Shown here: positions 1-64,000 of the stretch, piece after piece
Layout of the letters: each line of letters starts with the position of its first letter
How positions within the stretch are numbered: position 1 is the first letter of the stretch
Notes under the pieces: model-generated
Database searches by the model: none
The model's input: the letters and a program-made list of their open reading frames with translations, nothing else
Told to the model about the DNA's origin: nothing
Assembly: GCA_905178155.1 (NCBI GenBank)
Contig: CAJINV010000003.1
Location: forward strand, 8,929,292 to 8,993,291
Length of the DNA: 64,000 nucleotides
Origin: Amoebophrya sp. A120
Taxonomy: Eukaryota > Protista > Dinoflagellata
Direction: 5' to 3'
Translations under genes and position numbers: made by a program

Positions 1-113
1 TGGGCGCGCCGGAAATGGAGCGACCAATCTGGGCGCGCCGGAGCCGCGACGACCACATTGGGCGCGCCGCGGCCTTGTTTTGGGGCCGGCGCTTTTTTCT
101 TTTTGATTTGTTA
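1..113. repeat. End of a GC-rich repetitive element with ~30-bp periodic TGGGCGCGCCG units
   Basis: tgggcgcgccg occurs at 1, 30 and 59, followed by a T-rich end (tttttgatttgtta) resembling the end of the GC-rich element at 40755-40768 (tttttgaatcgata). Confidence 0.5.
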
Positions 114-452
114 TCTAGATGTCGATGATGCTAACTGACATTTGCGTTTCTTCTAATGCCTACTTCCAGGCGAAGCTGGCTTTGCTAGTACATATTAGAC
201 CCAGAATCAGTCAATGTAAACGGTAAAGAAGTAGCCACAGCAGCTTATCTATTCTAGAGCTCTATAACCTAGCCACCGTTGACTGGCGCAGGCGCATGTG
301 CTGCGTGTGCCTCCTGTAAATCATTGCCATTGCAGCTAGCACTTGGCGAAAATCTTTAGTTTTGCCGACACTCACACTCTCACTAATGCTGCAAGACATC
401 AAACCATTGTTCTTTTTCGGTATTTCGGGCGGGGAGAGTTTGCATCTTGATA

Positions 453-1317
453 AAGCCGGTGCATGGCCAACACGTCACCGCCGGACTTGCGAAATTGCAC
501 GTGCAAGGTCTGTATCAAATGCAAAAGTGTCTGGGTCTGGAAGAATGCGCGATTTGTCATGCAGCTTTTCCATGACCCACGAGGTCTGGAATGCAGGACC
601 TAGCATGACAGATTCTGTGCGATCTCTATCATGCCTATCCTGCACGAGAAACTCCCTCCCGACTTGGTCAAAACTGCACGACTTGTGGTAATCATGCAAC
701 ACAGATTTTTGCATGATTCAGATTTAGCATGACAAGTTGCAATCTTCCAGACCCAGACATTTTTGCATTTGATAGTCTGCACGTCCGGGTCCTCCATGGT
801 GGTGTAGATCCAAATGTTAGTATCGTAAGGAAAAATCCCCCCTCCCCATACTGAAAACGTATACTGTCGGAAATTTGTGATGCTGATTTGTGGTCGCAAA
901 TCGTGTCTGCCTTGCAAGAAAGCAAACCCAGAAGGCCCCCCGCATTATGCAGGCGGTTTGTGATCATGCTGTTGGGCCTACAGCATGGACTTTTGTCATG
1001 CCGAGCGCCTAGGCCAAAACCTGTCCACTCCGGCTTGATACGAGCCTGCAGTCCTCTATTGCAAGACAAGGCTTATTTGTGTACGCAAATCCAGCATCAG
1101 AAATTCCATTTTGATATGGGGAGGGGGGATTTTTCTCTTTGATAGTTAGTGGTGCGACCCATCATCCCTGCCGTCTCGCAGCACCACCCGCCCACGGCCG
1201 AGTACGGAATAGTGCGGAACTTGTAGTTCTTTCGAACGTTTCGCCAGTGGATGTACGCTGTACAGGGAATCCCGCCGAAACCCGACTTGTCGAAAGGGCT
1301 TTTGCGCGGCGGGCCAT
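453..1317 (-). CDS. Second copy (paralog or alternative haplotype) of the internal exons of the bacterial-type PH domain gene
   Basis: 1145-1317 matches 2600-2772; 453-512 and 775-820 match 2390-2476 and 2586-2604. The two exon differences I saw are synonymous (AAG/AAA, CTT/CTC). Intron homology extends to ~189. Truncated by the N gap. Confidence 0.75.
513..774. mobile_element. TIR introner (family B), 262 bp, TSD GTCTG
   Basis: 32-bp TIR tatcaaatgcaaaagtgtctgggtctggaaga / tcttccagacccagacatttttgcatttgata with 1 mismatch; gtctg at 508-512 and 775-779; empty site caaggtctgcacg present in the other copy near 2441-2453. Confidence 0.95.
821..1144. mobile_element. TIR introner, 324 bp, TSD GTTAG
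   Basis: TIR tatcgtaaggaaaaatcccccctccccata / tatggggagggggatttttctctttgata; gttag at 816-820 and 1145-1149; empty site aaatgttagtggtg at ~2596-2609. Confidence 0.93.
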
Positions 1318-1417
1318 NNNNNNNNNNNNNNNNNNNNNNNNNNNNNNNNNNNNNNNNNNNNNNNNNNNNNNNNNNNNNNNNNNNNNNNNNNNNNNNNNNN
1401 NNNNNNNNNNNNNNNNN
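1318..1417. other. Assembly gap (100 N)
   Basis: Run of N; true length unknown. Confidence 1.
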
Positions 1418-1543
1418 TACCGAGCCTCGCAGTATGATCCACTTGAATGCAAGGCAAGGAGCTTCATGTATTTGGAACCACACCTGCAGCAACACAATAA
1501 ACTAAACGTTTCTGAGAATGGCGGGGCACTTTTCCTTCTGATA

Positions 1544-3410
1544 GCTCTCCACGGCGAACAGCCGCACCCGGTTCCAGAGCAACGAAATGTAGCCAATGCT
1601 TCGACCCGTCAGGCCCCGCTTGTCGACGACGAGCACCCTTTTCGTAGTCAGCATCGTCGTGTCGCGGCCGGACTTGTAGGCCATCTGCACTTTCTCCTGC
1701 GGGTGCAGGATATGAGCCATGGCTTGCTGACACTTCTCGGGGCTCAGCTGCGACGCATCCCCCTTCAGGAAGTCGAACACCTTGCTCGCAGCGTATCAAA
1801 CAGAAACAAAGCACACTCATGAAAACCATAGCCGTCAAAGTAATCGAATAAAGTACACGCAGTACATTTTTGCAGTCGACAAGACGCGTTTCGGATGTAA
1901 AAAGAAAACTACGACCGCAATACCGTCAGAAAAAACGGCGCGTGTAGGGCATGCACTTCGCAAGATATTTATTGTGATGTGAGTGTGACGTCATGGCGTG
2001 GGTGTGCTTGCTTCGTGTGTGATACCGTGCCTTCCTCGGCGACCGGCATCACGTCCTCCCCGACTTCATCCACGGCTCCAAAGGGGTCAGATTTGGGCAG
2101 CGCGTATTGCGTCAGCAGCCTATTCTAAGAAAATATCCCCCCACCCCTTCCGATGGTGGTTTGACGTGGCCACAGGTCAGATCAATGTTAATAGGTACAT
2201 ACATATTAGACCCAGGATCAATCAATGTAAACGGTAAAGAAGTAGCCACAGCAGCTGCCTCCCGTAAATCATTGCCATTGCTAGCACTTGGCGAAAATCT
2301 TTAAGTTTTACCGGCACTCTCACTAATGCTGCAAGACATCAAACCATTGTTTTTCGGTATTTCGGGCGGGGAGAGTTTGCATCTTGATAGAGCCGGTGCA
2401 TGGCCAACACGTCACCGCCGGATTTGCGAAATTGCACGTGCAAGGTCTGCACGTCCGGGTCCTCCATGGTGGTGTATATCCACAGAAAAAAACCAATCCA
2501 CATCCATTTTTTGCATGACAAACACAGGATTTTATGTATGTTTTGCATGAGAAATTGGATGTGGATGGGTGTTTTTTCCTGGATAGTGTAGATCCAAATG
2601 TTAGTGGTGCGACCCATCATCCCTGCCGTCTCGCAGCACCACCCGCCCACGGCCGAGTACGGAATAGTGCGGAACTTGTAGTTCTTTCGAACGTTTCGCC
2701 AGTGGATGTACGCTGTACAGGGAATCCCGCCGAAACCCGACTTGTCGAAAGGGCTTTTGCGCGGCGGGCCATCTTTGAGCAGAATGCGCTTGTTCGTGAA
2801 CAACAGCTTGCGCTTATCCACTTTGAAGCGTAGTACCCATTTCCGACTACTTGTCATGCCAAAGCACGCGCAACGTGTACCATGGGGCTGCACTAGCGAT
2901 AGCGTGCCACAGTAAATTCATACTTTCTTTTCTTGTATAAATTATGCGCGTCCAAAACCAAAACCGAACTATATATTTCATCTCGCCTGTTTATTGTCCT
3001 GCTTCACATGAGCATGCAAAAGCTTTTGATGACTGCCTCAACAACAATAACAAATATTCCATATAAACGAGCAGGACTACGTCCTCTACGGCAAATGTGG
3101 TGAAGAGGAAATGGGTATGTTTTCGCTCAGGATAGCGCTGGAAAAACTTGTACGCTTGCAACACCGTTTCTCCCTCTTGCAAGGCTCCTGGGCACTTGCC
3201 GCGGAGACTCTCCTCGGCCGCTTTAGCGTTGCGGGCACGCATGTCTTCGTTCGTATTGCAGGCGCAGTCAAAGCACTTCTTCCCACAGCCCGGGTCTTGG
3301 TAGACCACTTCGTCCGTCATTTTCACAGTGTTCTGACGCTGCGGTGGAGCGGGGCGAGCTTCAGCTTCTCCCCCAGCCGCAGGAGCAGCCTTGGTTTGTT
3401 CGTCGGTCAT
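1544..3410 (-). CDS. Multi-exon protein with at least two tandem bacterial-type PH domains (bPH_1/YjqA-like); 3' end lost in the gap
   Basis: Exons 3410-3135, 2809-2586, 2471-2390, 2115-2025 and 1788-1544 join in frame: ...GETVLQAYKFFQRKLLFTNKRILLKD...IPYSAVGGWCCETAG...IWIY...DVLAMHRLLTQYAL...FDFLKGDASQLSPEK...EKVQMAYKSGRDTTMLTTKRVLVVDKRGLTGRSIGY. This fits the recalled bPH_1 pattern (AYKxxRDxxxFTxKRxxxxDKQGxTG...IPY...ETAG). Confidence 0.85.
1794..2024. mobile_element. TIR introner, degenerate TSD (CAGCG/CCGTG)
   Basis: TIR tatcaaacagaaacaaagcac / gtgcttgcttcgtgtgtgata; removal with 5 nt gives in-frame EEGTASKVFD. Confidence 0.8.
2121..2389. mobile_element. Aged TIR introner, TSD CAGCC/GAGCC, shared by both gene copies
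   Basis: tatt...gata ends with a weak IR (tccccc/ggggag); removal gives in-frame AMHRLLTQYAL; the homologous intron is at 189-452. Confidence 0.75.
2477..2585. mobile_element. TIR introner (family D), 109 bp, TSD GTGTA
   Basis: TIR tatccacagaaaaaaaccaatccacatcca / tggatgtggatgggtgttttttcctggata; gtgta at 2472-2476 and 2586-2590; empty site ggtggtgtagatcc at ~798-811. Confidence 0.95.
2815..3134. mobile_element. TIR introner (family E), 320 bp, TSD GCGCT
   Basis: tatcc...tacccatttcc / ggaaatgggta...ggata; gcgct at 2810-2814 and 3135-3139; removal gives AYKFFQRKLLFTNKR in frame. Confidence 0.9.
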
Positions 3411-4365
3411 CCTCGTGGAAGATGAGTGTGCCGCTTCCTTTTAGGTGCAGGGAAAGGAAAGAAAGGTAGCTCCCGATCTTCGAGAGGAACTGTTACGTAT
3501 TTGAAAGTGCGAAAGAAGATTGCCGTCGATAGTTGCACTTGCACTTGCGTTCGGGACAAATAGAAATAGAAGAAAAATCTATTTGTATTTACTACTTTCG
3601 TAGTTCACAACTTGTAGCTGGTTTCTGGAAGATGAAGTGCGTAACTGGGATTAGAATTAGAGTGCTGAATGGGGAGGTAGAGCGGGAAGAGTTGAGAAGT
3701 TGAAAAGAAGGACACTAGGAGCGCCAATCCAGAAAGTTTCCTGCGATTACAAATATGTAAAAACTTTTCTCGAAGATGCTAGTACATGTAAAACAATTTT
3801 ATTGCACACGTGTTCTTTTATTCCGAAATGCTTGAGCAACGACCAACTTTGCACGAATTTTGCCTGAGCACGTTTGGCGCACGATGACGATACGATTACA
3901 CCGAAGAAAGTTACATACAAGCGCTGCAACACGGCGCGCAAACTAGAAATCAGTAACAACCGACAACTGGTTCGGAGACTCTGACTCACCTTACATGAAT
4001 GTGTTACCGTTGCGCTACAGATGTACTCTTCGATGATTTTCCTACGTCTACTGTGTCTCTGACACGACCGAAGTAAGTTGCGAAAATACTCATCATGAAC
4101 GAATCATCACTGATACCAAAACGCTCGTCCAGGGAGCGGGACTGCACGATGACACGTGCTCGAAGTGGACCGAAAGCACCCGACTTTTTCTCGTCCCGAG
4201 ACTAGGGAGAGCGGCAACCGATCGCTTCAGTCTTTTCCTTCGACATGGTCTTCCTCACAAGAGTGAGACCACTTCCACTAAAAATTAAAATAAAGTTGTA
4301 ATTTGCAATAAATAAATGCTCGTGACCTCATACATCAGCTGACTGGGGTTGTGCTGGGTATCTGT

Positions 4366-4860
4366 TATCGCTTCAGAAAGAAGAAAAGCGAAACAGCAAA
4401 ACCGGAGCCGTTGCTTCGGTTCTTAGCAGAGTAAAGCGTAGACGGCAAAGCCTTCGCGGCTACTACTACTTTGCCTGCTTGTCCCAAATTGCCAGAGCCC
4501 CGGGGATCCGTCACGTTCGGCGCGCAGGCTTCGGCGGCAAAGTAGTCGAGGGCCGACGGGCTGCTGCAGGTCCGGGGCATTCAGGACGGCCCGGCTAGCT
4601 CCGGTGGACCCAAAGAACAAACTCGGGAAGCCCGTCCGGCGGGGCCCGGGCGAGCCCGCCGCCGTGTTCCGGCAGGCCCGTCAAAACTTTGGCAGGCCGG
4701 CCGGAGTTGGGCGGTCCGATACGTCGGCCGGATCGGCACATCCATACTTCGCAGGCCCAGCACTTGCGGACCTTTAAACGCCACGGCTTGATGTCCTCGC
4801 GCCTGCGACAACTGCACAGGAAGCACAAAACGAGGAGCGCAAGACTTCTCTTGCCACATG
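4366..4860. mobile_element. GC-rich insertion, probably related to the element at 39777-40768
   Basis: Starts tatcgcttcagaaa, similar to the reverse complement of the 40768 end (tatcgattcaaaaa); interior strongly GC-rich (ggccgg/cccgg motifs). Right end not resolved. Confidence 0.4.
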
Positions 4861-5133
4861 CCAACTTTGTTCGTTCCATTTCCATCCTCTGACTTTGTTT
4901 GTTTATATTGCTTTTCACATTCGGCGAGACAATAGTCAATAGCTCTCTACTTCTTCGCAGACGCACCACGTCCTCTATTACGGATACGGGCAAGGCACCG
5001 TACGCTGATAAAAGAGTATCTCGTACTTATTTGTTATCAGGTCCTCCCACCCAAAAGTTGTAAATGCTTTAGTTTCTACAACAGCCTCCTACAAAATACA
5101 CAGTCCACCAGGGCTTCGCCCTGTTCATTCTCC

Positions 5134-8100
5134 CTACGAAAGGCTGTAACCTCCGCGAGAAGATACTTGTGACGAGCCTTCGTCGAGCAACTTCATCACA
5201 CGTCCTGAAGAGTCGTCCCCGTCAGCATCACAAAGGGGTGAACAAGGGGCCGGATTGAAGTTGGGCACGAGTGGTTGTATTTGTTTGTTCCTCTGAACCT
5301 CGGGCACTGATTGTCGCAATGTGGACGAAGTAGCACCAAACAACTGATCGCGTAGCGGTAGCGCCGGATCTGCCGCTCGGGTCGTCACCTCTACAGCGGA
5401 AGTTTTCGATTGCAGATGTCCTTGAAGGGAAGCAGCGTAGTGGTGGTTCCGCACCTTTTCAGGAGCGGGGCGGTTATCGATTGCACTGACGGAGAGCAAG
5501 TATCGTTCCTGGCGCCATCCTCCTTTGTCGGTGCCGTCGCTATCCTCATCTACCTCACTAGTCCCCAGTAAAGGAATTGCCTCAACAATCTCGGATGAAC
5601 TGGCGTTCTCTACATGTTTATGTTTTGTGGTTGGGCCTAGTTCCTTCTCCTTGCTGAGGATGAAAATCTTGTTGCTGGCGACTGCTTCTCCACCATGTTC
5701 TTCCTCTTCATCATCTACATCTTCATCGACATCCAGCATGTCGGACTCGATCTATCAGAATATAGAAATGTCCCGCGTCCAGCTCACTTACTAAACTCAA
5801 GAGGAACATTTAGATTGATTTCGATGGTGATGCATTGATCGATGGAACGCTTGCGCTACGTACAGGTTCTTGTACTATGACTGTCTGACAGAACCCTTTT
5901 TTTCATGAAAAAAGATGCGGAGCTGCTTGCTTGCACGTCCTAGAAACGGAGATGCAACGGGCGCTAGGGACAATTTTCTTTCTGGTAGAACCTCCGCACC
6001 GAGTGATAGCTCAGGTACCGGCGGCGACCGCGCAACATCTCTACCGCGACTGGCGCTTCTGGTCTCCGCAGCGTCGTCAGAAAAAAACCTATCGCGTTCG
6101 TGATCAACATGATCTTCATCTGGTGTTAGTACTTCGCCATTGGTTGTACAGGGACTGGAAGCTACCGTCATTCCGTCATGTTGCTGCTCGTCTTCTGATT
6201 GAGCTTCATCATTTTCATGTGATGCCACCAAGCGCGCGTTTCGATTTTCTTCACGGTGTCGTAGTTGTCGGTTGTCCGAGGAGAGAGCGTCGAGATCTCC
6301 ATCTGGCGACATCTGCATCCATTGCCTCTGCCTGGGAGTACTACTTCGGTCACGCTGTGTGGCTGCAGGGCGGACAGCGGAGGCGGAAGATGACGTGACT
6401 GCGAGAAAGCGATTGACTCTTTCTCGTGCTGTGAATTCCTTTGAAGTATTTGCTCTACGGGCTGAGTGCGTTAGATAGCTGGTAGAAGAAGTATGTACCG
6501 GACGATCTACATGGCCGAAAGACTCCTCGCGCTGACGTTTCATGCGCCGGCCGTGCAGAATTTCTCCTACCGAAGAATCCTCGCCAAGCTTCGTCGTCTC
6601 TTGTGCTCCTAGTCCTAGGAAAAATTGGACTTCATTACTGCTAGCACCAGCTGGCTCTCGTTCCCTGTTTGCGGCCTCGACTTGTTTGGCTGCAGCGTTC
6701 GGCTGGGTTTGTGTAGATTTCGCCAGTGCCAGAGCTCGCCCTTCGGGAGCTGCCAGACGCACTATCGCTTGCGCATCCGTGTCGAAATCAGGTTGAGCTT
6801 CTGCAGCCCTCTCACACTTTTGCTCACGGCCCGTCGATTCAACTGCTAGAGAAGATGACCTATGCATTGCAAAAGTGTCCTCTCGATAGTACTAATTGTA
6901 AAAATCATAAGTTTTGCACTAGCACTAGCACTACGAACTGGCTTAGAAAAATGACAAATGGAGACGTGACAAATGGACGTCCACGTCGATCTGTCTATGC
7001 ATGACTGCGATCACAACTGCTTGCGAGCGCGATAGCGATACTTTTGCAAAGGATACGACATATTTGGACGTGCGAAATGGAATCCTTTCCCGACGTTGGC
7101 AGCTTCATTCATTTTCATTCGCCGTCGCTGCATCGCTAACGATGATGAGGAGGAGCCACTCTGGGACCCGGGCCGCCCACCAGAGCAGGGAGTAGAATAG
7201 TAGAGACTCGTCGATGCTGGAGCGGCCCCGGCCGCCTTATGATGTTCAGCCGCTTGGCGATATTCTTCTGCGTCTTCTCGTTGGTCTTCTACTCCTTGAG
7301 TCGATGCTGGATCACGCGAACTCCTCACCTCGTTGAGGACCAGGTTGGTTTTTCCGGCAGGCGACTCAAACTTCGCGATGAGCTTGCCGATGACACCCGT
7401 TTGCTTTGCGGACGCGTTCTTGTGATCATACTGGCTAAGCTGCGGCTGCGAGGTAGCGACTTGCATATGCGTTGCGCCGGTTCGCAGTGGCGTTGAATCG
7501 GTTTCGGTAGCATTAGCTTTAGGCTCAGCCGCGGCAATCGGTAGTACATCTCGTCCATACGGTGCTGCATCAGTCACGGCCAAATTTTGGGACTGCTCGC
7601 TTGCCTTTGCTGCTACTTGTTCATTATCTCGTCGATGCAGCGACTCGCCGCGCCGTCGCTGTACAGGGCCTCCTGGCACCTGACGCCCGAGCCCAGCCGG
7701 CGTCTTCGTGATGTTGTTCTGCTCCATATCGAGAAACTCATCTTCGTGCAGGTTAGGTCGGGGAGAAACCACGACCGAGGTCATGTCCAACATGCTTGTT
7801 GTCGTGTCACTTGTCGATGTCAGATCAGGCTGGAGGAAGGTTTCCTGCAGTTCTTGTTGACCCACGACAACGAGTGGCGTAAATTGTGCGTCCTCAGATG
7901 ATGCAGATGCACCGCGCTGGAAGTTCTTGGTAATTCCACTTCGACTGATCGCCGCAGTGTTGATGCCTAGGCCGGCGGTTTCCATCCGCGTCTGTGCGAC
8001 ATCTTCTTGTTGCAGCTCCGCACTGCGCTGCAAGACAGACGCGAGGCAATGCTGGAGATTAATTAATCCCTTTGACTCGAAAACCGAATGCATTAACTCG

Positions 8101-11100
8101 ATGACGATATCGCGCCACTGCTCTCGCTCCGCACTGGTTCGTGGCCCGTACGTGAGGGCGGTTTGAAGGGCCGCGTACCCTCCGTCTGCTTCCAACAGCC
8201 AGCGAGGCCCGTCAGTGTAGGGGAAACTGGCTGATTGCCCGGTGGGACCTCCGGCGCCGCCCAATCTGACACCTGATTCAGATTTTCATTTTTATGGGAA
8301 AATAAAGAAAAAAAATCCAGGCCGTGTTCTGTGCGATGCCATTGCGAAGTTCAGGCTCCTCAGAAACAACGGAGTAGTTTTTATTTTCTTTTGATCTTGT
8401 GGATGTGCGAACGTCAGTTCATACATAAACCCAAAAAACTTCATCAAGCTGTACCTAAAGCCAAGTTTGTTTTTACCTCGAGACGTGGCTTCTTGGTCCG
8501 AATTTGTTTGCATGGCTAAAGATGAAGATCCTGCTGGTCGCGCTTCCATCTCTTTCTGGTCAACGCCTTGGAATTGGTCTTCATTTCTCTGCTTTAGCGG
8601 AGATGTGCTGTTGTAGATCGGACAAGAAAGGTTATCAATAATCATGAATGTTTGATATTTGATATTTGTTTTTTGCATTTTTTTATTATCAAGTCAGAAA
8701 AAATCTAAGTGTGTTTGCAAAGAAGTTCCTAGCTTCGTGGGGTAAGAAATTCTACACTAAAATCCACTTGCAGCCCCCGGTAATGTGGATGAAACCTTAG
8801 TCTCTGCACAGCCTGCCGTGGCCTTGATTTTCATTTTTGACAGCACGAAAAAATGAAAAATGCAACACTTGACGAAGCAAAAAAATGTACCTGCGTGTGA
8901 TGATTCCCATTTGGGAAATCTTTTGGCTTTGTTCACCGGGTGGCGCGCTTTCAGTTCGTCTCTTTTCCGCAATCTCGCGGCGCAGGTCTCGGCTTTTGTT
9001 TGCGAAGTACTGCGAGCGTGTCATGTGCTGCAGCGGTGTGGCACTAGCGTTTTTTATTCGGTGAAACCAGATCCCCGAGGCCGAGTCCGCAGCTATTGGA
9101 GCATTGCTCATCTTGTTTATCTTCGTTACTCCCGCTTCACGATGCACTTCTACTTCTTCTACTTTGAATGCGTCCTCGAGGTCTCCGGGTCCGGGGTTCG
9201 GAGAGGAGATCAAGGATGGAAATTGAACTTGGAATTGCTCCTCCTGTTGCGGCTTCTGCTGTTCTTGATAGAAAAAAAACGGCCGGGGCCCAGCGGAGCA
9301 ACACATATCCTCCCACCAGGCCGGAATCTGCAGGCCGCCCGCGTGGTCGCCGAGACGCCTCTTTTTCAGCATTTTTCTCACGTGGTGCTGCCGCGGAGCG
9401 GAAACAGTTGGCCGTCTTGCGATACGGTTGAATGCGGCAACAGTACCAGCAACGGAAGAGAACGACTCAGGGACGTGCATGCCAGCTTGAGAGGATGGTG
9501 AAATGGAGCCGACGTTGTTTTGATGCATTACTTTCCACTTCTGCAGACTCGGTCGCCTCATCGTCACCGGCACGCTGCGCTCCGGCTCTTTACTGAAGAA
9601 AATCTCCTCGCAGCTGTCACTACTACTATCAAAAGATTCTTGTTCTTTTTCGGGATAAAATAGCAACGGGCCACCTTCCAGCGAGCCGCCAGCATAGTCG
9701 GCGAAACCACTACTACTACTACCCTCTTCATCCGCTGCGTTTTCCTCCATTGCTTTCGCGTCGAAGTAGTCACGTAGCGGATTGAGCCGGTAGGTGACAA
9801 CCGCAAGTGGGAGGGCTTGGAACGGAAGTAGCGACGCCACCGCAACAGTCCTTTCGCTACAGGAGTAGACCCACGCATCCAAGAGGACTAATCGATGTAA
9901 AACCTGGTCGCCGTGGTCCAACGGTGACCTTGCTGCTTGTTGTCGACCACGGCTCGCCATCGCCATCTGGTGTGCGGCCAGGGCATCCACAAAGCCATAT
10001 GGCTTTCGAAGTAATTCTGGTATTATACTCGACGCGGATGAGGTTGAAGATTGGGGTGACCCAGGACCTGAAATTGTTGTACCATATGTTGCTGGTTGCG
10101 CAAACTGAAAGTCCCCACCACCTTCGACAGCCGATCCGTGAGATCGGTGTCGTTTACGCGGACGGTCGCGGTGAGGATGCAAATTGCGGTGATGAGAACT
10201 TGGATGATCCTCATGCGTCCGTCCCTTCGATGATGTGCCCGTTTCCCCGTTTGCATTTGCTTTTGCTGTGTGCTCGTTCCCGGGATAAAACAGCAGCGCG
10301 GAAGAGGCGGAGCACAAGTTCGATTTGTTTCTTAGGCTGGTGGTCCTTCCACCGAAAGAATTTGACTGCTGGCCGCGATGATTGTTCCTATTTGGTCGCG
10401 TTCGAAAGTTGGAAGGAGCTGAAAGCGTCATACTATTGTTTTGTCGTTTATTTGAGAATGCGGGCGGCCTGCCGGCGCGGGCGTCGACCACAGCAACACT
10501 TCTCCCATCTTCAGTAAAACCAGCGCATGGAGGTGAAGAATCCCGGGAAGACTGGGAGGAGGATTTTTGAGTAACGAGATCCAGCGCAGTGTCCGGATAA
10601 AAAAGGTGGCTCGGTGGATGCTCTGTCGTCGTGTCTGCAGCAGCGGTGGCCGAATGCGAGTGCTTGTGTCCAAAAGTAGACGCAGCTGAAGAGGAGCTCG
10701 GATCTCCAAGTGGTCCACCAAGCTCGTACGTCGAAGGACTACTGTTTTTCCGCTGCTCCTGCTGCCTCCAGAAATTGCGAGCCCCTCTTGCCGAAATTCC
10801 CTGCTTCGATGATCGGGTCTCTGCTTGTTCCACAACATGCGGGGACGAGTAGTGATTGGCTTCACCTTCGTAGGTGCCAATATTTCTGTCTCTTCGTGGC
10901 TGGTAAAAATTCGTTTTTGTGTCCCAAAGCTCCGACCCTTTCGCGCTCCGAACCTTTTGGGTTTCGTCGCGTAAATTGGCGTTGCTCTTTGTCTTTGCTC
11001 CCCCGCTTCGTCCCGCATTCTTGCTGGAGGTGGATGCGGCTGCACCAGAAGTGGGGGTTGGCACGTTTGCTTGTCTGAGAAAATCGCAGTCCGGCCCTGC

Positions 11101-14100
11101 TCCCCAAAACAGAAGTTGCCGCCGAGGCTCGCGGAGCGTTGTGCTCGTGGTCTCCACGTCAACCGACTGGAGATGCGTAAAGGCTTCAAGCACCCCGATA
11201 CCCTGCTCGAGGACATCCACGTCCAGCACCTCCAGTCTGTTTCCAAACCTCTGCTGCAATAAAGTCAAAACGCGAGCGTCTAGTACACCATTTACTTTAC
11301 CGCCGACCTGCCCGGTGCCACCTGGTGCATGCGCTGCGTCCGTTGAGTTTTCGTTTCCCGCTGTACCTGTAGCAGGATTCGCGTTTTCCTTTATTCCGTC
11401 CATACCTGCGTTCGCCTCGTCACTCTGTGTTGCAGCTGCCGCACCGGCTGCTGTAGTTCTTGTGCTGTAGTTCCGTTCCAGAATCTTGCACAGCCGGGCG
11501 CGCGCCTCCTGATCGCTTTTGCTGTGACGAAGGTACGGCTTCAGGTAGCGTGCGCTTCCTCTGAGCCGCTCGAAAGCAAGGGTGATGCAACGGAAGAACT
11601 CGTAGGGATTGAGTGTGCGCAGTTGAAATTCGCGACGAAGGTCTACCCCTTGCGCATAGGCGCTGAAAATACCACGGTCCAACATCGTCACCAGACGCGT
11701 CGTACTTGCTTCCAGTTGTCGCAGTCGCCCCATCTGCATTTGCTGGATCTTCTCCAAAATCCAGCAAAAAAGTATCACACTCGTATAAATTGCATACAAA
11801 GGCTGATCACAAAGTCGGTGAGAAGTGTGCAAAGAAGTTCAAGTTTGTCGATAAAGTGCTTGCCAAACTGGCGGAGAAGTTTGAGCTCCGGAGCAAAAAT
11901 GAATCTCACAAAGCGGCAATGCTTTGCCGGTACTGCAGACAAATCAAAAAGAGAAATGCGTCTTTGCGTGTAGTCAGTGAAGAATAACGCGTGAAGCCAT
12001 CAAAAGTCCGCGACTTTTGCCTTTGTCCTGAAGATTATCCAAGCTGTTACCAGCCGAAAACTTCAGTGACACTTCACGGAAACTAAAGCGCATGCTCCAA
12101 TACTAGAAGTTCACGCAGGCACTTCTCGCCAACCTCTGTCTGCACACTGCTCAACTTCAAGGACTCCACGACGAACTTGCAAAATAATTGGGTGACGTCC
12201 GCCCACAACTCGATCATCGTGGAGATCCGACGATCTGCGAGCTGCCCGTTTGGAAGTTGCAGTTGGTGAGGAGTTATTTGCTGAGTAGAGGTGCGCACCA
12301 GTCGAGAAGCCGGCAAAATGTCAATCCTTTGTACTAAATAGATACGAATGCAACACTTTTGCACAGGATATCGGAGTCCGTTAAGTGTCGTACGTGCTGC
12401 ACTTCCACCGCCTGCAAGCGCCCCAGAACGTCTTCCATTTCTGCGCGCAGAAAGTCTGCTTCCTTTCGGAGAAACTCGTTCTCGAAGGTCGCCTGGGTTT
12501 CATCATGTGCAGTTCTAGCTCTTGCTTGTTCAGTTCCCGAATCCTGGAAGTCGTGGCTACCTTGCAGTTGCAAGTTGAAATTCTCATATTCTTCAGCCCC
12601 TCGTGGTTGGACCATATCTTGTTGTCGCTCCTGGTCATGTTGCATTAGGACCGGCTTGTTCTTCAGGGCTTGGCGGACCAAGTTTTCGATGTCACTGAAC
12701 AGCTGCACAGAGCGCTGGGCGGTCTCACTCCGCGCTTGGTCCTGTCTGTCTTCACTGCCTTTGGTAGGCAAACTACACTGCGATGAATGTGAAGAAAAAG
12801 CACCAGCGTGGTTCAGGTTCTCTTGTGATGCTGTCCGAGTCACAGACACAGCATCCACTTGCTGTGCAGGAGCTCCACTTAGTTCTATTCCAACATTCTT
12901 CGACGTCCGTGCAGCCATTGAAGTTTCCGCCTTTGTGATAGTCGCAGAGAGAAAAGCTTGGACTTCGGACAATCCACGCAGAAGTTCCGCCGCCTGGTCA
13001 GGCGTGACAACAGAGTCCGTTCGCACTTCGTGACGGGTGGGCGATGAGGACGCATCAGCTGCAGTAAGAGCCTGTACTGCTGCAATCTCGTGGGTCATTT
13101 CCGACTCAGATGCAATTCTATCGATCTTCTCGACTTTTTGATTACTAGTTCCTGTGAAAGGAGCTGCAACCGCCGTTGCTGACGATGAAGGGGCGGCTTC
13201 TATGTCGCCGCCGCTTTCGTTCTGCTCTTCGACACGTCGGAGGAGTGCTGCTATCTGCTGCCAGAAACGCGGACCAACGCGCGGGGCATCTGGCCTCTCT
13301 GTCAGCACCCGCTGTGCGTTTTTCTGTAGATTGCGAAGGTACTCCCGGTCGCGGAGGGAAAGGACGTTTCGTGTGCGCTGCAGCGCGGGAGAAGTCTGTT
13401 GACTCTGGTCATTCATTTTCATCTGAACCAGCGAGTTCGAACCATTTGGAAGATTGATGTTCGCTGGTGCGTCGTTGCGCAGTCGATCTACTTGCCCGTC
13501 GGATTCGTACAAAATCTGTAGTTGCGCGGCGTCGTGTTGAAAGCGTTTGCGTTGATCCCCTTGCGCCTTCGTGACGCCCTTCTCGACGACGTTACCGAGG
13601 CGGCGGGTCAGCACGCGGACCAGACCATTGATCTTCTCGTCGTCAAGGGTCAGCTCCTTCTCGTGTCGCAGCAGCCGCAGGAAGGATGTGAGGAGCTTTG
13701 CGAATTCAGTGTCGACGTCTCCCCGCAAGCCACTCACGTTAACGGCGGGGAAATCCGGCAAAATCACTTTCGCAGCCGCTGAGTCTCTGCCGCTCGTCGT
13801 CCCAGCCGGCGGAAGACTTTGTTTACCTACACTCACAGGTGGCACTACGTCGGATTCTTCCGCATCAGAGAGCATAGACATGTGGAAATTTTGATCATCT
13901 GTGACGAGCACAGGAGACGAATAAGCCACGACCTTGCTTTTTCGCTGCTTCGGATCAACCGAGGGCGGCGCGGGAGGCGAGCTACTACTTCTGTTGCGCA
14001 GTGTGACGACAATCTTGGGAGATTTTGTTTTCGAGACGCTTTGGTCAAGATGATCATCTCGTCCAGCTTTTTCAGAGTTCCGGGCAATAACTGCAGATGA

Positions 14101-17100
14101 TGAGGAGGAGAATGTAGTGGCAATTCTTTCACCTCGTGTCGCAGGACGAGCGAGAGCGGGCGCCGCGGGCTCAAGTGCGGAATGCTCTTGCTGTGGCTGC
14201 TTCTCCACGTCTTGCCCACGTAGCACCTCCGGGTCTCCTTCGTTCGTTCTTCCTCCTGTCGCGGTGACAACAACATCCGGTTTGAGGTGATCCGCGGCGA
14301 TGCCTGCCTGTTCGAGCTTCCACACTGCAACCGAGAGACGCTTCCCCAAGTCTTCGCTCTGCTTCGCAATGGAGATGTGCGAGGCAATGGCATCGCAGTC
14401 CTGTTCATGCCTGCGCTCGAGGTTCTGGAGTTTCAGGAGCAAAAGGTCAGTTTTTCGCTTTTCAGCGTGATAGGAAAGCACAACGCTCTTCAGCGCACCG
14501 CCGTCCACAGCTATGTCTACCGCTTGATTTTCATTTTGTCCTTCTTGTGACTCCTGATCACGCGAGGGAGTGGGTCCTGGACCTGGTTCTTCAGCTTGCT
14601 TTGCCGTTTGTTCTTTTTGCGTCCGAAGCAGCCGCTCCGGGTCGTTCCAGTCTGCATGTGACAAGAGCGCTGTTCCATCTTGCACAACTGCCCTGGTCGT
14701 AGTACTTGCGCTTGTTGTATCTACTTGTCCGCGAGTCTGCACATTCACCGCCGTCGCCAGCATTTCCAGAAGGTGATCATTTTCTCGATCTAGCTGCTCA
14801 TTCTCGCGCTGCAGCTCGATCAATCGGTGTTCCATACCGATGCCAGACTGCCCCGTCCGCGGCGGCGCAATGGTCGCATGATCACCTCCTTCTTCATGAT
14901 CATGATCCAATTCCGCGATAATCTCGTGCTCCTCCGCATCACTAATATCAACCTTCTGCTCCACTCTTTTCGACGAACTGGAACTTCTACCATGAACTTG
15001 CGGCTCCTGTCGCAGCTCCTCGATGAGTGGTTCTCCGGTCGCGGCATCGTGAAACGTCGCGTTTTCGACAAAGGCGCTCGCAACCGAGACGGCCCGCTTT
15101 TTCCTGACATGTTCCACGTGTGTCGGCGAATGCAGCTTGTCATGGCCCGAGTACTGACCCCCGAAGCTTCCTCGCTGGTTGGAGTGCCAGACTGAAACCC
15201 TAGGCAAACCTACCCCGCTTGAATCAATACTTCTCGTGGCAATCGAAACGGGATGTTGGGCTGCTGCAGAAGATGGAGATCCACTCGATCTGCCACTCCC
15301 ACTCGCTGTTGCTTCTACAATTGTACGAGCGGACTGCGGCCTCCCTGATTTGGAAGGTGGGCTACCTGTGCGTGCGAAGATTCGGTTATCTTTGTTCCGG
15401 GGATCCGCCTGTTCTTCTTCTTCCTCACGGAGAACACGGGAACCTGGTGCAACGATCCGCTGAAGCAAAGTATCGTCTGGAACTTCGTTTTCCTTTGTAT
15501 TGTCGTAGAGAAAATATGAGGTGGGCAGCCCGGGGGCGTGGGCGTGGCCGCCGTCGCCACTTGCCGACCGCGGGAGAACTACTTCATCTCGTCTCTTGCC
15601 CTGCTTTGGTCGGGCGGGCCGATCATGCGTTTTCGAAGCATCCACTTTTCCCCCTACTACAGTCGTTGCAATGAACCCCGGCACTCCAACGTGCGGGACG
15701 TACCTCTGGTCGATCTGTTTCGCGCGGCACTGGAGCACTTTCTTTTCTTCGCCGCGGGATGCGGAGTGATAGAGTGGACTATTTGTCTTTTGGAGCGTCA
15801 ACGTGGCACCAAGCAGCGAGTTGTGCACGGTCTTCGTGCCTTCCTCCTGATCATGCGAAAAGGACTGCTCCCGTGCAGCCGGAAGTTGTTCCGAAGATGA
15901 CGAAGAAGAAGAACTAGCTCTGCGGGCAATAGCGTTAGCGCCGTCCTCCACCCCCTCCGCTAACAAGCATGAAGACGCTCCAGTATCTGCAAGGGCTGAG
16001 CCTTCGCCTTTCCGTTTTTCTCCTCCTCCCGCCGTTGTTGGGTTCAGGGTTCCATGCTGGTGCGAGGCGGGCGCGGGGTGGGAATCGGCTACAACACCGC
16101 TGCGACCGCTTTCGTTCTTTCCCTTTCCGGCAGTTCCGTACTCATTTTGTGTATTTTCGACCAGAATTTCAACATCGAGCCCGGGAGTTCCTCGAACGAG
16201 CCATTTGTCCGTCTTCTCGTCGCGCTCTACTACGAAGTCCAGATCCCCGGACCCCGTGACCCCAGCTTGGTAGAGGCGCACGCCGGGCGTTTTCAGCGCA
16301 AGGACCTGGTAATACCGCTCTAGGGCTTTTGACACCATCTCAGCCAATAGCATGTCTCGAGCCGTGTGCAATTGGGCAATTCGCTGGACGGTCGCCGACG
16401 TGTCTTGCATAATATGCTGCACTGGCCCCTGTGTGTCCAACACAACATCTTTGGAAGTAGCGGTGTCCACATTTAGCGGATCATCTTCCGACGCTCGACT
16501 CTGATGAAAATAGGGGTATGTCTTAAGGTGACTGAACTTCATTTGTATCCTGAGTGAAAACGTCCCGCCCATCCCATAGCCGAGATGGCAAATCAATGCG
16601 CTAGAGAACTCTAGAAGCTTTGTGGACGCCGCGTGACAAATTTGGGGGAGACGCACGCGCCAGCGTAGTGAGTCGTGTTTGGCTCTTCAAGTAGGTACGT
16701 CACAAATAGTTGACCACTTTATCCGTATGCGTATCCGGATTCCAGCATGACAATCTCAAGACCACACCACTAAAATAAATATACAAGACCACACCACTAG
16801 AAAATGCCTCTCGTTCTCATGTCGCTCTCGCTGCGCATGAGAAACGGAAAGTAAGATAAAGATTTTACATTAACACCTTAGGCATAGATGCAGTAGCATC
16901 TATCTCTATGGACTTGCAACATGACAAGTACGGAGTGAGCAGCACGTTGTTTTCTCCATGGATAATCTGATCCTCCAGAAGCGACCTCCGGTGAACCAGG
17001 TCGGCTCTGGTATAATCAGCCTGCTTTTTCGTGTGCAGTCTCGAAATATCGTCAGTGATGGCCTGTAGCTCCGTATTGTTTTCCGACATCCATCGCATCA

Positions 17101-18022
17101 CCCAGTCTCGCACTTCTGCATCCTCAATGCGAGCCGCTTTTCTCTCCACCAATTCGCGTACCTCCGGGGCGAACGCTGCTCGCAACAAATCGCCTGTACT
17201 CGGTGAGGAAGCGGTAATGGTATTTTGATTTTCCTGCTCGTCGGCATCTCGTCCCCTCCCTCCGAAAGCACGAAAAGCGGGCTGCGAAGCTGGTCGTGCC
17301 GCGCCTTGCGCACGAACAGCAGATGACCACACACGTGGTTCCGACTCCTCGTGAGCTCGCTGCTGCTGCAACAGGGGACTTAGGGGAAGTATGGAGTCCA
17401 GCTTCTTCTGTATGTTGCGAAAGCTCAAAGTGTGCGGATTGTTTTTGTTGTGCTGCCGCTTCAACTCGCGCGCTGCTTGCAACGGTGTCCAAATGTCATC
17501 TACTTTTTCGCCTTCCTCTCGTCTGGCAAGTAATGGCGCCGGTTGCGTCTGCCCGTGAGTCGTCCTACGAACTTCTTGTGATGCTGAACCCAACTTGGAC
17601 ATCAAAGGATGCACTGCAAAAGAAGACGAGGAAGATGTGGACGCCAGAAACTCGCTTTTCCTCAGTTGCGCGGGCGGCTGGTACCGCTTCTTCAAGCGAT
17701 TCACTCGCACTTGCAGATCGTCCGTGCTGGGGTCCCGAGCAGAAGAAGAGCGCCCTCCTGGTCCTGGAGGTGCTCTACTAAAACTTGATGACGATGAAGA
17801 GGAATAGCGATTTTGAATATGGCGCTGGCGCGCATGTTCTAATGAAGGACGTTTGCCAGCACGATGATCGTGTGCGAATTTATCATGCGAGCTGTGCTGC
17901 AAGGTGTCGAAGTTGGACGGAGCACTGGAAGACGGCAGACCTCCAGATGGAAACTTTACAACTTTTGATGCTACGCCGAGTCGAGAACGTAGTTCCGAAT
18001 TTCGCGATGACGGCGCCTCCAC
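5134..18022 (-). CDS. Very large multi-exon, low-complexity/coiled-coil hypothetical protein (could be more than one gene)
   Basis: Consecutive long minus-strand ORFs of 385, 1440, 1011, 417, 330 and 201 aa separated by short gaps; the 385- and 1440-aa ORFs join in frame across 16546-16964 (LLEDQMKFSHL). No recognisable domain. Confidence 0.7.
16546..16964. mobile_element. TIR introner (family E), TSD ATTTG/ATCTG
   Basis: Left end tatcctgagtgaaaacgt is identical to 46080-46097; right end acgttgttttctccatggata; in-frame join. Confidence 0.8.
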
Positions 18023-20031
18023 TCGAGCCCGCTCTTCCGACTGCAGCTGAAGGAAAAAAATTTTTGACGAATCAAAATTATTGATTCGAGTACATCCACG
18101 TTCTTCGCTATGTGCATGTACAGCTGTACCAGATCAACGTGCATCATGTTTCATGTTCTTGAGGACAAGAACGGGCTTGTATCATACAGATCCAAAAACA
18201 TGCTACAAAAAATAGGTAGAATAGGACGACAAAGTAAAAAGAAGCTAAGGCAGCGGCATATACGTGCTGCGAAGTGTCGGCGTTGCGGCGTCGGAATTCC
18301 TCGAAGCTCTTCAGGAGGCTCTTGGAGGTGCCTCCCTCGCCGGCGTGCGCCGACTGATTAGAAGAACGGCCTACTGGTGCAAACTCATTCGTTCTTCGCG
18401 TTTTACTGAGTCCTGCTAGCACCAAGCGGCCCGGAGATGGAGGGGATGCCAATTGGGCGTCCTGAAATGGCCTTGTTTCGTCTATCGCCATGTTCGTCGA
18501 ACTGGTAGTGCCAGCACTGTAACTCACGTACTAAGTAATATTGCGGTGACTACGGTGTCGCTTCCGAGGACGATGACGACGATATTCTGCTTTATTCGGC
18601 ACCGGGACCGGCAACAATAACAATACAAATACGACCAAGACAAAGCCATAAACTAAGACCACGAACAGTCGCGACCATAACAGCGACCATAGCAACTGCT
18701 TCAGCTGCAGACACTCCTGTTCATATGTCTTCCTTCTATTCGGCGAATCGCGAAAACGACGAGTGATAGACCATGGGCATCTCATCTTTTGCCGTCATCG
18801 ATCTTGTACGATACACGATTCGCCATCCATCGTCGACCTTATACGATTCACGATCACGACGAGTGTGACAACGAGTAAACAATGAAAGGCTTGAATCAGG
18901 AGCGACTACAACGACAAACGACATTTGGAACGGGCTTTCTAGTTAATGTTAAAAGGTTACACTCCACAACTATTTTGCGCATAGTGCTTCTGCTTCGTGG
19001 AATCTCATTGCGCTGAGAATTGTGCGATAGTTCGAGTAGACCCACACTTGCTTTAAAGCCGGAGGGTTGGTGCGAATAGTACTCATCCGTGGCAAGGAAT
19101 ATTCTTGAGTGCACCTAGACAAAGAACAACACGTTTATCACAGCAGGAGACCTTCATCTGCTCTTGATCAACACTGGACTTGACCACGACCTGATTCTGC
19201 GAAGCCTCAACCAAGAATACTGAAAGTACAGAACGAAGCAGTTTAGCCATTTTTATTTATGTAGTTGGTGACATGTACTTAACGAATAAAACAATACTGC
19301 AACTATGCGGTCAGAAACAAGCCAAATGGTCCGCAACAAGTAAGGAGCGTAGGATACAATATTTATTTATCGAGCGGCCATTCAATCAACATTTTCATAC
19401 AGTCAAAAGGAAAAACTAAAACTACACTTAAGTCCGTGCTAGAGCTCTCTCACGATGACGCGGCGGTGTCGCCCGCGCTGAACCGATTGGCACATAGCTG
19501 ACTACTCAGATCATACGACCCAGGGAGACGCAAAGCAAGGTATGACATGATTCATCGACCGTCCATGACTACCGTACAGACTCTTAATGCTGGTAGCTAG
19601 ACAAGAAGACGACGTCAAGCACAGCGAGTTTGAGAAGACTTGAAGATAATGTACTTAAGCATCAGCTAGATAGTGGATGTCATAAAAAATGTGAGTAAAC
19701 TCATAACTCTGTCAAGGCTGGTTGGTCAGCTTCAAAACTGTCGCGCTAAACTCGACACTGCAGCTCGATGGGTTTTCCTGGAAATCTTGTGTGCGTGTGT
19801 AAAGTGGTCGTCTGCTCCTCTACCTCTAGTACCATATCTACACAGTGGCATATCGCCGGGCCAGGAGCACATTAGTAGATGGGTTACGGCGCTCACACAG
19901 GTTCACTACCGCTACCGGCAGCAGCAGCATAGAGGATAGAGCTAGACCTAGAGCATTCTTTCCACAGAAGAGAAATAAAGCGCTAGTAGTAACTTAAACT
20001 TATCGTCGATAATTCTCATTCACTACTTGTG

Positions 20032-23000
20032 TCACGCTCTTCCTCTACCGCCTCGCAGGTGCGGTCTGCGCGGCAAATTCTTGTCGAAAACCATGTTTTT
20101 CTCAAGATTTTGTGGGTCCGGCGCCGCAAATTCCTCGAGAGTTTCTGCGTCAACAACTTCTGCCGTGGTTCTAGCTGGTGCCAACGCCGACCGGGCTGCT
20201 CTACCGCGCGCGGGGGACAAATTAGTGACTGATGTGGATGAAGATGCGGTTTGATGAGCTTCAATCAGGGTGGACGAGGAACCCACCGCGGGCCTAGTAC
20301 TCGCGCTGTTCGCTGAGACCTCGATCTGCTTCGAGGATTCGTCACATCGGGATGTGTCTTCTCTTTTGTTCAGTGAGGGTGAAGAAGCGCTCGCCGCCAC
20401 CCCGACTCCTACTTGCTCACTGAGTTGCGCGAGAGATGGAGGAGGAAACTTTGTAGTTACTTTGCTGTTTCGTGTTGCAATGGGTGACGCTGCGCTAGTT
20501 GAAGTGCTAGAAGACCTTCCCCCGGCCGCGGGCTGCCGATTTACAAGCTGCTGATGAAGATTCTCGTCGGCTTTCACGCGTTCAGACGTTGCATAGAAGT
20601 TTGTGCCGAGCCGATTCAAGGGGTTGGAATCTTTTGCCGGAGAGCGTCGCTGGTCCAGCGCCGCCTTGGACTTGTTGCCAGCAGCAGTTGATGACACTCG
20701 CCTGGGCTCCACGTTAGAGGTAGCTATGACCAACGTCGGCGCTTCGGCAGCCGGGATTCCTTTCGTGTTATTAGTATTACTAGCAACGTCGAGAGAAGCC
20801 TGGAGATCCTTCGCAGCCGCTGCATGAAGATGCCCCAGGCGTGCGCGTGGGGAGGAGCTTCTCCCCGATCTAACCTTCCGTTGGTGGTCGTCGCGAAACC
20901 GCAACCCAATCGCTTCCGAGTTTAGTGCAAGATCATCTGCTTTGAACGCAGTGGGAACTACTCCCCGCTTGCTGGTGTCGATGTCGTGGTCGCCATCTTT
21001 TGTGGTCCCTTCTAGGTCGCATCCGGACGCCGCAGAAATATTGCGTCGCTCCCCAACCCCAACGGCAGACCACTGAGATGATGCAGAGTTTGCCCTTGCG
21101 GCTTCAACATCCCCGCGTCCTCCGCCAGTTTCGAGGACTACGGCAGCTTTATTCACAGTTGTGCCAGAAGATGTCGTGTCGTTATGGGGCACGCCCCGCT
21201 TTGATGAAACGGCTACCGTGCCGCTGTCGCGAATTTTCTTTGAGTGACGCCACGCGGTGGCTGTACTGGGGGTCTCGGCACCTCCTTGGCGGCCCCCGTC
21301 CGGTAAAACGATGTCCAATCCAAGTTGACCTCCTGAGGAAGCAGAAGGAAGGTCGGTCAACGTACTGCTTAAAAGTTTCTTACTGGAGCTTCTGGACGGG
21401 CTCTTGTAAAGGCTCCCCTTCATCATGGCGGTGGACTTGCTGCGGTCACTGTCCCCCGACACCAGATGTCGACCCGTAAAGGTCGCCGCACCGGAAGTGA
21501 AAATGGAACTCGACCCGTTGTCTCGCTTGTTGCGGTCCCGCATTTGCTGCTGCAGAGTCTCTACTCGCGCAAGCAACAGAGCTTGTTCCGTCTCGAGGCT
21601 GACCATGACGCGATCGCGCTCCTCTTCGGCTTGGGCCTTCAGATTCAGAACGTTGTCTCGCTCCTGAGTCAGCTCCTTCACAGCCGTCTGATGCCGCAAA
21701 ACGGCGTCCCGGTGCTTCGCCCGCTCCTCCGCGCATTCCTTTTCCAGCTTCGCACGCTCTTGCTCGTGTTCGCGCATCACCTGCTGCAGCATGTGCTTTA
21801 CAGTATCAATGGTGTTCTGTTGGATGGTCGCCTGCTCCTGGTATGTCGCGGCTTGTTGTGCCCAGGAGGCCTCTTGCTGTCGCAGTGCGTCTTCCGCTCC
21901 TTGCCGAGCCGATTCTAGTGAGGTGACTGTGCGGGCTTGCTCAGCAAGCAGTTCCTCGAGCTGCAGCCGCTTGCGATCTTCCGCGGTGCCGGTGGCGAGG
22001 GTCTGCACTCCCACACTTTTCCACGTTCGCAGCTGCTGCTCCCCCGTTGGAACTTCTTGTGAGCCCCCGCCCAACCCGGTTGTTCCGACAAGAGTGCTGC
22101 CCATCATTTTTATTTCATCTTTCTCGTCGGAAGGAATCGGTTCTAGGCGGCTCTGCTGACGCTGATGTTTCTGCTTTTTGATAAAGAGCATCCGGTCGAT
22201 CGGACTCCAATTGCTTGTGGGGTCGCGGCGATGGTGCGGCAATGCCTTCTGCATGTGCGCAGTCTTAATCTTTTGCTGTTCTACCTTTTGACGCTGCGTC
22301 AACACATGTTCATCTAGTGAAGCTGAGTTGCTGCTGCTGGAGGCGGACGTAAGACCTCCATCAACTGCGGCGACGGTCGTGCTTTCGCTGGCCTCTACGT
22401 CCTCCTCGACGTCGTCAACAGTATCGGCGCCGCCGCTTCCTGAGACAATTGCTGCGGCGCCAGCTGCATGCTCGGCCGATGAAGAAGATTCCACTCCCAA
22501 CCCATCCTTTATAAAGGACGAGTTGTGCAGTGTGCTGGTCATGGTTTCGCTTAGCATCGCGTCCGTAATCTCCTCCATCGTATTCTGAAAGACGCGGTCA
22601 GAATTTTGAATCAGCTTATCAAGTCGACGGATGGTGCGTTTTGACTTTTCGGTAAACTCCTTTGGAAAATTTTTCCGATAGGTGTCAAGGAATTTCTGCT
22701 TCCGGTTAGCACCTCCAGCTCCTGCGGTACTTTGCTCTTCGTGTTGGACGTGGTGCCCATTCTTGTTCCCTTGAATGTAGTGATTAGTGCCACTCGCTGC
22801 ACTGCCGCGACGAGAACCGGTGGCTGCAGATTCTTTATGTAACCCCTGAATCTGTTTGTCGTTCTCCAGCGGAAGCGGCCCGAGTTCTTCTTGGCTCGCG
22901 GAAGAACTATAGGAACCTCCAAGACTCGACCCCACCGCTGCCAAGTCCGGAGTTACTTGATGTTTGCCCGGAATCGATTTCGTCTTCTCGTTCTTACGCA

Positions 23001-24266
23001 CACCGGCAGTCGTGGCCGAAGTTGCATCCTCATCGAGCAGCGACCCGGGGTGCATGTCGTTTGCCATTTCCAGTACCAGGGCCGTGGAGGACGGTGCAAA
23101 GGTGCCTGAGGCCATTTGAAACCCAGCTCCATGTCCTCCTGAAGCGGCAAGGTGTTTATTACGGCACTGCTCGTCGCCTTCAACACGGCATCTACTTTCA
23201 CCCTCCTCCAGCAGTAAATCCTCCGGATCATGCGGCAACGTATCGTTCTTGATGTCGCCATCTTGCCACTGATCACCCTGCGTCGTTCTTGTTCGTTCCG
23301 CCTCAGCTTGGTTGAGCACCAGCGACGCAGTGGTCTCGGCCAGCGGGTCCACTTTTGGCATGTCCACAACGAGATTCGCGAGCCGAACGGGTGGCTTCTG
23401 CTTAGTGGTCTTGTTCCGCGTTGTCAAATGGGAATTGTTACGAAGTCCAGCAGTCGCCAACGAGGACCCAGTGCCTGCAGCACTAGTACTAGACGACAAA
23501 GCGAAGCCGGCGCCACCTGCTCCTGGTCCTGCCATCAACTTTCCTCCGCCGCTGCTGGCCTCGAAAGAAGCAAAACCCCCACCAATCTTCCCGAAAAGGT
23601 GCTGCGGAGGTATGCAGCCATGAGCACTGCCGTCCACTGTGCTGGAATTCGCGTGCAGGTGATTGTAGCTGGGCCCCGAGCTGTGGTACAGCTCCCCAGC
23701 AACAGCCGGAGAGCAACCAGCCGCGGCCAGAGCGGGCTGGATTGGGGAACTAGGTGTCGTGGGCACTATACCTTCTCCGTGAATTCCGGGAAAAATGGGC
23801 GACGTGTTCTCCCCTGCACGGTGCTGTTTATGCAATATCAATAATCTTTTCTATACCTATTCGTGCTCCACCAGAGTGTTTTTTTTTATCATCTTTGGTT
23901 GGCTAGTTATTTTTTTGCGTAGGTATATATATTGATACTCACTTTCACATTCACTGTGAGTGCCAGTGAGTACCAGCCAAGCACAAACGTAATGGCGAAA
24001 ATACTGAACCACAACAAACAGCAAACTACTAAAAACGTTGGTCTATAGTATACGTTGACAATCGACGGCGACCCTCGAGTTACGGAAATCGGCGACTCTG
24101 GAATGTATCGGTGCAGTTCTCCCGCTCGTACCAAGGGCGTGCTTCGGTCGCGTGTCGGCGATTCGACTTCATGCAAGGTCTCCAGCTGCTGGCGCCATGT
24201 CACGAGCCCCTTCTTTTTGTTGTTGTTCATCATGGGGACTTGTGGCTGGTGCTGTTCGATCAACAT
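20032..24266 (-). CDS. Two-exon membrane-anchored coiled-coil hypothetical protein (~1370 aa)
   Basis: Exon 1 has a hydrophobic segment (FLVVCCLLWFSIFAITFVLGWYSLAL); exon 2 is the 1269-aa ORF with a central coiled coil; in-frame join across 23836-23937. Confidence 0.75.
23836..23937. mobile_element. Aged TIR introner with decayed TSD
   Basis: Perfect 8-bp IR tatcaata/tattgata; on the gene strand the flanking pentamers are GTGAG and TTGCA; removal of element plus 5 nt restores frame. Confidence 0.7.
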
Positions 24267-25634
24267 TTTCTTCCTCTTACGAAAAAAACCCTTGAAAACC
24301 GAAAAGAAGGTGAAAGAGCAGCTGTATGCTCTTCGAAAGCAGCATATTAATTGCAAAAGAAAAAAATTATCGGCAAGAAGAATTCCGACGTACCTAATTG
24401 TTCGCAAGAACAAAGACAATCTAAAAGTTAAGATCTAGTAATACTTGTAAATTTTGATTTTTCTAAAATCAATGAAGCAATACCAGATCGGTCAGTGATT
24501 TAGATACACACGACGAGAGGAAAAGATTTTCATTCCCATACGAACCGACTTCGGAATACACGAAGATAATAGTGCAATCCGACTACGAGATACGAGTTGT
24601 CATAGGGGCAGTGCAACACAATAAACAAAACCGATTGCGATTCCCGATCCTAGTTCAATTGTTCATCCACACAACATGTCAGCCAAGTCGCATACGCATC
24701 ACCACCCTGTTTAGCATACGAGACTGTCTTCAAGCTCAATGTCTTTCGATTTCTTCTGAAACCATGAGTAGAAGCATTAAGACGTAGAATGGACCAATCC
24801 AAAAGGCGACAGGAAGCAACGAAAGGTGGATGGATGCGAATCTATTACTATTTCATCATGGACGAACCATACTCGACAAAACTGATCCAGGTGTTGCTCA
24901 AACGCGGTTATGTATCTACTACGTACTTCTAGCATCTCCTATTTTCCGACGCACGACAATTTTGTGGATCACTGCGCTATCCACGTCTATCATTCTGCGC
25001 TTATTTGTTATGGTGCCCAGCCATGGGCCGAGCTCCTACTTCTTCCTACCCTGGAGGAGGCATGTAGGTGAAACTGAAAGTCAAAGCTCAAGCTCTCATA
25101 TCATATATCCTACGAATCGGAATCACCGCGCCGAACGTAATGCAGAGCGACTGCGACGTCGGCGTGTTTTCTTTTTGCAGCTTGCTTGTTGACCTCTGCA
25201 CCTGCTGAAAACAGACACTGAGTGAAGAGAAGAGGTTCTTAGATGCACCAATGGAAAGCTGCAGCTCTGTTCTGAGACAAACACTTGATCACCAGGCTTA
25301 GTAGAGCCAGCCAGATTTCCTGCAGCTGGAAACGAATATTTAGGCGAGATATTTTCCAAACACCGCGAGGCACTAGCAACACCATCAAGCATGTGCAGCA
25401 TCTGACAGTGCCAGTGGCCATGGCACTGGCGAGGACTGGTCATTTCTTATGAAAAGATCTGCCTGTTCTCTTGTTCTCTATTTTCATCGCTCGTCCTAGG
25501 CGCTGAAAATATTACAATCGGAAAAAATATACCAGAAGTCGCCTCGAAGGCAAATTCCTAGAACGTCATTCTGATTCTTGTGCTTGTTCGTGCAGCTATA
25601 GGAGCTTGGAGGCAAGAACAATAAAGAGCCGATT

Positions 25635-28522
25635 TCAGCTCGCCGAAGGTTCCGCTTCAGCAAACGTTCCGGCCGTGATAGCGGCTTGGTCTGCAGCCTC
25701 GTCTGGAAGATCGTCCTGCTCTTGGTCGACTGCACTTCCACTTAGGCTCAGCGGATAATTACTATTTTGCTGCTGCACTAAAGCTGAATTGGCGGTGGCA
25801 GCGACCGCAGGTGTGCTCCCCGCTGTTGCGCTGCCTGCCGACCCGCTATCATCTTCCCCCGAACTGCACAGTTTGCCAGTCGCGGCGGCTTTCAAGACTG
25901 CTTTCTCCGAGCTCAGGGTGGTGACTTTCTCCCTCAGCATCGGAATCTCCTGTTTGCACTTCTCAATCTGTGCTACGGATTCCTTGTTCAGCTCGGCCCA
26001 GCGCTCCCCGCACTTCTGCTGCTCCATGCTGTTCATTGCCGTTTGGCACGCGAGCACCTCCTTTCCCTTTTCGGCGAGCTCCGCCGATTTTTGCTTCTCG
26101 CACTGCGCGACGCCTTCCGTTTTCTCCAGTCGCGCCTTGGCTGCCGCCTGCTTCTCGATGGCCGCAATGTTTTCGGCCGCTGCCCGAGCGCTTTCCTCTT
26201 CCACCAGCGCAGCCTCCGCCTTCGCTTTCTGTCCGCTCATGTCGCGCAAATCATCCTGCGCTTGCGCGTGGGCCTTTTTCACCTTTCAAAAAGATTGAAG
26301 ACAACACTTTTGGAAGCACACAACTGCTCGAGATCGAGGAGCGACGCGATGCTGAAGATGAATTTCTTTGTTCATCGCACACAATCGTATGAGCTGCATA
26401 ATTATCTCAAGGACGAGTCTGCATTTGCAACTTGCAAACTACCGTGCTTTGGAACGCACAGCTTCATCCTTGTCAACGCTTGAAGCTTTCCTTCACCACC
26501 TAATGTACGAAAAGTCTCGCAGTTCAGTGCATGATGAAGAACAAGTTGCAGATTTATACAACTGAAGAAGAAGCTTCTATCATAGCGCGCTTCTTACTTA
26601 GTTAAACGCTTCTTACTTAGTTACCTCGTCTAGTTGACGCTTGAGCGTTTCCGAGTCGGATTTTAGCAACATCTGTGTAAGGCGGGCGGCTTCAGCCTCC
26701 GCGGATTTGCGGGCGACAATGTTCTGCGCAACGGATTCGCGTAGACTGACGACGTGCGTTTTGTACTGCCCAATTTTCGCTTTCAGTTGTTCGAACTTGT
26801 CCACTGCACGGGACTGGATAGACTTCACCAACTCTTCCAGTTCCTTGTTTTTCCCGGTCAACTCGACCACCTGCTTCTCCTTCTCCTGCAGCTTCCCGCG
26901 CAGCACCGTCGTCGTTTGCTCCAGACTGAGAATGTGCGTTTTATCGGCCTCCTCCACCTTCTGGGCGCCCGTCTTGAGCCGGCGCACGTGCTCCACCAGG
27001 ACGGCGTCCTTCTGCGTTAGGCTTGCCTGCAGACTCTGTACCTGGCTCCGCAGGCTCCGGATGGTCTCCTGAAGCTCCTTCGAAAACCGGGCTGATTCTT
27101 TCGCCTTTTCGGACAGCGTCCCGGCCTCCTGCTCGGCCTGGTTTTTGGCCGATTCCAGCCGATTCATGTGCTCCATGCGCTCCAGCAGCTCCTTGTTCTC
27201 CGACCGGATTTTTTCGTCCTCCACGATCGCCACCCGGTGCCCGATGTACTCCTTTTCGACCTGTGCCTCTTCCTCTGCAGTTTTTTTCACCGCCGCCTCC
27301 GCGACCTGCATGCGGCGGGTCAACACCGCCGTCTGGTTTGCAAAACTGCGCTGGGCCTCCGCAAACTCGGCACCGATGGTCGCTACCTGGTGCTGCAGCG
27401 CCTGGTTTTTCTCCTCCAGCTGCCGCTTGCTGGCTGACAAGTACTGGTGCTCGGTGAAAAACTGCCGCACCGTTTGCAGGTCAAACACCTGGCCCTGTAC
27501 CTCGTTCTGCACTCGGTTCAGGTCCGCCTGCACACCGAGCAGCTGTTTATTTCCTGAAAATTTTCAACCAGCCCCAACATCCAGTTTGATGTCATGCAAG
27601 GCATGTAGTAAAAAATAAAAATTCTGCATTTTCATTTTGTCTATGCACGAAGTGGATCATGGGGATGGCTACTTTCTACGGAATACTGTTCCGCCGCGGA
27701 CCCCAAAGACTTGCTGTCATCGTACAGCCGCTCGCCCATAGTCTTAGAAATCACCGCGTCGCCGCTCGTGTTCGCAGTCTCTTCCAGAGCGAGCATGTTG
27801 CCTGGAAAGCTTAAGCTGCCCGACAATGGTGCCGAAGCTCCTGTCGGTAGCCCAGCTGCACCTGCATCGCCGGTGTCGAGGGTAGTTACGCCTGGGGATG
27901 GAGGTGATGCAGCCTTTGCAGCGACATCTTCAAAGACCGAAGAACCAGTCGGCCCAGCAGCAGTTCCCGTTGTGGAGGTGTGGAGCTGGGGTGTGGGTGA
28001 GCTGGCGCCTGTGAAGATCGGTGCTCTCGACGCATTGAGACTCCCAGTTAATAAGTTTGAATTGCGGACGAGGCGGTCATCCAGACCCAACCGAGCTACC
28101 GAGGTCGTGCTACTCTCTTGAATATCTTGTTGCAGGAAGCCCCGCTTGTTCACCGGAAGCTGGGTCGTGCTCCCGGAGGACTGACCCTCGAACGCCAGTG
28201 ACAGTCGGCCTTGGTCGCGAGGGGCACCATCGCGCTCGTGCTTATAATTTATCGGCGGGGCTCCTCTTTCTCTGTTCTCTTCATTGACTTTAGTAGTTGC
28301 GTCACCGGTTATAAGTCTTCTTTCTACAGCGCCAGCAGCTGCAAGAGACCTCCTAATACCTCCGCTGGGTCCTCTGCCATAAGTAGAGGGAGAGCCAGCA
28401 AGCCGGTTTGACTGCTGACCTTCCGCGCCAACATCCCGATGCTGGTTTGCCCAGGCTCGCCCCAAGAAAAAGGCCGGCCAAGCGGAGAACCAGAGGCAGA
28501 GGCGGCGACCTCCGATCTCCAT
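25635..28522 (-). CDS. Three-exon, signal-peptide-bearing long coiled-coil protein
   Basis: Hydrophobic N-terminus (LCLWFSAWPAFFLGRAWA); ORFs of 293, 306 and 215 aa joined by the TIR intron 27548-27685 and a GT-AG intron at ~26284-26625; E/K/Q/A-rich heptads. Confidence 0.8.
27548..27685. mobile_element. TIR introner, 138 bp, TSD CTGTT
   Basis: tatttcctgaaa / tttctacggaata; ctgtt at 27543-27547 and 27686-27690; join gives AAEQLLGVQADL. Confidence 0.85.
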
Positions 28523-29448
28523 TACGAACGAAAGCGGAACGACCTACACCATCTTCGCTTGGAAATTTTTTACACGCGCAGGCGCAGGCGCACGAGACTC
28601 GCGCGCTGGCCAATTACACACTGATCATATTACCGCAGACCACACCGGTGTTGAGAAGAACGAAGAAAGCACTCGATGTGTAGAACTGTATTGTAGATAA
28701 AATTTTGGTCGGCCAACCCCAACTGCAACCAAAACAGTGCCGAACATCGACAAACGACCTCGACATGGGCTGTGCGAGCTGACCGCTGCGAGCACCTCAT
28801 GCCGGTGCACCGTAAGCACTGTCACAAACTGCGACCAACACCAAATCTTCTGTTCTAAGTTCTGAGAAAGCTTTACCGGAGTATAAAGTATAATGTAAAG
28901 AAGTTGAGTGAATTCGCTACGCTGGTTTCAGGCGAAAAACAGAAAGCACGACGTATCTGCTGCTATTTTCGCTCATGCCTTGTCCTTCTTTTCTCTTTGC
29001 GAGCTGCCTATCTCTGAACAGAGGGAGTGTCTCTGTGTCAGTGATGTGTGAAGCCAAATACTTGAGTTGCTAGGTGAAGCTACAAGATGTCCATGTATGG
29101 AGCGTCGCAGAGGAAGCGTTGTAAAAGTAAAAAGATCTTCATGCCGATGTAGTTGTCTGCAGGTTTCTGTTGCTTCAAGTAACAAAAACAGACATCGGAC
29201 CGAAGCTAGTCCTATCGTTTATTTGTAGTTCAAGACAACAAATACAAAACGCAAAGGAGGTGAGTTGTTTGTTCTTTCGTGTACGAAGTACAGCTCATAA
29301 TTATTGCCGTTTTTATTGAGAAAGTGAAAGCTACAGTCTTCAACTTCTGTCGTCAGTGTCAGTCAAGCTCCTCCCCGTATCCGATGATGGCGGAGAATAC
29401 TTTCAAGAAGACAAAATGTTAAAAATGACAGACACATCAACAGCTCCT

Positions 29449-32400
29449 TCACAGAGCAAATGCTTCAATAAGCGCCCGAATAAAAACAACTGCCACTAGC
29501 GGGAGCATCACGGAAAAGGTCGCAGCGGAATCCTTGGGACACTTGTCGACCCCATTTTTCTTGTCGCTGAAGAGCTCACATGCCTTTTCTTCGTCGTACT
29601 GTGCCCGAAGAACTTCGAATTGCAGATTGGCCTGCTCCTCGGCAAACTCTTCCTCCGAGAACGTTAGCATTGACAGCTGACCCACCGAGGAAAACCGTTG
29701 GAAATCCGCATCGTGGCGGAAGTCTGACTGTGGATTCGTTGTTGCCGCCTGCAGCCGTTCGTACAAATGCACCGCACTCACTTCTTTCGCGGTGCGGTTC
29801 GCTAGGATCTCAAAGTCCATCAGAATACCTTCATTTTTCGGTCGGGTTGTTGATAGCTACATCTTGTCTTCACAGTGGACAAGATTTTTTTTCCACTTCT
29901 TTTAGTTTCGTGCACGAGCCATGTATGCTGGCGATCTGCATCACCGTGATGCAGATCGCCAATTGTTTTATTGACAAAAAAATAAAGCTAAAAAAATTGT
30001 ACCTTGTCCGACGTTAAGGACGTTTATTCGCATCAGCTGGCGATCGTAGGGGTCCTTGTCCATACAGAGAGGCATACCGTTCGGATCGCGCTGGTCCGGA
30101 TTCGTCGTGGCGGAATACGGAGGGTTGTTACAAAACAGCGTCCTTGCTATTGCTTGTTGTGCCACTGCAACAAATCTGGCGTTGTCGTGTTAGTCGCGTT
30201 TAAACAAGAACTAGAACATAGAAATGTAGTACCTATTCGCGGCTGAAGTGACGAGGGGGTCGATTCTGCCTCCCGCGCCCGTCAGTTGCGACGTGACACT
30301 CAAAGATCAGCTACAGCTAGTACCGAAAGCAATGCCGCTACTTCTGGCGCAGCTCCAGAAAAGAAACAGAAATCTCCAGTGCGCCCAAGGGGCCCAAGTA
30401 ACAGTAGCAAGCATGATCAAAAGCAAGCAATTAAAAAGGAGAGCACGGAAAGTGGTAGTGCTGGTATGTGTATCTTCTCTAACTCTATCTTCTAACGGAT
30501 TACGGAACCAAGTACAGCATGAACATGATTTTCATTTTTTATCTTTGGCTGGAATCTAAAACGAACAACTTTCAATATTTTCAAATCAATGTACCCGCTG
30601 CTTGAGTCTGGGGGTGTGGTGGTTGTCCCAGAGGAAGTACTGACGACGACTGCGGGCGGGGGCGTGGTGGTCTCCAACGTTGTGGGGCTCACGGACATGA
30701 TTTCGTTATAACTTCGCGGCATGTACAAACGCGCCCGAATGCGGCGGAAGGGGTCCTCGGTGCTGGGTGGGGCAACAGTGGTCGTTTTCTCCTGGTCCGC
30801 CCCTGCACACCCATTCCACGAGAACTCGTCGTAGTCGAAGAACTGCGCGTCGATCTTCTCGTCGTTTGTCAGGTCCTTCCATAGCTTGCGATAGGTATCC
30901 GGTAACTCCGTCGAAGCCCCGCTCTGCTTGTCGTCCCACATCTGCTGGGTCCACCTGTAGAAGTTAGGCCACCGACAAAAGTAGAGCTGCCATCGTAATC
31001 GTCCTAATCTTGAACAACGTACGCGCTTCTAGCGCTTGGATATCAACACTTCATCTTTATGTAGTTTATGCCGTCTACCACGCTGCTTACGCTGCATCAA
31101 AATAATCGCTCACAATCGAAACACTTGGCTTTGGACATGGTTCACCGCTTAGAGGATAAGCTAGCAAATCCAAAGACAAAGTGAAGCCATGGCAAAAAAT
31201 GAAAAATACTGTATAGCTCAGCTGTAAGAAAATCATGCATAGGAAAACAGCCGTACCCGAGCTTCGCAAAGGTGCGCTGCACCCGCGGGCTGAGCAACTG
31301 CCACGGACCTTGATATTTCTGCTGAATGTAGTCATAGCGAAGCAAGCACGGGGTGTTTGGGCAGCGTGACCAAGTGTCTTCCCGATGACCTGGAGAGCAG
31401 TTGGTGAATGTAGATGCGCCTCAATGTAAAATCCGATTAATCAGAGCTTACTAGTACTCATTCACCCGCCGAAAAGCGTTTGTTCTCCCTTCGTATGCTA
31501 AGCATGGCATGAAGATACACAAACATCATGAGGACAGGTAATGAAAAAATAGAAAGACGGGCACGGTGCAGGATCCGAAGTCCGCGGGTGGAGAATCCCC
31601 CGAGGCTAATTAGAGGATCCGCAGGGGTGGAAATAACTACACTCCAGCAACTACACGACAAAGTTGAACGAGGAAAGCAAAAGACCTATAGAAGCGCCGT
31701 GAAACAGTTTTATCATACCGTATTTTGACGCTATTTTCTGCAGTGCGGGTTCCAGTTCCTGCCATGTCCGGAAAAATGCGGCCGGGATAGGGCCGCCGTC
31801 ATTCCAGGAGTCCGCCTGCCAACCAAGCTGCTCGAGGTGCACCTTTTGGAAGTCCGCAAATCGATTCCACTGCAGCGCCCGGAACTCCGTCGACCGAGTG
31901 GGTATCAGCTTCTTCTCCGCGTACAGCAGGCGAAAAATACACTCCTCTTCCGGGCATCCGTTCCACGTGTCCTCAGTGTACATTAAAAACTCCGCAGCTC
32001 CTTGCTCTGCCGTGGTCAGCTTGCTCCACTCCACGACAAATTTATCGGGGATGTCCTAATATGTTTGTTGTGGAGTACATCTTCAGGGAATTATAGTCAC
32101 AAAAACCGTGGTGGAGAAAGTTTTAATCTATCGTGGTGCATCGAATTGCGATGTTTCTGTTACAATGGCCGTTTCGGTGCGTGAAACATGCCAGGGAAGC
32201 CACCAGGTCCACCAAAAAGAAAAAGTATCTCTATCTACATCTAGTTAAATCTATATGCAGTGAGCTGCTGTAGTACTCGTTGGTCCCATTGTTGTGGTGT
32301 ATTGACGTAGTTGAGCGTGGTGTACGCTTCCTGCCTCTGCTTCGTCAGGTCCGTCCAACGATACTGAATGGTGGAGAATTGGCGGTGCAGGGGCGCCTCC

Positions 32401-35400
32401 AGGAATTCCCGCCACCGCATGCAGCTGTACCGAGGTCCGTCGGCACGGTAGACTCCTTGTTGCGCCAAAAACCGTGGCCAATTGCAGTGGTCCCGAATTC
32501 CGGGAATGTCGGCGTTCATGTGCCATCCGTCGATGGTGTAGTGTAGCTTTCGAACCGCATCCCGCTGTCCGTCGCTCAACTCATCATAGCACATAAATTC
32601 GCTGGCCGGACACCACGGATACCACCATTGTTTGATCGCCGTGGTAACCTACATTTTTGAAGATGATAGATTCTTGAATGCAGAACATCACTTGCTCGAC
32701 GAGCTAGCTCTTTTTTCTTTTTATACAGCTTTCATCGCCGCAGGACGACGTGGACATGGAAGAAGGCGACGACGAGCTCGAGCGTTGCAATTACTTCTAC
32801 TTATATTTGTACACTTTTTTCGGCATGAAGTCCTCCTAAACTTCCTAACCATGTGGACCGACGTGGCAAACATTGCATCAAAGTAGTAGTGCTATACGTT
32901 CATTTCGTAAACGTCTTTGCTCGCGTCCCCGGCAAAAAGAGATATGCATTGCAAAAGTATAGCGGTAGTCGCCCGACAGGTTGTAACTGGATAAAGTAAT
33001 AGGTGGGGCATGTGCAGCTTCCTGAAAACAGTTCGAAGAATAAGTAGACGCTGAGTAGATGAAAGTAGTGTTGCTCCAGGAGAGGCAGAGGCTGCGAGTG
33101 CGACTGCTGGCAGGGCAGATCAAGTAAGCGGCCTGAAGATGCAAGGAAAAGGCCACCAAGGTAAGTAGACCAAGACCAACCGTTCTTGCCGTTACCGTTT
33201 CGAGACGGTACAAAAAGGCCGGAGCACGAGCAGGAGCAGCGGCAGCATGCAGATCTACTACGCAACAGGAAGATCGGTAGTACGCAATTCTGTATCTATT
33301 TCTATACATCGACTACGATATTACTTTTGCACAGGATAGTGGAGGTGAACCGACGATTTCCCCACGACGTTTCGTCCCAACCAAGACCCACGTTTACCAT
33401 GCGCTTGGTGCCGTCCGTCGGGGACGTCATCTCGACAGCCTCCACTTTGTACTGGTCTTTCTCATCGGTTGTCAGAGCCGACCAGGTACCCCGAAGCTGG
33501 TACGAGGAATAGTAGGCTTTTCGTGGAAAATACAGCTGGCCCGGCACCCGGCTGTTCTGCCCGGCCCACATGCTGGCTCCCCTTTGCGTCCAGTCGCAAA
33601 ACGTGTAAGCGTCCCGAAGAAAACGGGGCCCGCAGTGGCGAAACGCGTCGTCCGCTGTGTATCCCTCCAGATACGGGGCAATGTAGCAAATGTACCTGCA
33701 GAGGTGTTGACGTTCGCTGTGAAGATACACGCAGTATGAAAAACGACCGAAAGCCAAAGAAGGACAAAGATGATTCCGGTATCAACATGGGCAAAAAGTG
33801 TTGAGTGTGCAAACCAACAACTCCAATTATAGAAGATCAAGATGAAAAAATGCTCATGAAAAGTTGCTGTAGTGAGTAAGTACTTGCGGCAGGGCGCGTT
33901 TCCTGTGGCCTCTTTGGTTAGCATTTTTACCCACAGATCGCAGACGTCGTGTTGGCATCCTGTGGGCCATGTTGTGTGAAACGGTTTCAGTTGGCAGTGG
34001 TTGCGGCACTCGTCATTCGCAAAATCGATGCCCTCGTAAATGACGAAGTTTGTGACCGCGTTTTTGCAGTCCTGGTCCAGATCCTCGAAGTCGATAGGCA
34101 CCGGTGTGGCGTAGTCACCTAGGTTGCTGCCCATGATCTGGGTCTTTTTGTATATGCGCGTGCTTGGCGGTTGCACCGGAAGGGTGAAGGTCGTATTCCG
34201 GATCACCGTCGCGTTCACGGTCATTGGGTCGGCTAGTTGTAGGGTGCCAGCTTTTATTCTGCTGTAGATGCGAGTGCCCAAGAGGCCTTTGGGCATTAGC
34301 ATGGCGCCCAAGAGCGCTGCCGCTTTGTTGTCGGGTGGCATCGGCGCGTGGCCGTCCATCCGCCTCTTGTGCATATCTCTCCTGTCGTCCACCAACCCTG
34401 CTGGAACCGAAGAGACTTTCCGCCACGGTGCGGGATCATGTAGTGCGGGCGCACTCGCGGTGCGTACATGGTCAGATAGAATTTTATCTCCGCTCGCGGG
34501 ACGGTCGTGCAGCTGGAAGAAGAAGTTTCATTTCACTTACACTATCGCAAACGTTTATACTTTATTCCATCTGCTGCAATCCTTGGACATTGCCGCATCG
34601 AAATGTAAAAGTGATCTAGGAAGCGATGCCACGCACTGGCACTCTTCTATGTTATAGTTATGTATGCATATATTTGTTTTTTGGTGTTTCTGTTTCGTGC
34701 TTAGGCTTACCTGCTGCTGCTCCGGTGTAGGGGCGGACGCCTGATTCTCTAGAGCGTCCTGGTTTTTATTCGAGAGCCTGCAAATCTCTTTGGTGTCTCC
34801 GCGTGGGCACAGCTGCCTCATTGGTGGGGCTCGGGCTTTTGCTATCTTCACTGCGTTCCTTTCTATTGCGTGGCCAGCTCCTGTAACACTCATGGATGAG
34901 TCACCAGATGCAGGTACGGCGGAAGTTTTTCGTCTGCTGCTCGAAGCTGAATATTTTGCATCCTTTTGATGCGCCATGGGTGGTGCATGTAGGTTTGCAG
35001 TTTCGTCAAGGGGGGAGCTCGAGCCGAGCGCGGTCCTTACTGCGTTATTTTCCGTAGCATCGAGGATTTCCGGGGCGGCACTGTGATCTGTGGCAGAAGC
35101 ACGACTTCTTCGTCCTCGCTCGGTGTCTACTCCGCCGCCGCCACGCACGGAATCGTCCACGGAGCTCGCTTGTATTCTCTCGTCGTTGATGCTGTGCGCT
35201 CCTGCTGCAGATGCGCTGCTGCCTTTTGCGCTGCCGGTTGGCCTTGGTTCCGTTCCCCCGCCGCCTACCGACGCAACTCCACTGGTGCATAGCAGTACAG
35301 CTGCAGCCATGGTGGTGGTCCGTTTCGGGCAGGAGAAGACAGGAATTGTGTGCGTCTTTAGAAATTGGTGAATCGTCGTCCTTGCGCTTATTGTTTTGTG

Positions 35401-36168
35401 CGTTCTTCCTGACAAGCAAGGAACAATGTCGCACGTCTGCCGGTCATCAAGACCGCGAATTTTACTCGTCTGCGCCTCCTTACTCATAAATTGCTGAGGA
35501 CAAGCTGCTGTCCTACTACTCCTGCTTGCGCGGCCGGATTCCGTCCCCGGTGTTCTTCTTGATACTGTTGCAGGCGGCGCAAGGCTACGATCCTTTCCTT
35601 TGCTACTCGTTTCATTCCCCATGATCCGCTTCCGTTTTCTAATGCTGTGCTTCCTGTCGTTCGTGTCCTTGGTCAAAGACGTCGCGCTTTTGCTTTTACT
35701 GTAGCTAGTATTTTCACCACCAGGTTGTAGATTGTGCAATTCTGTTTTCATCGTCGAGGACGTCGATGTCGCGTCGTTACTTTTTGAGTTCTGCAGCTTC
35801 TGCTTCTGTAGTGACAGGCAAGCCCGCGCTGTGTCCTTAATACAACTGTGCGGCGAGAGCGGTTGCGATCTAGTACTTCGTGCAATTGACGAAATTTGTT
35901 CTGGACTTTGCGCCGTTAGTAAAACCTTGTTATGTGCAGCTGCGGGTGTCGTCGGGGGGATCGAGCTCGACGTTGGTCCTGCTGCGAAGGGAAACGGACA
36001 AGAACTTGAAGACGACGGCGTTCTAGTTGGGGCATGTAGAGAGAAACAGCCATCAGGCCGTGGCCACGCAAAAGTGATTCTCCTCTTCGCAGCAATGGGC
36101 GGCATTGTACTCCTTTGCTCCGGCTCCACCTCGACGTCCTCCAACTCCGGCATATCTTTGGTGCCCAT
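29449..36168 (-). CDS. Multi-exon predicted surface protein with W-x2-L-x7/8-LG[YW]-x4-W repeats, a Thr/Pro stalk and a GPI-like hydrophobic tail
   Basis: Repeats WSKLTTAEQGAAEFLMYTEDTWN, WKDLTNDEKIDAQFFDYDEFSWN, WTDLTKQRQEAYTTLNY, WQLLSPRVQRTFAKLGY, WNRFADFQKVHLEQLGWQADSWN; TTTPPP stretch; C-terminus SAATFSVMLPLVAVVFIRALIEAFAL. Confidence 0.75.
29929..29961. repeat. Perfect 16-bp-arm palindrome inside an intron
   Basis: tggcgatctgcatcac-c-gtgatgcagatcgcca. Confidence 0.9.
32992..33338. mobile_element. TIR-type intron with partly deleted left end, TSD CTGGA/GTGGA
   Basis: Right end ttttgcacaggata is also found at the exon boundary at 12357-12370; internal aaagtaata/tattacttt match; in-frame join FTSSYNLSGDY. 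Confidence 0.6.
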
Positions 36169-37538
36169 GTGGTGCGCTGATTCGTTCTGGCCAATCCGTC
36201 GCGTCTATCTGCAACGAGGGTGTGAGAACTCGTGCCACCAGAGAAACTTTACCGGGTCACGCATGGTTATTTCCGCTTCTATTTTTATCTTCTTTTTCAA
36301 TCGAATTATTAGGGGGAAATGCGATTGCAATGGGTCAAGCTCAAACAATAAACCTAAAACGGGGTAAGGGTTGTACATGTATGTTCGTTCTATATCTTCG
36401 GCGTGCAGGAGCAAGAATCACTGAATTGCTGGAGTGGTTGTGATATGGATGCTGATCGAACCGCGCTCCCTCTAACGAAGAGATGAAAGCTATCCACTCT
36501 GCAAGAATACATGGACGATGCTAGCGATTCTAACTGTAACTACAAAATAGGCTGACCTTTTTTGGTGGACGCTCTCACTCCGAGTCTAGTATGTAAGTCG
36601 ATGACGATGATGACAAGGACACATGACAATATGCCAACCATCAAACAAGTAGCCACGATAGCGATTGCAAAATATATTCCCTCATCCTCTTCTCATATGC
36701 CCTCAGCCTCCACTCGTCTTTCGCACGTGCCTTTTCATACACATTGCTTTCGACTCAACAAGAACAACACACGACACAAGGACGGCCGCAGACCTCCTAG
36801 CGCTCGATCTTCCTCGCTCTCGAATCTCGATGATATTCTCACTAGCTCGCTCTTTTATTCATAGCGATAGCATGTCAGAGGCAAAGCGGAATCTACAATC
36901 AGGCTGAAGCAGCTGCGCTGAACTGACAATAAAGATTCTACTGGTCCCGTTTCATGATGATTGGAGCGCAGAAAAAGTAAAAGAACAGTCATGCGTTTAT
37001 CACAATCCCACGGAGATAAGAAGTAGAGCCCTGCGGTCACGCAAGATGAGGAGGACGACCATCGTCGTTCTCGTCGTAGACCTTTTTGTCTTTCATTGTG
37101 TACTACCAATGACGTTGATAGGCGCAGGGAAAATCTTGTTGCCGCGTTTGGCTTTGGCACGTTCGCAAAAGATGCTACGGAGGCAGGACCGAGATAGAGA
37201 CTCAATCATAGAGCGCAATCCATCGTGATCCACCTTTTGCTTGGCGTAATAAGGCGTGTCCAAACGGGACAGTATGCATGTATAATTTTGGTGACGCCGC
37301 CGGTAACTGACTCGCACCCATCGATGCTTCTTCAAACCAGCGAGGAGAGTTCAACTCGGCACTGGTTGCCAGTCGCGGCACGACCAAGGGCAGCTTCATC
37401 ATGTCGCGCTTCACCATTTGACACCTTTTGCTTTGCATCGCACTGTATTCTGTGCAAAAGTATCGGCGCACCCTTCATCTTGTAAAAGTTGCATTTTTTG
37501 CAAGTGCAGTAGTCGCTATCTATGAATGATGCTCAAGC

Positions 37539-38130
37539 TCAGATTGGTACTGCATTGCAGTACAGCTTAGGCTGAACAATCTTCCCACCGTTCTTATTTC
37601 GCATGATATAATTCATAAAGTATTCCATACATGTCCATGTGTGAAGGTGAAGTAGATACTTGTGTTGCAATGCATACGCTACAAACTCGCGCTTCGCGTC
37701 CGTCGTTGCCATCCCGATGAGCTTTTGTCTAGCATCGTATTCGGACTTGGCCGTTGCGTTGAACATTCCCGTTGGTCTCTCGCCTGTTACGTCGCCCTCC
37801 GTCGCTTGCTTGTGCAGTGCCTAGAAGTAGAAGAAAAAGCAAAAAGAAGTCCTTGTCGTGCGTCTATACTTATACTATTAATCTATGTATCAGCTAGAGC
37901 TATTGATGATCCAGTCGGTGTTGTAGTTCTCGCATGCACGTACAGTACTAGGCTCCGTGGAAAGACGAGATGAAGGAATCAGCGAAATTTTTGGAGTACT
38001 TTGCAAAGCTTGTCTCCGCTAGAGCTGCTTTTTGCCCATGCTTCCGCCGCTCGCCCAAATTGTGCAGCATCGGCGTCAGTGACAGTGGATATCTTATCAT
38101 ACGCAGTCCCTGCTTGCCCTAAGCCGTTTT
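37539..38130 (-). CDS. Acyl-CoA-binding (ACBP-like) domain exons, probably the C-terminus of the COPI-associated gene
   Basis: Manual translation AQFGRAAEAWAKSSSSGDKLCK | ALHKQATEGDVTGERPTGMFNATAKSEYDARQKLIGMATTDAKREFV fits the ACBP consensus (ALYKQATxGD...RPGMF...AKWDAWxxLxGM..EEA..YI); GT-AG intron at ~37821-37999. Confidence 0.75.
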
Positions 38131-38316
38131 TTTTTTCAAAAGGAATGAAAAGACTATTTGCAAAGCAAGCAATAGCAAGCCTTTCTTTGTCCTCGTAGCA
38201 TGTGGTGGTTTTGCCTAGCTTATCATTCCTGCAGTCTTTCAGTGGCGCGTTAGAATCTCATCTGAGGACTACATTACTTTCTCGTCGGGGCAGCAAACGC
38301 AAAGCAAACTTCAAAC

Positions 38317-39690
38317 TTATCCAAAATAGAAAAATTTTGCATTACGGCTCATGTAATCGATGTCGATGTCCACGCCGAAATGTGTGAGGAGACAGAGGAC
38401 CCCGACCGTGACATTTGCAGCACCGGCCAGGAAGAAGAAGCAGAGCCAACACTGTGTGGCCATTAACAATCCCACGAATACGTAGAAGAGTCCACGGCCC
38501 CAGAGAAGCGTCAGGAATTTGGCCTCCACATGCAAAAGCTCCTGAGCCACCAGGATCTTGGGCGCCACGTACTCGAGAAGGGGCGTTTCGCTCAACCGCT
38601 CCTCGTCTGCTTCCACAATGAGCGCAACCAAGCCGAAGGTCAGCACATAGATGTTCATCACAAATGTGAATGGGGACTCAATCGCCGAAAAGAGATTGAT
38701 TACACCCAGCACGCCGATCACAAGAGTAAAACCTGCCGTGTAGGTGCCGCAAAAATTTTCAATTTTGAGTTGTGATGATTCCACTTCCAACTCTACTAAT
38801 AAAGCTACGTGAAGATACACTCTATTACTAACTAGTCGCTAGCCTTCTTGTTCTTTCTACTTTGCCTCCGAATTGAAAAAGTTCAAATTCCAAATAAGTA
38901 CTTACTGGCATGCAGTAAATCTGCTTTGGAACCAGTACAGAGCCCGCATCTACTACAGAACGTCGCAAACGACCACGAATTATGTTAGTAGAATCACAAT
39001 CTGTGAATATCAGGAATACAGCCTGAAAGGAAGCACAGCATTTGAATGCCGGCCGGTCCTGCTTGCACGTATTTTTTGAAAGCCTCCAACCCCTTGACTG
39101 CGCTGCCTCGCAGCGCCTGCATCGCTTTCCCGGCGGCGTTTTTCGCTTGCTCCTTCAAGAAGTCTTTTACTCGTGGATCTTGCAAGAGGTTCTGCGCGTT
39201 GTCTTTCGCTATTTTCTGCATCTCGGGATCCTTCATGACAGCTTCCTGCAGCTTTTTGTTGTTCTGGAGCGCACCTGGATGTAGTGATTTGAATTATATT
39301 TTTTTTTATTCAACGCTGCAACGTCACACGCAGCTACTAGCATTTACAAAGTGCATTGCGGCATTACTCTTTCACTTGTCAAAGCCTTCTACTGGCCGTG
39401 GCAGCTGAGTGTGGATGCCAGCAGCGAAAGATTTAGAAGCCCTTTGTTGATGTTGCCTTTGGTCTATCGTAAAATACAACGATAGAAGTAGTCGGTCTCA
39501 TGGTGGTGTTTCCCTGATTGATGTTACTATGGCGAAAAGGAAAAGGTAACTGAGGATGATCAACGTCGGTACTTTGAGGGTCCTTGAGCAGGTCGGCTTG
39601 GAGCTGTGGATCTGATAGGATCAGGCTGACAACCCCGCTATCCTTAGCCTCCAACAGAGCGCTTTTTGTTGTTCCTCCAAGCCCCAGCAT
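38317..39690 (-). CDS. COPI-associated (Tvp15-like) multi-pass membrane protein
   Basis: Motif FLTLLWGRGLFYVFVG preceded by NIYVLTFGLVALIVE and several TM segments; upstream exons with KDP repeats join via a GT-AG intron (KDPQSALQNNKKLQEAVMKDPEM). Confidence 0.8.
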
Positions 39691-40834
39691 TTGGTTGTTG
39701 TTGTTCTATGGGGTTACGAAGATCTTTTCTGTTAACTCAAAGTTAAGGAATAATTTTCTTAACTTTCCGGATTGATATGCGAAAACCGAATTTCTCGGGT
39801 GATTGTAGTGGAGCGAAAAAAAAGAAGAAACGGCTCCAAAAATGCACGGCTTGCTCAGCAAGGTTGTACGGAGCCGCCCCATATCTTCAGCGCGGAAACA
39901 TGGCTACGCGACGTGGGTTTGTTGGTTTACAACGCCAGCCCAAGGGCCCAAAGTGGTGATCCATGTTGCCGTGGCGCCGATCGGGGCCGCGGTAGAAGCG
40001 CGTGCCCGCGTCGCACCCGGCCACGAATGCAAACGGGCGCGCCGCCAGTTTACATCCCCGGGCGGAACGCGTCCGCGTGCGGCGCATCTGTGCGCGCACA
40101 TAAAAACAAGCGCCCCCGTATGAGCCACCACGGCAGGCTGCGCAATTCGGTGGCAGCCCCGGCGAAGTAAGTGGCCCCGCGCTCGGTCGTCGGTGTGCAC
40201 TCAGTTGCGCGCGCGCCGGGCATTAGACAAGCAAAAAGGCCCATACCTACCTGCGCGCCGGCGCAAAGGGCGGGGCGACCGATCCGGCGCTCCAGAGCAA
40301 ACAAAAGAGCAGGGGGGCCAGCGCTCTGGCAGGTCCCTCTGCCGCCCGCCTGGCAAAGGGCGGCGCCCCCACGCCTCCGTCGCCTGCGGGGCGCGGCCGA
40401 TGGGGCTCAACAGTATCAATATTGGGCCCAAGCCCGGGCGCCGGGCCCCTTCCGCCGGCTTTTTGGGCCCTTCTGAACGAAGGCCGCCCGCGACTTTTCT
40501 GCCGGATGGGCCAGGCAACCACTTTGATGGAGGACTGCCGCGCCGGCGCACCAACCGCCACGCAGCCTGCCGCCCACGATATCTACCGCCAGCGCAACGC
40601 ATGCTTACACAAAGAAAGAGCGGCCCCGGGAGGGGGCCTGGGATTGCCCGGGCGAACGTCGTGCCCATGTTATGTTGGGGCGCCGGCCCACGCCAGAGCC
40701 CTCGCTGCCGCTGCCCCGCCCGCCTCCGTTGCTTGCGCGCGCCGGCCAACTCTATTTTTGAATCGATAGCCTTCCCTCGCTATCCTTAGCCTCCAACAGA
40801 GCGCTTTTTGTTGTTCCTCCAAGCCCCAGCATTT
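39636..40834. repeat. 57-bp perfect direct repeat (39636-39692 and 40778-40834) containing the start codon, flanking a GC-rich insertion
   Basis: cgctatccttagcctccaacagagcgctttttgttgttcctccaagccccagcattt occurs twice; it encodes MLGLGGTTKSALLEAKDS on the minus strand. Confidence 0.95.
39777..40768. mobile_element. GC-rich ~1-kb insertion with a GATA-type end
   Basis: Sharp GC rise, repeated gcgcgccgg motifs, right end tatttttgaatcgata. Left end approximate; no matching TSD found. Confidence 0.55.
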
Positions 40835-41737
40835 TGTTGTTCCTTTCACTTTCTGTCACAATTAACGATGACCGACCTCGTCCGACGCTTACTTCTACGG
40901 AAAACCTGTATGTTGTCTCCGCTTCGAGAGCCCTCTCGTCACAGCGAGCACACGTTTCAGAACCAACTACACTCGAGCAACTTGCTCCTGATTTCTGCTC
41001 TTGTGGCTCATCAAAGTTCTTGAATAAACTGATATTAACCACACTTAGACCACTTATCTGTATTTTTCTTTTCGCTAGGCATAGGTCGTCGACGCCTCTG
41101 TCATACAAGTGCAAATGTTGAAGAACTAAAGCTAGTACAATCAAGAGACTCTCACGGCAAAAAAGCTTGCGACTTCAGGTAGATTACACGCGCACACTTC
41201 TGGAGCGGGTTGCTTCGCTGGACACGCCCCCCAGCCAGCCGCTTTAATATTCCACCACCAGAAGTTCTGAGCGCGATCTTGCCTGCCCCTCCACCTTATC
41301 ATGCTGTGTGTGCGATGTGTTATCAGAACGACGCAGCAGGCCAGACACAACTACTTAGAACAGTATGGCGCCGCCATCGTCCATGGTTTCCATCAATGAC
41401 CTGGGGCGTCCGACAGGAAAATCGTCAGAAGAATGCGTTGCGTCTGATAGCCCGCTGCACGGTTGTGGGGCGGATTGAGGTTTGCAAGACTCTACATTAT
41501 GTAGCTGCTGCATATCGATTCGCTATATTCTTGTGCGATTTTCACATTTTTCATTTGAGCAAGATAAAGACACAGTCGGCCTCTGGTTTCGTCATAAATC
41601 CTACAGTTCCGACGCAACTTCGGCCGAATCAACAAGTTGTTGTAGAAGATCTTCACCTGGAGCAGATTTTGAATCGTACAACAAAGTCTGGCGTCGATAA
41701 TTGCGCTCTGCTTCTTTTCTTACGATTTCGCATCGCG

Positions 41738-44700
41738 TCAGGAAGGGGCACCTTCTTGTCCTCCGGACAGGTCGCCGTCCTCTACTCCGGCTTTTCCTTC
41801 ATCGTCCTCAGCAGGGTTCTTGTCAGCATCCTCGTCGTCTCGATTCTCGTGATCTTCTTCCGGCGGGGGAGGGGGTGGAGGAAGTGGGTGGATCCGACAC
41901 AGCACCGTTTCACCGGCAACGAGTTGGACTCCCTGCGCGACCGGCTTCTTCATTTTGCTTGTGTCGCTCTCGTCGTCCGGAGATTTGGGATTCTCCGCGT
42001 CCCCTGCATTATCATTTTCAACTCCACCGTCAACAGCTACATCCCCGGCCGCCCCGTCGGTTGTTGGAAGAACAATCTGGAGAATACCTCCGGCTGGCGC
42101 TTTCACTTCGACGGTCGCGCCCGCCTCTGGCCGTGTGCCGGCACTGTCGTCCTCGTCGTCTCCAGCTGGATCATCGCCTTTTTCTTGCTCCTTGTTTTCG
42201 TTCGCATCGTCGTCGCCGCCTGCTTTTTTGGCACTATCTCCTGCATCAGCATCGTTCTTGTCGTCATCTGCCGATTCGGTCTGCTGTTTCACGGCTTGCT
42301 TTACGACGGTGACAATCGCAATCACTTCGTCCTCCGCAACTTCGTCGTCGTTTCTCCTCTGAAATTCCACCGTGGCCTCCTCTGCGGAAATGCTCGCAAG
42401 CAGGTCGGCGGACTCAGCTGGCGGTGGTGGAATGATTTTGCAGAGCTCCGTGCTCGTAGTCACATCCATCTCCGTATCCACAGTAAACTTCTCTTTCACG
42501 TTCACGACCCATTTTCATCGACCTTTTGATGCATGACTACAGATTGAATGGGGATGAGGATTTTGCTGTGGATACTCCGAGTCGGCGTCAACGAGCAGCT
42601 TTCCCATGGTTCCCGTTATTGGCGCTGTTACGTCCGTATGCATCGCAAAAGTATCTGGGCTTGGAAATAACGTGTGATTCGTGTAGGGGAGTCACGCAAA
42701 GAAAATCTGTGTTGCATCTTCAGTGACTTGCAAAAGATACCCAGCATTTCTGCACATGATCAGGGGGGATCGCTCATGCACAATGGGCATTGCGTCGATT
42801 GCAAAGGGACTGCAGAGCCTGTCATGCTGAGCCCTGCGCCCGCCTGCCTCGAGCTTGGTATTATCAGATTAAAAACTGCATGAACAAAAATGATCTCGCG
42901 ACCTTCCTCCAGAGGACCAAGACAATCAATATTTGCATTTGATAGTCCGTCCGGATTTCTTCGCCCTCGTCGTCGTCTTGGTTGTCCACCTCTTCTGGCG
43001 GTTTGTCCTCCTCCGGTGTAGCGGGCTTGGCTTCATTGCCGTCCGCTGCTTCCTCGGGATTTTGCTCTGGTGGTGGGGGGTTGGGCTTCTTTGGTTTCTG
43101 CACCATCTGCGCGATGACATCACCTTTTTCGACTGCTTCGCCTGGCTGTTTCAGGAAAACCAGGCGGACACCCGAACCCTCCACGGGGGAATACACAACC
43201 ACCTGAAGTAGGTATGTAAGTAGCTGCAACTAACACATAATGGCGATAGGAGCAATCAGTGTCTTCTGCTGGATATTCAGAATATGAATCTTCAATACTT
43301 GCATCGCTTTGAATACTTCAATAATTTGAGCACGATCAGGATCACCGAAGCTTCGGCGGAGCGGTACCAGAGTTGTTTATCTTTGAATCTCACTAACAGT
43401 GAATGACTGTGACGTCGAACGATGAAGACGAGGAAAGCCAAAATCAATTAACGTCGTCAGAGTGTCGCGCAGTGATGTCTTGCACGGAAAATGATAGATA
43501 CAGCTCCCCTATCGCCGCCAAAAATTGCGTCGAAATCGAAACCAAACACGTAGAGAATCATGGCGATTCGTATGCCCGCATAGGCGAGGCCGAGCAGAAT
43601 GAAGAGACCGATAGCCGCGAAGCCCCATGGCTTCTCTTCTTCCTTTTCTGCGTCGGTTTTAGCCACGTTTTCTTCTTCGACGGACCAACCCTTGCCGCCC
43701 GTGTCTCGCACGACAACCGGCCCTTTGGGTTTTTGCATGGAGCCAGCTGCTTTCCCAACACAAACTGCGGGGTCTGCGACGTTGGGGGCAGCGTACTCAA
43801 TAACGGTCTCCACGATATCGAAATCTGAGCCGCCGACCTAGGATTTAAGTGTGCATGTACTCAATATCTGTGCGAGTGCGGTTCAGCCTTTGTATGATTG
43901 AACGTTGAAGATGAAATAATCCTTTGGAAAAGCAAATCGAAACATGTAGTAGCACTGCGATAAAACATTTTTAACCACTCGATGATTATGTCCCACTATA
44001 TTTACCTTACAACCGTCCTTACTTCCGCATACAAGATTGTGCAGGTTACAGAAGTTTGTTCCCTGGTCCTCCTTAGATTCGGTCTGTGTCTCACTGCATC
44101 CAAACGCAACGCAATCTTTTCCAGACTTTTCCATGTAGAATCGTCCCAAGTCGATGAGCTTCTTGTCGGAGCCTGGTGTTGACCCAAGAAAACAAAATCG
44201 ATCCAACAGAGTCTTTTGGTCTTCAGGTTCAGATTGAGGAGAGGACATCTTCATCAGCAGTGATAGACCTCTCATCGAAAAATACGAATTACAAATGACA
44301 ACACACACGACACAGACACTGATGTACCACCCGTTCCCGTGCGCTGAAATTTGACGGTTGCTTTCTCGATCTCCTCTGTTATTTCTGCAAACGAAGAAGA
44401 CGAAGCCGCTGTATCCTCTTTGTTCTCGGCACCGACTTTATTTTCCGCGGCTTTTCCTTCTTCCGCCTCCTCTTCCCCCTCTGCGGCGCCTCCACCTTTG
44501 GCCGAATAAAGGCTGTACGTTCCACCATCACCGTGCGGATCCTTCCAGTCGTTCTTTCCTTCCACGCGGGCAGTTATTTCGGATATAACTGTCTAGTGTC
44601 CAGTGCAAAAAATCGCACTCATAGTAATTGCAGGCATGACGTATGACAGATCAACAAGATCATCTAGAAGTCTCACTCTCTCCCTCGTCATGTCTGAATC

Positions 44701-46561
44701 CGCATGACATCGAGACCCAAAACCAGGTCGTCGTCGTCCCTTGAAGATGAAGGCTTTTTTCATTATCTTTTCTGGCCTACTCAGTACAGCACTACACTAC
44801 TTTTTAGTTTGATTTTCTACTAGTGCTAGTAAAGCGCTTGCACCAGCACGTTCGAAGGCCTTAGTACGTAAGCCCGACGACCACGACACATTTTATTTTC
44901 AGTGTTCTTCGAAAATAAACATTGTCGCACTTCATGAAGTTTGTACTAGTGCGATGCTCTTGCGTTGCATATCTCGCACTCCTGGTCTTTGATGACCACC
45001 TGAAGCGTAGACATGGCCCTGTTTGTATCAAGTGCAAAAATGTCTGGGTCTGGAAGAGTGCCAGGTTTGTCATGCATATTTGCATGACCCATAATGCCTG
45101 TAATGCATGCCCTAGCATGATCACAGATCTTTCGAGGGCTTTCTGGGGCGAATTCCGCATAAGAAATGCCCTCTCCGCGTAGCAGAATTTACAATCCTTT
45201 TGCTGCTCATGCAGCACAAATTTTTCAGACATCCAAATGCAGCGAACAAGTTGCATTCTTCCAGACCCAGACATTTTTGCAATTCATAGTTTGGCTTGGC
45301 TGGAGACCCGGGACAGAAAGCTTTCGAAGACCACCCAACAGCGTTGTGGTCCGGCTCGCCAGCCGCCCGCTTCTGCAGGACACTGGAGGCAACAAGTTTG
45401 GTATCCGCGTCTCTTCTATGCTGGTAGGCACCTCCGCCTGGTGGAGTCCGGCGTTCAAGTGGAGTAGAAGTTTCCAAGGCAGCAGTTGCGATTTCGCTTC
45501 TCGTTTCGGAAGCTGCAACACCACTCCCGCGACCCAAGATTTCGATATTGGCTCCGCTTCTAGTCGAGCGTTGGAGGTCTACGTGCACTTCTTCACTCGT
45601 CCATCTAGAAGGTCGCACTGCAGCTGGACGTCGCGATGATAACGCTGCAAACGGCAATGGGGAATCCGGGTCAGACGTGGTCGCGGAGGCAAAGGCGAAC
45701 GACCCGTGGCTCTCGTCCTGTCCCGGTGCATCCCCCCCAAGCCGTGGGTTATTTATTCCCAGCGGCGCCAGCGCGATCTTCATCCTTTCTCGTTCCTGAC
45801 CCGCCTGCTGCTCTGCAGTGTGCGAGGTCATAGCTGCGCCGGCGACAGGATGAAACAAACTGCCGTCAGCGCCGAATCCAGTTTCAGTTGGCGTTCCGTC
45901 ATCTTGTCGATCTTCCTGTCGCGCAGTCTTCGACGAGGACGACGCTAGTACTGGGCTCGCAAAAATAAAAAGTCCAACCAGCATGGGGCTCGAGCTCGCG
46001 TGAAGTCCAGGCCTAGCTTGCAAGAATAAAGCGCCTGCAGCTAGTACTGTGCGACACTTAAAGAACCCTAGCAGGTTCATATCCTGAGTGAAAACGTACC
46101 CACCCCAAGGTTAACGTCATCATCAAAGTGCAAACACAAACTCTAAGAAGAGAATTTATTACGAACAATCTCGGGCTCGGGAAGATAAGCATTCATCTTC
46201 GTGTACATGATACGATCGGCCCTCACACAATCGGGTTTCGTTTGCGTGCCCACGATTTAGGGAAAAGAAAAACTGAAGCACTTCGTTTTACCAATTTTTA
46301 GCACTCACGCACGATGGTGTCGAAAAGTTCCGAATAAAAAATAGAATTCAAAACAAAAATAGCAGATGAGCATGTTGACGAGTTTACATTTACAATATCT
46401 CGCGTAGGGGTGCGCATGGGACACATTCAAATTCAATTCGAATTCATTTTGGGCAAGCCTTGCGTGACAACTCGTCTGGTGAAGTGGGTGCGTTTTTCCG
46501 CGAGATAGCACAGGAACGTATGCAGGACGAGGACCCGGCTAGTTTTCTTTTCTCGCCGCAT
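41738..46561 (-). CDS. Multi-exon single-pass membrane protein: hydrophobic N-terminus, Cys-rich ectodomain, TM, two degenerate biotinyl/lipoyl-like domains
   Basis: MRREKKTSRVLVLHTFL joins in frame across 46080-46507; TM WGFAAIGLFILLGLAYAGIRIAMILYVF; VFLKQPGEAVEKGDVIAQM...TDVTAPITGTMGKLLVDADSEMDVTTSTELCKI and VEFQRRNDDEVAEDEVIAIV...ATVEVKAPAGGILQI...VAQGVQLVAGETVLCRI. Confidence 0.7.
42475..42574. mobile_element. TIR introner (family D), 100 bp, TSD CTCCG
   Basis: Perfect tatccacag/ctgtggata; ctccg at 42470-42474 and 42575-42579; join DADSEMDV. Confidence 0.92.
42637..42944. mobile_element. TIR introner (family B-like), 308 bp, TSD GTCCG
   Basis: tatgcatcgcaaaa / tttgcatttgata; gtccg at 42632-42636 and 42945-42949; join EIRTDVTAP. 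Confidence 0.88.
43378..43500. mobile_element. Aged TIR intron with decayed TSD
   Basis: tatctttgaatctc / gaaaatgatagata; removal of element plus 5 nt keeps frame (DRG..LVPLRRSFG). Confidence 0.6.
45026..45288. mobile_element. TIR introner (family B), 263 bp, TSD GTTTG
   Basis: Same TIR as 513-774 (tgcaaaaatgtctgggtctggaaga / tcttccagacccagacatttttgca); gtttg at 45021-45025 and 45289-45293; join AKPNRAMSTLQ. Confidence 0.95.
46080..46507. mobile_element. TIR introner (family E), TSD GTTCA/GCACA
   Basis: 24-bp TIR tatcctgagtgaaaacgtacccac / gtgggtgcgtttttccgcgagata; in-frame join to an upstream ATG at 46561. Confidence 0.8.
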
Positions 46562-47292
46562 TCCAACAAGCACCGGTGCCTCCTCTGGGGTCATCATATT
46601 ATTGGCGCATCAATATCTCCTCCGGTGGTACACAGGCTCGCTTCGTTGCATGCAGCCGCTCGCTGGACCCCAAGAATCTGTCTTTCCCTCGTGCGGCGAC
46701 CCGAGTTGCAAACACGAACCAGTGCAGCTGTGCAGGACCAAAATGCTGGAAAGAGCAGCGGCAATGCAGCATCGCTGTCTTCCTCTTCTAAACGAACAAA
46801 TACCATGTTTCTGTTTGGTACTCGACCTCGTCTCAAGTTAAGCATGCCGTCAATTTCCTTCCTCTCGGAGTTTTAGCACTACACTCGTCTCTTGAGATTC
46901 AGCCTCCTGAAGCCCTCATTTGCTCTGTCTTCGTCTTTCCTTTGAAAAATGGGTGATAGAATCAAAATACATACCGTCGAGCTGCAACACACTCAGACCC
47001 ACACGGTCACGGTAGTCTCCAGTCAGCATCACTTTCTTGAACAACGAAAGCTTGCGGCCTGGCAATAGTTGGTGATACGACGATTTTTGCAACTTCATTT
47101 CTTCGTCGCTGTCAGTTTGGGAGGTTTCATCTATGTCTGCACAGCGCCTGCAGCTTCACTAATAACGACAGTCTCAGATTGATGATCCAGTTGCAATTCC
47201 AATGTGCCAGCAGTTTGTCGTCCACCCCTTTGGATTTGATGTATCACTTCTATCATTATCATATCCAGAAATTAATAATCAAAATCAAGGGG

Positions 47293-50200
47293 CTAAGTCG
47301 CGCTCATGTCCGCACGAATGCAGCCTTTTCCAAACCATGTGTGCGTCTGCCGCCCGATTTCCGCTGCGGTCGCACCAAATCCAGAAGCAGAAAGGACAAG
47401 TGCCTCCGTGAAAAACCCTAGGGCATACCACTGCGCCCACACCTCTGCCATACCCACCGCCAGCAGAGCGAGCGAGCTTCGGTCCAAATGTACGACTGCG
47501 TTGCTGAATCTTTGCCGTGTCACGGGGTCGTGAAAGCTTGGGCCGATCAGTTTGCCACTTTCGTACCAGTCAGCGAGTTCCGGCCAGTCTTCTGTCTCTG
47601 CGTCCGCAGCCAGAAAGAAACGCGTAGTCCGCGGGTCCAAGCGCAGATCGCTCTCGACCTGCGATGCGCAAGCCAGAAATTCCGCAAGTTCTTCGCGTTG
47701 GTGGCGCTGCGGGTCGCGCCACCGGTCCGAAGACGCATTGCCCGCGCGAAAATGTATCCCGATCAAGCTGTGCACCTGATGCTGGTAGTAATCAACACGC
47801 TCGGCGCTGTGAGACGAAGAAGATGAAGATGCTGAAACTGTTTTTGTTATGTTGCTGGTAAAAATGCCTTTCTCCGTGCTGTTGTTGTTCGGCAACTCGG
47901 AAGCTGATACCGCACCAGACTTCTCTAGAGATACTTCAACATTGTCAGCTCTGGGCAGTTTGAGCTGTGCGACGCCAGGACTCAGATGTTGATTTTCGGG
48001 GCTGGTGCTACTTCTAGATTTCGTGTAAATTGGGCCGTCTCGGACGTAGTTGAACCAGATGGCGATGCGGTTTGAGAGCAAATTTGTTGGCTGGAATAGA
48101 ACCTCAAAGAGATGTGCGTGCAGGAAGGGAGTGCTGAGCAGAATCTCGCGCACTTTCGACGGCAGGTTTTTTCGGGCCAAGTCCGACTGCAGACAGGGCA
48201 TGGTAATGCGCTGGTTGCTGTGCAGAACCCAGTGCTTCTCGGGGGAGTCGCGAACGTCCGCAATGGCTTCCTCGAGTTTGTCATTACGATTGGCGTGCAG
48301 GCCGGGAAGGCCGACCGACCCACGGAGGCGCCAGTCCACTAGACCCGTTGGCTCTAATAGGAGACCAATCGGCAGCGGACGGGGCGAATCGATGTAGAAC
48401 GCGCGGTTCGTCACGAGTGCGAGCATAAAGAGGCCCAATATCCCGTGAAGACGATCACCATGTCCTCCACAGAACCCGATGGAGGCACACCGATACACGA
48501 GAACTCGTTCACTTTTCTGGTTTTGCTTGATGAATTGCAGCAGGACATTGTCCTTTTCCAATGCGCCCGATTCTCCTCGCGTGTCGTCGCCCCTGCTCTC
48601 CACCTGCTGCCAATGCCGCAAGTTGTAGTGTCGCCACGTGGTTGATGATTGGAGCGATGGGTAGTCAGCTTGACCCTGCTGAGGATGATGGTGAGACGAC
48701 AAAACCCCCTCCTGTTCCTGCAGCCCTGATATTTTGTTGATCTCTTGCATCCGCAGGTCGGACCTCTTGTTTTCTTCTACAAGAACTCCCATTTGCCCTG
48801 AACTGCTGACGCTGCGTGTAACTGTGATCTCGCGGGCCGGTGGTCGCATAGCCAGGACCTCTGTCATCGCGGCACTGGAGAAGGAATCGCAAGAGTGTGT
48901 CGTGGGCATCTCCAAAGGTGTAAGTGAGGATTTTTTATCTGCGGACCGATTGCGCGATACCTCTTCAACAAGCACCTGCCGAAAATCCTGAATAGTCGCA
49001 TCGATTTCCGCTCTTCGCTGAGGATGTTCCTTCGGTAGGTCTACACTTTCGAGTCCGAGTTCTGGCACACGATATACAGTTTGAAACTGGTCTGGCTCCG
49101 CAAACCGCGACATAAGCTCACAGGGCGTGTAAAGGAAGAACCGCCGCCACAATAAGACACACCCTCGAAAGTGCTGACATGTCGGCCATAGCGCCGCGAG
49201 GTTGCTGCTCCTTGACACCACAATCAGTTGCATATTCCTATTCGGAGGAAGCTGTTTTTCGGCGACTCTTCCCGACGAGTCTGAAGCGTCTCTGTCCGTT
49301 ATCACAGGAAAAAGTGTAGACGTAGACGGTTTTAAGAAAATGCAACAAAAAAATTTTGTGAGCACCCTAGAGGATATTACGAATGCCATAAAAACACGTG
49401 CTCACATGGCTAGCTATTGCGGGACTCCTTTGTAGCTTAATTCATTTGCGCTAGCTAGTGCAAAAGGTCTGGGCGCCGTCCTGCCGATCCATCAAGTGCC
49501 GCTCGAGAAGACCTGTCTGGACAACCAATGTTCCTGGCCCGGGGTTGTAACGCCCCAGAAACAGGCCGGCTGGGTGGAGTCTGCAACTTTCCGGCTGAGA
49601 GTCAGGCGATTCTCCGGCGGGAACGTCAGCAGGGTTTCCCTGCGAGAGGGCTGGGCCGCCGCAAATAAGGCGCTAACCCAGTTGGCGGAGGCGAAGCTGA
49701 TTGACAGTGAAGCGATGCGCCTGCTCACGGCTCGCGAAACCCTCGCAGAAGCCCTGGCGAACTGTGTTGATTGTCTCTAGGGAATTCGTCTGCTGTTCAA
49801 ATTTTGCGACTTATCTGCTCACCATTTTGAACAAAAAAACCGGAGTTCGGAAATTCGCGGGAGATTGGAAATTTTGCCTGCCTCCAAGGCCAAATTTCCA
49901 AGGTACCTCAAAAACCGTCTACATCGACTCGAGACTGCATGGCATGGTCCATGTAGACGGTCAAAAAGTGGCCCTGACCAACTAAAAACCCCAGAAAAAC
50001 CGTCTACGTCGCGTCTAGACTGAGTGCTATGGTCGATTCAGGGGCTCCAAAAGGGTCGCCAGTCCCGGGACCCCGTTTTGGAAGGGCCGAATCGACCATA
50101 GCAGGCAGTCTGGAGGCGATGTAGACGGTTTTTTGCAGACGTGGCTTTTTTGAGCTCAAAATGGTGCCAGATGAGCACTTTTTTCTGCCGGTCTCGGGGA

Positions 50201-53200
50201 GACCCTGAAAAACCGTCTACGTCGCATCTAGACTGCATGCTATGGTCGACTCAGCCCTTCCAAAACGGGGCCCCGGGACTGGCGACCCTTTTGGAGCTCC
50301 TGAATCGACCATAGCACGCAGTCTAGATGCGACGTAGACGGTTTTTCTGGGGTTTTTTGTTGGTCAGGGCCACTTTTTGACCGAGTGGCGAGCGTCTGGG
50401 TCGCGGTGGCGGAGTCGGAAGAGGGGGAGGACGCAGAGGAAACGCGGCAGTTTGCACGATGCGATCGCCTTTTCCGGGTCCCCTACTCATGCAACGTTTT
50501 TCAACGTTGCGACCGGGTCCAGGAGGCGGCACCGACGTGGAGGCGAAACAGGGCCAAGCTGCACAATTTGCCTTCCGTCGCTGGCGCCCTTTCGCACTAG
50601 TTATCTAAATTCAATGCAGCTACATTGGAGTCCCACGGAAGCTAAGATCATGACCTACTTGATTTACACCCATTCAAAATTCCTACAGGGCGCGTAAAAA
50701 TTTTTTTTTCGAAAAATTGAAAAACCGTCTACGTCTACACTTTTTCTTGTGATATCCGTGGCCATAGCGGTCTCGGCCGCAGCTCCATCAGCAACAACAT
50801 ACTCACTCAAAAATTCCTCCCATGCCTGTGCGTGCGCTCTTACCAGAGCTTCATCTGCACCGTCGGGTATTGCAACCATCAAAAAAGATTTTCTTTCTGC
50901 AGCTTGCCGATGCCCGAAACTGTTCGTCTCGTGTCCACTTCTTGTTGTGGTTATCGTAATAGTTCTTTCTGTTGCGGTGGGCATATCCACGGATGTGGCT
51001 CCTGTCGCGTCGCCTTGTGCTACTTGGGTCCCGCTCTCTATAACGGTAGCGCCAAACGTCAATTCGACAAAGTTGAAACTCTTTGGCTTTGCAATGCATA
51101 CAATCAACACCAAGAATTCCTAAGCCGTGGCGCGTGGCGGCTTTTCGACGTAGCAGTAGAGCCGAGATCCAATAATTTGTCGCGCTGCTTTGACTTTGGG
51201 CGTGGAGTAGAGGTGCTTTTGTCATGCTCCTTCGCAGCTCTATTCCCAAATCCGACCAATCTATTTACCATGCATAGGCCTCATTTGCCTGCTCCCCAAT
51301 ACAGGCACCTGGCCGTTGTGCTCTGCGTTTTATTTTTGTGCATCCCGAAGTATTTCAACTTAGTGAATTGCGAACCTGACGCTCCTTCCATATCCTCGAT
51401 GGGACGGGGCCAGCGCAGGAAACACGGAGGCTCCCATGGCAAAATGTTTTCGAGTAAGGTTACAACACGTCCGACGTCGCCCATAGCGCTTTGGATCTGT
51501 GCTCCCAGATTTTCTTGCTCACGCAGAAGGAGTGATGCAGAATCTACAACATCGTCCCCGTTGTTCCCGTTATCTTCTGACACGGCAGCAGCTGCTGCTG
51601 CTGCAGCAACTGCTCTGTCCGCTGCTGCCGTTGCATGATAGCCGATGCTCATCTGCATAGCTCGGTTGAGGGAGGCTAAGAGACTCTGGTCGCCGCCAGG
51701 AACACCCTGCACAATGGCGCGGTCGTAGTCCCGCAGAACCCGGCAGAGAGGCACCTCCGCGTCCAGCACCTGCTGCCGCTGTACGAAGAGCGCTTTCAGA
51801 TCCGCACGAGTCTGCGGTGGCACAATGAGGAGGGCGTGGGCCCAGGACTGCTCTGGCCCCTCCCCCTTCTGCAGGTGGTACAGCAGCAGTAGCAAGGTTT
51901 CCGTCTGGTGCAGCAACAAGTTTCCGACCTCCAAGATCAGCGACATTGTGGCGTCCACCCATGGCTTAAAAGCGTTCGCATACAGGTGCCCATAAGTCAA
52001 GTCCACCACCTGGTGGTGGGCCCCAGCTTCACCTTCATCACTATGATATCTCTTCCTCGTGTCCAGATTATCATCCTGGTTCAGCATGTGGTGGTCAGCC
52101 TTGGCGCTTGTTTTCCGATCCATCTTTGTGTCGTTTAACGCGTCCTCGCCTGCCGCCCGCTCATGTTGGTGTTGCCCCTCGACTACAGCGGTTCTGCCTT
52201 GTGGGTAGTTCAGAACGTGAGGGAGGAGATGCTTGGACTCAAAAATGCGCCCCCGCTGCAGCTCCTCGACATAGGCAAACCGGCATTGATCATCCTGCTC
52301 CAAAATGACCGCATCTGTCATCATTTGTCGGCGCCAAACTTCCTCCGCGTCTTCGCTTGCTCGTTTCCAGTGCTCCAAAAGCTTCTTTTCCCGATTATGT
52401 CGCGGATCTAAATGTGCCTCTGTGCTGGATTCGGAAGTGATGCGCTGCTTTGGATCCGCCCCTACTGCACCTGAATACTTGTTGTCGTGGTGGTGGTGCT
52501 CCTTCTCTACTATTTCGGCAGCAGTTGAACTGCCCCCAGTGCGCCCTGATGTAGGGTCGTCTTGATCTTCATCCTTCGCCGGCTTCATTGTGCCCATATC
52601 AGACGCAGGCCCGAGTCCGGTGGCGCTGTCGGATATTGGGGGGAAGCACGTCGCGCACAGGACAAAACTCTCCGTGGCGAGCAAGAGAGCAGCCCACTGC
52701 TCTTGTAGCTTGTTGGTCATTTGGAAGGACTGGATGCGACTTTTGATGAGATGCGTCGCGCAGTACTCATCCGATAGATGCCCGGTTTGCGCCAAAAACT
52801 GCGCGTGGCTGTCGAGCCGGTCGTTGAAATTACGGTTGATAAATTGCCACTTGTGAACCAGTTCTTCGTGAGCCAGCCTCAGGTCAGTGCTGTTCTGGCA
52901 GCAAGTCGCCACATTTTTAGTGCTACTGTTCTCGTCTTCAGGGGACCAGGTATTACCTCCTCCGTCGCTATACAAATCTTGTGGACATATGTCACGTTCT
53001 TGAAAGACTCCCATGTGTTCGATCGCGCCTTGTTTTTCGTCCGCGAGGAAAAATCTGCCCGCATGCTGGGAGGCCCACGCCAAATGAACAGGCACCGCAT
53101 CAGCCGAAGTACACCACTGCTGCACCAACGAAACAGGGTGACGGGGAGCTGTCGGCGTTGCCCGAATCGTCCCATCAGCAGTGATTTTATCTTGGGCAGA

Positions 53201-53314
53201 TGAAAAAATATGATGTTGAAACGTGACTGAAACCAAAAGCAGGGAAGAACAGAGGCGACCTACTACCGCTTTCGGAATCGATCCCCACACATCAACCAGG
53301 CCGTTAGCCTCCAT
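47293..53314 (-). CDS. Large multi-exon protein with a C-terminal fucosyltransferase-like (GT-B, alpha-1,2/1,6-FucT clan) domain
   Basis: Motifs CGGHGDRLHGI...ALVTNRAFYID, IGIHFRAG, FFLAAD, LVLSASGFGATAA; ORFs 50664-51113 and 47293-49389 join in frame (AMATDRDAS) across 49300-50754. Linkage of the 677-aa ORF is inferred from adjacency. Confidence 0.75.
49300..50754. mobile_element. Large TIR introner, 1455 bp, TSD TCCGT, with internal foldback
   Basis: 34-bp TIR tatcacaggaaaaagtgtagacgtagacggtttt / aaaaccgtctacgtctacactttttcttgtgata with 1 mismatch; tccgt at 49295-49299 and 50755-50759; internal IR arms at 49958-50133 and 50208-50383. Confidence 0.95.
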
Positions 53315-54782
53315 CTCCTCAGTTATGTTTCGATGAAGCGAGTCGTGGTGGTCTGAATTATCATCTTCACTGCTGTCATTCTTGCCTAACTTACGTGGTA
53401 GGCGAAACTCAAAACCACGGGTGAACAGAGGATGAACAGCGTACTTCTACGTACTTGATAAATGATATATTAATCAAGAACAGTTTACAGAAGAGAGCAG
53501 AGTCACACTTTCCCGCAGGCGAATTTCTATTCCAAGAGCAAGTCATTGCCATACGGTACGTATGCATTTCAGAAAAAAGGAACAAGTAGGCGATCATGCC
53601 ATTTTTTGACCAAGAACCACACGATCGATCCTGATGGTACTGATCTCCAGCGTATGCATAGACCGGGTAAGCACACCGAGGACACTTAGACAGTTTCATG
53701 TATCTGTGAAGGTCTTTTGTCGACGTCGATCCTCGAATGACAATTTTTTCCTCAAGCTATACAAAAATCTGCTGGAGCCCAATCTTGGGTGCACATCAAC
53801 CCACAATGATGATTAGTTCGAGCGGGGCACGGCACAGCTCCCTCCTCCGACGCGCGGCAGGAATAGCCTGCCCTAATGCCCTAGTGGTAACGTCGTTGAC
53901 TGAGGCTAGATTTTTTCGTCATTCAAGTGAAGAAAAACCCCCCTCGCGATCATTGGGCATCGTTTCATTCGGGGCGGGCTGGCATGTTTCGCACATTCCG
54001 AGGAACAGGGCGGGACTACCAGCACACGCACAGGAGCCAGGACTTGTTTGTCCTATTCTTTCTTTGGCCTAGAGGTCAAGGATCGACAACGCGGCCACAC
54101 TTGCGGCTCGCTGTGTTAACGCTCTGACCCCCGAGCCATACTGATTGCGCAGTAATCACGCTTGAGGGGACTCGGGCCACTCCGTTAGTCCTTAGTTGAG
54201 TGAAGTTCCACAGGTTAAGAGCTACACCGTGGCGAGCTGATCAAGGCAAAGCACATCCCAACCGTCTGAATACGGCGCGCTGGATCCTTTCCCTGCTAAG
54301 TCTTTCATAGTGAGACCAGGGGAAGCCCCCCAGAGACGGCGCGACTCACTTTTTACAAACCTTCGCGCGGCACTGGCGCCTATCTAGATGCGGTGGGCCA
54401 ACTTGCTCTGAAGATGATTCGCAAAAAATTCAGATCGGCCTGGCGCGAGTGCTCTCTACACAGTCCTACTCTCCCTTTCGTGTTTTTCTAAGTCGCAAGG
54501 GTTGCTCTCTTTCAGCAGCCAACTTTTTCTCGGTCGGTTAGCTGGTTGCTAGTCGTTTGAGGAAGTGGCTACTGCGGTTGCTGAGCGCTGGTTGCTTTGT
54601 GTGGCAGAGGGCGTACAGGGGTAGGGATGGGGGGTCTATGTTAGCAAGCAAGGTGTCTGGACAAGGGGACCGGCCCCGAGGAGTTTGCCGCACGTCGTCG
54701 CAGCGCCGTCATAGATTGATTGGAGACTACTTCTTTCTCGCTCTACAAACGAACCGACTTATTCGCTCTAGTTACGAACATC

Positions 54783-54804
54783 CTTGAGCCACGATGGCTA
54801 CGGT
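54783..54804 (-). other. Full-length 22-nt dinoflagellate/perkinsid spliced-leader-like sequence (relic SL)
   Basis: Minus strand reads ACCGTAGCCATCGTGGCTCAAG, 20/22 to DinoSL DCCGTAGCCATTTTGGCTCAAG; followed by GA rather than the GT donor expected in an SL RNA gene. Confidence 0.85.
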
Positions 54805-54863
54805 CAAAAAAGGCGCATTTCATGTCTTGGTCAAAATAAAGCGCTGTATCACATTTCGAAGAG

Positions 54864-55706
54864 TCAGCGCCGCGGCTTTGGGATCCGCAGCAGACAAATC
54901 TCCTCCGCTCGCTCTCTCAGCCACCCTACGCGTGGCTGGTGAAAACTTTCGGCGCCCACGAACATCCCGCCCATGGCAGACACGTTTGCGACGTCCCAGC
55001 CCGCAAGCGGTTGATTAAACGCCGAGGCGTCCCAAAACATGCGACGCATGCTCCTCACACTGCGGGTATCCCAGTCGCCCAGTGCCTGGCTGAACCTCGC
55101 CGCTGCATAAAACATACTGTCCATATTCTCCACGCTGCGAGTATCCCAGTCCGCCAGCGGTTGGTTGAAGTCTGTCGCCCCGTGAAACATGCCTTGCAGC
55201 GATTTCACTTTGCGGACGTTCCAGCTTCCAATCGGCTGGTTGAAGTGGGTGGCGTTGCAGAACATGAATTCCATACTTCTCACGCTGCGAGTATCCCAAG
55301 GTAATGGCTGGCTGAAGCTCTCCGCCTCGGTAAACTACATGCATTCCATCGTTGTTACGTTTTGGACATTCCAGTTCCCAATCGGTTGGTTAAAAGTCCC
55401 GCATTGACAGAACATGTAACTCATGTCTGTCGCTCCGGAGACGTCCCAGCCAGAGATGTCAATATTGAACATCTCGGCACCCGAGAGTAACCAACTGAGG
55501 TTTTCGATGCGCGATAAGTCCCAATAACGGATAGGCCCGTACTTCTCCTCCACCTTCGCCCGGCGCTCCAGCTCGGGAGCGTCCGGGACGTCGCATTTGA
55601 ACGGCCGGAGGGCACTAATCAAGCTGCCGCGATTTTCAAACGGCTCATACTCTGACACAGCTTTCATGACATAGCGGATCACCAGGTCTGGTTGTGCCTC
55701 GTCCAA
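54864..55706 (-). pseudogene. DUF285 / BspA-like 25-aa repeat protein with one in-frame TAG
   Basis: About 7 repeats of MxxMFxxAxxFNQPLxxW[DN]xxxV after KYGPIRYWDLS; the two ORFs are in the same frame and separated only by TAG at 55335-55337; no introns. Confidence 0.85.
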
Positions 55707-55945
55707 CGGGCGGCTGCTGGAGTCTCCACTCTCCGATGCGGCGCCTTGAGTTTTATTTTTTTTTTTGCCGTGCTGCTGTAAGTTCCAGACTCTCAGACTT
55801 ATTTCGACGATTGTGGGACAGCGGGAACGGCACCCGGACCCGCCCGCTGTGCTTTATAATGCGCTCCCACGCGCGAATTTTATTTCATCATCTTTTGCAT
55901 CACACACACACTTACTTACTTAATTAATCCTGTACGTTTACGCAG

Positions 55946-56527
55946 TTACTTACTTAATACTGTAGTACGTTTACGCACCACACCGACATAGGGATGCTGC
56001 GCTATCATATATGCGGTGCACATTCCACCCGAAGAACAGCAGCTTTCGAGCATACCATGCCGATCAGCGTCCCCACCTGTTTCCGCGTTAGCACCGTGGC
56101 CCTTGCCGCTCTCCCCGACCCCGGCTTCGCCGGCATCCTGGTCCTGCTTGAGAAGGTGGACCAGTGTCAGCGGTTCCTGTTGCAATGTAGTTGCGCCGGC
56201 TGTCGGGGCCCCTGCTGATACGGTCGCGGGGACAATGGAATCCGTGAGAACCTCGTCACCGTCGCCCACGAAAAGCAAAATGTCACGGCCTACAACTACC
56301 TGACGCCGGCCACTTGGCTGCCACGGTGGGAGTGTCCCCATGAGGATTTCCGCGATAGATTCGCGAACGTCTTGTATGGAGGTAGTGAGCGACATAATCC
56401 AGATGTCTTTGTTGGGCGACTGGGGTAAAGATTTGGCAGAAAGTTTGTTGTAGAAGGCGACCCCGCACATCGCGGGCCCTTTGCCATCATCGTTTTGTTT
56501 TTGGCCCTGTTGATGTTGTGGCGTCAT
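55946..56527 (-). CDS. Hypothetical protein (~190 aa)
   Basis: Uninterrupted ORF from MTPQHQQ on the same strand as its neighbours; no recognised domain. Confidence 0.5.
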   Translation of the reverse strand: MTPQHQQGQKQNDDGKGPAMCGVAFYNKLSAKSLPQSPNKDIWIMSLTTSIQDVRESIAEILMGTLPPWQPSGRRQVVVGRDILLFVGDGDEVLTDSIVPATVSAGAPTAGATTLQQEPLTLVHLLKQDQDAGEAGVGESGKGHGANAETGGDADRHGMLESCCSSGGMCTAYMIAQHPYVGVVRKRTTVLSK

Positions 56528-56970
56528 GATTTGCGTTTTCCTTTTCTTTGTTCCTTGAGACAAAAGGGCTACGGCCACAATCTTTATCAAATCAAAAACA
56601 AAACTTACTGTAATAAAGAACCAGAGTAGATAGGCAGAGCTTACGAAACCTCGAAAGAATCCAACCGGCCTCGGCGTGCCCCATTTTTGCTGCTTCGTCC
56701 GATTCATACTCATACATCAACTTGCAGTTTGTTCTTTTAGGAAAAGGAAGGCAAAAACAGAAAAAAGAAAAGAGGGCAGAACAAATTTGCTATGCAGGCC
56801 TGGTCGCAAGTACTTGAACTTGCTCCAAGTCCCGAGGCGATCGCTTGCTCTGGGTGTTCTTAGGAACCGTCAGCACGCGTTGAGCATTTTTGATATTGTT
56901 TGTACTTAAAAAACATTCGACGAAAAAAGTACCTTAACGCTCGCGGGTCGAGGCTTTGAGTTTTTCTTTT

Positions 56971-57660
56971 TTAACCGACATCGCACAAGTCTTTGTCTTG
57001 TTTGAGGTAGTGATACTTTGGGAGTGTCTCTTTCAAGATCTGTATCAATCTCAAGTGGTTGCGGTCCTCGCGCTCGATGCCAGTCGTCCGTGGCACCGCG
57101 ATCGGTTCGTGCACCGCGTTCGTGGGAAACACAAGGCCGTCTGACACGAAAACGTTGCTTATCGCTGTGGCCGGCCCCCCTGGCGGTGCAGCTACAACGG
57201 ATCTGACGGAGGAGGAGGAAGACAACTGGCTTCCGCTTTTCCCACTCAGCTGTATGTTGACGCCAAAAATGCAGTCCGAACCAACCCCGGCCAAGTTGTC
57301 CAGCTTGGCGTTGACCTCGACCACGTTTGCGTCGCCCATTTTCTGAACGTTCTCAACAAAGCAACGCACCTCGAAGAGGTTGTGATCCCCGACGTGCATT
57401 CCTTGAGGCAGTCCCTCGTTCCGCAACACGCACTGTTCCTCCAACACATTGCCCTTACCAAGAAAGATCGGACCCCCGGTCGCCTCTACGCGCGCGAACG
57501 GGTGCAGCACGCAATCCTCGCCTATCACAATCGGAAACTCACCCCTCAGTTCGGCTTCCGCGCAGATCACTGCTCCCATCGATATCTCAATGCGCTGATG
57601 CATCTCGTCCCGATGCAGCTCCAAGTGGCCAATGTCGATGTTGTTATCACCTCGAGACAT
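56971..57660 (-). CDS. DCTN6: Dynactin subunit 6 (p27), left-handed beta-helix
   Basis: AVICAEAELRG..IVIGEDCVLHPFARVEATGGPIFLGKGNVLEE, VGDHNLFEV, GDANVVEV and C-terminal ILKETLPKYHYL are characteristic of p27. Confidence 0.9.
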   Translation of the reverse strand: MSRGDNNIDIGHLELHRDEMHQRIEISMGAVICAEAELRGEFPIVIGEDCVLHPFARVEATGGPIFLGKGNVLEEQCVLRNEGLPQGMHVGDHNLFEVRCFVENVQKMGDANVVEVNAKLDNLAGVGSDCIFGVNIQLSGKSGSQLSSSSSVRSVVAAPPGGPATAISNVFVSDGLVFPTNAVHEPIAVPRTTGIEREDRNHLRLIQILKETLPKYHYLKQDKDLCDVG

Positions 57661-59120
57661 CTTGATCTTTCGCTTTCCTGGGTTTGTCCTCTTGTAATAA
57701 ATTTAGATTCTGGGTAAAAAAAACCTGTCTTGTTCACTATTATCTTCATAGACATGATGCCTCACGTCGTTCACCACTGACTCGACTAGCTCTGGTACTA
57801 TTTTCTTAACAAAGTTTAAATACATCTGTTTCTATATCTGAGTCCAGGTGCTGGGTCACATTTGCTCTTCGACTTCTCCTTTTGCTTGTGCGTTTGCCGT
57901 TGCCCTCAATTGCGTATTTTCCGTTTCACTATACACTAAAAACCCAATTTTAATTTTTTTCAATTCCAAGAGGGAGTTCTTGTAGTTCTAATATGTAATT
58001 TAAATTTTCTTGTTTCGACTCAACTGGCACTCGGTTTCTAACACAGCAAACGTTTGGCTTTGGACACCAATTGAGCGAGCGGAACAAACCACTCCGATTC
58101 TCGGGAAGATATGCATCTTCGCCCATGGCCATGCTGCGCGACAGGCAACGGCTTCCATTAATTATGCTGCTGGCGGTCGTTCTTTTATTTTTCTATCGAC
58201 AAATTCAAATTTCGCTTCGAAAAAAAGTTCGCAAACATGAATGCGCTGTATCTGACGGTTGAATTCCGATAATTGTAGGACTGCATGTGAAGCAGGTGGT
58301 GCACATCTAAGTAGGTACAGAACAAAGACGTTGACGACACTGACGATGCGCCGAATAAATGTCTCTGTTGTCTGCTTTTTTTCAAGTCCGGTGACCATTT
58401 TTTCCCCTAGCGCTAGCTTACAATCGCTCCATTCATCTCCGAGATGAGGAGCTCCTCGTACATGGTCAAAAATCTGCTTCATGGTTGACATCATGATAGA
58501 GAATGTGACCAGTTACAGCTCGAACGCATCATCTCCTTGCATATGCATTTCTTCTCAGCACACAACAAGCGTCACCCCGTGCTATGCCTTTTAAAATTTC
58601 AAGTTTAACATCGAATGTAAGCAGCTGAAGAACCAACATGATCGACAGATGGATGGTCGGGGATGAAATGGAAAGCTGTATCTAGAACAACCATGAATTA
58701 ATATAAAAAAGCGATCGCAGGTTATCATGTTGATCGTGACGGCGAGTACAAGTACACGGCGCCTCGTCCATCAAGAGTCTGTGATGTGACAACGGACACA
58801 CAAATCTTCCTGCGCCGCACGAAGCAAGAAAGAAGAGCACCACGAGAAGTGTTGCAAGAAATAAAAGGTAAACAGGATGAGGAATGTTTTACTGCTACGC
58901 ACCTCCTCCAGCGCTAGCATTGGTTTTGGTTGCCTTTCAACTTCATGTTAAAAAATTTCTTGGTCTTGCTCTACACATGATAGGTATGTAAGTAAGTATT
59001 TGCACACCAAAAACGAAATCAGGCAAAGAGCTGCATCCTCCTGCTAGAGACGGGGACGGCAACAAGTCAGCACTCGCCATCTGAGGCTAGAAAAGGCGCA
59101 CTCCTTTTTAGAAGTGAGTC

Positions 59121-62100
59121 TCAGAATTCAATGGTGGCGATGACCGGGATATGATCTGAGATGTTTTCCGCCCACAGTTCGTCCAGAGCTCGCGCGTAGA
59201 CCACGCGCTTTTCACCCGCCACGAAAATGTGGTCAATGTCGAGCTTGCGGGTGGTGGGGCTGCTGATGCGGGTTTCCGGAAAGGAAAACTCCCGTGTCTT
59301 ATTCATGTTCAGAACGTGCCGCAACTCGTGCTCCTCAGGAATTGGTCCTGCGTACTGCTGGAATCGGGGTTCCAATCTCTGTCCTCTGTAGTTCATGTCG
59401 CCCATAACAACTGCGCCCACTATTTTTCCTGTTTGCATGGCTAGCGAAACCTCCTGCGCAATCTGCGGCCAGTACCGTGGACGATGAAAAATATTACCGT
59501 GCGCATTATACACGTAAATGAATCGCGCTGGCACTGCTGCTGTTGGCGTTCCGGCTGCTGTTGTTTCCGCTGGCAGGGCGATGGTGACGCGAGAGTAACC
59601 GAAGGCGGGAAAGGGAAAGTCCGAAGGCCAGGTACCCACCAGCGACTCAGCTTTCCGCAGAGAAACTCCTGCGTGGGTAACAATCGGCTGCCCGCCGAAG
59701 CTATTGGCCCGTACTTTGTTGCCGTACACAAACGCGCACCTCGCTGGAGTTGTCGTTGAAGATGATGACGCCAGCTCCGAGGAGGATGATGACAATAAAG
59801 CGCTGTTGCGTTGACAAAAGGATGCGTAGTCTGCATTTTTCGTTTCGTCCTGGGGTGTTGTTCCCACTGCCGCGAGATACAATCCGAAGTCCCGAGCACC
59901 CAAAATTGGGTGCTGCGCTTCCAGTTCCTGTAGTCCGACCACGTCAACGCTGGGTGACATCAGGCGCGACAGCTTGTCATATAGCGCGCCAAAGTTTTGT
60001 TGGATGCTGAAATCGCTGCCAGGAAAGCCCCGCTGCGCATTCCAAGTGAGGAAGGTGAGCTGCGTGGCGTTCGCGGGGCCTGCTGTGCTCCGCTGATCCA
60101 CAATGGAGTCGGTATGCAAGTGCGAAAAGAGCGGGTGCCGCACCAGGGTCGGCGCCGGCACTGGGAGAAATACGCCAACCTCCCCCGAGAAAGCGGGGCA
60201 CCAGAAAGCCAGCACCACACACGCAAATGGTAGCGTCTCTCCCACCGCATAGTGTGGTCTTTTTCTAGCAGGCATCTTCGGCACTTCTACTTCGCTTGTT
60301 TGCGGCGGGATTGGAGATGTTGACGCCGATGACGTGCTGCCGCCGGTGCGTCGTGAAGAAGTTCCAAGCTCCTGATCCGGCGCCTCGGCACCTCCTCCTG
60401 AAGTGCTCGCACTGCCATTCACCTCCGTTGCCCCAGGAACGCCGGGCCAGGTGCACACGACCGCCAGCCCCATAAAAATAAGGCCCCAGCAGGATCCGAG
60501 TGCGAAGCAGGACTGTATGGTAAGGATAGGCAAATTCCACAGAAATCCGACAATCCACACAACATACTGGAGTACGAAACCGCGAACGACGTGGTGCTTT
60601 TATGCAAGGGATGAAGCGAGTGATATTAGACGAGCTAGGTAGACCCTCGAAAAATATCATGATCCTTATTGTTCTCATCTTCATCATAGTCGTCGTTATG
60701 ATCTATCCTGCTCCGCGGGAAATTCCGTAGCGGGTTGAAAATACAGCAATCATGTCAAAGCGCAGCAAATTGCATTGGCAAAGCTGTAGCTGTAGGATGA
60801 CATCCGCATAAAGCAGAAGCAGCGCCTGAACTAGAAACAAACACTCGCTTCCCCTTCATAGCTTCTGCAGCACAATCTGCTTGCTGAAGCTTGTAGACTG
60901 AAGCAGTCGTGCCAGATCGATGGCCAGGAAGACCACGAGGGCGACAAAAGCGAGGTTAAAGACTGCGGCACTCGCGCTCGCGGCTTCTGCGGGTACCAGT
61001 GCGGTCTCGGAGTTTTCGCGAGAAAGCACTTCCCACACAATGTAGTAGACCGTAAGAGCCACGAGCGAAAGCAGGACAGGAACCCCGTCTGGGCGTACCC
61101 TTTTCGGCAAAGGTGGATCTGCGAGCTGGTCGTCGGAGTGCTGTGCTTGCCTCATTGCACTATCTGCATTCGTGCGGTGCAACAGGACTTGAACGAAGGT
61201 ATCGCCCAAAAACTGATACAGTAGTGTCACCGGGCCTCCGAGAACCACATACACGCCGAAGAAGAAGAGACCGGTTGGTTTCTGCTCATGCCCGTTCGCG
61301 TTTGGGTAGCGAAATAAGAACATCGGGCTGCCAACGTAGAAGATCACTGCGCCCAAACTTGTTAGCAGAAGCGACAATAGAGCAGACAACACCGCTGGGC
61401 GCCATGGCAGGTTGTGGATGATATTGCTAGCAGTAGAGTCACTGCTCCCTTCGACTTCACCCGTGATGTGGCGTGGCTGGTTCTTCTTGTCATTACATGC
61501 TTCATCATGATCATCGTCAGCTCTGTCGACGTCCTGACGGCCTTCATTCCGTGGCTCCGGCCGTTCTTCCTGCTCTTCTTGCCGTCGAGACCACCGGTAC
61601 AGCCCCAAGATAGTGGCGCTCACCAAGCCGCACACCAGCAGAAAGAACCAGGTTCCGTGCAGAATCGGGTTCAAACTTCCCGTCGCGCACTTCATAGCAT
61701 ATATCAACGAGGTGAACATCGGCGTATAGCCAAGATACTTCCCAACGCGCGGCAGTGCAAGAGTAGCTCTCGCTGAAGATGACGCAGCCTCCTTGCCTTT
61801 CATTTTTGCCGAAGCCTGCTGCTCGTCTGGAGCGGCGGTCTTGTTATCGTTTTCGAGAAGGTCAAAAGACCAGTAGACGAAGAAAAAATTGATCCAGATG
61901 CAAATGACGCAAAACGGGCGCCATTGGGTCAGTCCCATCAGCAGAAGACTCGGGGGTAACACGTAATCCAGCAGCCAGTCCCGGCGCGGTTCTACAAACT
62001 CACGAAGCAGAAAAAGCGGTCTGCAGCATCGAAAATTCTGGAAGGGGCAACACCCTTCTTGGTGGTGTCCTGCTGTGCGTCTCGTCGCAGTGTTTTGAGT

Positions 62101-62787
62101 ATTTTGCGCAAGGACGGAGGGTGTTGCAGACGGTGCGGCTCTTTCATCTTTATTTTCTGGCGCTCCGTTGTCCGTTTCGCTACTGCCGTGGTCGAGTCGG
62201 GAAGCGGGCGGCGGCACCCGATGCGCCCCTTCTCGCTCCAGATTCGACGCAACACTGGATAATGCACTACCAGAACCAGCATCATAACGACCTGGTGCAC
62301 CTCGTGATTCTACGTCTCCCGTTGGGGGCGCAACCACTTCGATCTCTTCCATTGCAGCAACGTGGTCCTCGGTGCCTTTTTCAGCTCCCTGCTTCGTTGT
62401 CGTTGAAGTTTCATCTTCACTCAAAACTGGAGCAACGCGCCGTTTTCGACAGACGTTTAGCCGACCGCCATGCAGTAAGAGGAAAAAGGTCGACCACAAG
62501 TAGATTAAGGCGTGCAGTGTGAACGCAACTTGGTTCCACGGTGGCCAACCCACTCCGCCCATGGTCCAGTAGAAGGCTTCGAACCAGACGAAAGTGAAGG
62601 CAAACAGCCAAAAACGACGGTAGAACGCCATCGCTGAGCGCGCAAAAAGCAGCAAGCATTGCGCTCCTGCTCCGTCGACCGCTTTCGTTTGGTCTTTGGG
62701 CTTTTCATCATTCGTCTCCCGGCCAATGTCCTCCTGTGCGCGGTCGCTCGACGTTGTCACGGGAGATTTTTTATTCTTGGGCTCCAC
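59121..62787 (-). CDS. Polytopic membrane protein with C-terminal endonuclease/exonuclease/phosphatase domain (CWH43/PGAP2IP-like architecture)
   Basis: Many TM segments in the 643-aa ORF; EEP motifs LTWNAQRG, DVVGLQE, MGDMN, IDHIFV, SDHIPV; exons join in frame across 60601-60860 (VLQKHHVVRGF). Confidence 0.85.
60601..60860. mobile_element. TIR introner, 260 bp, TSD GCTTT/GCTTC
   Basis: tatgcaagggatgaagcgagtg / cactcgcttccccttcata; in-frame join. Confidence 0.88.
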
Positions 62788-63172
62788 GATATGGGTGTGT
62801 CAGGTTCGAAATCGCCAAAGTTCAGCAAATTCAAAGAAATGCGACGAGGAGTAGGACACCCAAGCACCACACAGAAAACAGGCACCAAATAACTGTACAG
62901 GAGCGAGAGGTCCTACCAAGTGAGAGAGATTGCACTCAAGCCTGTTTAGGGATCGAGATGGAGGGCATGGCAAATGAAAATGGATGGCACGGCTCCGAGA
63001 AGTAGTTGCACTTGTACGGGCATCGGCATGGCAAAAGCATAAGAAAAAACTGCATCTATTTGCATCTATTTGCTTCCAAAGTTGCTTGTCATGCGCTGCA
63101 CAGAAATTCAGCTTTCTTCCAACTTTTATCGAGTTTATGAAGCAGACACTTCAACTTGTTAATTTGTCGACT

Positions 63173-63565
63173 TCAAAACCTGACGCTTCCATACACGACA
63201 GCAGACAGCGGAAGAGATCTTGTGACCACAACATCTACAGCCACCGCAACGGTTTGACCTTGACGAGCAACATCTTCGTCGCTACAACGGTCTTCATTGC
63301 TCGTGTGAGAAGCCGAGCTCTGTGCCTGCAGCACACTCCGCGCTCGGGGCTCTAAATTTCCATGCGGATCTACTTCTAGCTCCCGCTGCTCAGCAACATT
63401 CTGGTGGGTTCTTGGGCTTGAGACAGCCATACTTAATATGATTATGCGTCTATCCCCTGCTCCACTGCAGAACGGCAAACGATGCTGCTGGTCTTCGAGT
63501 CTCCAGTTTTTTCGTCCGCACTGGAATGCAGCCACGGAGAAAGGCGCGACGCGTTCAAATAGCAA
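63173..63565 (-). CDS. Possible small gene or terminal exon
   Basis: 130-aa minus-strand ORF; no recognisable domain. Confidence 0.3.
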   Translation of the reverse strand: MLFERVAPFSVAAFQCGRKNWRLEDQQHRLPFCSGAGDRRIIILSMAVSSPRTHQNVAEQRELEVDPHGNLEPRARSVLQAQSSASHTSNEDRCSDEDVARQGQTVAVAVDVVVTRSLPLSAVVYGSVRF

Positions 63566-64000
63566 ATACTATAACAGCGAACAACAGCAACATGCAAGGG
63601 ATTTGCGAATACGATTACGAATTAGCGGAAGCCAGTAATAGTAAACCTGATTGAACATGAGCGTAAGACTTTTTTATTTTTCGTAAAATTTTACAAGCGA
63701 ACGCCACCACAAGGAAAATTATACAGAAACCGACGTAAAGTGAGAGCTACTAGTCAAACGAAAACTCACGGAGAATGACGAAAAGGAACTAATAGTACTA
63801 TGAGTTTGATGAAATGTGCGCGCTGCAGGAATGAGTCACAATGATGTGTGGCCGTAATACTAATGATATTGCCATTGTGGAAATTATAGCAGGATCATAT
63901 TATACATGCGGGAGGCTGTGGCTCAGATATGCTTCATCACTTTCACTTTTATTCATTTCTCTTTCTGTGACTGGAAGTCGTGTAGAAAAAGCGGGAGCTT

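Follow-up and report, generated by a model that had tools for sequence, protein, structure and literature searches.

Organisation of the locus

The window analysed, a stretch of 64,000 nucleotides from Amoebophrya sp. A120 (contig CAJINV010000003.1, positions 8,929,292 to 8,993,291), encodes two closely related copies of a gene on the minus strand. The right copy (1545..3410) has exons at 3135-3410, 2586-2809, 2391-2471, 2025-2116 and 1545-1788, as given by RNA contig 17 of run X8, and the joined exons translate without a stop for 305 codons. The analysis covered 7 of 11 listed runs (X1, X3, X5, X6, X8, X9 and X10). Runs X5, X6 and X8 have been taken as RNA on the ground that introns kept in X1 (DNA) are missing from their contigs; X5 and X6 are one sample. 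The product has repeated bacterial-type PH domains. The Pfam family bPH_1 has been assigned to 1547-1789 (E=2e-14) and, below threshold, to 2591-2899 (E=1e-3). Named families were found in 3 of the 15 frames scanned against Pfam, with no transposase among them. The closer of two protein matches in all shares 97% identity over 36 residues and is itself from Amoebophrya sp. A120; homolog searches with 2591-2899 and with 59124-60599 gave no match. A small intron hidden in 2700-2772 was considered and rejected, the RNA contig being continuous through 2586-2809. Past 1545 the same copy's RNA contig has 1148 more letters that find no placement on 1418-7300, the first 12 of them being absent from the window.

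The visible part of the left copy (454..1317, minus strand) has predicted exons at 1146-1317, 776-816 (41 nt) and 454-508, and ends at an unsized assembly gap for which 100 N serve as placeholder (1318..1417). The 88 residues encoded by both copies are identical. A single exon position in 268 differs, a synonymous change (486 C / 2423 T), and the spliced RNA contig carries the right allele at 2423. The original prediction counted two synonymous exon changes; the other, 453/2390, is intronic, as 2390 is lost under all cuts compatible with the RNA. Differences number 0 in 205 nonsynonymous sites and 6 in 190 intron sites (Fisher p=0.012), a pattern that would be expected of a left copy still producing protein. 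No cover of the left-copy exons was seen in RNA runs X3, X9 and X10, which is not evidence of silence.

The older intron that both copies were said to share is borne out: the right copy has a TAT…ATA intron with decayed arms at 2121..2389, removed from RNA as 2117-2390, and its left counterpart lies at 189..453 (minus strand). Aligned against 2200-2390, the latter shows 6 substitutions in 190 nt and five indels, one of 62-63 bp. Its left-specific part, 216-404, is found in a DNA contig with no differences at a depth of 28.3. The alignment of the copies ends to the left of 189/2200, where the left copy ceases to match the right and a repeated sequence begins (1..190; depth 324-370 over 1-176, about 12x). 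A fourth insertion, nested and truncated where the window begins, may be present here. The DNA contig spanning 2096-2256 has 2.95x depth, which suggests that the left copy resumes beyond the repeat.

Three elements and their empty sites

Three inserts distinguish the copies, with precisely the coordinates that had been predicted. E1 (513..774, 262 bp) and E2 (821..1144, 324 bp) are TAT…ATA introner elements confined to the left copy, with predicted introns at 509-775 (minus strand) and 817-1145 respectively; E3 (2477..2585, 109 bp), of the same type, is confined to the right copy, and RNA loses 114 nt there. The insertion sites fall within 46 nt of coding sequence (775-820), in agreement with an earlier estimate of about 50 bp. 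Each element is flanked by a perfect 5-bp duplication, of which the other copy has a single 5-mer, as predicted: GTCTG for E1 (508..512 and 775-779; empty site 2445-2449), GTTAG for E2 (816..820 and 1145-1149; empty site 2600-2604) and GTGTA for E3 (2472..2476 and 2586-2590; empty site 802-806). The flanks match at 5 of 5 positions in all three elements, where chance would give about 1e-3 per site by simple arithmetic, and together with the single 5-mers at the empty sites this supports the direct repeats as true target-site duplications.

All three elements have TAT-N7-AAA at both ends and strong inverted repeats, the arms being 36 nt and 94% complementary in E1, 30 nt and 87% in E2, and 34 nt and 82% in E3. 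Folding against shuffled sequences gave z scores of -5.2, -12.4 and -7.8 over the three, no shuffle folding as well. The elements share no similarity with one another by blastn at E<1e-3, and the three different families that had been proposed are supported. Each is repeated in the genome, as the summed DNA depth greatly exceeds single copy and the flanks are many and varied. An E1 family member lies at 45026-45288 (72%). E1 is not brand-new, as it has letters rare in its family at four places and stands about 1.5% from the family majority. E3 has a sibling elsewhere that differs at 3 of 119 nt and, among the matches listed, at least 7 DNA contigs, 97% alike, run past its right end into different flanking sequence. 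The interior of E2 (972-1073) is present in a DNA contig with no differences at 3.7x depth. E2 with one 5-mer measures 329 nt, so its retention would shift the reading frame.

Support for the junctions differs from site to site. The right junction of E1 is joined to the exon in a DNA contig with a loose end at 2445. The empty E1 site is crossed by a DNA contig over 2315-2474 with no differences, which extends 25 letters past the site and so misses the 31-letter bridging rule; the empty E2 site is bridged by the DNA contig 2558-2918. The empty state of the E3 site is represented in DNA by the window sequence only.

Splicing of the elements

At E3 an RNA contig skips 2472-2585, exactly the element and one 5-mer, with no GT-AG ends; an in-frame GT-AG or GC-AG alternative was looked for within 30 nt of the element's ends and none was found. 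The length removed equals the element plus 5 nt in 6 of 6 RNA joints listed, E3 and five other introns. The TAT…ATA intron with perfect 5-bp flanks at 2815..3134 is skipped as 2810-3134, and an older one with flanks matching at 3 of 5 positions (1794..2024) as 1789-2024, where only cuts 0 nt before and 5 nt after the element (0+5) or 1 nt before and 4 nt after (1+4) fit. For the shared older intron (flanks 4 of 5) cuts from 1+4 to 5+0 fit, 4+1 reading as GC-AG. In a neighbouring gene, the element at 6861..7055 fits 1+4 and also GT-AG at 4+1. A further element of that gene, TAC…ATA in sense (5753..5987), is skipped as 5749-5988 in X5 and X6; since its flanks match at 2 of 5 positions the joint has no slide, and the cut is fixed at 1+4 with intron ends CT..TC.

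The sole cut common to all six joints is thus 1 nt before TAT and 4 nt after ATA. It is forced by just one of them, while two are uninformative and two can also be read as GC-AG or GT-AG at 4+1. A cut of 0+5, with the intron ending on the AC or AG that closes the downstream 5-mer, was rejected since it fails 3 of the 6. The mismatched duplications of the neighbouring introns point to a fixed cut. None of the six seamless cuts available at each of E1, E2 and E3 gives GT-AG or GC-AG. E1 has an in-frame GT-AG alternative at the cost of two codons, and every in-frame GT-AG or GC-AG option at E1 and E2 alters the protein.

Probable paralogs rather than haplotypes

The copies had been predicted to be either tandem paralogs or co-assembled haplotypes. 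In units of a single-copy contig of depth 26.7, the DNA contig depth is 1.06 for left-only sequence (28.3), 2.1-2.3 for right-type sequence and 2.8-3.0 for shared sequence, with the caveats that contig depth is not copy number and that X1 may be the window's own sample. At 5462..5491 the multi-copy segment gives way to single-copy DNA on its right, depth changing from 67.9 to the 26.7 of a 34-kb contig, and RNA contigs have different sequence behind 5491. The part of the neighbouring gene within the multi-copy segment has 3.3x (X5) and 3.2x (X6) the RNA depth of its unique part. Since left-only, right-type and shared sequence stand at about 1x, 2.1x and 2.9x single copy, the evidence leans to paralogs, about three in number.

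Co-assembly of alleles or strain haplotypes across the gap is very improbable. It would suit near-identical exons flanking an unsized gap, and ploidy and clonality are absent from the main text of Farhat et al. 2021 (PMC7789003); alleles would however give half depth and 1x, and the left-only DNA is at full single-copy depth with the shared sequence near three times that. Still less probable is a left configuration put together in part by chimeric assembly of repeat and exon sequence. The left copy does adjoin the gap, the E2 letter at 910 occurs in no X1 contig, and among the matches listed there is no DNA contig over three of the five left diagnostic junctions (E1 left and both of E2) or the empty E3 site. 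The left-specific stretch 216-404 and the right junction of E1 are nevertheless present in DNA contigs, and a misjoin would not account for perfect 5-bp duplications at two elements together with a clean empty site. A contaminating organism as source of the left copy is excluded in practice, since the exons agree at 267 of 268 letters and the same DNA run is rich in these element families.

Gain or loss of the introns

We consider it likely that the three unrelated elements represent three independent transposon insertions after the duplication, each predicted to have become an intron at once. A segment of at least 4 kb would have been duplicated to about three copies, judging from depth. Non-autonomous TAT…ATA DNA transposons would then have inserted by way of a staggered cut of 5 nt, the left copy receiving E1 and E2 and the right type E3; the sites are observed and the direction is deduced. 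The enzyme was likely an integrase-like DDE transposase, one not seen in the window. RNA then loses the element and 5 nt, restoring the pre-insertion sequence, as observed for E3 and the five other introns and predicted for E1 and E2.

The original claim that intron gain is directly visible is supported as far as the filled and empty sites go; a single 5-mer alone does not show gain, since an identical scar would be left by precise splicing or excision. The direction is inferred from parsimony and from the interleaved pattern, filled-empty-filled in one copy against empty-filled-empty in the other. This pattern favours three independent gains since, within 46 nt, it would otherwise call for three distinct cDNA conversion tracts, each of them very short. 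Excision by cut-and-paste followed by microhomology repair is an established process. An ancestral element could accordingly have been excised and repaired between its 5-mers, or replaced from cDNA, leaving one or more empty sites that look as if never hit, and the distance of E1 from its family majority resembles the divergence between the copies. We regard such losses as improbable: each site would require a gain as well as a loss, the interleaving makes cDNA-mediated loss unlikely, and near-identical siblings exist for E3 and E2. Strain-specific non-canonical positions (Farhat et al. 2021, section 12; PMC7789003) also speak against loss.

The recent mobility that had been predicted is supported, 'very recent' here meaning later than a duplication whose copies have diverged by about 3% in the intron. 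Taken alone and assessed post hoc, the clustering of the sites is weak (P=0.06 in 268 nt, 0.02 in 458 nt). For as many as three gains in the 268 nt, P lies between 0.04 and 7e-5, by assumption, at the genome-wide intron density, and between 0.57 and 0.003 at this gene's own; the excess over the genome-wide expectation hints at an older duplication or gene conversion. A metagenome scan for relatives yielded one locus from 592 pattern matches, 31% identical and short of the insertion sites, hence of no use as an outgroup.

A possible basis for the cut

The cut would fall at 1+4, a sum equal to the duplication length, and would require no GT or AG at the target. We tentatively suggest, at somewhat less than even odds, that two rulers are matched in A120, the 5-bp duplication of the transposase and the 1+4 cut that splicing makes around the hairpin. 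If so, nearly every new TAT…ATA insertion would instantly be a perfect intron without GT or AG, whichever its orientation, and the locus would show three such events within 46 bp, perhaps an insertion hotspot, in paralogs for which one SNP allows phasing.

The cutter is rather more probably than not a relaxed U2 spliceosome, because the element's T and A sit at donor positions +2 and +3. The gains may also be real with the hairpin being cut by a structure-measuring nuclease outside the spliceosome and sealed by a ligase, as suspected for Euglena, an alternative to the U2 step only. The ends CT..TC in the joint that forces 1+4, the strong hairpins of all three elements, the failure to find U1 in A120 and the spacer-defined code of Euglena introns, whose machinery is unknown, are all compatible with it. 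We find it rather unlikely, given that older introns at the locus with decayed arms are still spliced and nearly all spliceosome proteins are present in A120. C or G is the first intron base in 14 of 16 hand-picked elements, which also speaks against the nuclease, though target preference could explain it too.

Comparison with known intron systems

E1-E3 are the published introner elements of Amoebophrya sp. A120 (Farhat et al. 2021, PMC7789003), which comprise many families starting with TAT-N7-AAA, with inverted repeats (8-20 nt or longer) that bring the two intron ends together, direct repeats of 3-5 nt at exon boundaries and no GT-AG. The present elements agree in organism (by one short protein match and the motif), ends, hairpin, direct repeats and genome repetition, and in the removal of E3 from RNA with non-canonical ends. 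The published account describes splice sites as variable relative to the hairpin and gain as indistinguishable from loss, rules out general mobilisation by a transposase in A120, and leaves open the cut position and whether the repeats are target-site duplications; here, in contrast, empty sites fix the duplication at 5 bp and the RNA fits one cut. The intron system is already known and the direct filled and empty evidence is new. Filled and empty copies of one exon address the questions of target-site duplication and of gain or loss at single-base resolution, so that the locus serves as confirmation and test bed of a known system, not as a new element type.

Gozashti et al. 2025 (PMC12130899) describe inverted-repeat introners in A120, with an integrase-like ORF in family 38 that would suit short staggered cuts, and a curation that drops introners arising from gene duplications. 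E1-E3, at 109-324 bp, are too short for a transposase. IS3EU/GingerRoot elements likewise have TA..TA termini, and integrase-related transposases, with duplications usually of 6 bp (PMC10045372) in contrast to 5 bp in 3 of 3 elements here, a comparison by termini and duplication length.

The MITE-type introners of Micromonas pusilla and Aureococcus anophagefferens (Huff 2016), as described in PMC7789003 and PMC9860276, also arise from non-autonomous DNA transposons, which have inverted repeats and flanking duplications and turn into introns. They have canonical splice motifs, unlike E1-E3, which lack GT-AG or GC-AG at the seamless cut. The nonconventional introns of euglenids, with the signature N3-CDG…CHG-N5-6 and spacers of 3 and 5-6 nt (PMC12501133; PMC11282704), resemble E1-E3 in paired ends at a fixed spacer distance from the cuts, in sliding direct repeats and in a suspected MITE origin; the motif is CAG…CTG there and N-TAT…ATA-N4, with spacers 1 and 4, here. 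The two copies constitute a natural experiment, with one exon in two intron layouts and one diagnostic SNP (486/2423), in which the 41-nt exon of the left copy is predicted to sit between two young hairpin introns, E1 and E2.

Reciprocal filled and empty sites

Two copies of a gene encoding a protein with repeated bacterial-type PH domains (bPH gene) are distinguished by three inserted introner elements. The left copy (454-1317) carries E1 (513-774) and E2 (821-1144), whose empty sites in the right copy (1545-3410) lie at 2445-2449 and 2600-2604, and the right copy carries E3 (2477-2585), with its empty site at 802-806 in the left copy. As the original prediction held, all three have 5-bp flanks and each empty site has a single 5-mer, and the assignment to three different families is borne out by the lack of any mutual blastn match at E<1e-3. 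The elements have terminal inverted repeats, fold far better than shuffled sequence (z of -12.4, -7.8 and -5.2 for E1, E2 and E3) and carry at both ends (3/3) the motif TAT-N7-AAA, published for A120 introner elements (PMC7789003).

The introner system of A120 is already published. In that paper splice sites are called variable, inverted repeats are placed 1-5 nt from them and intron gain is held not to be distinguishable from loss; the words 'empty' and 'polymorphi' are absent from its main text. Titles and abstract openings of the papers listed in literature searches gave no report of Amoebophrya empty sites or of a fixed cut. We consider the observation to be real, and the locus to be a good demonstration, in a known system, of tandem paralogs that have likely gained introns three times independently.

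Gain and loss

An empty site with one 5-mer could also be produced by precise loss, since removal would be seamless. Gain is favoured at the three sites because a single event per site suffices, because three tiny cDNA tracts would otherwise be needed to account for an alternation within 46 nt and because E3 and E2 have near-identical siblings, with 3 differences in 119 nt for the E3 sibling and an identical 102-nt piece of E2 at 3.7x depth. Very recent mobility was originally claimed for all three; E1 has 4 letters that are rare in its family and is less young. Introner presence/absence variation is known in Micromonas and fungi.

The genome-wide mean is 1.42 introns per kb (PMC7789003), and the three gains counted in 268 nt are more than it predicts, with the share of young introns assumed in the comparison; at the density of the gene itself they are less odd. 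By analogy, the nucleosome-linker targeting reported for other introners (PMC9860276) could explain an insertion hotspot here.

Splicing and the position of the cut

An RNA contig of 2892 nt (run X8) skips 1789-2024, 2117-2390, 2472-2585 and 2810-3134, and contigs of runs X5 and X6 skip 5749-5988 and 6857-7056 in the neighbouring gene on the right. All 6 joints listed correspond to an inverted-repeat element plus 5 nt, the element being TAT…ATA in five cases and, in sense, TAC…ATA in one. E3 is exactly removed from RNA together with one 5-mer, and none of the possible placements of its cut gives GT-AG. Enumeration of the cuts compatible with each joint leaves the removal of 1 nt before the element and 4 nt after it (1+4) as the sole cut fitting all 6. 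The joint at 5749 admits only 1+4 (ends CT..TC) and that at 1789 fits 1+4 or 0+5. Against a single rule count the joints at 2472 and 2810, which are uninformative on the position, and those at 2117 and 6857, which at 4+1 have GC-AG and GT-AG, respectively. E3 with one 5-mer (2477-2590) is 114 nt long and has no in-frame stop; its retention would add 38 residues, leaving the protein unbroken.

Left-copy exons have no RNA cover in runs X3, X9 and X10, and the splicing out of E1 and E2 is a prediction. Indirect support comes from the substitutions between the two copies, 6 among 190 intron sites and none among 205 nonsynonymous sites (p=0.012), together with the frame shift that a retained E2 would cause; gene conversion from the active copy could also be the source of the substitution pattern. 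One of the two synonymous exon changes predicted originally was retained. The other, 453/2390, is intronic, as 2390 is removed under either reading of the cut, which leaves a single difference in 268 nt of exon.

E1-E3 are likely to be DNA transposons of the non-autonomous kind, mobilised by an integrase-like transposase that makes 5-nt staggered cuts; a family of A120 that contains an integrase-like frame has been described (PMC12130899). TA..TA ends are common to these elements and IS3EU/GingerRoot, but duplications of the latter are usually 6 bp (PMC10045372) as against 5 bp here, and E1-E3 have not been assigned to that group for this reason. The 1+4 cut would take out exactly one duplication length, so that a target would need no splice dinucleotide. 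The intron begins with C or G in 14 of 16 hand-picked elements of the window, all read in minus sense, and its next two bases are T and A, as in ordinary donors. We lean towards a relaxed spliceosome as the cutter, with a hairpin-measuring nuclease as its rival.

Copies of the locus

Whether the copies are paralogs or haplotypes had been left open in the original prediction; contig depths in the DNA run X1 are most simply explained by one left-type and two right-type paralogs, three copies in total. A 34-kb contig of depth 26.7 holds the sequence right of 5462, and to the left of this point 7 contigs among those listed have depths of 57-79. For sequence found only in the left copy, the contig 216-404 (0 differences) has a depth of 28.3. 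Scaled to single-copy depth, left-only sequence is at 1.06, right-type at 2.1-2.3 and shared sequence at 2.8-3.0, and a long contig of mixed type is at 2.5, contig depth being no copy number and X1 possibly being the source sample of the window. In X5 and X6, which count as one sample, RNA depth in the shared part of the neighbouring gene is 3.2-3.3x that in the unique part.

The right junction of E1 is seen in X1 at 2445, where a contig has a loose end. A DNA contig (2558-2918) bridges the empty E2 site, and another crosses the empty E1 site with 25 letters beyond, below the 31-letter bridging rule. The remaining left-copy junctions are found in none of the contig matches listed (15,648 and 103 further rows lie beyond those).

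A duplication boundary lies at 5462-5491 within the neighbouring gene, where RNA contigs of X5, X6 and X8 pass into another 5' sequence; the copies of this gene thus have different front halves, both transcribed. Comparison of the main DNA contig with the window over 3162-5491 shows differences at 14 letters and 4 gap letters, 4 of these being shared by the spliced RNA contig; the right copy in the window may be the rarer version, or the contig may combine several copies as a mosaic. At 1-190 the left copy has, instead of the rest of the shared intron, a repeat of ~12x depth; this may be a fourth filled/empty site, nested and truncated by the window edge.

Host gene and other features of the window

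The bPH gene is on the minus strand, and its RNA-defined exons joined give 305 stop-free codons, from an ATG at 3410 to 1545. The product aligns along an 820-aa protein with several bacterial-type PH repeats (P0001). The closer of the two protein matches (P0002), named Amoebophrya sp. A120, differs from translated 1544-1654 at 1 of 37 residues and therefore comes from another copy of the gene. A further intron begins at 1540-1544 (GATA end at 1540-1543, loose RNA end at 1545) and extends into the 100-N assembly gap (1318-1417). Either this gap conceals >1 kb of the right-copy transcript or that sequence sits elsewhere.

Three very long unbroken frames (1013, 1450 and 1272 aa; 8797-23850) with no Pfam match adjoin this intron-dense gene, an uneven element density. 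A frame at 59121-60599 has an endonuclease/exonuclease/phosphatase domain (Pfam E=4e-9), for which the homolog search found no homolog. All but two of the frames of at least 250 aa listed in the window are on the minus strand, in agreement with the description of Amoebophrya gene clusters as unidirectional.

A second member of the E1 family (45026-45288) has 72% identity and perfect 5-bp flanks. Raw RNA of X9 matching 687-774 comprises ~200 reads from one other locus with part of an E1-family element, a copy retained inside an abundant transcript. A candidate larger or nested element is the TAT…ATA element of 1455 bp at 49300-50754, which has perfect 5-bp flanks; a long inverted repeat lies inside it (49974-50367), as do numerous copies of a short motif.

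Follow-up and report, generated by a model that had tools for sequence, protein, structure and literature searches.

Background

More than 60% of Amoebophrya introns lack GT-AG ends, and their removal without detectable U1 was called open in 2021 and again in a review of 2024. In the sections of Farhat et al. 2021 (PMC7789003) drawn on here, the introner elements of strain A120 carry inverted repeats of 8-20 nt, made up of TAT, seven loose nucleotides and at least three A, and direct repeats of 3-5 nt over the exon/intron borders (5 bp in the legend of Fig. S19). Their ends are non-canonical, RNA-supported and found in repeated families. The same sections give the splice sites as variable, leave the border position unknown and argue against general mobilisation by a transposase. 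U1 was not found in A120, nor was snRNP27, while U2, U4, U5, U6 and U2AF are kept; U1 is kept in the strain with canonical introns. As far as the yeast literature drawn on here extends, loss of SNRNP27K accompanies a preference for U at +4.

In Euglena (Nomura et al. 2025, PMC12501133), nonconventional introns follow a code of paired triplets at fixed spacers, N3 CDG … CH'G N5-6, which was derived from non-slidable introns and mutagenesis; the authors suggest non-spliceosomal factors.

The window analysed here is a whole stretch of 64,000 nt from Amoebophrya sp. A120. Its TAT…ATA insertions are the published introner elements of that strain, and the system itself is not new. The original prediction had used Amoebophrya introners as an analogue when they are the same system in the same species; two protein models named A120 by NCBI (P0001 and P0002) were 99.8–100% identical to window exons. 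What is added here is a likely position for the cut: read along the transcript, it precedes TAT by 1 nt and follows ATA by 4 nt. The Fig. S23 legend of Farhat et al. 2021 ('1-5' nucleotides), taken from the portion of the paper used here, may already imply this register. No later statement of it was found in a literature search of open-access running text.

Results

Census and origin of the elements

Relaxed scans and RNA joints identified 18 elements of 100–1455 nt (Table 1) in about 10 minus-strand genes, a figure for which gene limits were partly inferred. The original prediction of about 17 insertions in 7 genes described the pattern correctly and needed revision in its counts. A scan of TAT…ATA pairs no more than 1500 nt apart required the flanking 5-nt repeat to be perfect and 9 or more of 12 end bases to pair. 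It returned 6 matches, where none of 10 local shuffles returned any; with the pairing threshold lowered to 8 of 12, there were 9 against a shuffle mean of 0.6. These hits bore out the claim that the elements and their 5-nt repeats are real. The published definition (TAT, 7 nt and an A-run) applied to 22 ends in the window and, among 199 distinct ends in a second assembly, TAT was present in 196 and A at positions 11-14 in 153-174. One end was off-consensus at each of two elements, TAC/GTA at 5753 and ATT at 11758. The lone end at 1528..1543 probably had its partner within the N gap at 1318-1417.

Table 1. Introner elements and related features of the window (all on the minus strand), with the corresponding RNA evidence.
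Feature	Position	Strand	Length (nt)	Flanking repeat	RNA contigs (joint; nt skipped)	Remarks
Introner	513..774	-	262	GTCTG/GTCTG		45026 family; predicted intron 509-775
Introner	821..1144	-	324	GTTAG/GTTAG		Empty site in paralogue near 2600
Orphan element end	1528..1543	-				Strong end-profile score, no matching repeat partner
Introner	1794..2024	-	231	CAGCG/CCGTG		Decayed repeat
Introner	2477..2585	-	109	GTGTA/GTGTA		Empty site in copy 1 near 804-808
Introner	5753..5987	-	235	CGATC/GAACC	5748>5989; 240; no letters shared; one sample, 3 of 4 runs	TAT…GTA; decayed repeat; intron 5749-5988, CT..TC on gene strand
Introner	6861..7055	-	195	TGACC/CGACA	6856>7057; 200; 3 shared letters; 3 of 4 runs	Decayed repeat
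Decayed introner	11758..12370	-	613	TCCAA/TCGGA		Homologue P0010 aligns both sides
Introner	16546..16964	-	419	ATTTG/ATCTG		Removal leaves frame open about 200 codons each side
Introner	27548..27685	-	138	CTGTT/CTGTT	27542>27686; 143; RNA-type contigs only	
Introner	32943..33338	-	396	AGAGA/GTGGA	Length of contig record 11 fits 401-nt removal	Decayed repeat; deduced intron 32939-33339
Introner	37446..37676	-	231	CACTG/CGCTA	37440>37677; 236; 1 shared letter	Decayed repeat; ends like 32943, opposite orientation
Introner	42475..42574	-	100	CTCCG/CTCCG	42469>42575; 105	
Introner	42637..42944	-	308	GTCCG/GTCCG	42631>42945; 313	
Introner, high-copy family	45026..45288	-	263	GTTTG/GTTTG	Piece starts at 45289	111 copies in second assembly
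Introner	46080..46507	-	428	GTTCA/GCACA	Piece ends at 46074	Decayed repeat
Longest element	49300..50754	-	1455	TCCGT/TCCGT		58-nt terminal arms, internal palindrome
Introner	60601..60860	-	260	GCTTT/GCTTC		Removed + 5 nt in A120 model P0002
Introner	62790..63193	-	404	CACGA/CACGA		Removed + 5 nt in P0002; beyond the range of the original prediction

Non-coding and MITE-like, the insertions carry target duplications of 5 bp. Flanking repeats were perfect over 5 nt in 9 of the 18, and 2–4 of the 5 positions matched in the other 9. Comparison of filled and empty sites between two tandem paralogues displayed the 5-bp duplications at 513 (36-nt arms, 94% complementary; empty site at 2445-2449), 821 and 2477. 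The element at 513 was 72% identical to that at 45026. Among the 111 copies in the second assembly, 92 had a perfect 5-bp repeat, 13 had one mismatch and none had a repeat of 6 bp. Repeat letters in these copies were near background composition and near-random in sequence; a target preference suggested by the window repeats disappeared once they were counted.

The proposed transposon origin is thus upheld by terminal inverted repeats, a duplication of fixed length and empty sites, and the insertions were presumably made by a transposase. Pfam identified no transposase family in two ORFs of the 1455-nt element or in six ORFs of long candidates at four loci, an atlas search likewise returned no transposase, and no Rfam family was found in the window. 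IS3EU/GingerRoot elements (PMC10045372, PMC12730594) share TA..TA (TAY..RTA) termini and terminal inverted repeats; however, their duplications are usually 6 bp, rather than the 5 bp seen here (6 bp in 0 of 111 copies). Given the missing 6-bp duplication and transposase, assignment to that group was not made.

Removal from transcripts

The original prediction called for evidence that each element plus 5 nt is absent from transcripts, and this was the case at 6 of 6 element joints among those listed, in transcript contigs from one sample. All RNA contigs came from this sample; their RNA type was an automatic guess, and they were taken to be cDNA because GT-AG introns were missing from them. Ordinary GT–AG introns occur in the same genes and account for the other 10 joints of the 16 listed. 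The elements at 32943, 45026 and 46080 have no joint among those listed; RNA contigs gave no cover at 1794, 2477 and 16546 and did not bridge 11758, while 513, 821, 49300, 60601 and 62790 lie outside the two stretches compared with RNA contigs. No run recorded as RNA contained the stretch, and in two raw RNA runs under that species label, partial reads touching an element end numbered only 79 and 2.

GT-AG was impossible at five of the six element joints and possible at 6861, in agreement with the claim that removal is independent of GT–AG. Equally, it was confirmed that five gene-strand repeats (CTAAC, TACAC, CGGAC, CAAAC and ACGGA) offer neither a GT/GC donor nor an AG acceptor at any of six cut positions. 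In the second assembly, GT/GC-AG was reachable at some position in 8 of 210 copy-orientations.

Reading frames gave one exception to the claim that removing the element plus 5 nt restores the ORF. For 17 of the 18 elements, retention would place stops in every frame. The element at 2477 plus 5 nt, by contrast, keeps the frame and has two frames without a stop; since the host ORF runs straight through it, the frame does not depend on its removal. At 49300, removal with 5 nt opened the frame and homologue P0004 was continuous over the site; no A120 protein model for this gene was found in the length range searched. Frame tests cannot distinguish +5 from +2 or +8. In the second assembly, a weak test found frames fully open at +5 in 17 of 64 cases, and in 10-11 of 64 out of frame.

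A hairpin with flanking direct repeats is a known signature of reverse-transcriptase template-switch artefacts, and all RNA data here are cDNA. That the joints arose in this way is nevertheless very improbable, since the joint at 5753 has no shared letters, retention would bring the stops described above, and related genes, whether orthologues or paralogues, run on uninterrupted at 513, 821, 2477, 11758, 49300 and 60601 (the last in the A25 orthologue, P0003).

The original prediction also offered excision from DNA at some life stage as an alternative. Ciliate IESs have TA-containing ends and a transposon origin, as do the elements here. Contigs from the single DNA-type run spanned the seven elements of the part of the window compared, that at 45026 only in part, and no joined form was seen; this spoke against the alternative, although only one such run was compared and contigs drop rare variants. 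Furthermore, the cut showed the same asymmetry whichever way round the element lay, and the genome's introns were called from RNA against an assembly holding them, according to the sections of Farhat et al. 2021 (PMC7789003) used here. DNA excision is accordingly considered highly unlikely.

Position of the cut

On the transcript strand, the likely cut leaves 1 nt ahead of the opening TAY and 4 nt behind the closing RTA within the intron; this is termed position 4. Only five junctions were informative, two exact and three compatible; one of the five comes from a gene model and one was half seen. At 5753, where the repeat has decayed, RNA contigs placed the cut exactly at position 4, leaving unused a GT–AG pair offered at position 1; at 32943, only position 4 agreed with protein model P0001. 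Positions 4 or 5 fitted the RNA joint at 37446, and also 46080 if 433 nt were skipped, since one side of that joint only was seen. At 6861, positions 1-4 fitted, position 1 being GT-AG. Positions 0 and 5 were excluded at 5753, 6861 and 32943. Of four degenerate repeats proposed for locating the cut (1794, 16546, 46080 and 60601), only 46080 was informative, and partially; P0002 left the position at 60601 ambiguous. The elements at 32943 and 37446, with like ends in opposite orientations, fit the same register, although transcript polarity is not separable from locus polarity because all window genes lie on one strand.

If cuts were independent and uniform, the chance of a shared position would be 0.064 with five junctions, 0.14 with four and 0.28 with only the three that are fully RNA-based. 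It is improbable that there is no fixed register, with cuts falling anywhere in the duplication and GT/AG-like positions preferred. Variable splice sites are stated in the sections of Farhat et al. 2021 (PMC7789003) consulted, many different ends occur across annotated A120 families (among 19 of 58 rows), 6861 fits GT-AG, and the junction sample is small. Against this, both exact junctions are at position 4, position 1 was excluded at four of five sites (one half seen), and annotated ends inside perfect repeats are slidable, so cannot locate the cut.

At position 4, GT was present in 6 of 18 elements, AG in 1 of 18 and both in none. With this cut, intron positions +2/+3/+4 read U-A-Y in all 18 elements, as follows from how the element end is defined. 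All 12 host canonical introns began with GTA, and 9 of them with GTAY. The claim of 'no fixed splice dinucleotides' thus stands for +1, -2 and -1 but not for +2/+3/+4, where U-A-Y coincides with the canonical donor GTA. Similarly, the cut is set relative to the terminal stem as proposed, but its 5-nt offset is probably split 1 + 4 rather than one-sided.

Discussion

Mechanism of removal

It was demonstrated that the elements insert with a 5-bp duplication, that DNA contains them and transcript contigs lack them, and where the cut falls at two sites; how the elements are removed is a matter of probability. The favoured reading, held with somewhat more belief than doubt, is that a modified, U1-less U2-type spliceosome removes the elements at the fixed 1/4 cut, using the terminal stem as a ruler. 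The element ends would pair in the pre-mRNA, standing in for the U1/U2AF bridge. For the donor, the machinery would recognise N-U-A-Y, the host G-U-A-Y donor with its first base free; the distance from ATA would define the 3' site, and an A of this ATA, at -7 or -5, is the candidate branch point. Since the two ends are alike and 1 + 4 adds up to the length of the duplication, removal would be scarless whichever way an element had inserted. In the part of Table S4 (Farhat et al. 2021, PMC7789003) used here, T stands at +2 in 9 of the 9 commonest A120 non-canonical motifs and in 9 of 9 for A25, where repeats start with TTA. Further points in favour of a spliceosome are the GTA start of the host's canonical introns, the U2, U4, U5, U6 and U2AF kept in A120 where U1 and snRNP27 were not found, and the preference for U at +4 accompanying SNRNP27K loss in yeasts.

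Two points count against a spliceosome: -2/-1 are free, with AG in 1 of 18, and a terminal stem would hide the donor. Free -2/-1 positions are hard for a spliceosome. In local folds, the outermost pair exceeded a probability of 0.5 in only 9 of 17 elements, and was near zero in the spliced elements at 6861, 27548, 37446 and 42637.

It is quite possible, if less probable, that a separate structure-guided nuclease and a ligase act on the same elements in the same register, yielding linear or circular intron RNA. Positions +1, -2 and -1 are free here, as in Euglena, and the GT-AG option at 5753 was ignored. End pairing averaged -28 kcal/mol, against -6 for 12 canonical introns (a partly circular comparison, the elements having been picked by their repeats), and an element's own partner ranked first in 12 of 18. 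This explanation does not account for the non-detection of U1 only in strains with these introns, the match of +2/+3 to the host donor, or the weak predicted stems of several spliced elements; the U1-less spliceosome was ranked above it. More tentatively still, N1-TAY…RTA-N4 might constitute a second splicing code, read by a non-spliceosomal nuclease and ligase, independent of that in Euglena and overriding GT-AG. If true, its spacers would sum to the 5-bp duplication, making insertions in either orientation scarless introns.

A fixed 1/4 register, if true, would reduce 'variable splice sites' to one rule and allow annotators to place tens of thousands of junctions. It would also predict a candidate branch A and where the excised RNA begins and ends, and would account for how these transposons could spread through exons at low cost.

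Comparison with known systems

The A120 introners as published and the elements described here have in common inverted repeats starting with TAT, direct repeats, removal without GT-AG and repeated families; what sets the window apart is a uniform repeat length of 5 bp, accompanied by empty sites, and a cut assigned to 1/4. Canonical U2 intron ends (a GT/GC donor with an AG acceptor) were not found at position 4. Unlike ciliate IESs, the elements were not absent from the transcribed genome copy, judging by DNA-type contigs of one run.

Fritillaria borealis (PMC13326754; review PMC11282704) likewise has transposon-derived non-GT/AG introns, which are handled by an altered U2 spliceosome, analogous to the reading favoured for A120. 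However, preferred ends there are AG-AC/AT, U1 is kept and U2AF is duplicated, whereas no U1 was found in A120, where the introner ends are free. The nonconventional introns of Euglena (PMC12501133) share paired terminal triplets, fixed spacers, direct repeats and the lack of GT-AG, and a MITE-like origin is proposed for them also. The elements here do not follow the CDG…CH'G triplets at spacers 3 and 5-6; the geometry is alike and the code is another. Euglena, an unrelated lineage in which circles are reported, uses CAG/CTG with spacers of 3 and 5-6 and a purine starting the next exon, whereas the elements described here use TAY/RTA with spacers of 1 and 4.

Element set in the window

A strict scan for TAT…ATA ends with flanking 5-nt repeats returned six matches in the 64,000-nt window, against none in each of 10 shuffles. 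With profile scans and RNA joints, the full set comprised 18 elements (100–1455 nt) in about 10 minus-strand genes, nine of them with a perfect flanking 5-nt repeat. The tandem paralogues listed first in the table provided a natural control: each copy contained different elements, and each empty site carried a single copy of the 5-mer. No GT/GC or AG end was possible in any of the five repeats named in the original prediction (CTAAC, TACAC, CGGAC, CAAAC and ACGGA), as it had claimed. All genes traced in the window lay on the minus strand, matching the unidirectional clusters previously described in this genus.

Features of the window, and one element from a second assembly (L032)
Position	Feature	Observation
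189–1317, 2200–2772	Tandem partial gene duplication	Weak bacterial-PH-domain match (PF08000, below cut-off); introner gains differ between copies, dating after duplication
1318–1417	Single N gap	
4943–5491	RNA-type contigs with few differences, loose end at 5491	Indicates expressed near-identical paralogues elsewhere
39633–40841	GC-rich, between two 67-nt direct repeats; perhaps another mobile element	Multi-copy in DNA contigs; no RNA-type cover at 40004–40669
49300–50754	Longest element	A 13-nt motif recurs at several subterminal sites, a pattern that transposase binding sites would give; no Pfam match for two ORFs tested
49958–50383	426-nt palindrome within longest element	
54867–55853	DUF285 (PF03382) repeat protein	Family name comes from Mycoplasma
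59121–63430	Membrane protein fused to endonuclease/exonuclease/phosphatase domain (PF03372)	A25 orthologue at 33%
L032:476–2934	Family element, perfect 5-bp repeat	~2.2 kb cargo including 415-codon ORF (P0011; no match in Pfam or atlas); may be a captured gene or part of a retroelement

Removal from transcripts

Contigs were compared over 27350–47300 and 1420–17300, covering 13 of the 18 elements. The RNA-type contigs came from one sample, guessed to be RNA; GT-AG introns were absent from its contigs. Sixteen joints were listed, 10 at GT-AG introns and six at elements (named here by window start), and all six of the latter skipped the element plus 5 nt (143, 236, 105, 313, 240 and 200 nt), bearing out the predicted removal. 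Four of the 13 elements had no bridging RNA-type contig. Indirect support came from RNA-type piece ends at 45289 and 46074 (elements 45026 and 46080), and from an RNA-type contig whose size fits the loss of 401 nt at 32943. Elements 32943, 60601 and 62790 were each dropped with 5 nt in the A120 protein models, and homologues were continuous across 11758, 49300 and 60601. Excision from DNA is very improbable: no element joint was found in the DNA-type run, possibly the window's own source, and DNA-type contigs were unchanged across 27350–39665, 40805–45052 and 45264–47300.

Position of the cut

The position was expressed as k, defined as how many bases of the upstream repeat remain in the exon. 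The joint at 5753 had no shared letters and gave k = 4 in three runs; that the element joints reflect template switching is hardly credible. This intron was CT..TC, though k = 1 would have yielded GT..AG. At 32943, the residue of the A120 model was obtained with k = 4 only. Other decayed repeats allowed k of 4–5 (37446) and 1–4 (6861), while 46080 gave 4–5 if 433 nt were skipped. The sole value compatible with all five sites was k = 4, and a variable register is improbable. The probability of chance agreement was 0.064 for five sites, 0.14 for four and 0.28 for the three that are fully RNA-based; a cut at k = 4, giving an intron N-TAY…RTA-NNNN, is therefore a lead, not a proof. The register is shared by elements 32943 and 37446, whose similar ends are inserted in opposite orientations; this suggests that the process acts on RNA, albeit with all genes here on one strand.

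Mechanism of removal

Under k = 4, the intron would open N-U-A-Y. Among 12 canonical introns (10 from joints, two from piece ends), donors were GTA in 12 and GTAY in nine, with +5 not conserved; the element end would thus match the host donor apart from its unconstrained first base. In Table S4 of Farhat et al. 2021 (PMC7789003), the most frequent motifs of A120 and A25 alike carry T at +2, and 8/9 of those from A120 have A at -2, so that aligner bias may shape them. The same paper reports that U1 is missing from both A25 and A120, whereas the strain with canonical introns has it. In yeasts, +4 U donors accompany SNRNP27K loss. On these grounds (host-like donor, +2 T motifs, missing U1 and the yeast parallel), removal by a changed spliceosome is considered somewhat probable. 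Against it, positions -2 and -1 were free in element introns, which favours a non-spliceosomal, nuclease/ligase-type removal resembling that of Euglena, a possible but less probable explanation. The Euglena code (N3-CDG…CH'G-N5-6) is the nearest working analogue and is thought non-spliceosomal by its authors (PMC12501133); for diplonemids, RNase III or tRNA-splicing routes have been proposed. Mean end pairing was -28 kcal/mol for elements versus -6 for canonical introns, a difference partly due to selection, and local folds showed weak end pairing in four spliced elements.

Mobility of the elements

Scanning metagenome_contigs with one end of the high-copy 513 family (513 and 45026) identified at least 128 loci; all 80 of the matches listed were contigs of one other assembly. 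In that assembly, the 111 distinct two-ended copies examined included 92 with a perfect 5-bp duplication, 13 with one mismatch and none with a 6-bp duplication. Duplication letters were near background, and a GT/GC-AG reading was possible in 8 of 210 copy-orientations. A wider scan of these loci gave 272 distinct candidates flanked by perfect 5-bp repeats, some being chance pairs, and 129 fell outside the seed family. No transposase was found by Pfam in two ORFs of the longest element and six ORFs of long candidates from four loci, or in the atlas.

Comparison with known systems

The TA..TA ends resemble those of IS3EU/GingerRoot, but duplications there are usually 6 bp (PMC10045372, PMC12730594), rather than 5 bp. 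Protein searches returned NCBI proteins named Amoebophrya sp. A120 (99.8–100% identity to window exons) and an orthologue from strain A25. For these genomes, Farhat et al. 2021 (PMC7789003) described non-canonical introns (>60%), introners with inverted repeats of 8–20 nt and direct repeats of 3–5 nt, a motif in A120 in which TAT is followed by 7 nt and then at least three A (29,850 such introns), and U1 and snRNP27 as undetected. Most families among 19/58 A120 dataset rows are classed as TIR DNA elements (Gozashti et al. 2025). Since the published introners match the window elements, the system is known. An explicit statement of the 1/4 register (cuts 1 nt before the opening TAY and 4 nt after the closing RTA) was not found in the literature text available, which included reviews but neither the 2021 figures nor Roy et al. 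2023; the 2021 paper (PMC7789003) may already describe it in its section 11 and in the Figs S21–S23 legends. The elements, motif and removal are already published for Amoebophrya A120, and the 1/4 register is a testable refinement.
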